A stretch of DNA of 64,000 bases, from positions 32,001-96,000 of the forward strand of contig JAFCCL010000003.1 of NCBI GenBank assembly GCA_017610205.1, written 5' to 3'. This document shows positions 1 to 64,000 of the stretch, in pieces. The notes under the pieces were generated by a model. The model saw nothing but the letters and a program-made list of their open reading frames with translations, searched no databases and was not told where the DNA came from. Both the position numbers and the translations under genes were made by a program. Source of the stretch: Candidatus Iainarchaeum sp. (GTDB lineage Archaea; Iainarchaeota; Iainarchaeia; Iainarchaeales; GCA-2688035). Within the stretch, counting starts at the first letter, position 1; each line of letters starts with the position of its first letter.

Positions 1-377
1 AATATCGCAAAGAAATGAAAAATGTTCCTTGGGGAGTTTTGTATAATTCATTTAAAGATAAAAAGATTGATGCAAAGAAATTAGAAAAAGAAGTAAGTAA
101 ATTAATGATGGATGATGATGTTACAAAAAAGTCAGGCATTTACATTTATATTTTAACAAAAGAAGAAAAAGTTCTTAATATTCGTTCTTTTACTGCTAAT
201 CAAAAGAGAGAGGCTTATGAAAGGCAAAAAGGTATTTGTCCAAAATGTAAGAAAAAGTATGAACTTGAAGAAATGGAAGCTGACCATAAAACCCCTTGGA
301 GCAAAGGTGGAAAAACTACTGCTGAAAATTGCGAAATGCTTTGTATAAAGCATAATAGAGAAAAATCTGGCAAATAA
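1..377 (+). CDS. HNH endonuclease domain protein, C-terminal part (probably GmrSD/DUF262-HNH type); likely truncated by the window start
   Basis: CPKC...EADHKTPWSKGGKT...NCEMLCIKHNREK is a typical HNH motif; low-GC segment. Confidence 0.8.
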   Translation, partial: YRKEMKNVPWGVLYNSFKDKKIDAKKLEKEVSKLMMDDDVTKKSGIYIYILTKEEKVLNIRSFTANQKREAYERQKGICPKCKKKYELEEMEADHKTPWSKGGKTTAENCEMLCIKHNREKSGK

Positions 378-416
378 ATCTTGCATATTAATACTTGAAT
401 ATAATTAAGTGATAAA

Positions 417-605
417 ATGGTTAGGGGACTGGAAAGTTTAGAAGCTAACAAGCATTTACATAGCCAACGTTCTCCTGAATTTAAGGCTCTAAAAATGGCT
501 TCTGAAAATGGCTTCCCTAATTGTAAGGGACTATATCCTGATTGCCCTGACAAACCTGATAAAAAGAACAAGATGTGTAGAACTTGCCCTGTTTTGGATG
601 AATAA
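417..605 (+). CDS. Small Cys-rich hypothetical protein (possible Zn binder)
   Basis: 62 aa with CKGLYPDC and CRTC; GTGA-type SD upstream. Confidence 0.55.
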   Translation: MVRGLESLEANKHLHSQRSPEFKALKMASENGFPNCKGLYPDCPDKPDKKNKMCRTCPVLDE

Positions 606-622
606 AAAGAATAATAATCTAT

Positions 623-675
623 AGACTTTAAGTGCAAGTTTCAGACTTTAGGTGCAACCTTTACTTTAAGTGCAA
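623..675. repeat. Three short direct repeats ACTTTA(A/G)GTGCAA
   Basis: Copies at 625-637, 645-657 and 663-675. Confidence 0.8.
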
Positions 676-849
676 AGCCGTTGGCTGATGCTAATTTGAA
701 AAACTTTCAATTTCAACAAGTTAATATTATGTTTCCATTAAATTAAGTTATAAAAAAAAGTTTCGCGTAGCGTTTTTTTTTGCAAACTTTTTTCTAAAAA
801 GTTTCGCAAGCATAGTTACCCTGCTGTAAAAAAGAAATTTCGGCAGCCA

Positions 850-1755
850 TTATGCTGCCACGTCTATATCTAATCTTTTCTTTAGTTCTCTGTACCTGTT
901 TCTGATTGTTACCTCTGTAACACCGGCAACATTGGCAACTTCTTTTTGGGTCCTTCTTTCCCCTTTAAGCAGTCCTGCAATGTAAACTGCTGCGGCTGCA
1001 ACTCCTGTTGGGCCCCTTCCTGAAATAAGGCCTTTGTCAATGGCTTGTTCCAAAATCTTTCTTCCCTCTTCCTGGACTTCTCCGCTTAGGTTGAGTTCTG
1101 AAGCAAATCTTGGAATGTAGTGAATTGGGTTTGTCAAAGGTACATCAAGCTTAAGCTCTCTAACCAGGAACCTGTAGGTTCTTCCAATTTCTTTTTTTGT
1201 CAAACCGCTTGCTTCTGCCATTTCGTTCAATGTTCTTGGCACGTGATATGTTCTGCATACTGTGTAAAGAACTGCTGCAACCACTGCTTCAATAAGCCTT
1301 CCTCTGATTAGTCCCTTTTTTACTGTTTTTCTGTAAAGCAATGCTGCTGCTTCAACAAGTGATTCTGGAATGTTCAAATATGATGCAACCCTTCTCAATT
1401 CTGTTAAGGCAATTGAAAGGTTTCTTTGCATGCTTGAGCTAATGCTTGCTCTTTTATGCCATTTAATTAAACGGTACATTTGTGCCCTGCTTTTGCTTGA
1501 AAGCTTGTTTCCCCTAAGGTCGGTTCCACGCCTGTCAATCATTGTCACAAGCCCTTTGTTGAGCTTTACATATTTCATAGGGCTTCCTGTTCTTGCCCTT
1601 TGCTCAAACTGGTCTGAGTCAAAAGAACGCCATTCCTTTCCATAATCTACCATGTCTTCGTTTATAACAAGACCGCAATCCTGGCAAATAAGCTCTCCTT
1701 TTTCAGGATCTCTCCTAATTTTTGTGCTTTTGCACTCTGGACATTTATTAACCAT
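850..1755 (-). CDS. tfb: Transcription initiation factor IIB (TFB)
   Basis: N-terminal Zn ribbon CPEC..CQDCG, EWRSF B-reader, two cyclin repeats, C-terminal TQKEVANVAGVTEVTIRNRY. Confidence 0.98.
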   Translation of the reverse strand: MVNKCPECKSTKIRRDPEKGELICQDCGLVINEDMVDYGKEWRSFDSDQFEQRARTGSPMKYVKLNKGLVTMIDRRGTDLRGNKLSSKSRAQMYRLIKWHKRASISSSMQRNLSIALTELRRVASYLNIPESLVEAAALLYRKTVKKGLIRGRLIEAVVAAVLYTVCRTYHVPRTLNEMAEASGLTKKEIGRTYRFLVRELKLDVPLTNPIHYIPRFASELNLSGEVQEEGRKILEQAIDKGLISGRGPTGVAAAAVYIAGLLKGERRTQKEVANVAGVTEVTIRNRYRELKKRLDIDVAA

Positions 1756-2019
1756 TCAAAAACCACCTTTCCAAGGAATTTTTTTTACCAATTTTTCCAA
1801 AATCAGCTTTAACAATTCAAACAAGCCTACAATAATATCTAACAACCATAATTGCCAGAAATTAGATGCTATATTAATTTGCTGTCCCCATCCTTTATAA
1901 AGCTTTCCTTTGAACCGTTTTTTGCCTTAAAAACGCTGATTTAAGCACTTTTAGTACTTTTAAAGCCTTTTTTTTGGCAAAAAATAGGGTTTAAATACTT
2001 GAATAGAACATTTACTTAT

Positions 2020-2855
2020 ACGCCTGCAAAACTGGTGATAAATCTCCTAACAGAAGAAGGCTTCCAAAACCAGCAAATGTTATTAAACCGCCTTCAAAGC
2101 AGCCCAAGGCCAAAATTGTTTACAGAAATCGTGAAGCTATTCTTTTGAAACCAAAACAAAAATCTTTTAATCGATAGAATATTGAGTGGGTTTCTATCAG
2201 GGGTTTTATTACTAGTGGTGACTATGGAAAAATTTATTGGGCTAAAATGAAGATTAAGGGAAGACCTTCTCCTCAAAGGATTGTTGTAAAGGTTTTTCAT
2301 CCCGACAAGGAGGCCTATCTTGATTTTGCCGAGATTGTAAAGCGCCTTGAAAAAAGCAATGTTCCACCTTCAAAAATGCAGCTTATTTTCTTTACAGACA
2401 GAAAACAGCATGGGATTTTAATGGAGTCATATATTGGAAATTCTAAAGAAAAAAAGGGTAAAATTGAATCAAAGTTAAAACCGGGTTTTCTTTTTTGGCA
2501 ACTGGATTTGAGCAAAAAAAGAGATAGTGCAATTTTTGCACTGTCTGTAAATGCAACAGCAAAACTGGCTAAAACAGGGCTTTATTTTACTCAGATGTAC
2601 ACTGGGAGTTCTGGGCAGAAAAACATGAGTCCTGGGCCTCTTAGAGTGGATGTTTTTAATGTCATGGAAGCCAAAAGCGGGCAAAAGAAAATTCTTGTTC
2701 AGGACATTGATTCTGTCAGGTTAGGTGCCAGTTCTAAATTTTCTTGGAGGAATTCGACAAATGTTTTGCTTAATACTGTTTCTTGCCGTAGGCCTGAGAA
2801 TGCTGAAATTGCCAGAAAAATTATTGGAAAGGTTGGAAAGAGATACCGTTTCTAA
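2020..2855 (+). pseudogene. Degraded protein-kinase-like orphan; ORF 2247-2855 is the surviving part
   Basis: In frame upstream of ATG 2247 is a Gly-loop-like ITSGDYGKIYW, followed in the ORF by IVVKVF. In-frame TAG at 2175-2177; ACG at 2020 lies 22 nt after TTTAAATA. Confidence 0.55.
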
Positions 2856-2862
2856 AAACTGC

Positions 2863-3270
2863 CTATTTTTCAATTAGAACTGCTTGAACAACGCCTGTTT
2901 GTCCTGGTCTGCTTGTGACTTTTGCAGTTTGTTCTTTTCCTTCAACATTGACCTTTATTTTGGCGCCTTTTGTAATAATGTTTCTTCTGGTAAAAAGTCT
3001 GTTTGCTGCGTTTTCTTCAACGTTTAAAATCTCTGCTTTCATTGCCTTTTTTTGGCCCTTAGCTGTTACTGTGGCAAATTTTGCCCTGTACTGCTTTACT
3101 TTTACAACAGAGCCTTTTACAACCCTGCTTTTTCTTCGCTCGTCGTCTTCTGAAACAATGGTTTTGGCAGGGTCTCCGCCTTTCCATGCAAGCAGTTTGT
3201 CACAGCGCCTTGCGGCTGTCCTGTTTCCGCCTGTTCTTTTCCTTTTGCTCTTTGTATGCCACTGAGTCAT
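2863..3270 (-). CDS. rps8e: 30S ribosomal protein S8e
   Basis: MTQWHTKSKRKRTGG and RRNIITKGA...VTSRPGQTGVV signatures. Confidence 0.97.
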   Translation of the reverse strand: MTQWHTKSKRKRTGGNRTAARRCDKLLAWKGGDPAKTIVSEDDERRKSRVVKGSVVKVKQYRAKFATVTAKGQKKAMKAEILNVEENAANRLFTRRNIITKGAKIKVNVEGKEQTAKVTSRPGQTGVVQAVLIEK

Positions 3271-3417
3271 AAAAACACCAAAAAAAACGAAAATCGCTTT
3301 ACTTGAATAATAATTAATTGAAATGGAAGAATTAAAAAGGCTTGTTTTCGGGATATTTGGATTGTTTAACAGGAACCAGCCTTTATTTTTTGGTTGTAAG
3401 CTTTTTATTAATTTCCG

Positions 3418-3868
3418 CTAAAGTGGTTTTTTCTTAGTCCATGGTAGTGGTGTCTTAGCTCTAGGCAGTCCTTTATTACGCCTTGCTGTTGCTGCTGCTT
3501 TGTATCCTGCATTAATTCTAATCCTTTTTACTTTTCGTTTATACGCTAATAGCTTCTTTTGTTCACGTTTCAGTACCTGGCGATTTGCCTCTGCTACTGT
3601 GACATAATTTTGGGACCCTATCCTGATTTTTCTTAATTTTATTATTTCGTTGACTGTATCTTCTCCCACCTTAAGTCTCCTTGCAAGTTCAGGCATTGTT
3701 ACTAGCTTTCCCTCTATTTTCATATTAAAAACAGTTTCCCCCCATTGCCTTCTCAAATTCCATCCTGCTAAATTTAAACCCACCTATTTTAAGTAAACCA
3801 ATCACTCTGGTTTTTGTAAGTGTTCCTTCTGGTTTAACTAGCGCTATTCTTGAAGGTTTTGCTGCCAT
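3418..3868 (-). pseudogene. Frameshifted HTH (excisionase/MerR-like) orphan, paralog of 25078-25992
   Basis: ATG 3868 frame MAAKPSRIALVKPEGTLTK joins the 3418-3783 frame if one base of the C6 run at 3738-3743 is removed; TMPELARRLKVGEDTV is HTH-like. Confidence 0.6.
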
Positions 3869-3899
3869 ACTATAACATCTACCTTTTAATAGAATTTAA

Positions 3900-6191
3900 T
3901 TATTCCCATTCTGCTTCAACCACCTTTTTTATTTTCTTTGCCTTTTCTTTGCCCATTTTCTCCACTTTTTGTAATTCTTTTGCTTCTGCATTGAAGATTT
4001 TTTTTACACTGCCAAAATGCTTCAAAAGCTTTTTTGCAGTCATTGGTCCGACCAATGGCAGGCTTTCTACTACAAACCGTTGCTGTTCTCCAAGGGTTAA
4101 TCCCTTTCTTCCAATTCGCAGTCTTACATCCGAGCCCTTGCCTTCCTGTTCCCTTTTTGCAATTACGTAAATGTATTGGGCTGTTTCCCTTTTTGATTCT
4201 GTGAAAAGAATTGGAACCCGGTAGTTTAATGCAATAGATGTAAGCATTCCAATTATTGCATTTCTGTGCACGTTTGTTTCAAACAATTTTTCCCGATCTC
4301 CCTCCACTATAACCAAGGGGCGTTCATATGATTCAGCCATGTTAATCAATTGCTTGGAAAGTCTTCTGTCAACAATGCTTGAAACAAAATCTGAAATTGA
4401 TTTTCTTTCAATTACAATTTCCTTTCCTGGAATGTAGTCTCCGACTTCAAGTTGCTTTTCTACAACAGAGCATCCAAGGTCTGCAAGCAATTTTGAAATT
4501 CCTGATTCCCTTTCCCTTACGTCAGCAAACACGACAATTTTTCCACTGCCTTCTGAATCAAAGCTGTTCAAAGTAGTCTGCTTTTCTCCTTTTTTTATTT
4601 CTTCGTTTCCTGTGTCCTTTTTCATCCTATGTAATATCTTATGCATCTTTTTTTCTTTGTTAATACTTGCCCAGTAATATGCTTCGTCTCTGGTATCTTT
4701 TGCCATTAAAATTACTGCTTTTCCTGCAGCAAGCCTTCCTGTTCTTCCCCTTCTTTGAATAAACCTTATTTCGCTTGGAACAGGCTCGTAAAATACTACC
4801 AGGTCAACGCTTGGGATATCTAATCCTTCTTCGGCAACTGATGAGGCTACAAGGCAATTAATTTTTCCTTCTTTTAATTCTTCAATTTTTTCTGCCTGTT
4901 CCTTTTGGCTCATTCCTTTTTCTTTTCCTCTTGCTGCCTGTCCAACAAACCTTTCCGATTTTATTTCCTTGATTTTGTTCAGTTCCTGGTTTAATTTTTT
5001 GATTGAGTCTCTGTAGTGGTTGAATACAATTACACTGCTTTTGGGATTTTCTTCAAATTGCTGATTTAGCACTTTTATAAGGGCATCAAATTTTGGATGA
5101 ATGATTCCTTTTGCTGCAATTTCTTCAGCCATTTCGTTGACCTGAATCATTTCCATGCTTGAAATAAACATTGAGGTTGCCCTGCTTATCTTTCCTGTCT
5201 TTTTTCTTTCCCTTTCAAGGTATAAGCAGAGTGCATTAACTCCTTGGGTTTCAAGCAGTGTATGGGCATGGCTTGCTTTCATTAAGGCTGCTGCTGCTGT
5301 TGCTGCTGCAAAAATGCTCATGTTTTTTCCGTGGCTTGCCTGAATTCTTCTCCTTATTGCTGCCTGCATTTCGATAAGCCTTGCTTTTCCAAAGCCTTTA
5401 AGTGAACTGGTTTTGCTTAGCCTAAATTTGTATAAAACATCGGCCTGTTTTTGCATAAAATGTTCAATAAGTTTTATCATTGACTTGAATTCTGAGGGCA
5501 GTTTAACAACGCGCCATTCAACCTTTATTTTGTGGGAGTAAGGAGTCACGTCCTCATCCTCCAATTCCTTTATTTCAATATTTTTAATGTACAAATTTTT
5601 GCAAATCTCCTTGACATGGTCTTCCTTGCCTCCTGGAGAGGCTGTAAGCGCAAGCACTAGCCCGTTTTTGTTTTTCTTGAATTTTTTTGCAATGTAAACA
5701 TAGGCATATTCTCCCACTGCTCTGTGGGATTCGTCAAAAATTATTAGTGAAATGTCTTTGGCAAAAACACGTTCTTTTCTTAAGTCGTTTTCAATTGTTT
5801 GGGGTGTTGCAACAATTACTACTGCATTTTCCCATTCTTTTGCCCTTTTTTTTGCAGGTGTTGCGCCTGTTAAGAGCGCAACAGAGTCCTTTTCCAACTT
5901 CATTAATTTGAGCATTGTTTTTTTGTGCTGTTCACACAATGGTTTTGTTGGCGCTAGGAAAAGAATTTTTCCAGTTGGCTTTTTTTTCAAAACGTCTGCT
6001 GCAACAAGAACTGCTACAATTGTTTTTCCCAAAGCTGTTGGTGCTACAACAAGACTGTTGCCTCCTTTTGCAACAGATTCTGCAAGCTTTACCTGATAGT
6101 CTCTTTTTTCAACAGCCTTTGCCCTGATAAATTTGTTTTTTACAAAATCTTTTGTCAAACTTCTGTGTTTTTTCTTTTTTTCAGAGGGCAT
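3900..6191 (-). CDS. hef: Hef/FANCM-like DEAH helicase with ERCC4 nuclease and HhH domains
   Basis: APTALGKT, DESH, QRRGRTGR helicase motifs; GDY..IERKS ERCC4 motif; C-terminal HhH. Confidence 0.96.
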   Translation of the reverse strand: MPSEKKKKHRSLTKDFVKNKFIRAKAVEKRDYQVKLAESVAKGGNSLVVAPTALGKTIVAVLVAADVLKKKPTGKILFLAPTKPLCEQHKKTMLKLMKLEKDSVALLTGATPAKKRAKEWENAVVIVATPQTIENDLRKERVFAKDISLIIFDESHRAVGEYAYVYIAKKFKKNKNGLVLALTASPGGKEDHVKEICKNLYIKNIEIKELEDEDVTPYSHKIKVEWRVVKLPSEFKSMIKLIEHFMQKQADVLYKFRLSKTSSLKGFGKARLIEMQAAIRRRIQASHGKNMSIFAAATAAAALMKASHAHTLLETQGVNALCLYLERERKKTGKISRATSMFISSMEMIQVNEMAEEIAAKGIIHPKFDALIKVLNQQFEENPKSSVIVFNHYRDSIKKLNQELNKIKEIKSERFVGQAARGKEKGMSQKEQAEKIEELKEGKINCLVASSVAEEGLDIPSVDLVVFYEPVPSEIRFIQRRGRTGRLAAGKAVILMAKDTRDEAYYWASINKEKKMHKILHRMKKDTGNEEIKKGEKQTTLNSFDSEGSGKIVVFADVRERESGISKLLADLGCSVVEKQLEVGDYIPGKEIVIERKSISDFVSSIVDRRLSKQLINMAESYERPLVIVEGDREKLFETNVHRNAIIGMLTSIALNYRVPILFTESKRETAQYIYVIAKREQEGKGSDVRLRIGRKGLTLGEQQRFVVESLPLVGPMTAKKLLKHFGSVKKIFNAEAKELQKVEKMGKEKAKKIKKVVEAEWE

Positions 6192-6357
6192 ACATTCAAT
6201 TAGTCTGGCGACCTTTTTAAAGCATTTCTTAGTTGGTTTCCGGTGTTTTTTGCCTCAAAACCGCTTTTTTTCCAAAAAAATGGGATAAATTTAAATATTC
6301 CTTTGAAATAACCTTTATTAGGGCTTTAAAGCCAAATCAAAAGGATGTGAAAAGCTT

Positions 6358-6567
6358 ATGGGTGAATTACCGCTTGCAGCTGTTGACAGGATTATTAGAA
6401 AGGCTGGTGGAGGCAGAGTAAGCGAGGATGCTGCTGCTGCCTTGTCAGAGGTTTTGGAAGACAAGGGTATTAAAATTGCACAGCAGGCAACAGAGTTTGC
6501 AAAGCATGCTAAGAGAAAGACTGTTACTGCACAGGACATAAAGCTTGCAGTAAAGGGTCTGCAATAA
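6358..6567 (+). CDS. Archaeal histone (HMf family)
   Basis: [35 protein letters not shown]. Confidence 0.97.
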
Positions 6568-6584
6568 AATTCAAATTCTTTTTT

Positions 6585-7361
6585 TTATTTAATTGCTTCC
6601 CATAAAACCTGTTCTTTTGGTTTTACAATTATTCCATTTTGGGTTATTTCAAAGGGGTGCACGGTTTTGCTGTGTTTTGTTCCGCGCATTTTTCTTACAA
6701 AAATGCTTCTATTTGGTGGCGTAAAGTAGAGCACTATTACGCCGTCTGCCATAAATTCTTCAACACCGTAGGCGCTGAATACGTTTCTTTCGCTTTTTGT
6801 TTCGGCTGTGAAAATTGTAGTGCAGTCAAGTTCTTTTAATCCGTCTGCGAATTTGAACAAAAGGCTTCTGATTGTTGACGGGTCATCTATTAATGATGCA
6901 AACGCTGTTGTGCTGTCAACAGCAATTCTTTTGATTTCAAGCTCTTTTACAATTCCTGTTATTGTTTCAAGCTCGTCTTTTATTAAGCCTCCGAAAGTTT
7001 TTTTTGGGGCAAGGTGCATTCTGTAAATGTTTATTTTTCTTTCTTCCTGAAATTTCTTAATGTCCCATCCAAAATTTTCCATATTCCACGCGATGTTTTT
7101 TGGGTTTGCTTCAATTGTTACAAACAATCCTGGCTCGTTGTAAAGCAGTGCGCCGTTGTAAATATATTGCATGCTGAAGATTGTTTTGCATGTTCCTGTT
7201 CCTCCTGAAAGCAGTGTAGTGCTTCCTTTTGGCAAACCGCCTTCAATTAATTCGTCAAGACCTGTTATTCCTGTTTTTGTTCTTTCCAAAAAATACACCT
7301 CTTTTAATTCTTTAAAGTTAGGCATTTGTTTTTTATAAATCTTTTCTTTGCTCTTTTCCAA
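6585..7361 (-). CDS. RAD55/KaiC-like single-domain ATPase
   Basis: TGITGLDELIEGGLP, GGTGTCKT Walker A, RKMRGT. Confidence 0.9.
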   Translation of the reverse strand: MEKSKEKIYKKQMPNFKELKEVYFLERTKTGITGLDELIEGGLPKGSTTLLSGGTGTCKTIFSMQYIYNGALLYNEPGLFVTIEANPKNIAWNMENFGWDIKKFQEERKINIYRMHLAPKKTFGGLIKDELETITGIVKELEIKRIAVDSTTAFASLIDDPSTIRSLLFKFADGLKELDCTTIFTAETKSERNVFSAYGVEEFMADGVIVLYFTPPNRSIFVRKMRGTKHSKTVHPFEITQNGIIVKPKEQVLWEAIK

Positions 7362-7908
7362 GGCTTTTTATTTGCTTCAAAACCCCTTCCTTTGTTTCCT
7401 GAATGCTTGCCTTTGTGGTGTCAACCACTATATCGTAATTGCTTTCATTCAAGTAGTCGACATTGTAAAGCTTTAAATACCTGCCTTTATTCATTTCCAT
7501 TCTTTTCTGCATATTTTCAACAGTTTTCTGAACGCTTGCATTTTCTTCTCCGCATCTTTCCTTCTTGTCGCTGCAACTGTCCTTAAAAACGCGTTCAGCA
7601 GCCTTTTTCAAATCAATTTTTACAAAGATTTTTACAGACTTTGGAATAAAATGCCAGGAAAGCCTTCCGTCAATTACAAAATTGTCTTCCTCCAAACCAA
7701 GCTTTTTATTCCTTTCATCCAACTCACGGTCAACACTTTCGTCTTCTTCCATTAGCCTGTGCAATTCCATTACCGGCAGGTCTTTTTCTTTTGCAATCTG
7801 CCTAAGCAAGTCGCCAGCAGAATAATGCTTTAACCCAAGTGCCTTTGCAATTCCCTTTCCCAAAGTGCTTTTTCCAGAACCAGGATAGCCTGTAATAGTG
7901 ATAATCAT
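7333..7908 (-). CDS. cmk: Cytidylate kinase, archaeal type
   Basis: ITITGYPGSGKST, SAGDLLR, VIDGRLS, YDIVVDT. Confidence 0.9.
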   Translation of the reverse strand: MIITITGYPGSGKSTLGKGIAKALGLKHYSAGDLLRQIAKEKDLPVMELHRLMEEDESVDRELDERNKKLGLEEDNFVIDGRLSWHFIPKSVKIFVKIDLKKAAERVFKDSCSDKKERCGEENASVQKTVENMQKRMEMNKGRYLKLYNVDYLNESNYDIVVDTTKASIQETKEGVLKQIKSLGKEQRKDL

Positions 7909-7929
7909 TTAATCATCTGCATTGCTTTT

Positions 7930-8850
7930 TCATCTCAAATACTCTAAAGTATTCTGCCATATTCCTGGAGTTATTGCAGGGTCGTAATTGAAGTAAATTG
8001 CCTTTCCAACCAAAAGATTTTTTTCAACAATTCCAGGATAGTTTTTCGTGCCTAAAACACTGTTAATATATGCAACTTGATTCCCTAACGGCTTTACATC
8101 AAATGTTAAAATGCTTAAAGCCCCATATCTTGGGTCTGCCGGCGCTGTTTCAATTCCGTGCATTATTTCGCTGTCTGAGTCAAGCCTTTCAATTTTTCCG
8201 GAAACCATAACAGGCAGTGTGCAGGTAGGCATTCCTTGTATTCCTACATCGCATTCAACAGGAATTACGTCTCCAAATGTTTCCTTCCATCCAATTACGT
8301 CACTGGTAACACTTGTTCCAAATTCTCCGCCGCTTCTGTAAATTCCTGAGTCCATTACTACAACAAGCTTGCCCCCTGTCATAACATAGTTTTCAATTGC
8401 TTCACCCAAAGCTCTTGAAAGGCTTTTGTCATAAGGAGTTGCTCCCATATGTTGGTCAAGCAAAACAACATCAAATTCTGCAAGCTGTTCTGCAGGGTTT
8501 TCATCAAGGTCTGCTGCATCCTTTATTCTGTAATAAACCAAATCGTGCTGGTTGTCAAGGTCTGCAAGCAGGTCAACACTTGGGTTGCCTATGATAAGCA
8601 TTTGTGTTTGGCTGCTGCCTTCAAGCCCTGGAATTTCAATCATGCCAAGCTTGTTTAGCACCAAAATAAGCGGGGCGGAAAAAACAATCATTGCGCCTGC
8701 AACCCCAAGCACAACAATAATCGCAATTACAAGCCTTTTGTCAACCTTCCAAACAGGCTTTGCCCTTCCTTCGGGAATTCCTTCGTCTCCCGGGTATCCG
8801 CCTGCAACTCCTTTGTCTCCTGGAAATACTCCAGGCATTTCGTCATCCAT
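7930..8850 (-). CDS. Membrane-anchored hypothetical protein with class I glutamine-amidotransferase-like fold features
   Basis: Single N-terminal TM; LAEFDVVLL..AIENYVMTGGKLVVV pattern. Confidence 0.6.
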   Translation of the reverse strand: MDDEMPGVFPGDKGVAGGYPGDEGIPEGRAKPVWKVDKRLVIAIIVVLGVAGAMIVFSAPLILVLNKLGMIEIPGLEGSSQTQMLIIGNPSVDLLADLDNQHDLVYYRIKDAADLDENPAEQLAEFDVVLLDQHMGATPYDKSLSRALGEAIENYVMTGGKLVVVMDSGIYRSGGEFGTSVTSDVIGWKETFGDVIPVECDVGIQGMPTCTLPVMVSGKIERLDSDSEIMHGIETAPADPRYGALSILTFDVKPLGNQVAYINSVLGTKNYPGIVEKNLLVGKAIYFNYDPAITPGIWQNTLEYLR

Positions 8851-9100
8851 GCATTAAAATACATGCTTTTGCGTTATAAATACTTTTTCATTTTTCGTAA
8901 CTGCTAACAGCCTCTGAGAATTGGCGTGTAATGCGTTTAATAGCTGATTTAATCGTGTCCTATTTTTTGTCCTATCCTGCTTTGTTTTTTCGTTTTTGTG
9001 TTCTTTTGTAAGTTAAACCACAAATTCAGCATTTTAGCTTTTGCAAGAAATTGAAAAACCGTTAGCAATTACCTTTTTTTCAGACCTTGTAAAAATGGCT

Positions 9101-9135
9101 AATAGCCTGATGTATTCAGGGTAATATAGCTTTTT
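9101..9135. repeat. Cassette-boundary palindromic repeat, copy 1
   Basis: AATAGCCTGA-TGTAT-TCAGGGTAATAT then T-run. Confidence 0.7.
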
Positions 9136-9194
9136 ACCTCATCAAAACTAAGAATTGTTATAAGTTTTAATAACCTTGGTGATTTGATTTTAGT

Positions 9195-9821
9195 ATGAAA
9201 TTTTATTTGTCCTCTTTTAGATTGGGGAGCAAAGCGAGTGAGTTAGTCAGATTAATGTCCAACAATAAAAAAATTGCCTATATTCCAAATGCAGGTGATT
9301 TTTCTAATAGGGATTATGCTAAGAAAAGCAATTGGGAAAAAATAGATATTAAAAGTTTAGAAAAACTTGGTTTAATTGTGGAATATCTTGATTTAAAGAA
9401 TTTTTTTTTTGGCAGGACTGATGAATTACGAAAAAAATTGAATGAGTTTGGTGGAGTGTTTGTAAGGGGGAGCAACACTTTTATTTTAAGGCAAGCAATG
9501 AAATTGAGTGGTTTTGATATACTCTTCAAAGAGCTTCTTAAAAGAGATGATTTTGTGTATGCAGGGTATAGTGCAGGCATATGTGTATTGGTTCCAGATC
9601 TCAAAGGCCTGCAACTTGTTGACAATCCCAAGGATAAACCCTACAAAGAGCTTCAAAAAACAATTTGGGAAGGTCTTGGATTCCTTGATTGCATTATTCT
9701 CCCGCACTATAAATCCAACCATCCTGAGTCGGCAGACATTGACAAAGAAGTTGAATATTGCAATAAAAACAATATTCCGTTTAAAACTCTGAGAGACGGC
9801 GAAGTAATACTTATCGAATAA
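9195..9821 (+). CDS. Peptidase E / S51 family protein
   Basis: IAYIPNA, GVFVRGSNTF, YAGYSAG nucleophile motif, ILPHY. Confidence 0.88.
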   Translation: MKFYLSSFRLGSKASELVRLMSNNKKIAYIPNAGDFSNRDYAKKSNWEKIDIKSLEKLGLIVEYLDLKNFFFGRTDELRKKLNEFGGVFVRGSNTFILRQAMKLSGFDILFKELLKRDDFVYAGYSAGICVLVPDLKGLQLVDNPKDKPYKELQKTIWEGLGFLDCIILPHYKSNHPESADIDKEVEYCNKNNIPFKTLRDGEVILIE

Positions 9822-9864
9822 ATAGCTAATTTTGAAGCTCTAAGGTAAACTTGTAGCAATGTCA

Positions 9865-9961
9865 ATTCTTTAAACCCCATTGCATTCTAATTCTTTTGCC
9901 AATGATTATCTGACAATTAGCCTGATGTTATCAGGGTAATATGCTTTTTTTTATTGTTTCA
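9865..9961. repeat. Cassette-boundary palindromic repeat, copy 2
   Basis: TGCCAATGATTATCTGACAATTAGCCTGA-TGTTA-TCAGGGTAATATG then T-run. Confidence 0.75.
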
Positions 9962-9967
9962 ATTAGT

Positions 9968-10135
9968 CTACTTATTTATCAGTTTATTTTGCTGTCTGCT
10001 CCATTCCTTGTTTGGTGTCTTTTTTACCCATTCCGCATACATGTTGATAAATTCCATGCGTTGTTGCCTGTTTCTTTCCTTTTCTTCTTCAAGTTCTTTC
10101 AGGTCTTTTTCTGTTAACTTTAATCCTTTTTCCAT
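9968..10135 (-). CDS. 55-aa partner protein of the adjacent nucleotidyltransferase (absent from the ORF track)
   Basis: MEKGLKLTEKDLKELEEEKERNRQQRMEFINMYAEWVKKTPNKEWSRQQNKLINK; overlaps the upstream gene end; GGAG-type SD. Confidence 0.7.
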   Translation of the reverse strand: MEKGLKLTEKDLKELEEEKERNRQQRMEFINMYAEWVKKTPNKEWSRQQNKLINK

Positions 10136-10749
10136 AAAACCTTCTCCGCCTGTTTTTCAACTCTCAGTTCGCTAATCTGCCTTTTCAATAAACTTATGTC
10201 CAAATGTTCTTTAAAAACCTTATAGAGGTATCTTGCGTCTTCAAAATCTTTGTCAGAGCCAAGATTCAACTTGAAGGCTATTTGCAGTTCAATTTCTGAC
10301 ATCCATAATTTTTCTTTTCCAAGAATCACCTGTATTTTATTTTTCAAGGAATAGGCATTGTATTTGCTTTTTGGAAACTTTAATTCAAAGTTTGGAATGA
10401 ACGTGCCTTTTTCTGCAAATCTCAGTGCAAGCTTTTCTTTTAGGTAGTCATTGAAAGCTCTTTCAGGGCTTGTTTCATTGAGGCATTCAAATTCTTCTTT
10501 TTCAAGTGCAACCCAAAATCTTTTGAATTTCTCAAAACTCGTCTCTTCAATGAACAAATCAACATCCTCTGTATTCCTGCTCCTGCCAAAAAGAATTGCA
10601 ATATATCCTGAAATTATCACATAGTCTATTTCAACTTTATCAAGAATTTTTACAAATTTTATTACAAGCTTATCTAAATCAGAGAGTTCCCGCTCAAATT
10701 TAATCTGGCTCTTATTGAATTCAAATTCCATATAAAAAAAGTAAACCAA
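10120..10749 (-). CDS. Nucleotidyltransferase-fold protein (DUF6036-like)
   Basis: YVIISGY..GRSRNTEDVDL and FKL..SDKDFEDA motifs. Confidence 0.8.
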   Translation of the reverse strand: MVYFFYMEFEFNKSQIKFERELSDLDKLVIKFVKILDKVEIDYVIISGYIAILFGRSRNTEDVDLFIEETSFEKFKRFWVALEKEEFECLNETSPERAFNDYLKEKLALRFAEKGTFIPNFELKFPKSKYNAYSLKNKIQVILGKEKLWMSEIELQIAFKLNLGSDKDFEDARYLYKVFKEHLDISLLKRQISELRVEKQAEKVLWKKD

Positions 10750-10783
10750 ACTTAATTTAACTATTTATATGGCTTATACTTAC

Positions 10784-10850
10784 TGCCAATGATAATCTGA
10801 TAATTACACTGAGTGCAGTCAGGGTAATATGGCTTTTTTTTGTTGTTTCA
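10784..10850. repeat. Cassette-boundary palindromic repeat, copy 3
   Basis: TGCCAATGATAATCTGATAATTACACTGA-GTGCAG-TCAGGGTAATATG then T-run. Confidence 0.75.
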
Positions 10851-11120
10851 GAAAAACTGTTTGTACCATTTTTCGTATTCTTTATGTTTTCCAATGAAGT
10901 AAAAGCGAACTTCTTTGTTTTCTTCAAAAGTTCTGTAAATGATTCTGTTTTGGCCTATTTCATCAACAAAGAATTTTGCGCCTTTCTTGAGGTGTCTTTT
11001 TTCTGGAAATTCAATGATTTTTTTTATCTTTTTTGCAACGCGTTCTTTGGTTGTATTTTCTAAACAGTTAAAGTATTCTCGCCATTTTTCGTCAAAGGAT
11101 TCTTTGTAAATGCTAATCAC
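10848..11120 (-). CDS. RelE/ParE-like toxin
   Basis: 90 aa basic; IGQNRIIY..VRFYFIGKHKEY; start overlaps the upstream antitoxin stop. Confidence 0.75.
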   Translation of the reverse strand: MISIYKESFDEKWREYFNCLENTTKERVAKKIKKIIEFPEKRHLKKGAKFFVDEIGQNRIIYRTFEENKEVRFYFIGKHKEYEKWYKQFF

Positions 11121-11359
11121 TTCAAATGCTTTGCGTATTCACCCAGAGCCTGGTCTGCGTTGAGAATTTTTCTCTTGCCTGCTTCAATGTCCTGGTCTAT
11201 TCTGTCAAGTTTTTTGTTGACAAGTTCAGCTTCATTGAAATGCTCTTCTCCAAATTGAACTATTGCCAGTCTTGCAGCTTCGGATTGGGTGTTTGCATAA
11301 CCTTTTTCAACCATGCTCTCTAGTATCTGTTTCGTTCGTCCTCTAAAATCTACATTCAT
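11117..11359 (-). CDS. Ribbon-helix-helix antitoxin
   Basis: ILESMVEKGYANTQSEAARLAI RHH pattern. Confidence 0.75.
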   Translation of the reverse strand: MNVDFRGRTKQILESMVEKGYANTQSEAARLAIVQFGEEHFNEAELVNKKLDRIDQDIEAGKRKILNADQALGEYAKHLK

Positions 11360-11504
11360 ATAAAATCACCTACAAAATACGGTGTGATATATGTATGACA
11401 TATGATTTAAATATGTTTCTATTTGAATCGTGTTTGAACCAGATTTTATCGGTATCTTACCCTGCCATTAACTGCAGTGCCAAATGATGCGTACTTACAA
11501 CTCT

Positions 11505-11577
11505 ATTCTTTAAACCATTTTGGATTATTCTTAATACTTGCCGATGATGATTTGACAATTACACTGAGTGCAAGTCA
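11505..11577. repeat. Cassette-boundary repeat, copy 4 (right arm degenerate)
   Basis: ATTCTTTAAACC...TTGCCGATGATGATTTGACAATTACACTGAGTGCAAGTCA, shared with copies 2 and 3. Confidence 0.7.
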
Positions 11578-11687
11578 AACTCCTATTTTAGGCTTATTTA
11601 TAACGGTTTTTGCATAGTTTGTTTTGCAAAAATCCTTTCCAAATCTTTAAATAATACCTTCTTCTTTATTTTATTTGGTTTTTTTAA

Positions 11688-12968
11688 ATGCCGAACAAAG
11701 CTTACTCTGGATATCTTAATCCAAAATATGTTCCAAAAGCAGATCTTATTGCTGCCTTTTACTTAGAGCCAGCTGCACGCGTTTCGTTTGAAGAAGCGGC
11801 ACAGGCTGTTGCGTCAGAATCAAGCATTGGAACCTGGACAAATCTTGCAACTCTCTCCAAGAAAATGAAGCGCAGGCTTCACGCCAGAGTTTTTTCATTG
11901 AACAAGGGAACAGGAATTGTAAAAATTGCTTACCCCCTTTCCTTGTTTGAAAACGGAAGCATTCCCCAGCTTTTGAGTAGCATTGCAGGCAATATTTTTG
12001 GAATGAAGGAAATCAGAAATCTGAGGCTGCTTGACATAAACTTTCCAAACCGCTACATTCGCTCGTTTAAGGGTCCAGCTTTTGGCATTTCTGGCGTGAG
12101 AAGAACTCTTAAAATTCCAAAAAGGCCTTTGATTGGAACAATTATAAAGCCAAAGCTTGGTTTGAATGAAAGGCAGCATGCAAACACCGCTTTTCAGGCC
12201 TGGCTTGGAGGCTGTGATATTGTAAAAGACGATGAAAATTTGACAAATATGCGTTTTAACCATTTTGACAAAAGGGCAAGGCAAACTTTAAAGCTTAGGG
12301 ACAAGGCTGAAGCAATTTCTGGAGAGCGAAAGGCCTACATGCCAAATGTTACTGCTCCATTTGCAGAAATGGTAAAGCGTGCAAAGTTTGCAAAACAGCT
12401 GGGTTGTGAATATGCAATGGTTGACGTGCTTTCGGTTGGATGGTCTGCTTTGCAGGATTTGAGGGATGAAGATTTGGGTCTAATTCTTCACGCCCACAGA
12501 GCAGGACACGCTGCATTTACCAGTTCAGCAAAACATGGCATTAGCATGCTTGTAATTGCAAAGCTTTGCCGCTTAATTGGAGTGGACCAGCTTCACGTTG
12601 GTGCAATTGTTGGAAAAATGCATGGTGAAAAAAAAGAAGTAAAGGCAATTGGAGAAGAAATTGAGGACACGATTATTTACAAAGGAAAAGGGCACGTGCT
12701 TTCAGAAAACTGGCTTAACCTAAAACCTGTTTTTGCAGTTTGCTCGGGTGGCCTGCACCCTGGAAAAATTCCTGCTTTGGTAAAAGCCATGGGTAATGAC
12801 ATAATTATTCAATTGGGTGGAGGCATTCACGGACATCCTTTGGGAACAAGGCATGGAGCAATTGCCGCAAGACAGGCATTGGATGCAACAGTGGATGGCA
12901 TTTCATTAAAGTATGCGGCAATGAAAGAATTTGAACTGGCACTTGCTTTAAGGAAATGGAAAAATTGA
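11688..12968 (+). CDS. rbcL: Form III ribulose-1,5-bisphosphate carboxylase
   Basis: ASESSIGTW, GTIIKPKLG, GCDIVKDDE, HAHRAGH, SGGLHPG, GGGIHGHP all intact. Confidence 0.96.
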   Translation: MPNKAYSGYLNPKYVPKADLIAAFYLEPAARVSFEEAAQAVASESSIGTWTNLATLSKKMKRRLHARVFSLNKGTGIVKIAYPLSLFENGSIPQLLSSIAGNIFGMKEIRNLRLLDINFPNRYIRSFKGPAFGISGVRRTLKIPKRPLIGTIIKPKLGLNERQHANTAFQAWLGGCDIVKDDENLTNMRFNHFDKRARQTLKLRDKAEAISGERKAYMPNVTAPFAEMVKRAKFAKQLGCEYAMVDVLSVGWSALQDLRDEDLGLILHAHRAGHAAFTSSAKHGISMLVIAKLCRLIGVDQLHVGAIVGKMHGEKKEVKAIGEEIEDTIIYKGKGHVLSENWLNLKPVFAVCSGGLHPGKIPALVKAMGNDIIIQLGGGIHGHPLGTRHGAIAARQALDATVDGISLKYAAMKEFELALALRKWKN

Positions 12969-13060
12969 CATAGAATTCAAAGGAATATTTCAAGTTCCAA
13001 AAACAACAGAAAGCTATTTAATGTCTTTTTACCCCTTTTTTGTTAATTCAGGTGCTGTTT

Positions 13061-13792
13061 TTGGATTGTGAAAAACACTACAATGAAATTGTTGCCTCTG
13101 CAAAAGAGTTTTTCAGCCAGGCTGGCTTTTCAAGAGCCGTTTTGGGCTTAAGCGGGGGTCTTGACAGTTCTTTGACTGCATGCATTCTTACAGAGGCTCT
13201 TGGAAAAGAGAATGTAACCTGCCTTTTAATGTCTGACTCTGAAGTAAACAACAAGCAGGATTTGGATGACGCTGTTAAACTGGCAAAAATCCTTGGAGTT
13301 AAATCAATACAAGTGCCAATTGACAGAATTATTAAAGCAGTTAAAAAAAGTGTTGAGTGGAAGCAGGACAGGGTTTCAAAAATGAATATTACAGCAAGAG
13401 CAAGAATGATTTTATTATACAATTTTGCAAACTGCAACAAGGCACTGGTTGTTGGAACAGGAAACAAAAGCGAATTAATACTTGGCTATTTTACAAAGTT
13501 TGGAGACGGAGCAGCAGACTTTTTTCCATTAAAAAATCTGTTCAAGACCGAAGTTTTTGAGCTTGCAAAATTCAAAGAATTGCCCAAAAGCATTATCAAA
13601 AAAAAGCCAAGTGCAGGTCTGTTTGAAGGGCAGACCGATGAAGGCGAACTTGGAGCAGACTACAAAACAATTGACTCATTTCTTCAGGAATTTGAAAAAG
13701 GAACAGACAAAGAAGAACTTGTTAAAAAATTTGGCAAAAAACTTACAGATTCCCTGCTTCAAAGAATCGGTGCAAGTGAGCACAAACGATAG
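13061..13792 (+). CDS. nadE: NH3-dependent NAD+ synthetase (probable TTG start)
   Basis: LGLSGGLDS, GTGNKSE, GYFTKFGDG, KKPSAGL. Confidence 0.95.
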   Translation: MDCEKHYNEIVASAKEFFSQAGFSRAVLGLSGGLDSSLTACILTEALGKENVTCLLMSDSEVNNKQDLDDAVKLAKILGVKSIQVPIDRIIKAVKKSVEWKQDRVSKMNITARARMILLYNFANCNKALVVGTGNKSELILGYFTKFGDGAADFFPLKNLFKTEVFELAKFKELPKSIIKKKPSAGLFEGQTDEGELGADYKTIDSFLQEFEKGTDKEELVKKFGKKLTDSLLQRIGASEHKR

Positions 13793-13800
13793 GTGAAAAA

Positions 13801-14625
13801 ATGCTTTCCTTGAAAATGAAACAAACTCTGAAACAGATTTTGGCAGAAGATGTTGGCAAAGGCGATATTACAAGTTCTTTGATTCCAACAAAGCAATGCC
13901 GAGCCAAAATCTTTACAAGGGAGCCTTGTGTTGTTGCGGGTTTGGAGGAAGCAAAGTTTTTGTTCAAAAGCAGGGGTGTGAAAGCCACAGGCTCTTTTAA
14001 GGATGGAGACAGGTTAAAAAAGGGCTCTGCTGTTCTTCGATTGCGTGGGTCAAACAAGGCAATTTTTTCAGTTGAAAGAACCGCTTTGAATGTTTTGGGG
14101 AGAATGAGCGAGGTTGCAACAACCTGTGCTGAAGCAAAAAAAATCACCGGTTCAAAGGCAACTGTTGCAATAACAAGAAAAACAATGCCTGGCTTTAATC
14201 TTTTTGACAAAAAGGCTGCAAAAATTGCAGGGGTTTGGCCCCACAGATTAAACCTTGGCGATGCCATTCTCTTGAAGGAAAATCATTTGAAGTTTTTTGC
14301 TTCTCCATCCAAAGCCGTGGAAGCCGCAAAAAAGAAAGCAGGCAAGGCAAACTTTGCTGAAGTTGAAGTTGAGTCCTTAGCAGAGGCTTTTGATGCAGCA
14401 AAGGCAAAGCCAAACATAATAATGCTTGATAATTTTTCTCCTGCAAAGGCAAAATCTGCAATTAAGAAACTCAGGCCTGTGTTCAATGGCAAGATTGAGT
14501 TAAGCGGGGGCATAAATTTGAAAAACTTGAAGAGTTATGCAAAGGCAAAGCCTGATATTATTTCAATGGGCTGTCTTACCTATGCAACAAAGTGGCTGGA
14601 TTTTAGCCTTTTGCTTGAGAAGTGA
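13801..14625 (+). CDS. nadC: Nicotinate-nucleotide pyrophosphorylase (carboxylating)
   Basis: EDVGKGDITS, ERTALN, TRKTMPG, EVEVES, IMLDN, LSGGI. Confidence 0.95.
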   Translation: MLSLKMKQTLKQILAEDVGKGDITSSLIPTKQCRAKIFTREPCVVAGLEEAKFLFKSRGVKATGSFKDGDRLKKGSAVLRLRGSNKAIFSVERTALNVLGRMSEVATTCAEAKKITGSKATVAITRKTMPGFNLFDKKAAKIAGVWPHRLNLGDAILLKENHLKFFASPSKAVEAAKKKAGKANFAEVEVESLAEAFDAAKAKPNIIMLDNFSPAKAKSAIKKLRPVFNGKIELSGGINLKNLKSYAKAKPDIISMGCLTYATKWLDFSLLLEK

Positions 14626-14628
14626 TTT

Positions 14629-15210
14629 TTGATGAGGATTGCTTTGTTTGGAGGAACATTTGACCCTGTACACAACGGTCATGTAAATGCTGCAAAAGAA
14701 ATTTTAAGACAGGGTCTTGTTAACGAAGTCTGGTTTATTCCTGTTTGCTGGCATGCTTTTAAGAAAAACAGCAATGTTTCTTCTCTGGAGCACAGAAAAA
14801 AAATGCTTGAGCTTGCACTTCAAAACGAAAAATGGCTAAAGGTTGTTGATTTGAATGGCAATCCAACTTATACTCTTGATACAATTCTCAATGCAAAGAA
14901 ACGTTTTCCAAACAATGAATTTTTTTGGCTTATGGGAACAAACCTTGTGGAAGAATTTGCATTGTGGAAAAGCCCTGAACAGATTTTAAAAGAGGTAAAA
15001 TTAGTATTGTTTCCTGTTCCTGGTTCAGAGCTTGAAAAAAATTCATTGCTCAACGCAGGCAATTCAATAAGGGTGCAGGCAAAAGAAATTGACTTAAGCA
15101 GTACAATTGTAAAGGAATGGCTTTTGAATGGCAAAAATATCCAAAGCCTTGTTGGAAACCATGTTTTGAATTATATTACTGAAAACAGGCTTTATTCTAT
15201 TAGCAAGTAA
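14629..15210 (+). CDS. nadD: Nicotinate-nucleotide adenylyltransferase, bacterial NadD type
   Basis: LFGGTFDPVHNGH, WLMG, LSSTIVK. Confidence 0.93.
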   Translation: MMRIALFGGTFDPVHNGHVNAAKEILRQGLVNEVWFIPVCWHAFKKNSNVSSLEHRKKMLELALQNEKWLKVVDLNGNPTYTLDTILNAKKRFPNNEFFWLMGTNLVEEFALWKSPEQILKEVKLVLFPVPGSELEKNSLLNAGNSIRVQAKEIDLSSTIVKEWLLNGKNIQSLVGNHVLNYITENRLYSISK

Positions 15211-15215
15211 TTTTT

Positions 15216-15539
15216 TTGGACAACTCTTGGATTAAGTTTAAATGCTTAAAAAGCGTTTTTTATTCAGTTAGAAGGTTTTTTTATGCCAGATTTGCAGGAA
15301 ATATTGGGTCATTAAAAAGAAAGAGAAAACTGATTGCAAAAAAGCGAAAGCATCCTGCAAGTAAAATTAAACTATCGTATGTTACTGAAAGGTTGCCAAC
15401 AAGAGTTGTTAGTAAAAGAAATACTAAAATTTCTCGCGGTACCAAAGTTAGGCGAAGAGCTGGCGAGTCACCTGAAGAACTGATACGCCGGTTTAAAAAA
15501 GCTAGTAAAAGTTATAGGCTGCCAAGATTAAAGCGTTAA
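15216..15539 (+). CDS. Highly basic orphan ORF with a bS21-like C-terminal motif; start uncertain, may be degraded
   Basis: KVRRRAGESPEELIRRFKKAS. Confidence 0.4.
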   Translation: MDNSWIKFKCLKSVFYSVRRFFYARFAGNIGSLKRKRKLIAKKRKHPASKIKLSYVTERLPTRVVSKRNTKISRGTKVRRRAGESPEELIRRFKKASKSYRLPRLKR

Positions 15540-17059
15540 TTTCTATTTTTTCTTGCAACAATGTTCAACATCTTTTCAGTTGCTTTTACTGCTGCCATTA
15601 TTTGGTCTGAGTCAACTCCTATTGTGGAAAAGTTTTTCTCTTCATTTTCCCATGTAATAATTGTTTCAACAAGAGCATCTGTTTTTCCACCTGGGGGAAT
15701 TTTTACCTCATAGTTTGCCAGTACTGGTAGTTTTATTCCTGCTTTTTTGCTTACTTTTGTCAAAGCGTTCATAAAAGCATTGTAACCTCCGTCTCCGACA
15801 GCACTTTCACTGAACTTGTTGCTATTGGCTTCAAGTGTGAACGAAGCACTTGGCTTTATGCCTGTGCCTGAATAAACTTTGCAGTTAACAATTTTGTAAA
15901 AGCTTTTTTCAGGTGTACCAAGAAGATCTGATACAATGAATGGAAGGTCTTCAACTGTCACTGTATTTTTCTTGTCTCCAAGTTCAATAATTCTTTTTAG
16001 TAATTTTTTCTTTTCTTCTTTGCCAAGGCTTAATCCGAGCTTTTCAAGGTTTTGGTCAATGCTTGCTTTTCCGCTTAGTTTTCCAAGAGCATACTGTCTT
16101 TCTTTTCCAAATCTTTCTGGTTTGAGTTCGCTTTCATAAAGTCCTGCTTTTTTGTCTCCGTCTGCATGAATGCCTGCAGTTTGAGTAAAAACATTATCTC
16201 CTGTAATTGGTTTGTTTGCAGAAATTCTTTTTCCTGAAAATGCTTCAACAATTTTGCTTGCTTTTGAAAGCATTTTTTCATCAATATTGCAGCCAAATTC
16301 TGTCTTGTCGTTTAATACAACTGCTAATTCGTCAAGTGGTGTGTTTCCAGCTCGTTCTCCAAGACCGTTTACTGTTGCATGTACTGTGGCACATCCTGCT
16401 TTTACTGCGACCAAACTGTTTGCAACTGCAAGACCATAATCATTGTGTGCGTGAAATTCAAATGCAATATCCGGAAAGTTTGTTACCATTTCTCCAACAA
16501 GCGTTTTTGTTTCTTCTGGTGTTAAAATGCCAAGTGTATCACAAAGGCTTGCTCTTTTTACGCCTTTTTCTTTTGCGGTTTCAACAAGTTGTTTTACAAA
16601 TTCTTTGTTTTCAAACATTCCACTGCTCCAGATTTCTATTCCAAGATTAATTTTCAAACCCTTGCTTTTTGCATAATCTATTGTTTTGCCAAGTTCTTCC
16701 AAATGCAGTTCAGGGCTTTTTTTCAGTTGTTCTTTTATATGAAGCAGGCTTCCTTTTGCAAGAAGCCACATTGTTTCAACTCCTGCTTCAACAGCCCAGT
16801 CAACACTTTTGTTGCTGTCAACAAAGCCGAGAACGCTTAGCTTTTCAAGAAACCCGTTTTCTTTTGCCCATTTGGAAATTTTTTGAACTGCTTCAAGTTC
16901 TCCTTTACTGACTCTTGTGCTGGCAACTTCAATCCAGTCAACTTTTACTTCTGAAAGCAGTATTTTTGCAATGCTGAGTTTTTCTTTTGGAGTAAATGAA
17001 ACTCCCTGGGTTTGTTCTCCATCCCTTAAAGTGGTGTCAAGAATTGTTATTTTTTTCAT
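15536..17059 (-). CDS. cimA: (R)-citramalate synthase, Leptospira/Bacteroidetes-like LeuA/CimA family with C-terminal allosteric domain
   Basis: DTTLRDGEQ, IEVASTRVSKGE, LGFVD, HAHND, NGLGERAGN, IPPGGKTDALV; GGAGG SD before ATG 17059. Confidence 0.88.
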   Translation of the reverse strand: MKKITILDTTLRDGEQTQGVSFTPKEKLSIAKILLSEVKVDWIEVASTRVSKGELEAVQKISKWAKENGFLEKLSVLGFVDSNKSVDWAVEAGVETMWLLAKGSLLHIKEQLKKSPELHLEELGKTIDYAKSKGLKINLGIEIWSSGMFENKEFVKQLVETAKEKGVKRASLCDTLGILTPEETKTLVGEMVTNFPDIAFEFHAHNDYGLAVANSLVAVKAGCATVHATVNGLGERAGNTPLDELAVVLNDKTEFGCNIDEKMLSKASKIVEAFSGKRISANKPITGDNVFTQTAGIHADGDKKAGLYESELKPERFGKERQYALGKLSGKASIDQNLEKLGLSLGKEEKKKLLKRIIELGDKKNTVTVEDLPFIVSDLLGTPEKSFYKIVNCKVYSGTGIKPSASFTLEANSNKFSESAVGDGGYNAFMNALTKVSKKAGIKLPVLANYEVKIPPGGKTDALVETIITWENEEKNFSTIGVDSDQIMAAVKATEKMLNIVARKNRN

Positions 17060-17136
17060 GACTTTGCCTCCTTTCAAAAAGTGTTTTATTGCTTAAATTG
17101 GTTAAAGGGTTAAAATTAGTTAAAATTAGAAAAAAG

Positions 17137-17172
17137 TTATAGTAGAATCCGTAAATTCCTTCTTAGAGTCAT
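17137..17172 (-). CDS. Putative cimA leader peptide MTLRRNLRILL
   Basis: ATG ACT CTA AGA AGG AAT TTA CGG ATT CTA CTA TAA, followed by CTTTTTT. Confidence 0.6.
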   Translation of the reverse strand: MTLRRNLRILL

Positions 17173-17194
17173 AATAACTATTGCGTATTTGAAG

Positions 17195-17202
17195 TTTTTA
17201 AA
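17195..17202 (-). promoter_or_regulatory. TATA box of the leader-cimA transcript
   Basis: TTTAAAAA on the minus strand, 22 nt before the leader ATG (leaderless spacing). Confidence 0.6.
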
Positions 17203-17270
17203 TCTAAGCCTTTTTTTGGGCAATTTTCGTGCTAAAACCCTTTTAATCTTTTTCAATCCCAATTAATGCT

Positions 17271-20264
17271 ATGGAAGTCAATCTTTGCAGAATAGAGGTA
17301 AGTTTTCAGAATGATGCAAGGGCTAAAATTGCAAAAAAGTCCATTGAAAGGGCTGGCTTTGGCAAAATAAGTGCTGTTTCCCTAAATGATGTTTATACAA
17401 TTTCTTCACAGTTTCAGGAAAAAGACCTTGAAAAATGCGCTTTTTTGCTTCACAACCCTGTAACACAGCAATTTTCAATTGGAAAACCACTGCCTTCAAA
17501 AGAATTTGACTGGGCAATCGAAATTGGTTTTCTTCCAGGAGTAACTGACAATGTGGGAAAAACTGCTGCCGAAACTTTGCAGGATTTTTTCGGAGAAGAA
17601 GCAAAGGAAACCGCGGTTTTTAGCTCTCAGCTTTTCTTTATCAAAGGTGATTTTTCCAAAGAGGAAGCAGGAAAGATTGGTGAAATTTTTGCAAACCCGC
17701 TAATTCAGGGAATTTACATTAAAACCAGAGAGCAATTTGAAGCAGATTCCGGAATGGATGTTATTGCTCCCATTGTAAAGCTTCATGAAGAACCAAAAGC
17801 CCGCGAAGTCAATCTTGAGATTTCAGACGAAGAACTTTTAAAACTTGGCAAGCACGGAATTCTTGACCATGTTGAATCAGACGGAACAGAGGCAAGGCGC
17901 GGCCCTCTTGCACTTGATCTTTCTTCCCTTCACATAATAAGAGATTATTTCAAAAAAGAGAGCAGAAAACCAACAGATATTGAGATTGAATCCCTTGCAC
18001 AAACCTGGAGCGAGCACTGCAAGCACACAATTTTTGCAGCAGAGCTTGATGATTTGGAAAAAGGACTTTACAAGGGACTAATAAAGGACGCAACTGAAAA
18101 AGTCAGGGAAAGCAAGGGCAAAGAAGACAATTGTGTTTCTGTTTTTGTTGACAACAGTGGCGGAATAGATTTTGACAAAGAAAACATTGTTTCTGACAAG
18201 GTTGAAACCCACAACAGTCCGTCTGCACTTGACCCCTTTGGCGGAGCAATAACAGGAATTGTTGGTGTAAACCGTGACACAATGGGTTTTGGAATGGCTG
18301 CAAAGCCAATAATTAACAGGTATGGATTTTGCTTTGCAGAGCCAAAAGATGCAGAACTGCTTTACAGAGCCAAGGAAAAAGGAAATTCAATTCTTCCTCC
18401 TGAACGCATAATGCTTGGAGTAATAGACGGAGTGCAGGTTGGCGGAAACTGTTCAGGAATTCCTACTCCTACAGGTTTTATGTATTTTGATGAAAGATAC
18501 AAGGGCAAGCCACTTGTGTTTGTTGGAACAGTTGGATTAATGCCAAGGCTGGTTAATGGAAAGAAAGGGCATGAAAAAAAGGCAGAACCAGACGATGTTA
18601 TAGTAATGGTTGGCGGCCGCGTTGGCCTTGACGGAATCCACGGCGCAACCTTTTCTTCAGAAGCACTGTCTTCAGGAAGCCCTGCAACAGCTGTGCAAAT
18701 AGGTGACCCGATTACTCAGAAAAAGATGTCTGATGCAATTGTAAAAGAAGCAAGGGATTTGAATTTATACACAAGCATTACCGACAATGGTGCAGGTGGC
18801 TTAAGCTGTTCTGTTGCAGAAATGGCAAAAGAATGCGGTGGATGCAGTGTTGACTTGGAAAAGGTTCCTGTAAAATATCAGGGAATGTCTCCTTGGCAAA
18901 TTTGGGTTTCTGAAAGCCAGGAGAGAATGACTCTTGCAATTCCAAAAGAAAAAACAAAGCAGTTTATTGACCTTATGACCCAACGCGGTGTTGAAGCAAC
19001 AGCAATAGGTGAATTTAACGATTCGCAAAGATGTGTTGTTAAATTTAACAATAAAAAAATAATGGACATTGACATGCATTTTTTGCACGATGGGCTTCCA
19101 AGAAAAAAGCTTGCAACAAAGCCAATGTACCCGTTTTTAAAAAACCCTTCTTTTGAAGAGCCTTCAAATCTTGGAAGAACATTGCTTGAAATGCTTTCAA
19201 GGCTGAATATTTGCAGCAAGGAATTTATTTCTGCACAATACGATCACGAAGTTCAGGGTTCCTCTGTGCTAAAACCCTTGCAGGGCAAAGGCAGAGTAAA
19301 TGCAGACGCTGCGGTTGTAAGGCCGTTGCTTGAAAGCCAAAAAGGAGTTGGCGTTTCGCACGCGCTTTATCCTGGTTATGGTGACATTGACACCTACTGG
19401 ATGGCTGCAGCAGCAATTGATTCTGCTGTTAAAAATCTTATTGCTGTAGGGGCAAAAATGGAGGATATTGCTTTGCTTGACAACTTTTGCTGGTGTTCAA
19501 GCAATGAGCCTGAAAGGCTTTGGCAATTAAAGAAAGCAGCACAAGCCTGCAATGATTTTGCAATACTTTACAAAACGCCTTTTATTTCAGGCAAGGACAG
19601 CATGTTTAATGATTTTAAGGGATTTGATTCAGATTCAAATGCATTAAAGATTTCGGTTCCTCCAACTTTGCTGATTTCATCAATTGCAGTAATTTCTGAC
19701 AGCAGAAAATGCGTTTCAATGGATGCCAAAATTGAAGGAGACCTTGTTTACGCAGTTGGCTTTACAACCGGCGAGCTTGGTGCTTCCGAATATTACAGAA
19801 TGCAGGCAAAAAAGGCAAATGACAAAAATGCAACTGGCGGAACAGTGCCGACGGTTGATGGAAAAAAGGCACTGGCTTCATACAACGCGCTTTCAAAAGC
19901 AATTGAAAAAGGACTTGTCGCGTCAGTTCAGGCTGTTAGCCTCGGAGGCCTTGGGATTGCAATAGCAAAGAAATGTATTGCAGGTCGCATTGGGGCAAAA
20001 ATTGATTTGAAAAAGGTTCTATCAGTTGGAATTAATAGAAATGACAGCATTTTGTTTAGTGAAAGTCAAAGCAGGCTTTTGGTAACGGTTGCTTCTGAAA
20101 ACAAATCTGGTTTTGAATCTGCAATGAATGGAATCAGGTTTTCTAAAATTGGAATTGTTTCAGGCACCAAGCTTGAGATAACAGGAATTGCTGGCAAGCA
20201 GAAGATTTCGCTGCCTGTTTCAGAACTTGAAGAAGCTTACAAAAAAACTTTGAGGGATTATTAA
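17271..20264 (+). CDS. purL: FGAM synthase PurL with N-terminal PurS-like extension
   Basis: QTWSEHCKH, KVETHNSPS, DNGAGG, SESQERM, LLDNFCW; about 170-aa N-terminal extension with LPGVTDNVG. Confidence 0.95.
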   Translation: MEVNLCRIEVSFQNDARAKIAKKSIERAGFGKISAVSLNDVYTISSQFQEKDLEKCAFLLHNPVTQQFSIGKPLPSKEFDWAIEIGFLPGVTDNVGKTAAETLQDFFGEEAKETAVFSSQLFFIKGDFSKEEAGKIGEIFANPLIQGIYIKTREQFEADSGMDVIAPIVKLHEEPKAREVNLEISDEELLKLGKHGILDHVESDGTEARRGPLALDLSSLHIIRDYFKKESRKPTDIEIESLAQTWSEHCKHTIFAAELDDLEKGLYKGLIKDATEKVRESKGKEDNCVSVFVDNSGGIDFDKENIVSDKVETHNSPSALDPFGGAITGIVGVNRDTMGFGMAAKPIINRYGFCFAEPKDAELLYRAKEKGNSILPPERIMLGVIDGVQVGGNCSGIPTPTGFMYFDERYKGKPLVFVGTVGLMPRLVNGKKGHEKKAEPDDVIVMVGGRVGLDGIHGATFSSEALSSGSPATAVQIGDPITQKKMSDAIVKEARDLNLYTSITDNGAGGLSCSVAEMAKECGGCSVDLEKVPVKYQGMSPWQIWVSESQERMTLAIPKEKTKQFIDLMTQRGVEATAIGEFNDSQRCVVKFNNKKIMDIDMHFLHDGLPRKKLATKPMYPFLKNPSFEEPSNLGRTLLEMLSRLNICSKEFISAQYDHEVQGSSVLKPLQGKGRVNADAAVVRPLLESQKGVGVSHALYPGYGDIDTYWMAAAAIDSAVKNLIAVGAKMEDIALLDNFCWCSSNEPERLWQLKKAAQACNDFAILYKTPFISGKDSMFNDFKGFDSDSNALKISVPPTLLISSIAVISDSRKCVSMDAKIEGDLVYAVGFTTGELGASEYYRMQAKKANDKNATGGTVPTVDGKKALASYNALSKAIEKGLVASVQAVSLGGLGIAIAKKCIAGRIGAKIDLKKVLSVGINRNDSILFSESQSRLLVTVASENKSGFESAMNGIRFSKIGIVSGTKLEITGIAGKQKISLPVSELEEAYKKTLRDY

Positions 20265-21064
20265 TGGTTAAGGCAATTCTTTTGGCAGGATATGGCATAA
20301 ACTGTGAGGAAGAAACAGCGTTTGCATTCAAAAAGGCAGGGGCTGAAACAGAAATAATTCATATAAATGACTTAATTGCAAACCCAAAAAAGCTTTCAGA
20401 AGCCCAGATTTTTGCATTTCCAGGCGGCTTTTCTTACGGTGATAATACTGGTTCAGGAAATGCTCTTGCAAATAAGATTCGGAACAATTTGTGGACCAAG
20501 CTTGTTGAATTTATTGAAGCAGAAAAGCTCATTCTTGGAATTTGCAACGGCTTTCAGGTAATAACAAACTTGGGAATTTTGCCAGGAATTGAAAACAGGC
20601 AGGCAAAAAGAACAGTTGCCTTAAGCCACAATAACAGTGCAAGATATGAGTGCAGATGGGTCTCCCTAAAATCTTTTTCAAAGAAATGTGTTTTTACTAA
20701 AGGCATTGATTTAATCAGAATGCCTGTTGCTCACGGTGAAGGAAAGTTTGTTGCAGATGAGAATATCTTAAAGCAGTTGAAGGAATCAGACCAAATTGCT
20801 TTTAAGTATGTTGATGAAAACGGAGAACCTGCAAATAGTGTTTTTCCACAGAATCCAAACGGTTCTTTGGAGGATATTGCAGGAATTTGCAGTAAGGACG
20901 GAAGGGTTTTTGGATTAATGCCACACCCTGAAAGAAATATTTTCTTTACACAGCAGGCTGATTGGACTTTGCAAAAGGAAAAGTTGAAGAGAGCAGGCAA
21001 GGAAATTCCTGAAGAAAGTGCAGGAATGCAAATTTTTAGAAATGCGGTTGAATATTTTAAATGA
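20264..21064 (+). CDS. purQ: FGAM synthase glutaminase subunit
   Basis: GYGINCE, PGGFSYGD, GICNGFQ, AHGEG, MPHPER. Confidence 0.96.
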   Translation: MVKAILLAGYGINCEEETAFAFKKAGAETEIIHINDLIANPKKLSEAQIFAFPGGFSYGDNTGSGNALANKIRNNLWTKLVEFIEAEKLILGICNGFQVITNLGILPGIENRQAKRTVALSHNNSARYECRWVSLKSFSKKCVFTKGIDLIRMPVAHGEGKFVADENILKQLKESDQIAFKYVDENGEPANSVFPQNPNGSLEDIAGICSKDGRVFGLMPHPERNIFFTQQADWTLQKEKLKRAGKEIPEESAGMQIFRNAVEYFK

Positions 21065-21095
21065 TGGAATGATTGATAATTGTGAGGCAAAATTT

Positions 21096-22175
21096 ATGAA
21101 ATACTCTGACATAGTGGATTATGGCAAACTTGACCCTGTTAAAAGGGCTGCAATTGAAAGCTTTTCAGGCACTGTAAAAAACACTGAAAGGCTTGGAATA
21201 AAGGTTGTAGCTGAAACAATGGGTGAGTCGGCAATTGCATTGGATGTTGTTGGCCAAGACTATATGCTTGCCTTTAATGTTGAAGGGCTTGGGACAAAAA
21301 ACCTGATTGCTGACGCAATGTTTTCTGATTCAAGAGGAAAGGGTATAAAATATTATGAATCAATTGGCAAAGACTGCCTTGCAATGTCAACAAACGATCT
21401 TGCATCAATTGGTGCAGACGCACTTGTCTACGGAGACATTTTGAGCAGTGGTGACAGCAACTGGTTTGCCAATTCAGAAAAGGCAAAAGCAATTATTAAA
21501 GGATTCAAACAGGGTGCAAATGAAATAGGACTTGCAATTCCATGCGGTGAAACTCCAACACTCAAAGGGGTTGTTAATGATAGTACAATTGATATGGCTG
21601 GAGCATCAATTGGCATAATCAAGCCAAAGGAAAATCTTACTTATGGTCAGGATTTGGCTGACGGAGATATTTTAATAGGTCTTGGAAGTTCTGGCATTCA
21701 CTCAAACGGTGTTTCGCTTGCAAGAAAGGTTGCAGACCAGCTGAAGGAAGGTTATTTTTCCGAGCTTCCAAGCGGAAAGCTTTTTGGAGAAGAATTGCTT
21801 GAACCAACAATTCTTTATACAAGAGTGTTAATGGACTTGCTTAATGCATGCGAAATACACTATCTTTCTCCTATTACAGGCCATGGGTGGAAAAAAATCA
21901 TGAGGCCAAAAAAGCCTTTTACTTACAAGGTCGATTTTGTTCCAGAGCCGTCAGAATTGTTTAAATTTCTTATTGAAAAATCAAGGGTTTCTGAAAAAGA
22001 GGCTTACTTTACCTGGAACATGGGTCTTGGATATGCAGTAATGGCTCCAAAGGAAAGCAGGGAAGCAATATTCAAAGCAAGTGAAAAGCACGGCATTAAA
22101 GCATTTGACCTTGGTACTGTAAGAGAAGGAAAAAAAGCTGTTGCAATAAAACCAAAAGACATTATTTTTGAATAG
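21096..22175 (+). CDS. purM: AIR synthase (phosphoribosylformylglycinamidine cyclo-ligase), divergent
   Basis: EGLGTK, AMSTND, CGETP, SSGIHSNG, LLEPT, TWNMGLG. Confidence 0.9.
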   Translation: MKYSDIVDYGKLDPVKRAAIESFSGTVKNTERLGIKVVAETMGESAIALDVVGQDYMLAFNVEGLGTKNLIADAMFSDSRGKGIKYYESIGKDCLAMSTNDLASIGADALVYGDILSSGDSNWFANSEKAKAIIKGFKQGANEIGLAIPCGETPTLKGVVNDSTIDMAGASIGIIKPKENLTYGQDLADGDILIGLGSSGIHSNGVSLARKVADQLKEGYFSELPSGKLFGEELLEPTILYTRVLMDLLNACEIHYLSPITGHGWKKIMRPKKPFTYKVDFVPEPSELFKFLIEKSRVSEKEAYFTWNMGLGYAVMAPKESREAIFKASEKHGIKAFDLGTVREGKKAVAIKPKDIIFE

Positions 22176-22220
22176 GGAAAATTACAGTGTTAAAAAAAAT
22201 ATTTTTTTTTAAAACAGGTC

Positions 22221-23720
22221 TTGTTCATGAAAAAAAAAGAAGAACTGTACAAAAAAGAAGAACTGTGCAGGCTTTTGGAAAATTCAATCAAAAAAAATGC
22301 TCCAAAGAAAAAATTCGGAATTCTTTTCTCGGGCGGAATTGACTCAGCACTGCTTGCAGTTCTTTGCAAAAAATTAAACTTGAATTTTACATGCTTTTTT
22401 GGTTATGTTAAAGGAAAAGCCAGACCAAAAGATCTTGAATTTGCAAAAAAGGCAGCAAAAGAGCTTGGGGCAAGCCTTGAAATTGCTTCAATTTCTTTGA
22501 AAGAGTCAGAAAGGCTTATTGCAAAAGTTGTTCCATTAATAGCTTCACATTCCCCTGTTCAGGTTGGTGTTGCCATTCCAATTGCAATTGCCTGCAAAAA
22601 AGCACAGGAAAAAGGAATTTCGACAGTATTTTCCGGGATGGGTGCTGATGAAATGTTCTGTGGCTATGCCAAATTCAAAAATTCAAACGACCTTGCACTT
22701 GATTCATTAAAGCTGATGCAACAGCTTTCCGAAAAAGACTTAAAGCGCGACCTTGCAATTGCTTCAGGCAACGGTCTTGAATTAAAAACTCCTTTTCTTA
22801 ATGCTGCAATTTTAAAGTTTGCCTTGTCCTTGCCAAAAGACCAAAAGCTTTCAGGTCGCAGAAACAAAATTATTCTTCGCGAGCTTGCCTTAAGCCTTGG
22901 TCTTTCAAAAGAAATCGCTGAACGGAAAAAGCTTGCTGCACAGTATGGAAGCAATTCAGACAAGGCAATTGAAAAACTTTCAAAGAAGGCAAAGAAAACT
23001 AAGTCTGAATATCTTGTTTCCTTTTCGGAAAAGAAAAAAATTGCAGTCCTTTTTTCAGGCGGAAAAGACAGCTGTCTTGCTTTGTGGAAAATGCAGCAGC
23101 AGGGCTTTGAAGTAAGCTGTCTTGTTTCAATAATTCCAAAAAATCCTGATTCCTTTATGTACCACAAGCCAAATTTGAAAATTTTAGGGCTTCAGTCAAA
23201 GGCTCTTGGAATTCCCCTTGTAACTGAAAAAACAGTTGGTGAAAAGGAAAAAGAGCTTGCTGAACTGAAAAAGGTTTTGACAAAAGTCGGGAAAGAATTT
23301 GGAATAAGCGGCGTTGTCTCCGGTGCCTTGTACAGCGAGTACCAACGCAAGAGGATTGAAAAAATCTGTAAAAACCTTTCACTTGAACTTTATTCGCCTT
23401 TATGGCATTTAGACCAGCTTGATGAGCTGTTGGAGCTTTCAAACAACGGCTTTGTTTTTGTAATGGAAAAGATTGCCGCCCTTGGCTTGAGCAGTGAATG
23501 GCTTGGAAAGCCTGTTGGAAGCGCAGACATTGCTGCACTTGAGGCTTTGAACAAAAAATTCGGATTTAATGTTGCCGGAGAAGGCGGAGAGTATGAATCC
23601 CTTGTATTGGATGCTCCAAATTTTAAAAAGAGCATAAAAATCACTGAAAGCAAAAAGCACCTAAAAAACAATTTTACAGGGCTGCTTGAAGTAACTAGTG
23701 CCATTTTTGAAGGCAAATGA
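22221..23720 (+). CDS. Fusion of an asparagine-synthase-type ATP pyrophosphatase domain and diphthine-ammonia ligase (Dph6)
   Basis: Two PP-loops: LFSGGIDS with SGMGADEMFCGY, and LFSGGKDS with SFMYH, SPLW, GEGGEYES. Confidence 0.88.
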   Translation: MFMKKKEELYKKEELCRLLENSIKKNAPKKKFGILFSGGIDSALLAVLCKKLNLNFTCFFGYVKGKARPKDLEFAKKAAKELGASLEIASISLKESERLIAKVVPLIASHSPVQVGVAIPIAIACKKAQEKGISTVFSGMGADEMFCGYAKFKNSNDLALDSLKLMQQLSEKDLKRDLAIASGNGLELKTPFLNAAILKFALSLPKDQKLSGRRNKIILRELALSLGLSKEIAERKKLAAQYGSNSDKAIEKLSKKAKKTKSEYLVSFSEKKKIAVLFSGGKDSCLALWKMQQQGFEVSCLVSIIPKNPDSFMYHKPNLKILGLQSKALGIPLVTEKTVGEKEKELAELKKVLTKVGKEFGISGVVSGALYSEYQRKRIEKICKNLSLELYSPLWHLDQLDELLELSNNGFVFVMEKIAALGLSSEWLGKPVGSADIAALEALNKKFGFNVAGEGGEYESLVLDAPNFKKSIKITESKKHLKNNFTGLLEVTSAIFEGK

Positions 23721-23730
23721 TTTTTTTTTT

Positions 23731-24972
23731 TTACCCAAGCTTGTAGAACACAAGTCCGCTTAACAGCTTTGGGTAAAAGAAAGTGCTTTTCTGCGGCATT
23801 GCCTCGCCGGCAAGCGAAACATTCTCAAACTGTTTTATGCTGGCTGGTTGCACGAAGAATACTGCTTCAAATTCACCAGCTCCTGTCAATTCAATTAATT
23901 TCTCAGCATTTTTTTCAAATGAAATGTTGTCCAAGTCAGTGGCAAGTATTTTTTTAAACACAATTGTGTCAAGTGCCACAGTAGCCAAATCCCTTAAAAC
24001 AATTGGCTTTTCTTTAAGCGCTTCATTTGCTTTTCCCTTATTTTTTAGCAAGTGAAATTTTCCTTCAAAGAGCATTCCAATGCAGGGCTTTTTGCCTACT
24101 TTGGTTGCCTGCATCATCCTTTCTTTTTCACATTCTTCAACTTCAAAGAACTCGCTGAGTTTTTTGACAAAGCTTTCCTTTTCTGTCACTTTTTTCAGAG
24201 CCCTGTGTGTTGGCAGAATACGCAGGCCATTACTGTTCAAATTTATAATGCAAACCATTTTGTATTTTGAAGCCTTGCTGCCGTCAATTTCAGAAAACTT
24301 TTCCGCTGTCTCATACCTATGGTGGCCGTCGGCAATGAACATTTTTTCGCCAGAAAGCATTTTTTTAATCTGCATTATCTTTTCCCTGTCTTTTAAAACC
24401 CATAGCCTGTGTCTGCCGGTTTCATTTTCAAAATCCATTTCAGGCTTTTCTTTTGTTTTACTTTCAAAAATAGTTTCAATTCCACTGCCCTGCAGGCTAT
24501 CAAGCAGCATTATTGGCTCAAAATCGCATTTTGTTTCTTTCAAAAGTTCTAATCTGTCCTGTTTTGGCTTTGGCAGTGTTTTTTCGTGAGGAAGCACTTT
24601 ACCGTTTTCAAATGGCTCAAGCCTTAGGAGGCAAAATAATGCTTTGATTGACGCATTTTCTCCTCCAAACGAGTAATCGTTTTTGTAAACATAGAAAGCA
24701 GGCTCTTTTTCCTGCACTAAAATCTCTTTTTGTAGCCATTCATTGACCAGCTTGGCAGCTTTTGTGTAATTTTCCGCTATATGGTTCTTTTCAAACCCCT
24801 GGTTTCCAAGGCTAAGCCTTGCAAAATTGAATTGGTTTTTTTTCAAAAGAAGCTTTCTTTCCTTTTCACTTATGATATCGTATGGAGGTGCCACAAGCTT
24901 TGAAAAACTGCCTGCCTTTTCACTGCAATACTTTACACCTTTAAACGGCTTTACTTCAACCAATGCTTTCAC
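23731..24972 (-). CDS. DUF1015 family protein
   Basis: APPYD, LPHEKT, IADGHHRY, ILPTHR, MPQKSTFFYPK. Confidence 0.92.
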   Translation of the reverse strand: MKALVEVKPFKGVKYCSEKAGSFSKLVAPPYDIISEKERKLLLKKNQFNFARLSLGNQGFEKNHIAENYTKAAKLVNEWLQKEILVQEKEPAFYVYKNDYSFGGENASIKALFCLLRLEPFENGKVLPHEKTLPKPKQDRLELLKETKCDFEPIMLLDSLQGSGIETIFESKTKEKPEMDFENETGRHRLWVLKDREKIMQIKKMLSGEKMFIADGHHRYETAEKFSEIDGSKASKYKMVCIINLNSNGLRILPTHRALKKVTEKESFVKKLSEFFEVEECEKERMMQATKVGKKPCIGMLFEGKFHLLKNKGKANEALKEKPIVLRDLATVALDTIVFKKILATDLDNISFEKNAEKLIELTGAGEFEAVFFVQPASIKQFENVSLAGEAMPQKSTFFYPKLLSGLVFYKLG

Positions 24973-25077
24973 CTGAAGAAAAAGAATTCTTAAACAATTA
25001 AAAACCCGATTGCTTTTTTTTTTTAAGAATCCTTAAATAGAAACAATTAAATTCACTGGCTTGGAAATATTTATTAC

Positions 25078-25992
25078 ATGGCTGGCAGAAAAATTAGTCA
25101 CCGAAGAGGCTTTTTGATGCCTGATCAAATTGTTGAAATATTAAAACAAAGAGGTCTTAAAGCAAACGAAAAAACTATTTCAGATTACGCTCATTCAGGA
25201 AAGATTCCTTTTGGACAGTCTGTTCCTGGGAATAAAAAAGGAATAATGTTTCCTGAAGAAAATCTTGATAGCGTGCTTGCAAAAGTTCCAAAAAAGATGA
25301 TTTTGGCCGAAGGCCAGATTACAAAGCATTGGCTTGTGAAAAAAGCAAGGGAAATGGGTCTTTCAATGAACACAGCAAACATTGATACCTATCTTAAAAA
25401 AATTGCTGAAGGAAAAGAGCCTGTGCCAAAAGGTCTTTTCTTTGACAAATTTGATTCGCACAGAAGGGTTGTAATTCCAAAAGCCGTGGCATTCAAGCTT
25501 CTCAAAGATGCAAAAAGAAGGAAAGCATTGCCAAAACTGCTTGAAACAGGAAAAATTGTTCCGCTTTCCAAAATTGCAACAGATTTAGGTCTAAGCCCAC
25601 GATCTCTTCATGGGAAAAAAGGGCATGGTATCAGCTCTTTTAGAATTGGCAATGGCAGATATGTTGCTGCCAAAGAAGCAGAAAGGTTTAAGGCAGAATT
25701 TATTTCACTGCGTGAAAATGGAAGGCGTTATAAATCGCTAGTGCAAAAAAAGCCTGTGTCAACAGTCGGTGTGAAAAATGCGGCAAAGCCTGTTGGCAAA
25801 AAGACAGCAAGGCCAAAGCAAGTTCAGTCGGCAAATTCGTTGATGCAGAATTGGTTTAATGAAAATTCAAGCAATATGTCTCAAGGCAGGCGTAAGCTGA
25901 TTGAACGGGTTATTAGGCAAAGCAAAAATGTTTCTGTGGAAGAATACTATGAAACTGTACTGCCATTGTTTGAAAGAATTTTTTATCGCTAG
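25078..25992 (+). CDS. Basic orphan with repeated MerR/excisionase-like HTH units
   Basis: EKTISDYAHSGKIP; PLSKIATDLGLSPRSL..FRIGNGRYV. Confidence 0.65.
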   Translation: MAGRKISHRRGFLMPDQIVEILKQRGLKANEKTISDYAHSGKIPFGQSVPGNKKGIMFPEENLDSVLAKVPKKMILAEGQITKHWLVKKAREMGLSMNTANIDTYLKKIAEGKEPVPKGLFFDKFDSHRRVVIPKAVAFKLLKDAKRRKALPKLLETGKIVPLSKIATDLGLSPRSLHGKKGHGISSFRIGNGRYVAAKEAERFKAEFISLRENGRRYKSLVQKKPVSTVGVKNAAKPVGKKTARPKQVQSANSLMQNWFNENSSNMSQGRRKLIERVIRQSKNVSVEEYYETVLPLFERIFYR

Positions 25993-26029
25993 AACTAATT
26001 GAATTTAAGTCTTTGCAAAAAGAAAAATC

Positions 26030-26236
26030 TTAAACATAGCCTCTTTTGTAGAAGAATCCAATTGTGACAATTCCTGCAATGTTTACCGCTGTGAGAACAG
26101 AAAATGCTATTATGCATTTTGAAATGCCTGCCATAAAAAAAAAGATTGTGATTGAAAGGCACAGTGCTCCAAGGACTGCATGCATTGCCGCAACTTTTTT
26201 CATTTTTTCTTTAATTTTTGATGTGAATTTTACCAA
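26030..26236 (-). CDS. Small two-TM membrane protein
   Basis: Two hydrophobic stretches in 68 aa. Confidence 0.55.
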   Translation of the reverse strand: MVKFTSKIKEKMKKVAAMHAVLGALCLSITIFFFMAGISKCIIAFSVLTAVNIAGIVTIGFFYKRGYV

Positions 26237-26382
26237 AATAAAAACCTATTTAATAAACTATTTTGTCTTTTTATTCTTTTTGTTTGCAATTTGTTTAATC
26301 ATTTTTTGTAGCCTGCAAAATAGTTTCCAGTAAACTTAAATAAACCAAAGTTGTTTGTTTTTAGAATTGGAAGCGGTAGTTT

Positions 26383-27846
26383 ATGGGTGGAAGCAAATTG
26401 TTTTTTTCGGTTTTGTTCCTTTTTCTTGTAATTCCTTTTTCGCATGGACTTGAATGTCAGTATACTGAAATTGCTTCAAGTGAAAGAAAGGTAATGTCTG
26501 TTTATGATATTAATACAAATCAGCTTATTGGCATTGAGGACGACATTGCTTTTGAAGGAGTTGATAATCCGCCAAATTCAACTTTTTTTAATATTATTAA
26601 TCCGTTTAATGTGGCTTTGACCGTTGGCTTGTCTTACAACTATGTTTATAGAGAGCCTTATACTGTACAGGAAACAGTTTTTGTTGAAGAAACAGTAGAG
26701 CTTCCTGCACTGGATTCTGTTACAATTTCTCAAAAACTGATTGGCTTTCCAACCGATTTTAGAATTTTGCCTGAAAGTATAATTTTTGAATTTTTGGACA
26801 ACAATTTTGTTTTTGTTGGTTTTGAATTTATTGAGAAAACAACAGAAGTTTGTGCGGATTGTGTTGGAGTTCCATGTCTTAATGACGGTGCGTCATGTTC
26901 AACCGGTTTTGAGTGTGGCGGTGGCTTTTGCATTGGAGGAATATGCAGCAACCAACTTGTTTGCTACAACAATGATTGTGAATGCAATCCTTTAACTGAA
27001 TTGCAATGTCCTGATAATACAAAATGTGTTTCAAGAGCAAGCCTTCCTGTTGGTGCAAAGCCTATTTGCTTAATTGAAGAATGTGAAACAGGTTTTGTTG
27101 GCTCAGACGGGTTTTGCTCAAAAAGAGACGGGGAAATTTGTTCAAGTGCTCAGGAATGCAGTGGGGGCTATTGTGTTAGTGGAAAATGCAATTCCTTTCC
27201 AATGTGCTATAATTATGATTGTGAATGCAATCCTTTAACTGAATTGCAATGTCCTGATAATACTCGCTGTGTTTTGAAGAGTTTTCTTGCAATTGGCGCA
27301 AGACCTGTTTGTAGTTCCGAGGAATGTACTACAAGTTATGTTGATGAGGAAACTGGTTTGTGTGCTGTGCCATTGCCACCTACTCTAAACAATGATGTTC
27401 CATTACCGCCTGCTAATGGTGCTGTTCCATTGCCTTCTGTTAATGGGAATATTCCAACAGATAGTGTTCGGGATTCCACTCTCACCTATGTTATTGTTGG
27501 ATTTGCACTTATTTTTGCTGTAATTGCAGCCTTTGCAATATTTGGTTTTTTGAAAGCTGAAGGTGAAAAGTCTGCAAGTGAATCCAAACTTTCAAGACTT
27601 AAATTTAAGCTTAAGTCAGATGAAGCACTTTTGAAATCACACGGGCTTTTGAAGGCAAGGAAAAAATACAGGCCAAAAAAAAGAAAGTCAAAGGCAAAAA
27701 CCAAGGCTGAAAGGGAAAAAATGCACGCTGAAATAACTGAGCAGACTGCGAGAGCAGTTAAAAAACAGGAGAGAGTTGTTGCAAAACAAGCTGCAATTCT
27801 ACGCGTAAGAAAAGCTATGTTGAAAAAGGAAAAAAGGCAGGATTAA
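26383..27846 (+). CDS. Secreted, membrane-anchored Cys-rich repeat surface protein
   Basis: Signal peptide, two 81-aa Cys-rich repeats, Pro-rich linker, TM, basic tail. Confidence 0.8.
   Translation: MGGSKLFFSVLFLFLVIPFSHGLECQYTEIASSERKVMSVYDINTNQLIGIEDDIAFEGVDNPPNSTFFNIINPFNVALTVGLSYNYVYREPYTVQETVFVEETVELPALDSVTISQKLIGFPTDFRILPESIIFEFLDNNFVFVGFEFIEKTTEVCADCVGVPCLNDGASCSTGFECGGGFCIGGICSNQLVCYNNDCECNPLTELQCPDNTKCVSRASLPVGAKPICLIEECETGFVGSDGFCSKRDGEICSSAQECSGGYCVSGKCNSFPMCYNYDCECNPLTELQCPDNTRCVLKSFLAIGARPVCSSEECTTSYVDEETGLCAVPLPPTLNNDVPLPPANGAVPLPSVNGNIPTDSVRDSTLTYVIVGFALIFAVIAAFAIFGFLKAEGEKSASESKLSRLKFKLKSDEALLKSHGLLKARKKYRPKKRKSKAKTKAEREKMHAEITEQTARAVKKQERVVAKQAAILRVRKAMLKKEKRQD
26972..27263 (+). 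repeat. Exact 49-bp intragenic direct repeat, period 243 bp
   Basis: ATGATTGTGAATGCAATCCTTTAACTGAATTGCAATGTCCTGATAATAC at 26972-27020 and 27215-27263. Confidence 0.9.
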
Positions 27847-27868
27847 GCAGTTTTTGAAATTATCTTCT

Positions 27869-29653
27869 TTAGAATCCAAAATGCTGTCTTTCTTCTTTTG
27901 CTTTTTCATGCAGGTATTTTAGGTATTCGTCCTGCAGGTTTACAACAGTGCTTAGTTTTCCTGACTCCAAAAACTTCCCAATATTTTCCAGAAAAATGTT
28001 TCCGCCGATGATGTGTGGCATGCATACAAAGTCTACGCCATTTTCATAAAGTTTTAATGAATCGTTGTAATAGTGTGCTCTTGCAAAAACAGGGACTTTT
28101 TTGTTTTCTTTTTTTACAAAATCAAGTACTTTTAATGCTGCTTTGATATTTGGAATTGCCAGTATTACAAGCTTTGCTTCTTTTGGGTTCGTTTTTGAAA
28201 GAATATCTATTTCTTCTGCGTCTCCATAGCTTGCCTTTATGCCTTGCCTTATACAGCTGTAGACAACTTCTGAATCCTGGTCAAGTACCAATGTTGGGTA
28301 ATGTTTGTACACTGCTTTTGCAATGTTTATGCCCATTGTTCCTCCTCCCAAAATAAGAATATGTCCTTTTAATTTTGAGGGAATATTTTCAAGGCTTGAA
28401 AGTTTTGCGCCAAATCTTTTTCTTTTGAGTTTTTTTGGCAGGTGTATTGATGCTTTTTCAAACACTTTGTTCATTTTTGTATGCGATCTCATAAGATATG
28501 GTGCAAGAATCATTGAAATTGTTATTGCCAGAATTGTGACTGAAAAAAGTCCTTCTGACAGAATGCTTGCTGCAGAGTTTGTTGGATCAAAACCCATTTG
28601 TGCAACTATGAGGCTGAATTCGCTTACGTTTGCAAGAGCAAGTGCAACCATTAGGCTTACTCTGCTGCCATATCCTGAGAACAATGTAAAAAGATAGTAA
28701 AAAAGTGGCTTTATGATAAGGACCATTGCAATTATGAAAACTATTAGAGCAAGTGGTATTGCTGCAAAGGAAAATGTAAGCTGCATTCCAAGTGAAACAA
28801 AGAAAATTATTACAAAGAAGTCTCTCAAGCCCCTGATTTTGTTGAATATTTCTGTATTGTATGGAAGGGTTGAAAGAGCAATTCCTCCAACAAATGCGCC
28901 AATGGCTACTGGTAAGTCCATTAGAATTGCAAGTGCAATAAAAATAAAGCAGCTGCTTAAGGCTGCAAGGTAAAATTCTTCCTGGTAATCGAGGCTGAAT
29001 TTAAAAATGCGTGGCAGAAGATGTCTGTTTATTACTGCTGCTGCAGCAATCAAAATCATTATTTTTATTAGAACCATAGCAAGTACGCTTGGTGCGAGTA
29101 TGTTTCCAATATCCTGAAGCAGGGGTATTGCAAGTATCACCAGAAAATCCTGTACCAGGAGAAATCCAATCAATAGTCTTCCGTGCAAGGTGTTTATTTG
29201 GTAATTGTCTCCCAAGAGCTTTATTACCACCATTGTTGAGCTGAATGCAAGAATTACTCCAAGGAAAATCGACTGTTGAAATGAAATAATGCTTGGAAAA
29301 AGCATGCTGAAAAGAATTACAATAGCTATTGTTATTGCAACCTGAATTGTTGAGCCTATTACAACAAGCTTTCCTATGTTGAAAAATTTCCGGATATCAA
29401 GCTCTACTCCTATGCTGAACAGCAGGAAAGCTATTCCAAGTTCTGACAAAATCCTAATGTCCTGCATGTTTGAAATTCCAATTGGAAGGCCCTGGAAACT
29501 GTAGCCAAGTGCCCCAATTCCTATTGGCCCTATTACTATTCCTGCAATGATATATGCAAGCAAGCTTGGTTGTTTCAAAAGTCTTGCAATGTATCCAAAT
29601 CCAGTTGCAGCAACAACAATCAGTCCAAGGTCTATTAATAGAGTGAATTCCAT
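27869..29653 (-). CDS. Kef-type cation/H+ antiporter (CPA2) with TrkA-N domain
   Basis: SELGIAFLLFSIG, FSSTMVVIK, QDF, SEFS; C-terminal ILGGGTMG/YGDA. Confidence 0.93.
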   Translation of the reverse strand: MEFTLLIDLGLIVVAATGFGYIARLLKQPSLLAYIIAGIVIGPIGIGALGYSFQGLPIGISNMQDIRILSELGIAFLLFSIGVELDIRKFFNIGKLVVIGSTIQVAITIAIVILFSMLFPSIISFQQSIFLGVILAFSSTMVVIKLLGDNYQINTLHGRLLIGFLLVQDFLVILAIPLLQDIGNILAPSVLAMVLIKIMILIAAAAVINRHLLPRIFKFSLDYQEEFYLAALSSCFIFIALAILMDLPVAIGAFVGGIALSTLPYNTEIFNKIRGLRDFFVIIFFVSLGMQLTFSFAAIPLALIVFIIAMVLIIKPLFYYLFTLFSGYGSRVSLMVALALANVSEFSLIVAQMGFDPTNSAASILSEGLFSVTILAITISMILAPYLMRSHTKMNKVFEKASIHLPKKLKRKRFGAKLSSLENIPSKLKGHILILGGGTMGINIAKAVYKHYPTLVLDQDSEVVYSCIRQGIKASYGDAEEIDILSKTNPKEAKLVILAIPNIKAALKVLDFVKKENKKVPVFARAHYYNDSLKLYENGVDFVCMPHIIGGNIFLENIGKFLESGKLSTVVNLQDEYLKYLHEKAKEERQHFGF

Positions 29654-29687
29654 TGCTTATCAGTTAATAGAAACAGATTTGCTTTAT

Positions 29688-30005
29688 TTAAATCTTTCCA
29701 GACTGTTTTTTCTCTTTAGCCATTCTAATTTCAGCTTCTTCTTTTATCAACTTTTTATAAAATCTTCTCAATCTAAAAGCAGCATCAGAGTCTGGGTCAT
29801 CTCCAAGTTGGAAACTATTCCATTTTTGTTTTTTCATGACTTTTTTCATTGTTTTCGTTAGTAACTCATCTGTAAAAATTTGATTCTTTAACATGTTACG
29901 CATTTTGGCAGTTTTTTGTATTTTTGGGTTTCTTCTGAGTATTTTTAAATTTTGTTTTCTTTGCGATACTGATTTTGGACCAGGCTTTATACTTTTTTTC
30001 TTCAT
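29688..30005 (-). CDS. Highly basic orphan
   Basis: MKKKSIKPGPKSVSQRK; ATG overlaps the cysS stop. Confidence 0.5.
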   Translation of the reverse strand: MKKKSIKPGPKSVSQRKQNLKILRRNPKIQKTAKMRNMLKNQIFTDELLTKTMKKVMKKQKWNSFQLGDDPDSDAAFRLRRFYKKLIKEEAEIRMAKEKKQSGKI

Positions 30006-31393
30006 TTTACAACTTTCCACTTTGTGCCCTTTTCAGTATCGTCTAAAAGAATTCCTTTTTCCGCAAGCTTTTCCCGTATCTTGTCTGATTCAGCCCACTT
30101 TTTTTCAGCCCTCAACTTTTCTCTTTGTTTTATTAATTCAAGTTCTGTTTTTCCAATTTCCTGCTTTTGCTCAAAGTCCATTACTGCAAAAACACTATTG
30201 AGCTTTTTTAAAAATCCCAATGCAAGTTTTGAATCTTTTTTGCCAATTTTTTTTGTATCAAGAAGCGAATTGCATTTCCTTACAAATTCAAACAATGCGG
30301 CAAAAGCCAGTGCTGTGTTTAGGTCGTCGTCCATTGCTTTTTCAAACTTTTTTCCGGCTTTTTCAATTACCTTTTTTACATTTCCCAAATCCCTTCCGTC
30401 TGCTGTTTCAAGTTTTGAAATAAGTTCGTTCAGCCTGTCAATTGAGTTCTGTGCCGCTCTCAGTCCTTCAAAAGTAAAATTAAGTGGTTGCCTGTAGTGT
30501 CCTGAAATCATCAGGTATCTTACAGCAATTGGGTTGTTGTCTTTTAAGTCTTGCAGGGTGTAAAAGTTTCCAAGGCTTTTGCTCATCTTTTCCCCATTCA
30601 CCTGCAAAAATGCGTTGTGTATCCAGTATTTTGCAAAAGGCTTTCCTGTTGCTCCCTCTGACTGTGCTATTTCGTTTTCGTGGTGTGGAAAAATCAGGTC
30701 TTGTCCTCCTGAGTGGATGTCAAAACTTTTGCCCAAATGCTTCATGCTCATTGCACTGCATTCAATATGCCATCCTGGTCTTCCTTTTCCAAGTTCTGTT
30801 TCCCAGAAAACAGAACCGTCGTTTTTGTCCCAGGCTTTCCATAATGCAAAATCCTGCGCTTCGCCTTTTTCATATTCATCCTGTTTTACTCTTGCCCCTG
30901 CTTTTAATTTCCTAAAATCAATGTGTGCAAGTTTGCCATAGTCTTTGAATTTTTTTATATTGTAGTAAACGCTTCCGTCTTCTCCTTTGTAAGCGTAGCC
31001 TTTTTTCAAAAGCTTTGCAATTAATTCAACCATTTCTTTTATGTGCTCTGTTGCTTTTGGGTAAATATCTGCCGGTAACACTCTTGAGGCTTTCATATCT
31101 TCAAAGAAGGAATTGGTGTATTTTTCAGTGAATTCTTTTAAGGAAATTCCTTCCTTTTGCGAGTCCCTAATGGTTTTGTCGTCGACATCAGTAATGTTTC
31201 TTACGTGTTTTACTTTAAATCCCTTGTAAAGCAAATAGCGCTTTAAAATGTCTTCTGATAAAAAGCTTTTCAAATTGCCTATGTGAATAACGTTGTAAAC
31301 AGTTGGCCCACAGGTGTACAATCCAACATTCTTTCCTTTTAACGGCTTGAATTCCTCTTTCTTTCTGCTTATTGTGTTGTACAGTTTAAGCAT
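30002..31393 (-). CDS. cysS: Cysteine--tRNA ligase
   Basis: CGPTVY, HIGN, GRPGWHIECSAM, KMSKS. Confidence 0.98.
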   Translation of the reverse strand: MLKLYNTISRKKEEFKPLKGKNVGLYTCGPTVYNVIHIGNLKSFLSEDILKRYLLYKGFKVKHVRNITDVDDKTIRDSQKEGISLKEFTEKYTNSFFEDMKASRVLPADIYPKATEHIKEMVELIAKLLKKGYAYKGEDGSVYYNIKKFKDYGKLAHIDFRKLKAGARVKQDEYEKGEAQDFALWKAWDKNDGSVFWETELGKGRPGWHIECSAMSMKHLGKSFDIHSGGQDLIFPHHENEIAQSEGATGKPFAKYWIHNAFLQVNGEKMSKSLGNFYTLQDLKDNNPIAVRYLMISGHYRQPLNFTFEGLRAAQNSIDRLNELISKLETADGRDLGNVKKVIEKAGKKFEKAMDDDLNTALAFAALFEFVRKCNSLLDTKKIGKKDSKLALGFLKKLNSVFAVMDFEQKQEIGKTELELIKQREKLRAEKKWAESDKIREKLAEKGILLDDTEKGTKWKVVK

Positions 31394-31462
31394 TTTAAAT
31401 CAATAAATTAATGAATTAAAGAATATTAAAATGCTTGGGTTAGTGGCAAATGCCTATTCTGT

Positions 31463-32830
31463 TTAAATCCTGAACTGTGCCTTCCAGTACTTGCATACTT
31501 CCAGTGTTTTCTTTTCTGCAATTCCTGTGTATTTTTCAGGGTTTTGAAGGATTTCTTTTTGCTGTTTTCCAAGCTTTTCAATGAAAGGCGTTATTTCTTC
31601 ATCTGCAAGTACAAGGTCCATTAGCTTGTTTCCGCTTTTTTCTGCTTCAAGCGTTTTTTTCCTTACATACTCGTGTGCGTCAGGGTATCCTTTTGCTGCA
31701 AGTAGCAGGTAAAGTGGTTCTGCTACAATGCCTTCTTTGCAGGAATCAAAATTCCTTTTCATGCTTTCTTTGTCAACAACCAGATTTGAGCAAACCTTGT
31801 TTAGCCTTTTAGCGCTTGCCACAACTCCTGCAAAAAGTTCCGGTACAAACCTTTGCGAAGCACTGTTGGTAAGGTCCCGTTGGTGTTCGCTTATTGCATC
31901 CATATTAAAGGTTATTGCGCGTGGCATGAATTCTTTCCAAAGGCTTTTCACGTTTTCAAAATTTATAGGGTTTCTTTTGTGCGGCATGGTTGAACTTCCA
32001 ACCTGTTTTGCGCCAAAGGCTTCAGCAACCTCTGCAATTTCGCTTCTTTGCAGGTTTCTCATGTCATCTGCAAAATTTGCAAGTACGTTAAATGCTCCAA
32101 CTAGTGCATTTAGTAAGTCAAGCAGTGTTTCCGGTGCAACAACCTGTGTTGAGTGCTTGCATTGTTTTAATCCAAGTTGTTCCATTATGCTTTTTTCAAA
32201 ACCTGGTGGGTCTTGTACAAAAAGGCTGCTTCCGTTGAATGCTCCTACTGCTCCTGAAAACTTTCCTTCCAGTAAATCTTTTGTTTTTTCAATTGCTTTT
32301 ATTCTGTTGCCAAGCCTGTTAACATATCCTGCAATTGCAAATCCAAAGGTTATTGGTTCTGCGTGCTGGCCGTGTGTTCTTCCAATTTGAAGCGTGCTTT
32401 TTTCCCTTAAGGCAATTTCAATAAGTGTTTTTTCAAGCCTTACAAGTTCTGGAATAACAGTCTTTTCACAGGCTTCTTTGTATCTTACTGCATTTGCGGT
32501 GTCAACAATATCGTAAGAGGTTGCTCCAAAGTGTACAAATGGCTTTGCCCTATCGCTTACCTTTTTTCTGATGCAGTTTGCCAATGCTCTTACATCGTGT
32601 TTTGTGATTTTTTCTTCCTCATAAACTTCTTCTGCCCTAACTTTTTCAGAGGCTTTTGCAATTTCTTCCGCAATTTGTCTGCTGCAAATGCCTTGCTTTG
32701 CCAAAGCCATTGCAAGTACTGCCTCTACTTTTGCCTGAAAGCCAATTCTTGCCTCTTCGCTTAAAAGTTTTGCGGTTTCCTTGTCCCAGTATCTGTAATC
32801 AAGTGGTGATATGAATTCAAATTTGTCCAT
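31463..32830 (-). CDS. purB: Adenylosuccinate lyase
   Basis: HFGATSYD, GRTHGQHAEP, GSSTMPHKRNP. Confidence 0.97.
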   Translation of the reverse strand: MDKFEFISPLDYRYWDKETAKLLSEEARIGFQAKVEAVLAMALAKQGICSRQIAEEIAKASEKVRAEEVYEEEKITKHDVRALANCIRKKVSDRAKPFVHFGATSYDIVDTANAVRYKEACEKTVIPELVRLEKTLIEIALREKSTLQIGRTHGQHAEPITFGFAIAGYVNRLGNRIKAIEKTKDLLEGKFSGAVGAFNGSSLFVQDPPGFEKSIMEQLGLKQCKHSTQVVAPETLLDLLNALVGAFNVLANFADDMRNLQRSEIAEVAEAFGAKQVGSSTMPHKRNPINFENVKSLWKEFMPRAITFNMDAISEHQRDLTNSASQRFVPELFAGVVASAKRLNKVCSNLVVDKESMKRNFDSCKEGIVAEPLYLLLAAKGYPDAHEYVRKKTLEAEKSGNKLMDLVLADEEITPFIEKLGKQQKEILQNPEKYTGIAEKKTLEVCKYWKAQFRI

Positions 32831-32833
32831 TTT

Positions 32834-33811
32834 TTAAGCCTCCATATTTTTTTCAAGAAATGCCTTGTACTGGTTCATTGTTTCTTCAATGCTTGGTGCT
32901 TTCCAGTGCTTTTCTCCTGTCCAGGTTTCACACACGCTTTTGTACATGTTTGAAGTAATTTCAATAAGCTCTTTTGGCAACAGGGGTGGAGTGGTAAATT
33001 CTCCGTGTCCCTTTCCTTCAGCTTTCTCCAATTCAATTGTTTCATACCAGGGAGTTGTTTTGTAATAGTCTCTTAAAATCTGCTTGCTTACATTGATTCC
33101 GTTGTACAAAAACCTGTTTTCGTCCAAGGTTCCGCATACATCTACCAGAATGAATTCTCTTTGTGGGTTTATTCCAAATTCAATTTTTCCATCAGCGTGC
33201 TCCAGTCCTATTTCTCTTGCTTTTTTTGTTAAAAAGTCGTTTATCTCCAAAGCCTTTCCCTTCAGGTCTTCAATTTCTGTCTGGTTTAAGCAGGAAATTT
33301 CCGCGGCTTCTTCCCATGTTAAATACCGGTCTGTTGGCTCAAGCTTTGTGCTGACATCCATTATTGGCAGGGTAAGTTTTTCTCCGGCTTCAGGCATTTT
33401 TTCAAGGCCAAGTTCCTCCAATGTTATTCTGCCTTTTGCAAGCCTTTTGAATACACTGCTTCCTTCCGGCAGAGAATTTCTGAAAATAATTTCCAGTGGC
33501 ACAAGGTAATTTCCCATGCCTGGTTTTAGTTCTCCTTTTTGTGGAAATAACACCCGTACTAGGTCAACTTCCATTTCGTTTCCTGAAATAAGCTTTCGAA
33601 AATGGCTTTTTATTCCTAGCTTTTCAAGTTCTTGAAAGTTATAAGTAGCCATTCTGCATAATGCTTCACCTTTGTTTGGAATTGTGTTAGGCATCTTTCC
33701 ATAATCAAACACAGAGTAATCGTCTGTAAACCTGAATACTCCTATGCCTTCCAAATCTGCTGTTGCCTGTTCGCTTACTGTTAAATCTTTTACACTTCCC
33801 ATAAAACCCAA
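32834..33811 (-). CDS. purC: SAICAR synthase, archaeal long type
   Basis: GSVKD, DDYSVFD, IPNKG, PLEIIFRN, STKLE, DGKIEF, DENRF. Confidence 0.95.
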   Translation of the reverse strand: MGFMGSVKDLTVSEQATADLEGIGVFRFTDDYSVFDYGKMPNTIPNKGEALCRMATYNFQELEKLGIKSHFRKLISGNEMEVDLVRVLFPQKGELKPGMGNYLVPLEIIFRNSLPEGSSVFKRLAKGRITLEELGLEKMPEAGEKLTLPIMDVSTKLEPTDRYLTWEEAAEISCLNQTEIEDLKGKALEINDFLTKKAREIGLEHADGKIEFGINPQREFILVDVCGTLDENRFLYNGINVSKQILRDYYKTTPWYETIELEKAEGKGHGEFTTPPLLPKELIEITSNMYKSVCETWTGEKHWKAPSIEETMNQYKAFLEKNMEA

Positions 33812-33823
33812 CCTTGCTTTTTT

Positions 33824-34540
33824 TTACATTTTAATTATTTTTGCAGCGCACAATGCAGCATTTTCTCCTCTTCCCAAGCCGACCCAAAGACCTTTTGTTG
33901 CAAGTGCTGACAATTTCAACGCGTCGCTTTTTTCTGAATCTTCCTTTATTGGTACAAAAATAACCAATTGTTTTTCAGGGTCAACTGCTTCAACTGTGCC
34001 AATTTCAATAAAGTCAATGTAAACTGCTTCACTGTCATTATAGGAATCCTCTTCCTGTTCTTCAAACGGAACGTCCAATTCTTTAAGTGTTTCTTTGCAT
34101 GCTCTGATTCTTTTTTCAATTTCCGGGCTTTGCTCTGTTGCAACAAGAATTGCCTTTTTCTTTCCATGCAAAATGTTTACAACAGCGTCAACTGTTTCTT
34201 CAATTGCTTCAACTCCTGTTCCAAGCACTGCAAAGCCCTTTGGCATTTGATGAATGCTTAGTAAGGCATCCAATCCAAAATAGTTCGCATTTACTGGAAT
34301 TCCTATTACTATTTTGTCTGAGTGTGATGCAATAAATCCTGGAAGTGCTGCACTCAATCCTGCTCCTGCAATTACAACCTTTTCGTCGCTTTCTTTGAGT
34401 ATTTTTTCAAGCCTTTTAGGTTCCCTGTGCGCAGAGCAAACCTCAAGCTTTGCCTCAATTCCTTTTTCTTCAAGCTTTTCCATTAGCTTGCTGTAAACAG
34501 CCTTGTCTGAATCACTGCCAAAAATTACCAGTACTCTCAA
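33824..34540 (-). CDS. purE: PurE with a second, degenerate PurE-like C-terminal domain (probable TTG start)
   Basis: GSDSD, SAHR, IAGAGLSAALPG, DALLSIHQMP; C-terminal ENAALCAAKII. Confidence 0.88.
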   Translation of the reverse strand: MRVLVIFGSDSDKAVYSKLMEKLEEKGIEAKLEVCSAHREPKRLEKILKESDEKVVIAGAGLSAALPGFIASHSDKIVIGIPVNANYFGLDALLSIHQMPKGFAVLGTGVEAIEETVDAVVNILHGKKKAILVATEQSPEIEKRIRACKETLKELDVPFEEQEEDSYNDSEAVYIDFIEIGTVEAVDPEKQLVIFVPIKEDSEKSDALKLSALATKGLWVGLGRGENAALCAAKIIKM

Positions 34541-34681
34541 AAATAAAACCCCTTGAAAGAATTCACAATAAAAGCGTTTTAAACCTATTGCCCTTCTCAA
34601 GGTTGTTTGTATGGCTTGTTTTTGTTAATATTTTAATCTCCTCATAAAAAGATTAAATACCAGATTTCCACCCTATTTTTT

Positions 34682-35230
34682 GTGATGAATTCAAAAAAAG
34701 TTTCCAGCAAGCCCAAGCCATTCTCTCCAAAAAATAGAAAAAGTTTTGCAAAAAAAAGAGAAAGGCTGCAAAGGCAACAAAAAAAGGCTGCAAAGTGCAG
34801 AGCATTAGAGGACTATAAGAAATTTTCCTCTGAAGAGAATTTATGCAGGATTGTGAAACTAGTTACTTCTTTGCAGACACAACATAAGTGGACTGAAGCA
34901 AATACAGTAAATAACCTTTAATGGAATAATTAGGGGCATTGCAGTTCAAAGAGCCTTGATTGGTATTGGCATACTGGACAAAGCCAAAGTTAGGGAAATT
35001 CAAGAATTAACAGAAGGTATAACGCCCGGAGTGAGCTGGTATTGGGTGCTGGCAGGTCATTGGCAAAGTCAGATGAAAAACTGAATGAAATACCTAAAGA
35101 GTTAACAGAATGTTTTGGTGGATTCTTAAAGTCACATATCTTTGAGTTAAAAGCCGCTTTTTTTAAAAGAATGCTTGCGAACAAGCTGAAAAAAATTTTC
35201 GAAAATCGGTTAAAAAATGCTTTGCAATAA
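34682..35230 (+). pseudogene. Fragmented basic orphan
   Basis: ORFs 34682-34921 (MNSKKVSSKPKPFSPKNRK) and 35042-35230 with broken coding-like sequence between. Confidence 0.45.
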
Positions 35231-35239
35231 TTTTTTATT

Positions 35240-36454
35240 ATGGGTTTGAACAAAAAGCAGGTGTTTGCATTTCTTGAAGAATTACAGGGTGGTGGAATAA
35301 AGCTTGGGTTGGAGCGCATAGAAAAATTTCTCACCTTTATTGGAAATCCTGAAAAAGAATTCAAGTCTGTTCACATTGCAGGCACAAACGGCAAGGGCAG
35401 TACTGCTACAATGATTGAACAAATTTTAAGACAGGCTGGTTTTAAGACCGGTCTGTTTACAAGCCCCCATCTTGTCTGCTTCAATGAAAGAATTAGGGTT
35501 AACGGTGTTGAAATAAGCGATAAATATCTGGTTAAGCTTGTTGGTGAATTGAGGAAAGAAATGAAAAAAAGCGGAATTGAATTAAGCTACTTTGAGTTTA
35601 TTACAGCGCTTGCATTCAGGCACTTTGCAAATTCAAAAGTCGATATTGCCATAATTGAAACAGGAATGGGCGGCAGGCTTGATGCAACAAACGTTATACA
35701 TCCTCTGGTTTCTGTGATTACAAATATTGCAATGGAGCACGAAAAGTATTTGGGAAGCACTTTTGCACAGATTGCTGGAGAAAAAGCAGGAATAATAAAA
35801 GAAAAAGTCCCGGTTGTTACTTCTGCCAGAAACGATATAGTGCTTAGTGTGATTCGAAGAGTGTGCAGGGAAAAAAACAGCAGTCTGTCCATTATACAAA
35901 GACCTTTGTTTAATGAAGTTGGCATGAAAGGCATTTTTCAGGGATGGAATGCTGCTTTGGCAGTGGCTGCTGTAAAGCAATTAAAGTTAGCTGGTTTTGA
36001 AGTGGGAAAGCAGGCAATTGAGGAAGGGCTTTCTCTTGCAAAGATTTCATGCAGGTTTGATATTGTAAGAAAAGAACCAATTGTTATACTTGATTGTGCT
36101 CACAATCCTGCCTGTTGTGTTGTTCTTGCAAAATCTTTTGCAAAAGAGTTTCCTGAAAAAAAGGCACTGCTTGTTTTTGGAGCAAGCAAGGGTAAAAATG
36201 TTCTGGCAATGGCTAAAAGGCTTGCTCCTGTTTCCAAAAAAGTGTTTGTTACCAGTGCAAAGTACAGGGCAATGGATACTGAAAAGATTGCAAAAGTGTT
36301 TGAAGACCTTGGGCTAGAAATTGAAGTTGTTAAAAATGTTGAAAATGCTGTGAAGAAAGCAATTTCTTGCGCAAAACAGGGTGACGTTGTGCTTGTAACC
36401 GGAAGCTGTTTTGTTGCAGGGGAAGTTTTGGAATTTTTTAAAAAAAAGGAATAA
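35240..36454 (+). CDS. folC: Folylpolyglutamate synthase/dihydrofolate synthase
   Basis: HIAGTNGKGST, FTSPHL, ETGMGGRLDATN, LDCAHN. Confidence 0.96.
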   Translation: MGLNKKQVFAFLEELQGGGIKLGLERIEKFLTFIGNPEKEFKSVHIAGTNGKGSTATMIEQILRQAGFKTGLFTSPHLVCFNERIRVNGVEISDKYLVKLVGELRKEMKKSGIELSYFEFITALAFRHFANSKVDIAIIETGMGGRLDATNVIHPLVSVITNIAMEHEKYLGSTFAQIAGEKAGIIKEKVPVVTSARNDIVLSVIRRVCREKNSSLSIIQRPLFNEVGMKGIFQGWNAALAVAAVKQLKLAGFEVGKQAIEEGLSLAKISCRFDIVRKEPIVILDCAHNPACCVVLAKSFAKEFPEKKALLVFGASKGKNVLAMAKRLAPVSKKVFVTSAKYRAMDTEKIAKVFEDLGLEIEVVKNVENAVKKAISCAKQGDVVLVTGSCFVAGEVLEFFKKKE

Positions 36455-36577
36455 TTATTTTTTACATGGTTTGTTTGGATTTTTTTTGTTTTTTTTTTTA
36501 AAAAAAGGGAATAGGTTTTTAAGGAGAATTTGTTTTTAATTTTGTAAGTTGTAAACAATTTTTTCAAGTGATTCTTA

Positions 36578-37258
36578 ATGGCCTGGACTATGGAGCGAAA
36601 GACAAACTTTCTTCTAGCTTTATTTATTGGGTGTCTTGTTGCAGCAAACCTTATTGGGTTGAAAATTGCTTCTTTTGGAATGGCAGGAGTTTTCATTTTT
36701 GGGTTTCCTTTGTTTTTTGAGGCAAGTGTTGCAATTCTTGTTTTTCCGGTTCTTTTTCTAATAACTGACATTATCGCAGAGGTTCATGGAAAGCAAAAGG
36801 CAAAGGAATTTGTTTACCTTGGCCTTATTGTTTTGGTTTTCGTTCTCTTGGTTACTGCTATTGCTGTTTTGCTTCCTGCTGCGGAAAGGAGCTTTATTTC
36901 AGGTGAAGATTATGCTGCAATTTTTGGAACAACTTTGAGGATTTTCTTTGCTTCAATTATTGGGTTTTTCGTAAGCCAGATGCATGACGTTCAAGCTTTT
37001 CATTTTTGGAAGGAAAAAACAAACGGAAAGCATTTGTGGCTTAGAAACAATGCTTCCACAATGGTAAGCCAGTTTATTGACACAACAATTTTCATGTTTA
37101 TTGCTTTTTATGCACTGACGCCAAAATTTACTGTTGAGTACATTTTTGCGTTAATAATTCCTTACTGGATTATTAAGGTTCTTTTTGCAGCATTTGACAC
37201 GCCTTTCTGCTATTACGGCGTAAAATGGCTAAAGGGGAAAAGCGCACAAAAAGCCTAA
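36578..37258 (+). CDS. VUT family (YhhQ-like) queuosine precursor transporter
   Basis: TDIIAEVHG, LWLRNNASTMVSQFIDT, DTPF. Confidence 0.92.
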   Translation: MAWTMERKTNFLLALFIGCLVAANLIGLKIASFGMAGVFIFGFPLFFEASVAILVFPVLFLITDIIAEVHGKQKAKEFVYLGLIVLVFVLLVTAIAVLLPAAERSFISGEDYAAIFGTTLRIFFASIIGFFVSQMHDVQAFHFWKEKTNGKHLWLRNNASTMVSQFIDTTIFMFIAFYALTPKFTVEYIFALIIPYWIIKVLFAAFDTPFCYYGVKWLKGKSAQKA

Positions 37259-37326
37259 GCAACAATGCCCTTTTTATTTTCTTAAGCTCTATTTTTTTTG
37301 TTATATTTAAAAATAAGGTGTTTTTT

Positions 37327-38172
37327 TTGGGAAATGTTTTAGGCAGTAGTAAAATAGCAGCAAAGCTTTTTGAAGAAACCAGTGTTATGCTTGAGAATCT
37401 GCACATGAAAAAAATATATCCAAACCTTGCTGTAATCCTTGTAGGCAACAATCCTGCATCCGAACTTTATGTTAAAAAAAAGAAAATTGCGTGTGACGAG
37501 CTTGGCATTGAATTTGAATTGTTAAGGTTTGCTGAAAACATTTCACAAAGAGACATCCTTCAGATTATAAACGACCTCAATCACAAGATTTCAGTTAACG
37601 CAATTCTTGTCCAAATTCCTTTGCCAAAGCAACTTGACTCTTCAATAATTCTTAACACTGTTTCTCCACTAAAGGACGTTGATGGCTTTACTGCATTTAA
37701 CCTTGGTCTTTTGAGTTATGGCAAGGAAGAAATTGTTTCATGCACTGCTCAGGGCATTGTAAAACTTTTGGAAAGTACTGGAACAACAATTGAGGGAAGC
37801 AATGCCTGTATTATAAACCACAGTATTATTGTTGGAAGGCCTTTGAGTCAGCTTTTACTTAACCGTGGTGCAACTGTTACCGTATGTCATGCTAAAACAA
37901 CAGACCTTGCAATGCACACAAAAAATGCAGATATTCTTATTACAGCTGTTGGAAAACCAGGTCTTATTAATGGCGATATGGTAAAGCCAGGTGCGGTGGT
38001 AATTGATGCCGGAATTGCAAGAAAAAACGGAAAAACAGTTGGCGATGTTGATTTTGAAAGTGTAAAAGACGTTGCTTCATATATTACTCCTGTTCCTGGT
38101 GGCATTGGTCCAATGACAATTGCCTGTCTTGTGAACAATGTTGCAAAGCTTGCAATGCTTCACAATCAATAA
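37327..38172 (+). CDS. folD: Methylene-THF dehydrogenase/cyclohydrolase (probable TTG start)
   Basis: LAVILVG, LVQIPLP, KDVDG, ITPVPGGIGPMT. Confidence 0.95.
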   Translation: MGNVLGSSKIAAKLFEETSVMLENLHMKKIYPNLAVILVGNNPASELYVKKKKIACDELGIEFELLRFAENISQRDILQIINDLNHKISVNAILVQIPLPKQLDSSIILNTVSPLKDVDGFTAFNLGLLSYGKEEIVSCTAQGIVKLLESTGTTIEGSNACIINHSIIVGRPLSQLLLNRGATVTVCHAKTTDLAMHTKNADILITAVGKPGLINGDMVKPGAVVIDAGIARKNGKTVGDVDFESVKDVASYITPVPGGIGPMTIACLVNNVAKLAMLHNQ

Positions 38173-38205
38173 TTAGATTCTTAAATTGTTCTTCCAAACT
38201 GGGAA

Positions 38206-38475
38206 TTATTCCTGCAAAAGCCCTTTTTCTTTGAGTGCTTCCAAAATTTTTTCCTTGTCAAAGCCGTGAATCATTATTCCATCAATGTCAAGCACTGGTG
38301 CGTTTATTTCTTCTGTTGAAAGTCCTGCAGCCTCCATTTTTTGCACAACTTCACTGTTTTTTTCCTCGCTTTTCTGAACATTGAATTCTTCAAATGCAAT
38401 ATTTTTTCTTTTAAGCACGGCCTTTGCCGCAGCACACTTTGGGCAATTTGAAATAGAGTAAACAATTACGCTCAT
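38206..38475 (-). CDS. Glutaredoxin-like protein
   Basis: VYSISNCPKC, APV, IHGFD. Confidence 0.88.
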   Translation of the reverse strand: MSVIVYSISNCPKCAAAKAVLKRKNIAFEEFNVQKSEEKNSEVVQKMEAAGLSTEEINAPVLDIDGIMIHGFDKEKILEALKEKGLLQE

Positions 38476-38540
38476 ATTGAAAAATAGGCAGCGAAAACTA
38501 TTTAATGAATTGTTAAATCAACTTATTCAACTTAGGGGGC

Positions 38541-39167
38541 GTGAAATTGACAAAGCTTATTATTGGAGTGCTTGCAAGTACTAAAGGAACTGATTTACAG
38601 GCTGTTATTGGTGCCATTGAACAAAAAGAGCTTGATGCGGAAATTGCTTGTGTAATAAGCAATAAAGAAGATAGCTTTGCATTAAAGAGGGCAAGAAAGC
38701 ATGGCATTGAAGTAATTTTTCTTAATCCAAAAGATTTTGATTCAATGGAAAAATATGATGGGGCAATTGCAAAACTTTTTAATAAAAGAAATGTTGGACT
38801 TGTTCTTTTGATTGGCTACAACAAGATTTTGTCAAAGGCTTTTGTTGATGCTTTTAAAAATAGGGTTATGAATATTCATCCAAGCCTGCTTCCTTTCTTT
38901 AAGGGCTGGTATGCAAGCATTTATCCAAGAGTGCTGGAGGCAAATGTAAAGGAAACAGGATGCACCTTATTTTTTGTTGACCAGAAGCCTGATGCAGGCC
39001 CGATAATTTTGCAAAAGATAGTTTCTGTTGATGAAAATGAAACAATTGATTCTTTGAAGAAAAAGGTGCAAAAGGCAGAACAGGAAGTTCTCCTCAAAGG
39101 CGTTAAGCTCTTTTTGGAAGGCAGGCTGAAGGTTGAAGGAAAAAGAGTTTATGTAGCCAAAGCGTAA
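38541..39167 (+). CDS. purN: Phosphoribosylglycinamide formyltransferase (folate-dependent)
   Basis: GTDLQA, NIHPSLLP, TGCT, DAGPII. Confidence 0.93.
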   Translation: MKLTKLIIGVLASTKGTDLQAVIGAIEQKELDAEIACVISNKEDSFALKRARKHGIEVIFLNPKDFDSMEKYDGAIAKLFNKRNVGLVLLIGYNKILSKAFVDAFKNRVMNIHPSLLPFFKGWYASIYPRVLEANVKETGCTLFFVDQKPDAGPIILQKIVSVDENETIDSLKKKVQKAEQEVLLKGVKLFLEGRLKVEGKRVYVAKA

Positions 39168-39235
39168 AGAAGCTTTTTATTCCTTTTCAACTTAATTTTT
39201 ACAACTTATTTTTTTTTTAAAAAGGGGGGTTTTTA

Positions 39236-40528
39236 ATGGATCGAAAAAAACTTGAAGAACTTACTTCACCAAATGCTGCAAATGCAAAGAAATTAATGCT
39301 TCTTGGAAGCGGAGAACTTGGAAAAGAGATTGTAATTGAAGCAAAAAGGCTTGGCTTTAGTACTGTTGCTGTTGACAGATATCAGGGAGCGCCTGCCCAG
39401 CAGGTTGCTGACAAGTCTTACACTGGTTTGATGACAAACGCCGGCTTTTTGCGTTCGATTGTTGAAAAAGAAAAACCAGATTGTATAATTCCTGAAATTG
39501 AAGCAATAAACCTTGACCTGCTTTTTGATTTGGAAAAAGAGGGCTTTAATGTTATTCCAAATGCAAAAGCAACCCATACAACAATGCAAAGGGAAAGAAT
39601 CAGAAAAGTAATTGCAGAAGATGCTGGGGTTAAAACTTCAAAGTATGCTTATGCAGAATCCCTTGACGAATTAAAAGAAGCATGTGAAAAAGTAGGTTAT
39701 TCCTGCTGGGTAAAGGCAATGATGTCAAGTTCTGGTCATGGCTCTGCTTTTGTTAAAGGGCCTGAAGATATTGAAAAAGCTTACAAAATTGCAACAGAGG
39801 AAGGTCGTGTTAAAGGAGCAAGAATTATTGTTGAAGAACACGTTGACTTTGATATTGAGGTAACTGAACTTGCCGTAAGACATTTTAATGAAGACGGAAA
39901 AATTGTAACATCTTTTCCAAAGCCTGTTGGACATTATCAAATTGACGGCGATTACCACAGCAGCTGGCAGCCGGCAGAAGTAAGTGAGCTTGCAGAAAAA
40001 AGAATCTACGAAGCTGCCGGAAAGATTACCGGAGCGCTTGGAGGGCTTGGCTTGTTTGGATGCGAACTCTTTGTAAAAGGAGATGAAGTTTATGCAAACG
40101 AATGCAGTCCAAGGCCGCATGATACTGGAATGGTTACTTTTGTAACACACCAGCTTGGCTTTACTCAGGCAGGACTGCATGTAAGGGCAATAACTGGCCT
40201 GCCTGTTCCGGCAATTGAAGAAGATGGCTTCAGAAAGATTCCTGCTTTAACACCAGGGGCATCTCATGTTATATCCTGTCCAAGTGAAGGATATGATGCA
40301 ATGCTTGGCAATGTTTTCAATGCCACAAATGAATTAGGTGTTTCGTTGCTTTTCTTTGGAAAGCCAGAAGCACATGTTGGAAGAAGAATGGGTGTTGTTC
40401 TTGCAACAGCCAACAAGGTTGAGAATGCAAAGAAAAAGGCTGAAAGAGTTGCTCACAAAATTGAAATGCAAACAAGACAGGTTGCAGAGTGGAAAAAACA
40501 GCAGTTAAAAGAAAAACACATTCTTTAG
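39236..40528 (+). CDS. purT: Formate-dependent GAR transformylase
   Basis: LLGSGELGKE, PEIEAI, MSSSGHG, SPRPHDTGMVT, RRMGV. Confidence 0.96.
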   Translation: MDRKKLEELTSPNAANAKKLMLLGSGELGKEIVIEAKRLGFSTVAVDRYQGAPAQQVADKSYTGLMTNAGFLRSIVEKEKPDCIIPEIEAINLDLLFDLEKEGFNVIPNAKATHTTMQRERIRKVIAEDAGVKTSKYAYAESLDELKEACEKVGYSCWVKAMMSSSGHGSAFVKGPEDIEKAYKIATEEGRVKGARIIVEEHVDFDIEVTELAVRHFNEDGKIVTSFPKPVGHYQIDGDYHSSWQPAEVSELAEKRIYEAAGKITGALGGLGLFGCELFVKGDEVYANECSPRPHDTGMVTFVTHQLGFTQAGLHVRAITGLPVPAIEEDGFRKIPALTPGASHVISCPSEGYDAMLGNVFNATNELGVSLLFFGKPEAHVGRRMGVVLATANKVENAKKKAERVAHKIEMQTRQVAEWKKQQLKEKHIL

Positions 40529-40540
40529 GAAATGTTTTGA

Positions 40541-42091
40541 ATGGACAAAAAGATTGCTTTAATATCTGTTTCAGATAAGTTCGGGCTTGGAGAATTTGCA
40601 AAAGGTCTTGAAGCAATTGGCTTTGAAATTGTTTCAACAGGCGGAACTGCAAAAGCAATTGAAAAAGAAGGCATAAAGGTAACTCAGGTTGAAGACCTTA
40701 CAGGCTTTCCTGAAATGCTGGATGGCCGGGTAAAAACACTTCATCCAAAAATTCACGCAGGCATTTTGGCAGACCGTTCCAAAAAAAAACATATGTCCAC
40801 AATCAAAAAGCACGGAATAAGAGAAATTGAGCTGGTTGTTGTAAACTTTTATCCTTTTAGGGAAACAATTTCAAAGAAAAACGTTTCATTGGAAGATGCA
40901 ATTGAAAATATTGACATTGGCGGCCCTACTTTAATAAGGGCTGCGGCAAAAAATAATGACACAGTGGCAGTTGTAACATCTTCTGACCAGTATGGAGATG
41001 TTTTGGCAGAATTAAACGAAAAGGGTGTGATTTCACCTGAAACAAGAAAAAGGCTTGCTGCAAAAGCCTTTGAATTAACTGCAGCATATGATGCAACAAT
41101 AAGCAATTTTCTGCATGACAGGTTCCTTTCTGGTGAAAAATTCCCACAAAGTTTAAGCCTTTCATTTGAAAAATCCCAGTCTTTGCGTTATGGAGAAAAT
41201 TGGCATCAGGAAGCCTGCTTTTACAAGGATGCTGTTTCAACTTCGTGCGGAATTGGAGCCGCAGAACAGTTGCATGGAAAGGAAATTAGCTTTAACAATA
41301 TTAATGATGCAAATGCTGCAATTGAATTGGTTAAAGAATTTGAAGAGCCGGCTGTTGTAATAATAAAGCATGCAAACCCCTGTGGTACCGCTGTCAATGC
41401 AGTGCTTTCTGTTGCTTTTAAGAATGCTCTTGCCTGTGACAGTACAAGTGCTTTTGGAAGCGTAATTGCTTTAAACCAAGAATGCGATGTTGCTACCGCA
41501 GAACAGATTACTTCTTTCTTCAATGAAATAGTTATTGCCCCTTCATTTGAGAAAAAGGCTTTGGCGGTTTTGAAGAAGAAAAAGAATCTTAGAATACTGC
41601 TTTTGCCTTGTTTAGGAAAGAAGAAGACAGAACCAGGGCTTGAAGTTAAGGCTGTTGAAGGCGGAATTTTGGTTCAAACCAAGGACTCGTTGCTATTAAA
41701 TGACGGGGAGTTAAAGGTTGTGTCAAAGAGAAAGCCTTCTGAGAAAGAAATGAATGATCTTTTGTTTGGATGGAAGATTGCAAAGCACACTAAAAGCAAT
41801 GCAATTGTTCTAGTCAAAGATCTTGCATCTGTTGGCGTTGGTGCAGGGCAAATGTCAAGGATTGATGCTACTGAGATTGCTGTGAAGAAAAGCAATGGAA
41901 AGCACAAGGGCGCAGTTCTTGCATCAGATGCCTTTTTTCCCTTCCGTGACAATGTTGACCTTGCAGCCAAGTCAGGCATTACTGCAATTATAGCTCCTGG
42001 TGGCTCTGTAAAAGACGAAGAAGTAATCAAGGCTGCAGACGAGCATGGAATTGCAATGGTTTTTACCGAAATAAGGCATTTTAAGCACTAG
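40541..42091 (+). CDS. purH: Bifunctional AICAR transformylase/IMP cyclohydrolase
   Basis: ALISVSDK, GRVKTLHP, IDIGGP, LRYGEN, KHANPCG, ASDAFFPF, RHFKH. Confidence 0.98.
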   Translation: MDKKIALISVSDKFGLGEFAKGLEAIGFEIVSTGGTAKAIEKEGIKVTQVEDLTGFPEMLDGRVKTLHPKIHAGILADRSKKKHMSTIKKHGIREIELVVVNFYPFRETISKKNVSLEDAIENIDIGGPTLIRAAAKNNDTVAVVTSSDQYGDVLAELNEKGVISPETRKRLAAKAFELTAAYDATISNFLHDRFLSGEKFPQSLSLSFEKSQSLRYGENWHQEACFYKDAVSTSCGIGAAEQLHGKEISFNNINDANAAIELVKEFEEPAVVIIKHANPCGTAVNAVLSVAFKNALACDSTSAFGSVIALNQECDVATAEQITSFFNEIVIAPSFEKKALAVLKKKKNLRILLLPCLGKKKTEPGLEVKAVEGGILVQTKDSLLLNDGELKVVSKRKPSEKEMNDLLFGWKIAKHTKSNAIVLVKDLASVGVGAGQMSRIDATEIAVKKSNGKHKGAVLASDAFFPFRDNVDLAAKSGITAIIAPGGSVKDEEVIKAADEHGIAMVFTEIRHFKH

Positions 42092-42138
42092 TTTTTTAAA
42101 GAATGAACCCGCAATATTTTTGTATGGTTTATTTTTTC

Positions 42139-42558
42139 ATGGCAAACAAGCCAAAACTTCAAAAGCCAAAGAAGCCAAAGGTTTCAAAACACGTTTTAAC
42201 TTCTGAAAAGATTGCCCGCCTTGCAAGGCTGCAACATGCTGAAAAAATAAGGGCTAACAAAATCGGGAATGAATTTAAACAATCTCTTCTTGCCAAAAAA
42301 ATTTCAAAAGAAGTTGAGAATTTGACAAATGAAGTGGAACTGTTGCTTGCCATGAGAAAATTAGAGCAAAGCGCAATTAATGATGCAAAAATAAAAGCTC
42401 TTCTTATAAAAGGCGCTAAAAAAAATTTGGCTTTCTTTAAAAAATTGCTTAATTTTGCTGTTTCAAAAAATGCAAACCACAAATACCTTGAGCACCTTAG
42501 AGAGAATATAACTGAGGCTCTAGAGCATGTTGAAAATGCGGAGAATTTTAAGTTTTAG
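42139..42558 (+). CDS. Basic helical orphan
   Basis: MANKPKLQKPKKPKVSK N-terminus followed by amphipathic helices. Confidence 0.55.
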   Translation: MANKPKLQKPKKPKVSKHVLTSEKIARLARLQHAEKIRANKIGNEFKQSLLAKKISKEVENLTNEVELLLAMRKLEQSAINDAKIKALLIKGAKKNLAFFKKLLNFAVSKNANHKYLEHLRENITEALEHVENAENFKF

Positions 42559-43832
42559 CCCTTCCTGTTCAATGCCTTTTGTCCAATGTCTTTTCTAAAC
42601 TGCATTCCTTCAAAGGAAATTTTTTCAACTGCTTTGTAGGCGTTGTCAATTGATTCCTTGATTGTGTTTCCGCTTGCTGTAATTCCAAGAACTCTTCCTC
42701 CGTTTGTAACAACCTTTCCGTTGTCTGCTTTTGTTCCTGCGTGGAAGACAATTGTTTCAGTGATTTTTGAATCCTTTTCAAGCCCTGTAATTTCTTTTCC
42801 TTTTTCGTATTTTCCAGGATAGCCTCCTGATGCCATAATAATGCAACAGTATGCTTTTTGGCTCCATTTAACTTCCTGTTCTGCAAGATTTCCTTCAATG
42901 CATGCCTGCATTATTGAAATTAAGTCAGAGTCAAGCCTTGGAAGAATAACTTGTGTTTCAGGGTCTCCAAAGCGACAGTTGAATTCAACAATTTTTGGCC
43001 CTGTTTTTGAAATCATTAACCCTGCATAAAGAATGCCTTTGAATTCCCTTCCTTCTTTTGCCATTGCATCAACTGTTGGCTGCATTATTTCTTTCAAAAT
43101 GCGTTGTTCCATTTCTTTTGTTACAATTGGTGCAGGAGAGTATGCCCCCATTCCTCCTGTATTTGGCCCCTTGTCGTTGTCAAAAATTCTTTTGTGGTCC
43201 TGGCTTGAAACCATTGGCTTGATGTTTTTTCCGTCTGTAAAAACAAGATAGCTTGCTTCTTCTCCCAAAAGCTTTTCTTCGAGTACGATTTTGCTTCCTG
43301 CTTCTCCAAACCTTTTGTCAGTCATCATTTCATCAATTGCTTTTTCTGCTTCTTCAATTGTTTCGGCTACAACAACTCCTTTTCCTGCTGCAAGGCCGTC
43401 TGCTTTTACTACAACTGGTGCTTCTTTTTCTTGCAGGTATTGTTTTGCTTTTTCTGCGTTGTCAAAGGCGGCATATTCTGCACTTGGAATTCCATATTTT
43501 TTCAGCAGGTCTCTTGTAAAAAGCTTGCTTCCTTCAATTGCAGCTGCCTTTTTGCTTGGGCCAAATGCATTAATTCCTTTTTCCTGCAAAAAATCCACAA
43601 TGCCTTCAACAAGCGGGTTTTCGGGTCCGACAAACACCAGTCCGATTTCTTCTTTTTTTGCGAATTCTGCAATTTTTTCAAATTCGTCAACTTTTATGTC
43701 AACGTTTTCTCCAACAAGTGCTGTTCCTGCATTGCCTGGTGCAATAAAGACTTTTTCTGCAAGAGGGCTTTGCATTAGCTTTCTTGCAACAGCATGCTCT
43801 CTTCCTCCGTTTCCAATTACCAAAATTTTCAT
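42555..43832 (-). CDS. purD: Phosphoribosylamine--glycine ligase
   Basis: GNGGREHA, KADGLAAGKGV, QDHKR, NTGGMG, RFGDPE. Confidence 0.98.
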   Translation of the reverse strand: MKILVIGNGGREHAVARKLMQSPLAEKVFIAPGNAGTALVGENVDIKVDEFEKIAEFAKKEEIGLVFVGPENPLVEGIVDFLQEKGINAFGPSKKAAAIEGSKLFTRDLLKKYGIPSAEYAAFDNAEKAKQYLQEKEAPVVVKADGLAAGKGVVVAETIEEAEKAIDEMMTDKRFGEAGSKIVLEEKLLGEEASYLVFTDGKNIKPMVSSQDHKRIFDNDKGPNTGGMGAYSPAPIVTKEMEQRILKEIMQPTVDAMAKEGREFKGILYAGLMISKTGPKIVEFNCRFGDPETQVILPRLDSDLISIMQACIEGNLAEQEVKWSQKAYCCIIMASGGYPGKYEKGKEITGLEKDSKITETIVFHAGTKADNGKVVTNGGRVLGITASGNTIKESIDNAYKAVEKISFEGMQFRKDIGQKALNRKG

Positions 43833-43926
43833 GCAATTACCCCCTAAGAAAAACATTTATACAATTACTCTATGAAAACAATCCAACTTCAAAGTTATTT
43901 TAATTCTTACCGCTCTCCATTTTTGT

Positions 43927-44577
43927 ATGAAAGCAGCAATTCTTGACTTTGACGGTGTAATTGCTGACACCCTCCAATTAAATTTTGAGGTAAAGAAAGC
44001 AGCTTTCCTGCCCTATGGTGTTGAGCTAACCCTTAAAGAATTCATTGACATTTGGGTTAGCCCTGAAAAGGGAAAGGAGGGAACACCCTACTTTGTTAAA
44101 TTAAAGAATCTTTCAATTGACCCTTTTGAAAGCCGGGCAAAACAGCGAAAGGCTTTTCGGGAATTGTACTGTGGAAAAGTGGGTTTGCTGCCTGGTGCCC
44201 TTGAACTAATTGGTTTGTTGAAGAAAAAAGGCCTGCCTCTTGCAATTGTTTCTTCAAACTTCAAGCCAAACATAGAGCTTCTTTTGGAAAACTTTAATTT
44301 GGCAAAAGAGTTTTGTTTTGTCCTTGGCTTTGATGATTTTGAAAGGCACAAGCCATTTCCAGATGCCTATCTTGCGGCGGTTAAAAGGCTTGGTTTTCAG
44401 GCAAAAGATGTTTTGGTTTTTGAGGATGCTGACACAGGTGTTGAAAGTGCAAAAACAGCCGGCTGCAGCTGCATTGCTATTCCAAACAGGTTTACTGAAA
44501 GGGGAGATTTTGGCAAAGCGGATCTTGTGCTCAAAAGCCTTTTGGAAATTGATGAAAAAGTTCTTGCATTGTTTTAA
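43927..44577 (+). CDS. HAD-family phosphatase
   Basis: DFDGVIADT, VSS, KPFPDAY, FED. Confidence 0.9.
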   Translation: MKAAILDFDGVIADTLQLNFEVKKAAFLPYGVELTLKEFIDIWVSPEKGKEGTPYFVKLKNLSIDPFESRAKQRKAFRELYCGKVGLLPGALELIGLLKKKGLPLAIVSSNFKPNIELLLENFNLAKEFCFVLGFDDFERHKPFPDAYLAAVKRLGFQAKDVLVFEDADTGVESAKTAGCSCIAIPNRFTERGDFGKADLVLKSLLEIDEKVLALF

Positions 44578-44583
44578 TGCCTA

Positions 44584-45144
44584 TTACTTGCACCTTATTG
44601 TTTCTTTGTCTGTTATAACAATATCCATTTTTACATCGTGGCTTTCAGTTGGAATGCTTTCCTCTAAATTTTCTTCAAAGCACAGTCCAACTAATGGGGT
44701 TTTTGTGCTGGTTTTTCGCAAAAGCGAGTCATAGAACCCCATGCCTCTTCCAATTCTTGAGCCGGCTTTGTCAAAGGCAACACCTGGAATTATAATCAGG
44801 TCAATTTCTTTTGATTCCACTGGCTTTTGGGTTTTTGGCTCAAAAAGCCCCTGTGTTGTTTCTTTAAGCTCTTCCAGTGAATTAATTTCTCTTGGAACCA
44901 TTGCTCTTTTTTCAAAATTTGTTGCAGGCAAAGCAACTCTTTTTTCAAGCGCTATGGCTTTTTCTATTAGCTTGTTTGTTTCAACCTCGTTGTTTACACC
45001 GTAGTATAGAATAATGCATTTTGCTTTTTTAAATTCGGGCAATTCTTCTACAAGTTTTTGAATTGCATTGCTTTTTTCTTCAATTTCTTTTTTGGAAAGG
45101 CTGTTTCTTTTTGCAAGATTTTTCAGCCTTGTTATTTGTTTCAT
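44584..45144 (-). CDS. 5-formyltetrahydrofolate cyclo-ligase
   Basis: NEVET, IPGVAFD..RIGRGMGFYD, HDVKMD. Confidence 0.94.
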   Translation of the reverse strand: MKQITRLKNLAKRNSLSKKEIEEKSNAIQKLVEELPEFKKAKCIILYYGVNNEVETNKLIEKAIALEKRVALPATNFEKRAMVPREINSLEELKETTQGLFEPKTQKPVESKEIDLIIIPGVAFDKAGSRIGRGMGFYDSLLRKTSTKTPLVGLCFEENLEESIPTESHDVKMDIVITDKETIRCK

Positions 45145-45226
45145 GTCAGTATTCAGCTGAAAAAGATTTAATAATCCTTCAGAAGTTTTTTTTTAATTCT
45201 TCTTAGAATTTGGCTTTTAGGTTTTT

Positions 45227-45424
45227 TTATTCTTCGTAGAATTCGTCAAAGTCTGTTTCTTCCATGGCTTTTTCTTTTGAGACTCTGAGTTTTGGCTTGC
45301 CTTCGTTTACTTCTATGACTAGTTCAAGATTGCATTCAGAGCAATTTAACAGATCTCCTTCATCAAAGTCCTCGAGCTCTATTTCAAACGTTCCTCCACA
45401 TTCCGGACATCGTACTTTTTTCAT
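45227..45424 (-). CDS. LysW-like acidic Zn-ribbon protein
   Basis: CPECG...EGDLLNCSECNLELVI; acidic tail ending FYEE. Confidence 0.65.
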   Translation of the reverse strand: MKKVRCPECGGTFEIELEDFDEGDLLNCSECNLELVIEVNEGKPKLRVSKEKAMEETDFDEFYEE

Positions 45425-45573
45425 GCTTTTGTCACCCTTTTTGGTAAGATTTTTTTCCACCATAAATTCTTTTAAAGTTTAGCTTTTTTCAAAAAAAGGG
45501 TTAATTTTGAAACTGTACTGAATTAATTGTTTTTTTTGGGGGGTTGTATTTGCGATTTTCTAATTTTTTTGGG

Positions 45574-46161
45574 TTATATTGGCAGAATTCCGAAAATAAG
45601 CAGGATTACTGCTGCAAGTACGAGGGCTGTAAATGCTCTTGTGCCAGTAACTTTTCTAATGCATTTGTAGAGAATGAAGATGCCTAATACAGTCAATGCT
45701 ATTGCTATGATTAATGCTATTGCAAAAAATGCCAGGTTTACTGAGGCCGGATTTGCTGCAATAAACTCGCCTATTTGGTTTGCATTTTCTGCAGTTGCTG
45801 CAAATTCAATTGCTTCCGGTGAAAATACTAAATTTATTGTCAGAAGCGAAAGTATGATGATTGTAAGTGACACAATTTGCAAAAGGGAAACTGCTGAAAG
45901 AACTTTTAAAAGCTGGCCTTTTTCTTTTTTTCCGTTGAAAATTATTCCAAGAGCGTAAACTATGAGGCCGAGAATAAAGAATGTTACGTATGCCAAAACA
46001 ATTTGGTAAATTGCATATCCTGAAATGTCAATCCCATAAAGCATTTGGCCTCCGAGGAATGCAACTGAAGGCAAAAGCACCAACACAAGGGCAATTGCCA
46101 AATTTGGCTTTTCAAAAGCTGATTCAACAGCCTTTCCTGGCTTAAAAATGTTAATATTCAT
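45574..46161 (-). CDS. YIP1-like membrane protein
   Basis: IFKPGKAVE start and five hydrophobic segments. Confidence 0.7.
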   Translation of the reverse strand: MNINIFKPGKAVESAFEKPNLAIALVLVLLPSVAFLGGQMLYGIDISGYAIYQIVLAYVTFFILGLIVYALGIIFNGKKEKGQLLKVLSAVSLLQIVSLTIIILSLLTINLVFSPEAIEFAATAENANQIGEFIAANPASVNLAFFAIALIIAIALTVLGIFILYKCIRKVTGTRAFTALVLAAVILLIFGILPI

Positions 46162-46215
46162 CTGCTATATATATGGAATTGCAGTATTTAAAACTAACTA
46201 AGAAGCAGTTTTTTT

Positions 46216-47286
46216 CTATCTTGTAACCTTCATTTCCTGAACCTTTTCAAGAAGCTGTTTTGGCTTTCCTTTTGCAAAATGCTTTCTTACAGGTTCCAAA
46301 AGCTTGTTGATGTATCCTGCTGTTGCGTTCTTCAAATCCATCGGGTGCAATTTTCCTGCTACAAAGTCCTTTTCCAAATCCAAATAGTTGCAGTATTCAA
46401 CATTTCCACCGAACTTTGCAGGGCGTTCAATTTTCATTTTTGGAAACTTTTCAAACACAATATATTTGCAGTACTCCAAAACAGGGTTTTCTTCAGCCTG
46501 CTTTTCAGGACAGTAGGCCTTGTTTATTTTTCTTTTAACTTCTTCTTCGGCGTCGGTCATAAAAATTGCTGAATCTGGATTGCTTTTGCTCATCTTCATT
46601 GCAATTGACCTTTCAACACCTGTTCCCTCTGCTTTTGGTTTTTGCAAACCCATTAGCATATGGTGGCTTACTACAACCGGCTTCCAAAATCCAAGCTTTG
46701 GACCAACTTCTCTTGCAAGCATGTTTACTTTTCTCTGGTCCATCCCAAGCTGTGTAATGTCGCATTTTAAGTGAAAAATGTCTGCTGCCTGCATGCACGG
46801 GTAAATTATTTGCGAAGCGCTTAATGCCTCGCTTTCGCTTCTGCCCATTATCTGGCTGCATCTAACAATCCTTTTTACTGTGTTGTTTATTGCCAGGTCC
46901 ATAACGGTTTTCCAATAATCTGAATTTTTTACAAGTTTGCTTGCCCAAACAAATTCAACTTTTTTTGTGTCAAGTCCGCATGCCTTCCAAACTTCAATCA
47001 AATACTTCCCTGCCACTTGAATGTCATCCAAGTTTCCTCCGAGTTTTTTGTTTGCCATTGCATGCCAGTCTGCAACAAGCATTTTGAAAGAGCAGCCTGC
47101 CCTGAGCATTTTTTCAATATTTACTGCCCTTAAAAGCCCTTGGGCAATGTGAACCTGGCCAGAGGGCTCAAAACCGTCGTATGCCACTGGCTTTTTCTTT
47201 TTTGAAAGCAGTGCCCTCAAATCTTCTTCTGTAATTATTTCTTCGCCAACCTCTTTAATGAGTGCAATTCTTTTATCCAAGTCCAT
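46216..47286 (-). CDS. tyrS: Tyrosine--tRNA ligase, archaeal type
   Basis: YDGFEPSG..HIAQG, YPCMQAAD, GMDQRK, KMSKS, LHPMDLK. Confidence 0.97.
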   Translation of the reverse strand: MDLDKRIALIKEVGEEIITEEDLRALLSKKKKPVAYDGFEPSGQVHIAQGLLRAVNIEKMLRAGCSFKMLVADWHAMANKKLGGNLDDIQVAGKYLIEVWKACGLDTKKVEFVWASKLVKNSDYWKTVMDLAINNTVKRIVRCSQIMGRSESEALSASQIIYPCMQAADIFHLKCDITQLGMDQRKVNMLAREVGPKLGFWKPVVVSHHMLMGLQKPKAEGTGVERSIAMKMSKSNPDSAIFMTDAEEEVKRKINKAYCPEKQAEENPVLEYCKYIVFEKFPKMKIERPAKFGGNVEYCNYLDLEKDFVAGKLHPMDLKNATAGYINKLLEPVRKHFAKGKPKQLLEKVQEMKVTR

Positions 47287-47334
47287 TAAAAACCACTAAA
47301 TTATATTAAGTTAGAAGTATTTATAAGTATTCAA

Positions 47335-47766
47335 TTGCAAAGCAGGTGTTTTTGTTTGGGTTGTGTAATGGCTTTTGGAACGTTTGACATTTTGCATCCT
47401 GGTCACAAGTTTTACTTAAAACAGGCAAAAAAGCTTGGTGGAAAGCTTGTTGTGGTTGTTGCAAGGGACAAAAATGTGCTGGAGGTCAAAGGAAAAAAGG
47501 CTTTGAATAATGAAAATGACAGGCTTGCTTTTGTAACGCATTTAAGCTTTGTTGACCAGGCTGTTTTGGGCGACAGGGAGTTGCGAAAATGGGCTGTTGT
47601 AAAGCGCTTTCACCCTGTAACAATTGCCTTGGGCTATGACCAGTGGGCAAGCATTCTGAGTTTGAGAAAAGAGCTTGCAAAAATTGGCTTAAATCCCAAA
47701 ATTGTTAGAATAAAGGCGTTTAAGCCAAAGAAAAACAAATCCAGTTTGCTGAAGAAATCCTCCTAA
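47335..47766 (+). CDS. ribL: Archaeal FAD synthase / cytidylyltransferase family
   Basis: FGTFDILHPGH, VVARD, LGYDQ. Confidence 0.8.
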   Translation: MQSRCFCLGCVMAFGTFDILHPGHKFYLKQAKKLGGKLVVVVARDKNVLEVKGKKALNNENDRLAFVTHLSFVDQAVLGDRELRKWAVVKRFHPVTIALGYDQWASILSLRKELAKIGLNPKIVRIKAFKPKKNKSSLLKKSS

Positions 47767-48020
47767 TTTGTTGTGGGGGTAACCTCTTTCTTTCTTCTGA
47801 TTTCCATCCAGCCAAAGAAAGCTAGTACTAGGTAATAAACCGATATTCCCAAAACTGCCAGAAAAAGCATGCCAAAGAGTTCTGCCCAGGTCTGTTCTTC
47901 TACTCCGCCTGAAGCAATGCTTAATGTTGCCATAACAAAAGAACCGCCCATTGAAAAGAACATTAGTATAAGTCCGCTTCTTGAAAGAAGCCTTATTGTT
48001 TTATTGCTTATCGGCTGCAT
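47763..48020 (-). CDS. Small two-TM membrane protein
   Basis: Two hydrophobic helices from MQPISNK. Confidence 0.5.
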   Translation of the reverse strand: MQPISNKTIRLLSRSGLILMFFSMGGSFVMATLSIASGGVEEQTWAELFGMLFLAVLGISVYYLVLAFFGWMEIRRKKEVTPTTN

Positions 48021-48115
48021 AGTAAACAAATGCCCTTCAAATATAAAAAAACAGAGGTAACCCATTTTTGTTACGCATAACGTTTTTAAGTAGTTGCTAT
48101 TGTTTTTCATTTGTT

Positions 48116-48658
48116 ATGCACAAGTACAAGTTACTTATTGGCAGTGCAATGCTTGCTGTTGTAAGTGTATTGCTTCAGATTTACAAAATTGCCTATCCCT
48201 GGGGCGGGTTTATTGATATAGATGCTGTTGGTGTTCCCTGGCTTATTTCAACATTTTTGTTTGGAATTTACGGGGGGGTAATAACTTCTGTTGTTTCTGC
48301 GTTAGGAATTGCTATTTTTGCCCCAACTGGTCCTATTGGCGCTTTTATGAAATTGGTTGCAACAATTGCAATGGTTGTTATTGTTGGGGCTGTTGGAAAA
48401 ACAATTGGCTTTGGCAAAAAAGGCATTGCTGTTGCATTTCTCGGATGCCTTGTGGCAAGGCCTGTTTTGATGGTTTTGTTTAATTATTATCTTGGAATTC
48501 CGCTCTTTTTTGGAATAGCTACTGATGTTGCCTTGCAGAAGTTTCCTCTGGAACTTTTTATCATTCCAAATGCACTTCTTGCAATTATAGACTTCTGGGT
48601 TGCATATGCTCTTGTTTTTGGAACTAAGCTGAGGGCGCGGGTAAATGTTAAATCTTGA
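48116..48658 (+). CDS. ECF transporter S component
   Basis: About six TMs, DAVGVPWLISTFLFG; in an operon with ATPase and EcfT. Confidence 0.8.
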   Translation: MHKYKLLIGSAMLAVVSVLLQIYKIAYPWGGFIDIDAVGVPWLISTFLFGIYGGVITSVVSALGIAIFAPTGPIGAFMKLVATIAMVVIVGAVGKTIGFGKKGIAVAFLGCLVARPVLMVLFNYYLGIPLFFGIATDVALQKFPLELFIIPNALLAIIDFWVAYALVFGTKLRARVNVKS

Positions 48659-49811
48659 AAATTTTTCAGTTTCTTTTGGTCAAAAAAATGTTTTGAACCA
48701 GTTGAATTTTTCTGCCGGGTCAGGTGAAAAACTTTCAATTATTGGTCCTAATGGATGTGGTAAATCAACGCTTGCGTTGGCAATTTCCGGGGTAATTCCT
48801 GATTTTATTCAGGCTGATGTTTCTGGAAAAGTTTTTTGTGAAAACAGTGTTATAATAATGCAGAATCCTTCATCACAGTTTTTTGCAATGACTGTGAAAG
48901 AAGAGCTTGGTGAAACTGGAATGGCTTTTGCAAAACGGTTTGGCTTGAATGATTTGTTTGACAGAAATGTCTTTCAATTGAGCGAAGGTGAACGGCAAAA
49001 AGTAAATCTTGTGGCAAATCTTTCTTTGGACCCAGAACTTTTGCTTCTTGACGAACCGCTTGAGCTTCTTGACCCTGTTGAAGCAAACCGGTTTAAGGCT
49101 CTTCTTTCAAAAGTTGAAGGGAAAACAATTGTCTGGTTTGACAAGGAAGATCCAAAAATTTTAAGTGCACGAAAGGTATTTTTGGGAGACTGCAAAAAGC
49201 AAAGGCTTCCTAAAAAAAAAGTCCGCAGATTGCATGGAACAGCACTTAAGGCTGATTTTTTGGTTAAAAAGGAAGATTTTTGCATCAGGGCAGATTTTTC
49301 CATGCAAAATCAGGAAAAGATTGCTTTGATTGGGCGTAATGGATGCGGAAAAACAACAGTATTAAAGACGATTGCAGGAATTGAAAAATTTTCCGGAAAA
49401 GTTTCCTTCAGTGGAAGGCCAAGCTTTGTCCCACAAAACCCTTCGCATCTTTTTTTCAATGAAACAGCTGAAGCAGAACTTGCTGAGCCAGGCAATGCAA
49501 AAAAGCTTGGAATAAGCCATTTGCTAAAACAAAATCCTGCTGCATTAAGCAAGGGCCAGCAGAAGCTTTTGAGTGTTGCAACAATCAAAAGTGAAGAAAG
49601 GGGTCTTGCATTGCTTGATGAGCCAACAACATGGCTTGATCAAAAAAACAAGTCAGCAGTTTACAAATTTATTACTGAAAGCACCCATCCTATGGTTATT
49701 GCAACCCACGACAGGAAGCTTTTGCAGTACTGTGACAGGGTTTTCTTGGTTGAAGGGGGTGAAATGCGCGCATGTTCCAGTACAGCAGCAAATCGCTTTT
49801 TTCAGAAGTGA
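48645..49811 (+). CDS. ECF transporter dual ATPase
   Basis: Two Walker A motifs (GPNGCGKS, GRNGCGKT), QNPS, LDEP twice. Confidence 0.9.
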   Translation: MLNLENFSVSFGQKNVLNQLNFSAGSGEKLSIIGPNGCGKSTLALAISGVIPDFIQADVSGKVFCENSVIIMQNPSSQFFAMTVKEELGETGMAFAKRFGLNDLFDRNVFQLSEGERQKVNLVANLSLDPELLLLDEPLELLDPVEANRFKALLSKVEGKTIVWFDKEDPKILSARKVFLGDCKKQRLPKKKVRRLHGTALKADFLVKKEDFCIRADFSMQNQEKIALIGRNGCGKTTVLKTIAGIEKFSGKVSFSGRPSFVPQNPSHLFFNETAEAELAEPGNAKKLGISHLLKQNPAALSKGQQKLLSVATIKSEERGLALLDEPTTWLDQKNKSAVYKFITESTHPMVIATHDRKLLQYCDRVFLVEGGEMRACSSTAANRFFQK

Positions 49812-50371
49812 AAGAGCAGTATAAGCTTGGTTTTCTTTTTCTTGCCTTTGCAGCGGCGTTTCTATTGCAGGATATTTTTCTTTTGCTTTGCCTTTTTGCA
49901 GTTCTCTTAACACTTCTTGCAGTTGCCGGTTACCGTGGCTTTTTTGGGCTTTTTATTGGACTGCTTCCGTTTCTTGCCCTTGCCGACATTGGTTTTGTAA
50001 TATTTCTATCCAATTCCGGTCTTGACTTACTGCACCTTACAATTAGTTCAAATCTTCGAATACTCTGCCTTTTTACAGCAACTGCCTTTTTTACTTTTTC
50101 AACAGATGTCTTTGCCCTTCACAAGCTTTTCAGCAAAATGCATTTTCCTGAAGAAATTTGCCTTCCTGTATATGTTCTGTTCAGGTTTTTGCCTGAAATA
50201 GAGCACGACCTTGTTGAAATTGCAGGCATTCAAAAGATTAGGGGAATAACCAAAAGAAACCCTGTTCTTTACATAAAATCTGTTATGATTCCGCTTTTGT
50301 TTACTGTCCTGCAAAAATCTGATGACCTTGCAATAGCTTACTATCTCAGAAAAAAAAGGGAAACAAGTTAA
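49772..50371 (+). CDS. ECF transporter T component (EcfT/CbiQ)
   Basis: FRFLP, QKIRG, AYYLR. Confidence 0.85.
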   Translation: MFQYSSKSLFSEVKEQYKLGFLFLAFAAAFLLQDIFLLLCLFAVLLTLLAVAGYRGFFGLFIGLLPFLALADIGFVIFLSNSGLDLLHLTISSNLRILCLFTATAFFTFSTDVFALHKLFSKMHFPEEICLPVYVLFRFLPEIEHDLVEIAGIQKIRGITKRNPVLYIKSVMIPLLFTVLQKSDDLAIAYYLRKKRETS

Positions 50372-50381
50372 TGGAAAAAAG

Positions 50382-51638
50382 CTAGCGCACTATTGTTTCT
50401 TCCCTTCCTGGTCCTATTGAAACAATTTTTGCTTCAATTCCAAGTTCTTTTTCAACAAAGGCAACATAGTCCTGTGCCTCTTTTGGAAGCTGGCCAAAGC
50501 TTGTTGCACTGCTGTCCATTTCAAATCCTGGCATTTCTTTGTAAACTGGTTTGCATTTGGAGAGCTTTTCAAGGTCTGCAGGCAGTTCCTGAATTTTTTC
50601 CCTTTCCCATTTGTATTCTGTGCAAACCATTATTTTTTCAAGTCCTGTTAATACATCAAGCTTTGTTAATGCAATTTCCGTAAATCCGTTAAGCCTGATT
50701 GAAGTTTTCAACAGAACTAAATCAAGCCAGCCTACACGCCTTGGTCGCCCGGTTGTTGTTCCAAATTCTTTTCCTTTTTCCCTAATTTCGTCTCCAAGCT
50801 TTCCTTCAAGTTCTGTTACAAACGGCCCTTCGCCAACCCTTGTTGTATAAGCTTTTACAATCCCAATAATTCTTTCAATTGGCCTTACTCCAATTCCAAC
50901 TCCTGTAAAGATTGCGCCTGCAGTTGGATGAGAGCTTGTAACATAGGGGTAGGTTCCAAAATCGTTGTCCAAAAAAGTTCCCTGCGCCCCTTCAAACAAA
51001 ACATTTTTTCCTTCTTTTAACGCATTGCTTACTTTCAATGAAACGTCTCCGTAATAGCTTGCAAATTCTTTTCCCAAAGCATTGTATTCTGCAAAAATTT
51101 CCTCTTTTGAAGCAGGCATTTCTGCACCGTAAACATTTTTCAAAATCTTTTCCTTTGCCTCAAACCCTGTGCCAATTTTTTCCTTTAATTTTTCTGAGTC
51201 AACGAGTTCGCAAAATCTTATCCCTGTTCTTGAAGCCCTGTCTGCATAACACGGGCCAACTCCCCGTCCTGTTGTTCCAATTTTGCCCTTGCCTTTTGCA
51301 GTTTCTTTTGCATTGTCCAATGCATTGTGCCAGGGCATAATAATTTGCGTTCTTGGGTCAATTACAAGATCAATTTCTTGCTCTAATTGCCCTAATTCTT
51401 TCTTCAAAACGTTTGGGTCCAAAGCAATTCCTGCTGCAACAAGGCATTTCTTTTCCTGAATTGCGCCTGACGGCATTAAATGAAATTTGTATTTCTTGCC
51501 CTGCACTACAACAGTGTGTCCTGCGTTGTTGCCACCGTTAAATCTTACAACCAAATCAGCGTCTTTTGCAAGCAGGTCAACAACCTTGCCTTTTCCTTCA
51601 TCGCCCCACTGGGCTCCAATTACAATTGTAGAAGTCAT
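50382..51638 (-). CDS. purA: Adenylosuccinate synthetase
   Basis: GAQWGDEGKGK, GGNNAGHT, EGAQG, EFGTTTGRPRR. Confidence 0.98.
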   Translation of the reverse strand: MTSTIVIGAQWGDEGKGKVVDLLAKDADLVVRFNGGNNAGHTVVVQGKKYKFHLMPSGAIQEKKCLVAAGIALDPNVLKKELGQLEQEIDLVIDPRTQIIMPWHNALDNAKETAKGKGKIGTTGRGVGPCYADRASRTGIRFCELVDSEKLKEKIGTGFEAKEKILKNVYGAEMPASKEEIFAEYNALGKEFASYYGDVSLKVSNALKEGKNVLFEGAQGTFLDNDFGTYPYVTSSHPTAGAIFTGVGIGVRPIERIIGIVKAYTTRVGEGPFVTELEGKLGDEIREKGKEFGTTTGRPRRVGWLDLVLLKTSIRLNGFTEIALTKLDVLTGLEKIMVCTEYKWEREKIQELPADLEKLSKCKPVYKEMPGFEMDSSATSFGQLPKEAQDYVAFVEKELGIEAKIVSIGPGREETIVR

Positions 51639-51731
51639 AAAATTGCTCTCTTCAAACAAAAAAAAGGCAGAGCATTTTTTAAATTAAACCCAGAAATTCC
51701 CTTTTTAAACCATTCGCCTGATTTAAATTAT

Positions 51732-53192
51732 ATGGTTGGAAAAGACATTTTACATGTTAAAGAGGCGTTGACCTTTGATGACGTTCTACTTGTTCCTGGT
51801 TCAAGCAAAATTTTGCCAAAAGACGTTAATCTAAACACAAGGCTTTCAAAGAAACTAAAAATTAACATTCCTCTGGTTTCTGCTGCAATGGACACTGTTA
51901 CTGAATCGCAGACAGCAATTGCAATTGCAAGAGAGGGTGGAATTGGAATAATTCACAAAAATTTAAACGCAGAACAGCAGTCGGCAGAAGTAAGCAAGGT
52001 TAAAAGAAGCGAATTTTTGATTGTAAGCAATCCACTGTGTGTAAGCCCTGATAACTCCTTACAGCAGGTTTTTGAATTGCAGAAAGCAAAGGGCATTGGA
52101 AGCTTTCCTGTTGTAAAAAACGGAAAGCTTGTTGGAATTTTGACCCAAAGAGACCTTTCCTTTGAATCGGATTTTTCAAAAAAGGTTTTGGAACTTATGA
52201 CAAAAGACGTTGTAAGCATTGACCACAAGCCAAGCATTGATGAAGCAAAGGAAATTTTGCACAAGTACAGGATTGAAAAATTGCCAATAATTGATTCAAG
52301 TGGAAAAATTACCGGAATGCTTACTGCAACAGACATTAGAAAGCAGGAGCTTTATCCAAATGCTGCCAAGGACAAAAAAGGCCAGCTTGTTGTAGGTGCT
52401 GCGGTTGGAGTAAATGACAGGGAAAGAATTGGAAAACTTATTGAAGCAGGGGTTGACACCATAGTTGTTGACACCGCTCACGGCCACAGCAAAGGTGTTG
52501 TTGAAGTAGTTAAACGCTACAAAAAACAATTTGATGTCGAGCTTATTGCGGGAAATGTTGCAACACCAGAAGCAGTACATGACCTTGCATCAGCCGGAGC
52601 AGACGCTGTAAAGGTAGGTGTTGGGCCAGGAGCAATTTGTACTACCAGAATAATAAGTGGTGTTGGCGTTCCGCAATTTACTGCCGTTCTTGAATGCAGT
52701 AAAGCGGCAAAAAAATACAATGTTCCAATTATTGCCGATGGTGGCATTCGCTACAGTGGCGACATTGTTAAAGCCTTGGCTGCAGGGGCTTCAAGCATTA
52801 TGCTTGGCTCGCTGTTTGCAGGCTGTGAGGAAACCCCTGGCAGGACGGTTTTTCTTTACAACAGGAAATTTAAACAGTACAGAGGAATGGGTTCTTTGGG
52901 GGCAATGCAAAAGGGCGGAAAGGAAAGATACTTTCAAGGCGATGTAAGTGATGCAAGCAAGCTTGTGCCTGAGGGTGTTGAAGGAATTGTTCCCTACAAA
53001 GGAATGGTTAGTGAAATGGTTTTCCAATTGCTTGGAGGGCTTCGTTCAGGAATGGGAATGATTGGAGCAAAAGACATTGCTACCTTGAAAAAGAACACTA
53101 AGTGGATTAAAATTACTGCTGCAGGAGTAAAGGAATCACACCCTCACAATATTAATATTACTGAGGAAAGCCCAAATTATTCAGGAAAGTAG
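51732..53192 (+). CDS. guaB: IMP dehydrogenase with CBS pair
   Basis: [34 protein letters not shown]. Confidence 0.98.
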
Positions 53193-53206
53193 TTATTTTT
53201 TGTTTT

Positions 53207-53887
53207 TTAAGGGGTTAATTCTAACTCGTGGCGCTCAATATACTCTCTTAATTTAGTTTTTACCCTTGATATTCTACTTTTAACTATTGAAACATTCTCG
53301 CCCAAATGTTTGGCTGTTTGTTCTAATGTCCTAGGAGACCTGTCTGAGTATACATAAGATTCTCTAATTTTATAACGGTATGCAAAAGTTTTTTTTGACT
53401 TTTCATCAATTCCGATTTTTTTTAAAATATTCCCAACTACATTAAACACCCCTTGTTCAGGCATTTCAACTTTTGCCCTTTTGTCAACCATTTTGAGAAA
53501 CATTTCAAAAGACCTTGTTTGAGCCAACTTTCTTTCATATTTTTCCTGTCTTAAAATATTACGCATTGCATTTTTTGCTGTTCTCAAAAAATAATGTCTT
53601 GTTTTCCGAACAGACGGCATTCCTGCAGCAGTCATGATGTGTATCACGGCTTCTGAAATCATTTGGTCATGAAGTGAATTTTTTTCACTAGGTTTTTTAT
53701 CCCAGGGTGATGCCTTTTTTACATATGGTTTCTTTCGTGCATACCTTTCTGCCATTTTTTCCAGAATAGGCATGATTGGCTCTACAAATTTAGCATATCT
53801 TCTTTCTCCTTCTGCTTTTGGCATCTGCAGTCTTTTAGCAGTCTTAAATCCCATTACTCTCTTTTCCGGCCTATTTCTTAACACCAT
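53207..53887 (-). CDS. Sigma-70-like protein (divergent sigma2 and sigma4)
   Basis: KFVEPIMPILEKMAERY, YFLRTAKNAMRNILR, RTLEQTAKHLGENVSIVKSRISRVKTKLRE. Confidence 0.7.
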   Translation of the reverse strand: MVLRNRPEKRVMGFKTAKRLQMPKAEGERRYAKFVEPIMPILEKMAERYARKKPYVKKASPWDKKPSEKNSLHDQMISEAVIHIMTAAGMPSVRKTRHYFLRTAKNAMRNILRQEKYERKLAQTRSFEMFLKMVDKRAKVEMPEQGVFNVVGNILKKIGIDEKSKKTFAYRYKIRESYVYSDRSPRTLEQTAKHLGENVSIVKSRISRVKTKLREYIERHELELTP

Positions 53888-53943
53888 AACACAATTAGTT
53901 CACTGCTGATTAATAATCTTTTCTAAATAAATTAGTTTTTGCT

Positions 53944-54643
53944 TTACGCAATCCCTTTCAAGTAAGCAAGCCTTTTTTCTTCTTCAAACCTTTCAATTGC
54001 ATACCTTAGCATAGTGCGTGGCATTTTCTTGTAGTGCTTTTTTCAAAAACTTTTCTTCCACTGCCAAATCCCTTTTTCCAACTTCTCTTAACATCCAGCC
54101 AACTGCTTTGTGAATGAGGTCGTGTTTGTCGTGCAAAAGAATTTCTGAAATTTTTAACGTGTCGTCAAAATCGTTGTTTTTGATAAATGCAAGCGTTGAA
54201 ATTATTGCAATCCTTTTTTTCCAAAGTTTGCTTGATTTGGCAAGCTTGTACAAAACCTGCCTGTTCTTTTTCATTAAATACACTCCCACAATCTTTGGAG
54301 CAGTTAGGTCTACTAAATCCCAGTTGTTTACTCCCTGCAGGTTTTCAAAATAAAAATCAAATACCTTTTTTTTCTCAGCATCGTCTGCTTTTTCAAACTT
54401 TTCTACCAGAATCAGCAATGCTACAAGCCTTTCCTCGTGAATTTTTGAATTCAAAAAAGGCTTTAGTTTTTGCAGTTCAATTTCACTGAATTTTTTTGCA
54501 ACCTTTCTTTGCTCTCCAACACTTGCCCCGATAAAAACGTCGCCTTCACCATACTGTCCCTTTCCTGTTTTGAAAAAACCCTGAAGTATTTTTGCCTTTT
54601 CCGGGTTAGAATGAATTGCAATTTCTTGCTTTAGAGAAATCAT
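53944..54643 (-). pseudogene. AlkD-like DNA alkylation repair protein with a +1 frameshift near the 3' end
   Basis: NNWDLVD, HKAVGWMLRE; conserved tail MPRTMLRYAIE lies in another frame after the T6 run at 54038-54043. Confidence 0.8.
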
Positions 54644-54778
54644 TTAAAAACCAACATTACTTCTTTGCCGCAAGTCCATTCAGAAGCTTTTTTTTTATTT
54701 AAAATAATTAGGCCTGTTTTCCATTAAAAGTTGTTACTTATTCCTTTTTTCCCCTCCGAACTATTATGGGAATTAGTT

Positions 54779-55372
54779 CTATTTTTCTGAAAGCATTTCC
54801 TTCAATTTTTTTCTTGCATTGAAGATAACCCTTTGAGCTGTTCCTGTTGGAACGCCAAAATGTGCAGCGGTTTCCCTGTATTTCTTTGGAGTGTTTCCTC
54901 CAAGGCCTGTGTGGTGGAGAAACATTGCCTTGTCCCTTTGGCTTAAATCAGAAACGTCCACAAGCATTTTTACAACCTTTATTATTTCCTTCTCATTTGA
55001 CCTGCCTAACTTGTTCAAAATATTCTTTGTTCCTGGGTTTCTGTTTGAACTAGTTGTGATATATTCCCTGATGGTTCTTCTGTAGCTTCTTTCAGCTAAG
55101 GCATCGTTTAGCATAGAATGTCTTGCAATAACTATTGCAAAGTTTTGTTTGGGTCTTCCTTTTTGATAATTGCCTGTTCCGGAAACAATTTTTAAGGTGG
55201 CCTTTGCCAAATAATCTTCTGCCAGTTCACGCTTTCCGTTTGCAATCCTTAGAGCCATATGCCCTAACGTTTTCTCAAATGGCTTAACAAATCGGTTGAA
55301 CCTTTCTTCCGCAACATTCTGTTTCTTTGGCCATTTTTTCATCCACGCAGGGTTTGCTTTTTTCTTTGCCAT
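54779..55372 (-). CDS. ECF-type sigma-70-like protein (sigma2 plus sigma4)
   Basis: RFVKPFEKTLGHMALRI..RELAEDYLAKATLK, FAIVIARHSMLND, LSQRDKAMF, YRETAAHFGVPTGTAQRVIFNARKKLKE; TTTAAATA about 20 nt before ATG. Confidence 0.8.
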   Translation of the reverse strand: MAKKKANPAWMKKWPKKQNVAEERFNRFVKPFEKTLGHMALRIANGKRELAEDYLAKATLKIVSGTGNYQKGRPKQNFAIVIARHSMLNDALAERSYRRTIREYITTSSNRNPGTKNILNKLGRSNEKEIIKVVKMLVDVSDLSQRDKAMFLHHTGLGGNTPKKYRETAAHFGVPTGTAQRVIFNARKKLKEMLSEK

Positions 55373-55531
55373 AAAAGAATTTAACATTCAACTATTTAAA
55401 TAAATAGTGCAACAGGATGGTTTTGAATAAATGGATTGCAGTGTAAGATATTCAAACCAGCATTAGTACCAGCTATATACTAATGTTGTTAAATTTTGTT
55501 GTTCTTAAAGTATTCTATTAACTGTAACAGT

Positions 55532-57001
55532 TTAAATTTTTCCCGTTAGCTGGGTGGTGAGGCTGTCGTGCAGTATTTGGTAATATTGTTGGTTGCGGTG
55601 TTTGCTGGTCATGTATAGGGATGCTTGCATGGCATAGCTTTGCATGTGTTTTGTGCTTCTGTTTTGTTGGCTGATTTTGCGTTTTAGGACTTCGTGTCTT
55701 AGGTCTCGTTCTGCTCTGTTGTTTGTGGGGTCAACGTATGGGTATTCGAGGAAGGTGAACCACTTGCCTTGTTGTTTAAGGATGTATTTTTTGAGGCGCA
55801 GGGTGTTTTTTCCAAACCATCTGTTTTGTCGCCTGTTTTTTTCTCCTAATAGGGTTAGGATTTCTGTGTCGTATTTTTGTCTGAGTTCTTTGGAGCAGCC
55901 GATTTCGCGTTTGTCTTTTTTTGCTTGGCTAAAGGGTTGCATGATTTTTTCTACAAGTGTTTCGTAGTCTCTTTTTTCCTTTTTTGTTTTGAAGTAGTGC
56001 TTGGGCTTTTTTGCAAGCCTGGATAGGTGTTCCCAGCACTTTTGCTGTTTTTTGCTGGTTTTATTGTATGCTGCAAGCGCGTCAGAGATTGTAACGCAGT
56101 CTTTGTTGGTTTTTAGGGAGCATGCTGTTTCCGAGTTTCGTTTTTCTGTTATTTGAAAGTAAACTGTTTGTGCTGTGCTTGCAACCCATAGCCAGTTTAG
56201 TTTTCCGTTTTTTTGCCACCCTGTTTCGTCACGATGCACGAACAAGGCCTTTTGTATTTCTTCCTCAAGATTTTTGTAATCTTCTTTTAGGTAGTCTTTG
56301 AGTCGTTGCAGGGTATTGCTTACTGTTGCAGGCGAGATGTCCAAGCTGAAGATGGTTGAGAACAGTTCGCTTATTTTCCTATCAGACATGTTAAAGCCTG
56401 TGAACAGCACTGATATGAGGATTGCTGTATTTAAGTCAAACTTGCTGCCAGGCAAAGCGTCAGGTAGCCTTGGAATAACCTCTTTCTTGCAGTCCAGGCA
56501 GTAGTATGCTCAGATCTTGTTGAGTACGCGTTCAAGTGTTGGGGACTTGATGTGGATTGTCGTGCGAAAATACTTTTTCTTCTTTCTTGTTATCCTTGTT
56601 CCTCCACAGCAAGGGCAACGCTTCATAGTAACGTCTCTCTCCCTATCATGGACTTTTGGCCTGGAGTTGCGCAGGTTCTGTTTAGGTTTTCCCTGTTCTG
56701 GTTTCAACGCTTCCTGCACTTTGTTCCTCAAACCAGGTTTCAAATGGGGTGGGATACTGCCTGAAGGGGTGTTCTCGTTCTGATATTTTCGCAGCTCTCC
56801 TAAAAGCCGCTTATTTTCCTTAAGTAAGAACATAAGCTGATCTTTAAACTCGAAAATAATCTTGTCCTTTTCAGCGATGATTTTTCTTTGTCCAGCAACT
56901 ATCTCTTTTAGTACAGTAACCTGTTCAGCAATCTTCTTTTCCAGTTCTACAGTGTTAGCTTCAAAGCGTTCTGTTATTTTGCGAAGTTTAGCCTTGTTCA
57001 T
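55532..57001 (-). pseudogene. IS66 transposase interrupted by one in-frame TGA at 56510-56512
   Basis: Coiled coil, TPSGSIPP, CPCC..CLDC Zn finger, DETGW, QKCWEHL, PTNNRAERDLR; both ORFs share one frame. Confidence 0.88.
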
Positions 57002-57135
57002 GATATCAACACAACTCTAACTCTCTTACCAATCCACTTCTTTGGCAAGTAAACCCTGCCACTATTACCGCTAGATTGAACGAGCTTCTCAATGACCTCA
57101 TAGCCCTCCAATCGAATCGAAATAGCCTTTTTCAT
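56998..57135 (-). CDS. 45-aa DUF2080-like (AbrB-fold) transposon-associated protein, absent from the ORF track
   Basis: MKKAISIRLEGYEVIEKLVQSSGNSGRVYLPKKWIGKRVRVVLIS; stop overlaps the transposase ATG (ATGA). Confidence 0.8.
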   Translation of the reverse strand: MKKAISIRLEGYEVIEKLVQSSGNSGRVYLPKKWIGKRVRVVLIS

Positions 57136-57332
57136 GTAGCTACAATGTAGCTACATAGATTGGTTAAACATATCTATCAGCCAAAACAACACAAAATGCG
57201 TCAAAAAGAGGATATTTTTAAACTGTTACTATTTTTTGACAAGTTATTTATAAATAAAACAACATATAATTGACAAAAAATAGCTATTTATCGAGTATAT
57301 TTTTGACAATTACTTTATAAATAGAATCTATT

Positions 57333-57518
57333 TTGAATGACAATTTGCATAATCTAAAGGGGTGGGGTGATGAAATTATACCCAAAATCGAACTTGAAAT
57401 CAAAGCCCAGGTGGAAAAGGAGATTTACGAAACTTTTGAAGCAAAACTCAAGATATCTGGCTATAACTCAAAAGCTGAGTGGTTGAGAGAGCAAATAAGG
57501 AATTTCCTTGAAAAATAA
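57333..57518 (+). CDS. Small RHH/CopG-like protein; start uncertain
   Basis: GYNSKAEWLREQIRNFL. Confidence 0.55.
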   Translation: MNDNLHNLKGWGDEIIPKIELEIKAQVEKEIYETFEAKLKISGYNSKAEWLREQIRNFLEK

Positions 57519-57604
57519 TTATGCATACTACCAATGTGATTTACTGCCTTAATTTTAAGGAACTTTTATTAAATTATTTAGCTGTTTTCTAATAGGTGAA
57601 AATT

Positions 57605-57748
57605 ATGGCAGATAATAAATTTTCTGGCCCTGTTGTAATGCAATGTAATGGTCTTGATTGTTCTTTTAGAGGTAAAACAAAACATGTGCCAGTTACTGCA
57701 AATGGTGATTTAAAGTGTCAGTGTACTGAATGCGGCCATATAGAATAA
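57605..57748 (+). CDS. 47-aa Zn-ribbon microprotein, absent from the ORF track
   Basis: MADNKFSGPVVMQCNGLDC...CTECGHIE; AGGTGA SD. Confidence 0.55.
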   Translation: MADNKFSGPVVMQCNGLDCSFRGKTKHVPVTANGDLKCQCTECGHIE

Positions 57749-57843
57749 TAACCAATATTCTTCCTTATTTTTATCTATAAATCCCTTATTTGTCTCCATA
57801 AACCCTCTTAGTCATTGCGCATGATTGCAGGGGGGATGATTCG

Positions 57844-57898
57844 AAAGCCGTCTCGCCCGGCTAGTGCGAGTGCCATCTTCGTTTGGACTCGATGACAC
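57844..57898. repeat. GC-rich structured repeat, short copy
   Basis: AAAGCCGTCTCGCCCGGC...GAGTGCCATCTTC...CTCGATGACAC. Confidence 0.7.
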
Positions 57899-57902
57899 AG
57901 TT

Positions 57903-57986
57903 TGCACGGGAGCGGATTCGAACCGCTGAACGCACTAAGCGACAGGATCTTGAGTCCTGCGGGTTTGACCGCTTCCCTACCCGTGC
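57903..57986 (-). tRNA. tRNA-Leu(CAA)
   Basis: Acceptor stem GCACGGG/CCCGTGC, anticodon arm CAGGA-CTCAAGA-TCCTG, long variable arm, GGTTCGAATCC; CCA not encoded. Confidence 0.95.
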
Positions 57987-58038
57987 ATATAGAAGGAAAA
58001 CAAGTGAAATAATTTAAATTCGTTGGTTGGAGCCTGTT

Positions 58039-58404
58039 TTAGAATTCTAGCTCGTCGCCAATTTTTATGTTTGGAAACTTTCCCTTTGATGCTTTTAAAA
58101 ACAATGCGCCTTTTTGCCCTTCTTCAATTAAATCAGTTTCTTTGTTTTCAATCTGAATGCTTTTAACTTCAAATTTTTGGCCCCTGAATTTTGCTTTGCT
58201 TTTTTTCCTAATGCTTCCTCCAGCTATCCCTTTTACCATTAGGCTGTCGTGCACGTGAAAGATTCCTGTTACAGCAAACCCGTGGCTTGCCGGAACAATT
58301 TCTTCCGTTTCCAATCCCTTTTTTGCCCTGCTTACGTCAGGAATGCATACTCCCAAATCGTGCTTTTTTTTGTCTTTTTGAAAAAGCTCTTGAAAAAGCC
58401 TCAA
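58039..58404 (-). CDS. Stand-alone EF-Tu/EF-1A domain II-like beta-barrel protein
   Basis: FAVTGIF..VKG..VKSIQIENK..EEGQKGALFL..IKIGD. Confidence 0.65.
   Translation of the reverse strand: MRLFQELFQKDKKKHDLGVCIPDVSRAKKGLETEEIVPASHGFAVTGIFHVHDSLMVKGIAGGSIRKKSKAKFRGQKFEVKSIQIENKETDLIEEGQKGALFLKASKGKFPNIKIGDELEF

Positions 58405-64000: not shown

Follow-up and report, generated by a model that had tools for sequence, protein, structure and literature searches.

Nine genus-variable loci with basic N-termini in an archaeal genome segment: probably an accessory set of nucleic-acid-binding proteins

Our analysis has shown that nine loci, wedged among the housekeeping genes of an archaeal genome segment, each lie in a stretch of DNA that varies within the genus. 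We think it somewhat more probable than otherwise (about 0.55) that they are the accessory fraction of an otherwise syntenic segment, and that most of them encode basic nucleic-acid-binding proteins carrying no common tag. The segment, hereafter the window, is the whole stretch of 64,000 nucleotides that was analyzed, and it comes from the 1.37-Mb, 92%-complete genome of a DPANN-type archaeon. If this ordinary reading holds, the window provides a clean map of the negotiable genes in a reduced archaeal genome. Two protein families are also now defined for bench work: a sigma-like clade of few members, in which a basic N-terminal arm is conserved, and an undescribed RIO/Bud32-like kinase family.

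An earlier note on this DNA had proposed about nine dispersed, solitary genes with high turnover. When the window was compared with five genomes of the same genus, all nine loci were found and fell in stretches without a DNA match (Table 1). The housekeeping genes flanking them matched at 66-92%, and genes between these stretches matched in three to five of the five genomes. The coincidence of the loci with unmatched stretches, together with their conserved flanks, therefore indicates that the claim of dispersal and high turnover is real. Open reading frames were present at 2007-2855, 15216 and 25078 (all +), and the six N-termini quoted in the note were located at 34685 and 42139 (+) and at 3868, 30005, 53887 and 55372 (-). 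Protein searches in 40 related genomes recovered relatives in 0 to 10 of them depending on the locus, and the genes are solitary and lineage-restricted: none for 15216 and 30005, none credible for 34685, two genomes for 42139, three for the kinase-like gene, three (weak) for the helix-turn-helix (HTH) gene at 3868, four for the sigma-like gene at 55372 and ten for 25078. The note had also counted at least three pseudogenes. This is solid for the kinase-like gene, which has an in-frame TAG and, beyond the stop at 2004, lacks a start codon (no ATG, GTG or TTG occurs before 2022). The single-base frameshift at 3868, however, could be an assembly error, and for 15216 it is possible that there never was a gene. 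A housekeeping gene, purE, is likewise split in the relative G004 (related genomes are given here as G numbers).

Table 1. Features at the nine loci and the window stretches without a DNA match in which they lie.
Positions	Strand	Feature	Remarks	Stretch without DNA match
2007-2855	+	RIO/Bud32-like small kinase, dead copy	Frame open from 2007; in-frame TAG 2175-2177	1994-2863
3418-3868	-	HTH (excisionase/MerR-like) gene, two frames (3868-3725 and 3783-3418)	Frame change in G6 run 3738-3743	3353-3935
15216-15539	+	ORF, TTG start, no ATG anywhere	Not picked by coding model	15220-15545
25078-25992	+	304-aa protein, repeated HTH_17-like modules, Lys-rich linker, conserved C-terminal domain	HTH_17-like by weak Pfam match	23735-26029
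29688-30005	-	Very basic ORFan, 105 aa	ATG overlaps stop of cysteinyl-tRNA synthetase-like gene by 4 nt	29712-29989
34685-34921	+	Very basic ORFan, 78 aa	Divergent purE-folC-like spacer; TATA-like hexamer ~30 nt upstream	34593-35246
42139-42558	+	139-aa protein, leader MANKPKLQKPKKPK	No known family	42097-42559
53207-53887	-	ECF-type sigma-70 family protein, 226 aa	Adjoins guaB-like gene; syntenic ortholog in G007	53209-53953
54779-55372	-	ECF-type sigma-70 family protein, 197 aa	Within 3.2-kb genome-specific segment	54650-57821

Both bodies that had been called sigma-like are relatives of ECF-type sigma-70 factors, of which the genome has four, two of them in the window. Their own Pfam scores lie below the cut-offs: Sigma70_r4 (24.1 bits) scored 16.5 bits with 53887 and 15.3 bits with 55372, and Sigma70_r2 (24 bits) scored 15.1 bits with 55372 and did not match 53887. 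Relatives exceed the gathering score for Sigma70_r2 (L002, 35.3 bits; the genome's own paralog L006, 24.3 bits; its own fourth gene L043, 32.1 bits) and for Sigma70_r4 (L005, 30.6 bits). A profile of eight family members matched bacterial SigA (E 2e-10) over regions 2 and 4, with region 4 at 25.5 bits. An AlphaFold model of 55372 (pLDDT 85) predicts a two-domain sigma fold; its top 12 Foldseek matches are ECF sigma factors with a probability of 1.0, at TM-scores of only 0.30-0.35 over the two domains. The first ~8 residues of the model are unstructured and residues 9-28 are helical, with a block-mean pLDDT of at least 85 from residue 11. The clade has few members, with 11 representatives at E<=1e-30 in a set of 1.84 billion proteins, and its conserved basic N-terminal arm is followed by an RWPxKxxAExRYxxFVEP-like motif. 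As judged by reading, all ten of the closest representatives start net-positive.

Similar to the bacterial ECF (group 4) factors SigH, SigE/RpoE and SigW, these proteins have about 200 aa and a two-domain sigma-2/sigma-4 fold. They share only 16-20% identity with those factors, however, and differ from them in that they have a basic N-terminus, score below the Pfam gathering thresholds and occur in a host that also encodes the archaeal-type transcription factor TFB. Sigma70_r2 was present in 15 of the 40 relatives and in none of four archaeal control genomes. A sigma-70-type protein is not known to have a partner in an archaeon. Sigma-70 family genes have already been reported in DPANN archaea (fam00359; Castelle et al. 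2021, PMC8204110), and the passages of that paper that deal with them raise the question of their role in an archaeon and report no anti-sigma factor alongside them. As described in those passages (PMC8204110), the fam00359 genes are like ours in being archaeal, patchy in distribution and composed of sigma-2 and sigma-4 domains, whereas the present clade is small, basic-armed and genus-variable in position.

The kinase-like body that had been proposed corresponds to the first locus, and a kinase-like fold with RIO and Bud32 as its best structural matches is predicted for the homolog in G004. In the window copy the TAG stands where homologs (268-305 aa at full length) have E or A, and the sequence before it encodes an N-terminal region that is basic and Pro-rich. 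The top folds matched in Foldseek by a model of the intact G004 homolog (pLDDT 74) were Rio1 (E 1e-5) and Bud32 (TM 0.49), and the model points to a Gly-rich loop and a putative ATP-binding Lys. G81 and G84 of this loop and K105, a Lys that aligns with the kinase N-lobe, are invariant in eight sequences. The family matched no RIO or Bud32 family in Pfam, where its sole match was PK_Tyr_Ser-Thr at E 0.007 (16.2 bits; cut-off 23.1), and a search of 5.8 billion proteins returned six members, all unnamed. It shares with the RIO and Bud32 atypical kinases a fold of ~220 aa, the Gly-rich loop and the invariant Lys, but has in addition a conserved, basic and alignable N-terminal region of 65 aa.

The two HTH bodies that had been claimed correspond to 25078 and 3868, both HTH_17/excisionase-like by weak matches. 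Leads to HTH_17 or excisionase-MerR-like domains came from Pfam, PHROG and Atlas, and both proteins stay below curated cut-offs; against HTH_17 (PF12728), 25078 reached 18.3 bits (E 0.0029; cut-off 27 bits). Unlike PF12728, 25078 consists of repeated modules plus a C-terminal domain of no known kind. Profile search found no solved structural relative of the HTH-like proteins. Both pieces of 3868 match one 213-aa protein of G014, and 3868 and 25078 match the same loci in that genome. The gene at 25078 is present in 10 of the 22 genomes of its own family and has a paralog at C3:175935-177233; its orthologs keep a short basic N-terminal segment followed by GFLxPxQ.

The other four loci (15216, 30005, 34685 and 42139) have no recognizable DNA-binding domain. 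The sequence of 42139, whose weak relatives all lie within the genus, suggests a putative helical protein; its family is restricted to the genus and has no known fold. The ORF at 30005 overlaps the gene at 30002-31393, which we take to be cysteinyl-tRNA synthetase-like, and in G002 this overlapping position is taken by a different basic ORF of 91 aa. G004 and G005 have no gene in the slot of 34685, and in G002 that slot is filled by a basic ORF of 149 aa. The ORF at 15216 had been described as bS21-like; it is probably a non-coding indel junction and not a gene. Window positions 15220-17210 are missing at the corresponding place in G002 and G004, and Pfam matches up to E 0.1 included no ribosomal-protein family. 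With no S21 match, no ATG and no relatives in the 40 genomes, the bS21 identity of 15216-15539 is not supported.

The Lys/Arg-rich and often Pro-rich N-termini that drew attention to these genes are real. At least six K+R together with at least two P in residues 2-21 were found in 32 of 1392 called proteins (2.3%), compared with 8 of 1030 out-of-frame ORFs (0.8%). When the called proteins are ranked over the same residues, the leaders of 30005, 34685, 42139, 53887 and 55372 fall within the top 3.5-6.8% by K+R and the top 1.4-5.1% by net charge, and the sixth quoted leader, that of 3868, lies outside these ranks. With start codons called independently of the earlier note and gene classes taken from DNA conservation, N-terminal net charge in the window was 3.89 for variable genes (n=9) versus 0.83 for conserved genes (n=42; one-sided MWU p=0.0014), and N-terminal Pro was 1.56 versus 0.45 (p=7.5e-5). 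In three rule-chosen 20-kb regions elsewhere in the genome (10 variable and 34 conserved genes), however, the difference was weak and not significant (net charge 1.30 versus 0.50, p=0.17; Pro 0.70 versus 0.68). When these regions were pooled with the window, which was pre-selected, about one third of the sampled variable genes were strongly basic at the N-terminus (net charge at least 5 in 6/19, versus 4/76 conserved genes; p=0.004), and relatives of bacterial-type sigma factors were among them. In five proteins the net charge per residue was +0.30 to +0.40 in the first 20 residues versus +0.07 to +0.17 in the remainder. Based upon this N-terminal peak and the excess in the window, a class-wide property may hold.

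A single leader shared across unrelated bodies, as had also been suggested, was not found. The mean pairwise score of eight leaders was 20.7, compared with 19.8 +/- 0.9 in composition-preserving shuffles, 15% of which reach that value; the likeness is compositional only. Leaders are instead conserved inside each family (the sigma clade, the kinase family and the 25078 orthologs). Among the 32 proteins with basic, Pro-containing leaders, 14 have a Pfam match, and 11 of these are nucleic-acid proteins (S4, S27a, aIF1A, aIF2-gamma, Top6A, TFB, two sigma-like proteins, MarR, an IS66 transposase and an HTH/LAGLIDADG protein), versus 8 of 20 annotated length-matched controls (Fisher p=0.038, with classes assigned by reading). 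The share without a Pfam match did not differ significantly (18/32 versus 12/32 controls, p=0.21). The N-termini of S4, S27a, aIF1A and aIF2-gamma from the same genome are like our leaders in composition, although those proteins are universally conserved and the window's basic-leader proteins are accessory.

Taken together, these observations are consistent with the following picture. Five loci are members of four small families that are lineage-restricted and have nucleic-acid-related folds (two ECF sigma, two HTH and one dead kinase), 42139 is a sixth locus with a family of its own, and the remaining three are tiny, extremely basic candidate ORFs. The Lys/Arg(-Pro) leader marks the N-terminal maximum of a positive charge spread along the whole protein and is inherited per family; whole-protein pI values in the studied set range over 10.06-11.84 and lie in the 89th-100th percentile for this proteome. 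Such leaders could work as short, flexible arms contributing to the non-specific binding of DNA or RNA, as in ribosomal proteins and initiation factors of the same genome. We infer that the arms bind nucleic acid and that the proteins act in the cytoplasm.

It is also conceivable, though unlikely, that the solitary genes are cargo of mobile elements or viruses, either remnants or morons, whose DNA-binding proteins serve the element and come and go with it. The segment of 55372 is suggestive of this, as it is absent from G002 and G004 and is neighbored by a tRNA-Leu gene and by an IS66-family element whose inverted ends are 20 nt long and which has a second copy on contig 16; the gene itself, however, is outside the IS ends. 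A patchy, multi-copy distribution and PHROG matches (phage sigma factors, E 5.6e-6; excisionase/regulator for 3868, E 0.0016-0.0025) point in the same direction, but 7 of 10 scanned proteins had no PHROG match. Five of the nine loci, compared with 24% of 699 well-scored genes, have a TATA-like hexamer at a distance of 22-38 nt before the start codon, which would also agree with cargo. Nevertheless, each slot holds one gene, and no integrase, capsid or replication gene adjoins any of the nine loci. In G000, G006 and G007 the slot of 53887, next to what is presumably an IMP dehydrogenase gene, is occupied by a sigma-like gene (with a Sigma70_r2 match in G006), and in G002, G003 and G004 just 0-10 bp of the slot are left; its occupancy in two genera fits the loss of a resident gene and not repeated insertion. 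That the set has no common cause, having been picked by its reader from a Lys-rich, high-pI proteome with several of the smallest ORFs not being genes, seems to us quite improbable. The proteome does have a median pI of 9.18 and 10.4% Lys, with an N-terminal net charge of at least 6 in 6.0% of all proteins. In addition, the replicate regions lack a significant difference, and among the three ORFs without relatives 15216 and 34685 were not called by the coding model and 30005 scored 9.6. However, within the window, genes grouped independently by DNA conservation still differ in their N-terminal charge and Pro content, the pooled excess points the same way, and the K+R/Pro combination is rare in out-of-frame ORFs.

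The earlier note went further and likened the set to the secreted effectors of an episymbiont, with the shared leader as a possible non-Sec export signal. In this reading the basic, non-hydrophobic N-terminus would be a novel export signal, and secreted or host-injected proteins with sigma, HTH and kinase bodies would manipulate the host's information processing. This would matter far more if true, but the evidence does not favor it and we regard it as very doubtful. Equally slim are the chances of a bolder reading, in which DPANN archaea would keep a fast-changing set of bacterial-type ECF sigma, HTH and RIO-like kinase proteins, all with NLS-like K/R/P arms. These might enter the host through the cell-cell bridge and reprogram its transcription and ribosome biogenesis; alternatively, the sigma-like proteins might serve the archaeon's own RNA polymerase in transcription initiation, as alternative factors. 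Rapid turnover and pseudogenization, the enrichment of N-terminal charge and Pro in the window's variable genes, and bacterial-type sigma factors of no obvious use to an archaeal RNA polymerase would all suit effectors. So would further K/R/P-led solitary genes in the variable slots of sister genomes, for example at the purB-CysRS junction in three of four. The secretion/pilus ATPase family T2SSE has eight matches in six open frames of the genome, but is uninformative because 13 of 14 control genomes have it. An export function of the leaders is unsupported: they share no motif, are family-specific and sit on proteins that are basic throughout and have DNA-binding folds among their bodies, and the same composition occurs on cytoplasmic ribosomal and initiation-factor N-termini. 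Inspection of the sequences showed no hydrophobic stretch after the leaders and no recognizable Sec, Tat or class III/pilin signal; a search for TatC in the genome, which is 92% complete, was negative. Further, the "leader" of 55372 is mostly folded onto the sigma-2 domain in the model. In the three unselected 20-kb regions, where the association was not reproduced, variable secreted-looking proteins carry ordinary hydrophobic or pilin-type signals.

DNA of window positions 1-60000 was searched in five same-genus genomes (G002 to G006). Housekeeping genes were matched in three to five of the five at 66-92% identity, and 11 stretches of at least 150 bases were without a match in any of them. 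Nine of these 11 coincide exactly with the nine loci. Protein-level searches covered 40 relatives, and the eight loci searched gave matches in 0 to 10 of them; for c30005 (29688-30005) and c34685 (34685-34921), these genome-wide searches gave no match in G002 at E<=0.01. The high turnover that the earlier note ascribed to the nine genes is therefore real.

Stretches of the window (positions 1-60000) without a DNA match in the five same-genus genomes, and protein-level matches of the loci among 40 relatives
Locus	Unmatched stretch	ORF	Relatives matched (of 40)
Kinase-like gene	1994-2863		3
3868 HTH gene	3353-3935		3 (weak)
c15216	15220-15545	15216-15539 (TTG start, no ATG at all)	0
c25078	23735-26029	25078-25992	10, all from its own family (10/22)
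c30005	29712-29989		0
c34685	34593-35246		0 credible (two matches at E 0.004-0.008, full of stops)
c42139	42097-42559		2
c53887	53209-53953
c55372	54650-57821		4
Outside the nine loci	1-626
Outside the nine loci	8906-9102

Two other genes are also unmatched in the DNA of the sister genomes, and neither is basic/Pro-rich at its N-terminus: one of 358 aa at 1-626, cut by the window's start, and one of 413 aa (23731-24972) that adjoins c25078.

The window's contig is contig 17 of 24 in a genome of 1.37 Mb (37.7% G+C, estimated 92% complete). Our own simple coding model of this genome gave 1392 genes at 85% coding density. In the well-scored genes, positions -13 to -7 carry a G-rich ribosome-binding signal, and a fainter one, rich in A/T, lies near -30. 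Among the window's genes is one for an archaeal TFB, an identity that Pfam matches to TFIIB and Zn_Ribbon_TF confirm; two others we take, by eye, to encode a Hef-like helicase/nuclease and ribosomal protein S8e. In G002 and G004, 20-30 bp separate the TFB block from the S8e block, and the window's genome has an 870-bp kinase-like remnant there. At the c53887 slot, the gap between the guaB block and the DNA-alkylation-repair block is 0-10 bp in G002, G003 and G004; the slot holds 869 bp with a Sigma70_r2 match in G006, and the c53887 orthologue adjoins guaB in G007, a genome of another genus. The slot therefore shows a gene kept by three genomes and cleanly lost from three. The 3.2 kb carrying c55372 is missing from both G002 and G004, in which the repair gene directly adjoins the tRNA-Leu region.

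All six N-termini quoted in the earlier note were recovered in their places by a six-frame scan. At least six Lys plus Arg with at least two Pro in residues 2-21 were present in 31-32 of the 1392 proteins (under two start rules) versus 8 of 1030 out-of-frame ORFs. The leaders are thus neither typical housekeeping N-termini nor the output of random AT-rich ORFs, and in this respect the earlier reading holds. It does not hold in treating them as one shared signal: no common motif was found in eight leaders, whose pairwise local alignment scores did not exceed those of composition-preserving shuffles. The likeness between leaders, real as they are, is compositional only. Moreover, all nine products have high isoelectric points (10.06-11.84; the proteome median is 9.18), with a net positive charge on the bodies as well. 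Within families, the N-termini are inherited. In the sigma clade, an RWPxKxxAExRYxxFVEP-like motif comes after a basic stretch, the kinase family shares an alignable basic region of 65 residues, and the N-termini of the c25078 orthologues have a basic decapeptide followed by GFLxPxQ.

The bias in N-terminal charge and Pro distinguishes variable genes (without a DNA match in the five same-genus genomes) from conserved genes within the window, but the two classes hardly differ in three replicate regions picked by rule, each the central 20 kb of a contig (contigs 16, 10 and 19). There, N-terminal net charge was 1.30 in variable versus 0.50 in conserved genes (p=0.17), N-terminal Pro was 0.70 versus 0.68, and a net charge of at least 5 occurred in 2/10 versus 0/34. 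The 10 variable genes of these regions include some with ordinary hydrophobic signal-like N-termini, one pilin-like gene, one acidic repeat protein, and a fourth sigma-like gene with its basic neighbour. At the purB-CysRS junction, which spans only 70 bp in the window's genome, the sister genomes each carry a different solitary gene; those of G004 (L090), G006 (L091) and G003 (L093) have a Lys/Arg/Pro-rich start, and that of G005 is pilin-like. By eye, the junction gene of G006 is similar to a protein of 259 aa that contig 11 of the window's genome encodes. The basic look belongs to a subset of the accessory pool, and its assignable families in this genome are mostly sigma-like and HTH.

The simplest mechanism would be that the leaders act as nucleic-acid-binding arms of accessory regulators. 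We compared the 32 basic-leader proteins of the genome with 32 length-matched controls using Pfam matches at E<=1e-3. There was no significant excess of orphans among the basic-leader proteins (14/32 matched versus 20/32 controls, p=0.21; 15/32 with the Internalin_N match of c30005). Nucleic-acid-related proteins made up 11 of the 14 matched basic-leader proteins versus 8 of the 20 matched controls, as classified by our own reading. The Internalin_N match of c30005 (E 6.2e-5, under its cut-off) was judged spurious and left uncounted. The earlier note had read the leaders as a possible export signal of a secreted effector set; nothing in our analysis supports export via the leaders, and searches for T2SSE and TatC were uninformative on this question. 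In the AlphaFold model of c55372 (pLDDT 85), the unstructured part comprises residues 1-8 only.

Carriage by mobile elements could also account for such loci, and it is plausible for c55372, which has an adjoining IS66-family element (with a second copy elsewhere in the genome) and a tRNA gene nearby; no such case could be made for the other loci. The element spans 55524-57229, has 20-nt inverted ends (55524-55543 and 57210-57229, 85% complementary) and a seemingly split transposase (ORFs 56510-57001 and 55532-56455). Its second copy is on contig 16 (33489-34638, 87% identity over 1150 nt), and the tRNA-Leu(CAA) gene lies at 57902-57987. As to a viral origin, PHROGs gave no match for 7 of the 10 proteins scanned. 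A 55-nt sequence beside the tRNA-Leu(CAA) gene (57846-57900) occurs in at least nine copies on six contigs of the window's genome, and in several copies in each same-genus genome.

The earlier note also counted at least three pseudogenised genes, and this stands for the kinase-like gene. Its frame is open over 2007-2855, lacks a start codon ahead of 2022 and is interrupted in frame by a TAG at 2175-2177, where the window reads F-N-R-stop-N-I-E-W versus F-x-L/M-E/A-N-V-E/Q-W in the homologues. Full-length homologues of 268-305 aa are present in G004, G007 and G035 (a further relative). Sequence comparison by itself gives weak evidence for a kinase (E 0.004 in PDB, E 0.007 in Pfam); a model of the G004 protein (pLDDT 74) best matched Rio1 and Bud32. 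A search of 5.8 billion proteins found six proteins, none named. The 3868 case, by contrast, rests on a single frame change in a six-G run (3738-3743), and the housekeeping purE-like gene of G004 (contig 83, L100/L101) is likewise split in two pieces (query residues 2-124 and 142-237), so a lone indel in one of these assemblies is a weak sign that a gene is dead. Both 3868 pieces hit the same 213-aa protein in G014, another relative, at a locus also matched by c25078. The latter combines repeated HTH-like modules (with a sub-threshold HTH_17 match) with a linker rich in Lys and a C-terminal domain that is conserved; contig 3 carries its paralogue of 432 aa. A c25078-family profile search found no solved structure, and its Atlas leads were all under 0.9.

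The third case, c15216, is probably non-coding. Neither a promoter-like nor an SD-like signal accompanies it, and it sits at one edge of a 2-kb segment that G002 and G004 lack. Its reading as bS21-like was rejected, since Pfam gave no ribosomal-protein match and no relatives were found. The segment (15220-17210) is missing at this position in those two genomes, where the NAD-gene block abuts the purL-like block; it contains a 507-aa gene resembling that of an isopropylmalate/citramalate synthase. For c42139 (42139-42558), only weak relatives were found, all inside the genus, and no usable Atlas match.

The sigma-like genes c53887 and c55372 are paralogues of a third gene on contig 11. Both fall under the Pfam cut-offs, and their relatives and paralogues are above them. 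The fourth sigma-like gene, on contig 10 (L043, 69172-70713 including its neighbour), encodes 302 aa with a Lys- and Pro-rich N-terminus and a Sigma70_r2 score of 32.1 bits; it adjoins a gene for a 186-aa basic protein, and neither gene is matched at the DNA level in any of the five sister genomes. An eight-member sigma-like profile matched bacterial SigA in regions 2 and 4 (E 2e-10), and the best structural matches of the c55372 model were all ECF sigma factors. A word-based search with c55372 returned, apart from the query, a single protein (65% identity); an exhaustive search gave 11 representatives at E<=1e-30, 45 at E<=1e-10 and 6091 at E<=1e-3. The sigma-like genes thus form a small clade that grades into the sigma-70 superfamily. 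Sigma70_r2 was detected in 15 of the 40 relatives versus none of four archaeal control genomes, in agreement with a report (PMC8204110) that describes DPANN sigma-70 genes, most notably in Woesearchaeota, with no anti-sigma factors. In G007, a second sigma-like gene (L007, contig 4, 89-789) lies upstream of the c53887 orthologue as two overlapping ORFs of 164 and 79 aa, and this split gene is possibly another decaying copy.

Follow-up and report, generated by a model that had tools for sequence, protein, structure and literature searches.

The cimA-like gene of the window (the whole stretch of DNA analysed, 64,000 nucleotides) is preceded by a short upstream open reading frame (uORF) that is conserved before cimA in the order, and on balance we favour, with modest confidence and from the comparison of sequences, a reading in which this uORF is leaderless and carries a programmed +1 frameshift at a hungry isoleucine codon, by which ribosomes would be fed to cimA. 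The host is an archaeon, given that the window also encodes a Hef helicase-nuclease, a diphthamide synthase, and a RuBisCO large-subunit homologue. The parts of the locus are listed below, with the frame of the uORF called Z and the frame shifted by +1 called X.

17195..17202, minus strand: TATA box TTTAAAAA of the leader promoter, starting at -30 relative to the uORF ATG (sequence reading)
17137..17172, minus strand: frame Z, predicted leaderless 11-codon uORF MTLRRNLRILL and its stop (sequence reading)
17155..17163, minus strand: purine-rich core AGAAGGAAT, consensus AGAAGGGAT, conserved at the nucleotide level and modestly Shine-Dalgarno-like
17145..17151, minus strand: candidate +1 shift site CGG ATT C (P-site codon with base 2 equal to base 3, Ile codon, C)
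17037..17162, minus strand: frame X (+1 of Z), 41 codons without a stop, ending at a TGA 20 nt inside cimA
17130..17135, minus strand: T6 tract right after the uORF stop, putative archaeal termination or pause site
17067..17071, minus strand: GGAGG Shine-Dalgarno sequence of cimA, starting at -12 (the genome's peak of SD-like words is at -14 to -10)
15536..17059, minus strand: cimA-like gene, citramalate / isopropylmalate synthase family with LeuA allosteric domain (profile matches)

The earlier note had described these sequence items correctly to the base, namely the TATA box, the 22 nt between TTTAAAAA and the uORF ATG, the uORF with its four Leu codons and one Ile codon (ATG ACT CTA AGA AGG AAT TTA CGG ATT CTA CTA TAA, 17172-17137, minus strand, read as MTLRRNLRILL*), the T6 tract, the CTAATTTTAA repeats that come after C TTTTTT between the uORF stop and cimA on the minus strand, the GGAGG, and the cimA ATG at 17059. 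The CTA codons, which it had regarded as uncommon, are so among the Leu codons of the genome (8.7%, compared to 39% for CTT and 22% for TTG in 493 long ORFs) but not rare. The prediction that the uORF is leaderless agrees with the promoter geometry: in the genome as a whole, TTTAAA is most frequent at -31 to -29 relative to the start codon of long ORFs (20, 15, and 11 matches vs. mostly 1-6 elsewhere), the TATA box at -30 falls within this peak, and a TATA-like hexamer is found at -31 to -28 in 25/25 type A loci (see below). Judged by this spacing, the uORF sits where leaderless genes of this genome start; taken with the rarity of the core motif in the genome and the conservation described next, the uORF is more than a chance ORF.

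Conservation in related genomes, proposed earlier as a check on the uORF, was found across most loci. cimA was present in 55 of the 196 genomes of the order (Iainarchaeota-like DPANN), 51 loci were usable (cimA with upstream DNA), and a homologous uORF (in-frame ATG plus core motif) preceded cimA in 47 of these 51 (25 type A loci and 22 type B loci, the latter from an AT-rich sister family). A metagenome search (best 80 of 381 matches) with a pattern that put no constraint on codon 8 or on the base following the Ile codon yielded six further loci carrying the uORF before cimA, and in this out-of-sample test all six obeyed the rules given in the following paragraphs, including the shift-site pattern. 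Among the 120 exact matches listed in a motif scan of all species genomes, six had an ATG at -8, and cimA lay downstream in the same six; in the 1.37 Mb genome of the window, the core motif has a single occurrence. A phylum-level search of 19 more genomes returned no additional cimA. The length from the ATG to the core changes among loci by whole codons, and the uORF stop falls at codon 12 in 12/25 type A loci, with TAA, TAG, and TGA all occurring.

Within the core, the leader codons AGA, AGG, and GAT show almost no synonymous change (GAC occurs in 0/47 loci), unlike the invariant Asp and Arg codons of cimA in the same loci, which vary freely. Conservation at the nucleotide level beyond coding needs also speaks for the 19-nt core being the site of an RNA-binding protein, or of a DNA repressor just downstream of the TATA box, with the reading frames incidental; in archaea, this is a common position for repressors that prevent the polymerase from being recruited. 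We consider such a binding site very unlikely, as it leaves unexplained the in-frame ATG with whole-codon length changes to the core, the three kinds of stop codon at one position, the use of synonymous Ile codons, and the stop-free frame X that ends at the cimA start and is kept in a fixed frame in loci where cimA is fused to it. Pairing of the core, a candidate stimulator of the shift, with the 3' end of the 16S rRNA (GGAUCACCUCCU) is modest (median -7.1 kcal/mol vs. a background median of -4.6 and 5th percentile of -9.3), and a strong Shine-Dalgarno mimic was rejected on these grounds; the weakness of this putative stimulator counts against the frameshift reading. The duplex ends 1-3 nt before codon 8 in 29/47 loci; in the window's locus, the core pairs weakly and the best pairing site lies elsewhere.

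Codon 8 of the uORF (CGG, CAA, GAA, GCC, CCC, or ACC) has base 2 equal to base 3 in 47/47 loci, CGA and CAG being absent though the search pattern permitted both. An Ile codon follows in 46/47 loci, with ATT (33), ATC (10), and ATA (3) interchangeable, and the next base is C in 44/47. Codon 10, which is C-initial in 44/47 loci, can be CGN, CCC, or CAA besides Leu codons, and the amino acids at codons 3, 7, and 11 vary among loci. Of the leader once proposed to sense both Leu and Ile, the Ile part is retained by this pattern (46/47), whereas the Leu codons vary and the single Ile codon does not form a run. A slip from CGG to GGA would keep only the middle base pair with a CCG anticodon, which would count against a shift at the window's codon 8.

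Between the Ile codon and the cimA start, frame X lacks stops in 25/25 type A loci, and over these stretches Z has 63 stops in total, X has 0, and Z+2 has 36; for the window's locus, from the Ile codon to the X stop, the counts are 7, 0, and 4, respectively. In shuffles keeping mononucleotide content only, the chance of a stop-free frame was 0.05-0.6 per type A locus with a product of 10^-15.9, probabilities that are overstated because the uORF loci are related. Relative to the cimA start, the X stop begins at +1 in 9 loci (ATGA, GTGA, or TTGA), at +5 in 11, at +20 in 2 (the window's included), and at -5 in 1, with 2 further loci not placed (type A, n = 25). The X peptide is poorly conserved and the sole indel between the window's locus and its nearest relative is 18 nt, which is in keeping with selection for translating X and not for its product. 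Ile codons are scarce in X, with 17 in 630 codons in type A (49.0 +- 6.3 in stop-free shuffles, likewise keeping mononucleotide content only, 0/2000 as low) and 5 in 253 codons in type B (39.8 +- 5.5). ATH counts are low in frame Z, too (22 and 8).

In type B, cimA itself lies in frame X in 22/22 loci, with nine spacer lengths among them, each 1 mod 3, and the metagenome locus L216 has a type A core fused in frame X to a cimA without a start codon. Eight of the 22 type B loci have no canonical start for the conserved cimA N-terminus, and 12 have a canonical start in the cimA frame; the GTG of the motif is the only candidate in 10 of these 12 (L058 and L068 have other starts), where it could start cimA without recoding. 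This sole canonical start in 10/22 loci is in keeping with X being translated without any frameshift, either from a non-canonical start of its own or by ribosomes that reinitiate once past the uORF stop, in which case the uORF would only compete with or feed this initiation. Candidates would be the GTG inside AGTGAT or the X codon after GGG, which is ATT, ATC, ATG, GTC, or GTT (Ile, Met, or Val) and thus a start or near-cognate start. We regard independent initiation as rather unlikely. A TAG lies in X 5 nt before the Ile codon in 10/22 type B loci and, standing right after the candidate codon in 10 type B loci and L216, would make initiation there abortive, and 8 type B loci and L216 offer no alternative start. 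In type A, ATG, GTG, and TTG are all absent from X in 7/26 loci (the 25 loci of the order and L137), the window's among them. Moreover, the purine-rich core abuts the candidate codon without a spacer as for a ribosome-binding site, and neither the equality of bases 2 and 3 in codon 8 nor the Ile codon in frame Z would be explained. Use of TAG as a sense codon in the sister family was considered and rejected, since the family's cimA matches contain no in-frame TAG; their only internal stop is a TAA in G155.

From the observed conservation, frame geometry, and codon patterns, we predict a frameshift, its exact site, its dependence on Ile, and an effector step as follows. Transcription would start with the A of the uORF ATG or an adjacent base to give a leaderless mRNA, on which ribosomes would enter in frame Z. 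With CGG (codon 8) in the P site and ATT in the A site, the supply of charged tRNA-Ile would set the outcome: if plentiful, the ribosome would stop three codons on and the leader would stay untranslated; if scarce, the waiting ribosome would slip one base forward (CGG A to GGA), read TTC, cross the whole leader in the stop-free, Ile-poor frame X, and terminate on or just after the cimA start codon. cimA expression might then be raised via termination-reinitiation coupling or by a ribosome being kept behind the polymerase over the T-rich leader. For type B loci and L216, in which X continues into cimA, the shifted ribosome would make the enzyme itself.

The earlier note had instead proposed a classical attenuator, i.e., a ribosome pausing at the Ile/Leu codons of the uORF and altering termination at the U-tract with no change of frame. 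The conserved uORF and Ile codon accord with this, as do the T6 tract after the window's uORF stop, runs of at least five T in 16/25 leaders, and an apparently classical Leu-rich leader with hairpin and T-run before a leuA paralogue in relatives, judging from which leader-peptide control may exist in this order. That such attenuation would be hairpin-free is consistent with the leader, in which neither a terminator-like hairpin nor antiterminator pairing was found; the U-tract part holds for some loci only, 9/25 leaders being without a T5 run. Stalling attenuation as a whole appears quite unlikely, as the Ile codon stands alone, the Leu codons vary among loci, no terminator-like hairpin was found, and the open frame X (25/25 loci) and the fusion of cimA to X (22 + 1 loci) are left unexplained. 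It would probably also have the wrong sign for a starvation response, because a stalled ribosome would uncouple from the polymerase, resulting in less read-through where termination is hairpin-free.

RNA structure and family searches gave the following results. The candidate shift site is spanned by a hairpin, GGGAUy/rAUYCU (pairing in 80% of cells; 76.6% after a slide of -1), which showed no covariation above shuffles (66/500 reach the observed score) and was dropped as a functional element; the minimum-free-energy folds of the leader differ among loci. Leader folding was likewise rejected as a means of burying the cimA ribosome-binding site, which is not predicted to be more buried than in shuffled leaders (mean z of +0.68, 7/24 below zero); this counts against the frameshift reading with regard to what would hold cimA off when no shift occurs. 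Rfam had 0 matches at E up to 1 in 16950-17320, and a single tRNA at gathering score in the whole window. When the window's genome was scanned for further leaderless mini-ORFs whose shifted frame runs open into a long ORF, the outcome was too noisy to use, with 39 candidates for +1 (the cimA locus included) vs. 105 for +2. Among the sequencing runs listed as matching 16700-17500, all 17 were of DNA, with small word shares, and none of RNA.

The cimA product (507 aa; domains HMGL-like, HCS_D2, and LeuA_dimer) has its best match in the Leptospira-type citramalate synthase NF042433 at 683.5 bits, below the curated cut-off of 950. The CimA family opens the threonine-independent pyruvate route to Ile. 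In the window's genome (92% complete), searches for ilvD, ilvB, and leuB found nothing and the ilvC match was partial and weak (35 bits), while Iso_dh had no match in any of 7 genomes of the genus; because these pathway partners were not found, the link from cimA to isoleucine supply is uncertain in the window's genome. This weakens the logic of Ile sensing and favours a +1 frameshift that occurs at a fixed ratio or responds to another signal (polyamines, growth rate) rather than to tRNA-Ile charging, for which the frame evidence is equal to that for the Ile-dependent shift. To a shift independent of Ile we nevertheless give little credence: Ile is the only codon conserved at the amino-acid level, it follows the candidate slippery codon directly and in all three synonymous forms, X has fewer Ile codons than its shuffles, and the enzyme belongs to a family opening the route to Ile and has the LeuA allosteric domain.

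The Ile-dependent frameshift proposed here has several relatives among known systems. In bacteria, prfB (release factor 2) is autoregulated through the +1 frameshift site CUU UGA C with an upstream SD-like element. As in prfB, the zero frame of the cimA leader is a short ORF and the +1 frame would provide the functional read-out; the P-site codon has equal bases 2 and 3 and precedes a putatively slow A-site codon, the predicted sensor, and a purine-rich element lies a few bases upstream, although its SD-like pairing is weak. Unlike in prfB, the candidate slow codon is a sense Ile codon and not a stop, the host is archaeal, and the +1 frame of most cimA loci is no more than a leader, closing where a separate gene begins. 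The enterobacterial leader-peptide attenuators ilvL, leuL, thrL, and pheL, examples of the ribosome-mediated amino-acid sensing that is textbook knowledge in bacteria, similarly place a short translated leader with cognate codon before an amino-acid biosynthesis gene. The cimA leader differs from them by having one cognate codon and no alternative hairpins or hairpin terminator, and by a model that requires a second, +1 frame. Hungry-codon +1 shifts also occur at the antizyme site UCC UGA U. Yeast Ty1 (CUU AGG C) is another such case (PMC5009743). Both have a slow A-site codon after a P-site codon with equal bases 2 and 3, as proposed for the cimA leader, and the antizyme frameshift is sensor and effector in one, as proposed for the cimA leader; in contrast to the latter, Ty1 and antizyme are eukaryotic, and the quantity sensed is a rare tRNA or polyamines rather than an amino acid made via the controlled enzyme.

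In PMC5009743, frameshifting in pheL is termed incidental, and ketolide-induced frameshifting in the ermC leader ORF is described as unfolding a structure that hides the ermC start. As in the ermC leader, some ribosomes on the cimA leader would change frame, translate into the spacer, and permit expression of the downstream gene; the ermC system differs in being drug-induced, whereas the cimA leader would respond to the supply of tRNA-Ile and is not predicted to bury the cimA start. Recoding by archaeal ribosomes, which our reading likewise invokes, is represented in the available part of PMC8211752 by Saccharolobus fucA1 (-1), haloarchaeal virus tail genes, and a proposed magnesium chelatase case. 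The cellular cases among these (fucA1, magnesium chelatase) are -1 or of unstated direction, the only +1 case is viral, and this part of the source mentions no regulatory leader (PMC8211752). Neither ribosome-mediated amino-acid sensing in archaea nor a regulatory +1 frameshift in an archaeal cellular gene was found in the literature searched, including the available portions of PMC5009743 and PMC8211752.

In this order, the cimA leader stands alongside the apparent hairpin-type Leu leader before leuA. As a wider and more tentative reading, which we hold to be possible though somewhat short of probable, archaea with hairpin-free termination may sense amino acids in another way than bacteria, by a hungry-codon +1 frameshift in a leaderless mini-gene, the shifted ribosome crossing a leader that is poor in cognate codons and not translated otherwise, guarding the transcript from termination, and reaching the biosynthetic gene; the cimA leader would then exemplify a broader class of frameshift attenuators. 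For the naturally fused loci (type B and L216), the frameshift reading predicts a defined junction peptide, and, if the reading is true, gene callers mis-start or truncate cimA in these loci. It would also mean that cells can sense the supply of charged tRNA through recoding instead of stalling, which would provide a mechanistic answer to how attenuation works without terminator hairpins and a novel means of amino-acid sensing.

The elements described upstream of cimA in the earlier note (TATA box, uORF, C/T6/repeat stretch, GGAGG and cimA start) were each right on re-reading, and are listed here together with frame X, i.e., the +1 frame relative to the uORF frame (frame Z).

17202-17195, minus strand: TATA box, sequence TTTAAAAA, with 22 nt between it and the uORF
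17172-17137, minus strand: uORF, ATG ACT CTA AGA AGG AAT TTA CGG ATT CTA CTA TAA
Directly 3' of the uORF, minus strand: C, T6 and two CTAATTTTAA repeats
17071-17067, minus strand: GGAGG, upstream of cimA
17059, minus strand: ATG of cimA, product 507 aa
17162-17037, minus strand: frame X, 41 codons, EGIYGF...NNNS and stop

The window's genome (1.37 Mb, GC 37.7%, 92% complete, without an rRNA gene) belongs to an Iainarchaeota-like DPANN clade, and the archaeal markers Hef, diphthamide synthase and a RuBisCO large-subunit homologue are encoded in the window. The nearest family of the CimA-like protein was the Leptospira-type citramalate synthase NF042433 (683.5 bits, under the curated 950), with HMGL-like, HCS_D2 and LeuA allosteric domains. 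TTTAAA was counted upstream of the ATG of 781 long ORFs from this genome, with 20, 15 and 11 matches at -31 to -29 versus mostly 1-6 elsewhere. Since the TATA box of the uORF begins at -30, the uORF ATG lies at a position typical of leaderless gene starts. The uORF core motif occurred a single time in the genome, in which CTA accounts for 8.7% of Leu codons and CGG (codon 8 of the window's uORF, counted from its ATG) is the rarest Arg codon (3.1%, 1.1 per 1000). The divergent purL (ATG at 17271, plus strand; region 17231-17273) has TTTTAA from -30 and also looks leaderless by promoter position; the 211-nt cimA/purL intergenic region contains two back-to-back leaderless-type promoters. PurL (17271-20264, plus strand, 997 aa) carries an N-terminal extension of ~227 residues with a weak match to PurS (21.7 bits, just below the 22.2 cut-off), and is probably a PurS-PurL fusion.

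Orthologues of cimA, called at E-values up to 1e-100, were present in 55 of 196 genomes of the order, and none was found in 19 further genomes of the phylum. Four loci were cut by contig ends, leaving 51 with upstream DNA, and an in-frame ATG followed by the conserved core was kept in 47 of these. The leader element is real and conserved. Two forms were distinguished. In type A (25 loci of several families, including the window), the uORF reads ATG nnn nnn AGA AGG GAT nnn (CGG/CAA/GAA) ATH Cnn, mostly with a stop at codon 12 or 13, and is followed by a spacer, an SD and a separate cimA start; a TATA-like hexamer lies at -31 to -28 in 25/25. In type B (22 loci of a single AT-rich family), the ATG is followed by 0-12 extra codons and AGT GAT nnn (GCC/CCC/ACC) ATY, with just 34-115 nt from the end of the motif to the conserved D of DTTLRDGE. 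The hexamers of type B lie at -42 to -27, so that some of its transcripts may bear a short 5' leader. A conserved word, TAGTGTTTG, was seen 5-14 nt upstream of the type B ATG and is similar to the core's AGTGATTT, much as a direct repeat would be. Among the four element-less loci, two came from genomes of one family with an ordinary SD-led cimA, and one retained only remnants of the leader. In the fourth, L033 (G122:C25:1711-2220, reverse strand), a deletion fuses the uORF ATG GTC to cimA (ATG GTC GCA GAT TTA GTG AAA ATA GTT GAT GTC), which yields a leaderless, leader-free cimA driven by the TATA box, a natural 'deregulated' variant. Its genus-mate L042 has CTT where other loci have the Ile codon.

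Constraint within the uORF was compared with that on the CimA residues DTTLRDGEQ, which are invariant in the 47 loci and change freely at synonymous positions (D as GAC 25 and GAT 22; R as all six codons). In contrast, AGA AGG GAT of the leader was nearly unchanged, with GAC in 0 of 47 loci, which argues that constraint on the core's 5' half acts at nucleotide level rather than on the peptide RRD. The Ile position shows the reverse pattern, with ATT in 33, ATC in 10, ATA in 3 and CTT in 1, and the constraint here looks to be on the amino acid or the tRNA that carries it. The Leu richness emphasised in the earlier note was not retained: codons 3, 7 and 11 differ in amino acid between loci, and codon 10 is C-initial in 44/47, encoding L, R, P or Q.

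Frame X was free of stops from the Ile codon to near the cimA start in 25/25 type A loci (16-53 codons), and over these stretches Z has 63 stops, Z+2 has 36 and X has 0. Shuffled stretches were stop-free at 0.05-0.6 per locus; the product, 10^-15.9, is overstated since the loci are related. For the window alone, this stretch contains 7 Z stops and 4 Z+2 stops. Relative to the cimA start (first base to first base), the X stop falls at +1 in 9 loci (ATGA, GTGA or TTGA), at +5 in 11 (ATGnnTGA) and at +20 in 2, namely the window and the relative nearest to it; a single locus has it at -5, and another was ambiguous. Such stop-start overlaps are the usual signature of translational coupling. The cimA start region of a further locus, L034 (G119:C41:72-581; contig 2.6 kb) reads ATG AAA AAA TAA, probably a homopolymer miscount; an extra A in the A6 run would yield MKKITILDTT, as in the window. 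No ATG, GTG or TTG occurs in the 41 codons of the window's X, and 7 of 26 type A loci (the 25 plus L137, an extra locus from genome contigs) lack a canonical start in X; elsewhere its position is not conserved. The X peptide is weakly conserved, and the sole indel between the window and its nearest relative is of 18 nt. We suggest that the leaderless uORF would be translated in frame Z, with a +1 shift into X at its single Ile codon.

In type B, cimA itself lies in frame X in 22/22 loci. The distance from the Ile codon to D takes nine different values, each 1 mod 3, and X reads P-F-N-S, a Ser/Asn-rich linker and F-I-E-I-M-D-T-T; synonymous changes at the conserved residues indicate that this stretch is translated in frame X. 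A TAG stands in X 5 nt upstream of the Ile codon in 10/22 loci, and 8/22 have no ATG, GTG or TTG between this TAG and the conserved N-terminus; hence, cimA of those eight cannot begin conventionally. Reading of TAG as a sense codon in this family is unlikely, as no cimA match with an in-frame TAG was found there. A canonical start is present in the cimA frame of the other 12; in 10 of these, the sole candidate is the GTG in AGTGAT, so that recoding is not forced there. In L058 and L065 (both type B), the core module is duplicated in tandem, e.g., AGC AAT TTA ACC ATT GGC GAT TTA GCC ATT. In the first copy of L065, GTGAT is missing, as is the C that follows the Ile codon; a ribosome shifting at this copy would run into the TAG of the second.

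Metagenome contigs were searched with an alignment of ten CimA proteins, and the core was sought with a pattern that fixed neither codon 8 nor the base following the Ile codon. The type A core was found in 7 of the best 80 of 381 relatives, one of which duplicates L008, leaving 6 new loci; all 6 have the in-frame ATG, CGG, CAA or GAA at codon 8, the Ile codon and C. In five, X ends at +1, +1, +5, +17 and +19 relative to the cimA start. In the sixth, L216, X continues into cimA, with a TAG in X just upstream of codon 8 and no start codon in the cimA frame before DTTLRDGE. A type A core joined to a start-less fused cimA is a prediction of the frameshift reading and not of other readings.

Entry into X is confined by the TAGs of that frame and by the earliest stop in Z (in L051, one codon past the codon after Ile) to the time when the P site holds codon 7, 8, 9 or 10. 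Codon 8 was CGG in 11, CAA in 11, GAA in 3, GCC in 19, CCC in 2 and ACC in 1 of the 47 loci, its second base equalling its third in every one; CGA and CAG were not seen in these loci, though the search pattern permitted both. With such an N-BB codon before A, the middle anticodon pair is kept after a +1 slip. Shifts by +1 are known at CUU U, CUU A and UCC U, which share this form. In its N-BB P-site codon, the candidate site is like those of Ty1 and antizyme, two systems covered in PMC5009743. When the P site is taken by codon 8, the A site would hold the Ile codon, and owing to the conserved C after it, the codon read after the slip would be TTC, TCC or TAC. Type A X contains 17 Ile codons in 630 versus 49.0 ± 6.3 after stop-free shuffling (none of 2000 shuffles reached so low a count), and type B X linkers 5 in 253 versus 39.8 ± 5.5, the shuffles keeping mononucleotide content only; ATH counts in frame Z were low too (22 in type A, 8 in type B). 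Ile depletion of X is expected if this frame has to be translated under Ile scarcity.

The earlier note had proposed ribosome stalling coupled to termination at the U-tract. This stands in part: the uORF and Ile codon are conserved and no hairpin terminator was found in the leader, but the Leu codons are not conserved and a run of at least 5 T occurs in just 16/25 type A leaders. No Rfam family was matched by the leader. Pairing of the core to the 16S 3' end (GGAUCACCUCCU in three relatives) was modest (median -7.1 kcal/mol versus a background median of -4.6 and 5th percentile of -9.3), and weak in the window. A small hairpin over the shift site was 80% paired, with covariation not above shuffles. 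As no burial of the cimA ribosome-binding site by the leader was predicted, an ermC-like effector, i.e., unfolding of a hidden start, was not supported. Candidate effectors are termination-reinitiation at the overlapping stop and start, or a close-following ribosome that would shield the T-rich leader from transcription termination.

No ilvD, ilvB, leuB or leuA paralogue was found in the window's genome, where ilvC had just a partial, weak match (35 bits); Iso_dh had no match in 7 genomes of the genus. The window's cimA may thus be a pathway orphan, though the genome is just 92% complete. A strong LeuB-type match is present in most other type A relatives that carry cimA, and many have a leuA paralogue. 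The missing partner genes weaken the Ile logic for the window's organism, not for the clade. The core motif was not found in 15 loci of leuA-like paralogues from relatives. A different, Leu-rich leader precedes the leuA paralogue in 13/14 relatives' loci (6-9 Leu in the last 13 residues, e.g., ending ...LLALLVLVLLLLG and stop):

Outside the window: Leu-rich leader loci before leuA-like paralogues, L016, L018 and L020-L030

Most are followed directly by a GCACTYCCTRGC...GGGAGTGC hairpin and GGTTTT (T run). By sequence, these leaders resemble leader-peptide attenuators of the bacterial type, here in a DPANN order, and such classical-looking leader-peptide control and the putative cimA design are side by side in the same order.

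Full-text literature searches yielded no account of the element: none of a leader peptide or attenuation in archaea involving isoleucine, and none of frameshifting tied to an archaeal uORF or citramalate synthase. Sections of a 2016 review (PMC5009743) present frameshifting in prfB and antizyme as sensor and effector, treat hungry codons, describe ermC leader frameshifting in which ribosomes run on into the spacer, and judge pheL frameshifting incidental. For archaeal recoding, excerpts of a 2021 review (PMC8211752) give one demonstrated case, fucA1 (-1), viral cases and a proposed magnesium chelatase case. On balance, we lean slightly towards a leaderless uORF that links cimA to the supply of tRNA-Ile through a programmed +1 frameshift, with one Ile codon as its site. 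If true, this would be prfB- or antizyme-type sensing in a new form, in an archaeal biosynthetic leader.
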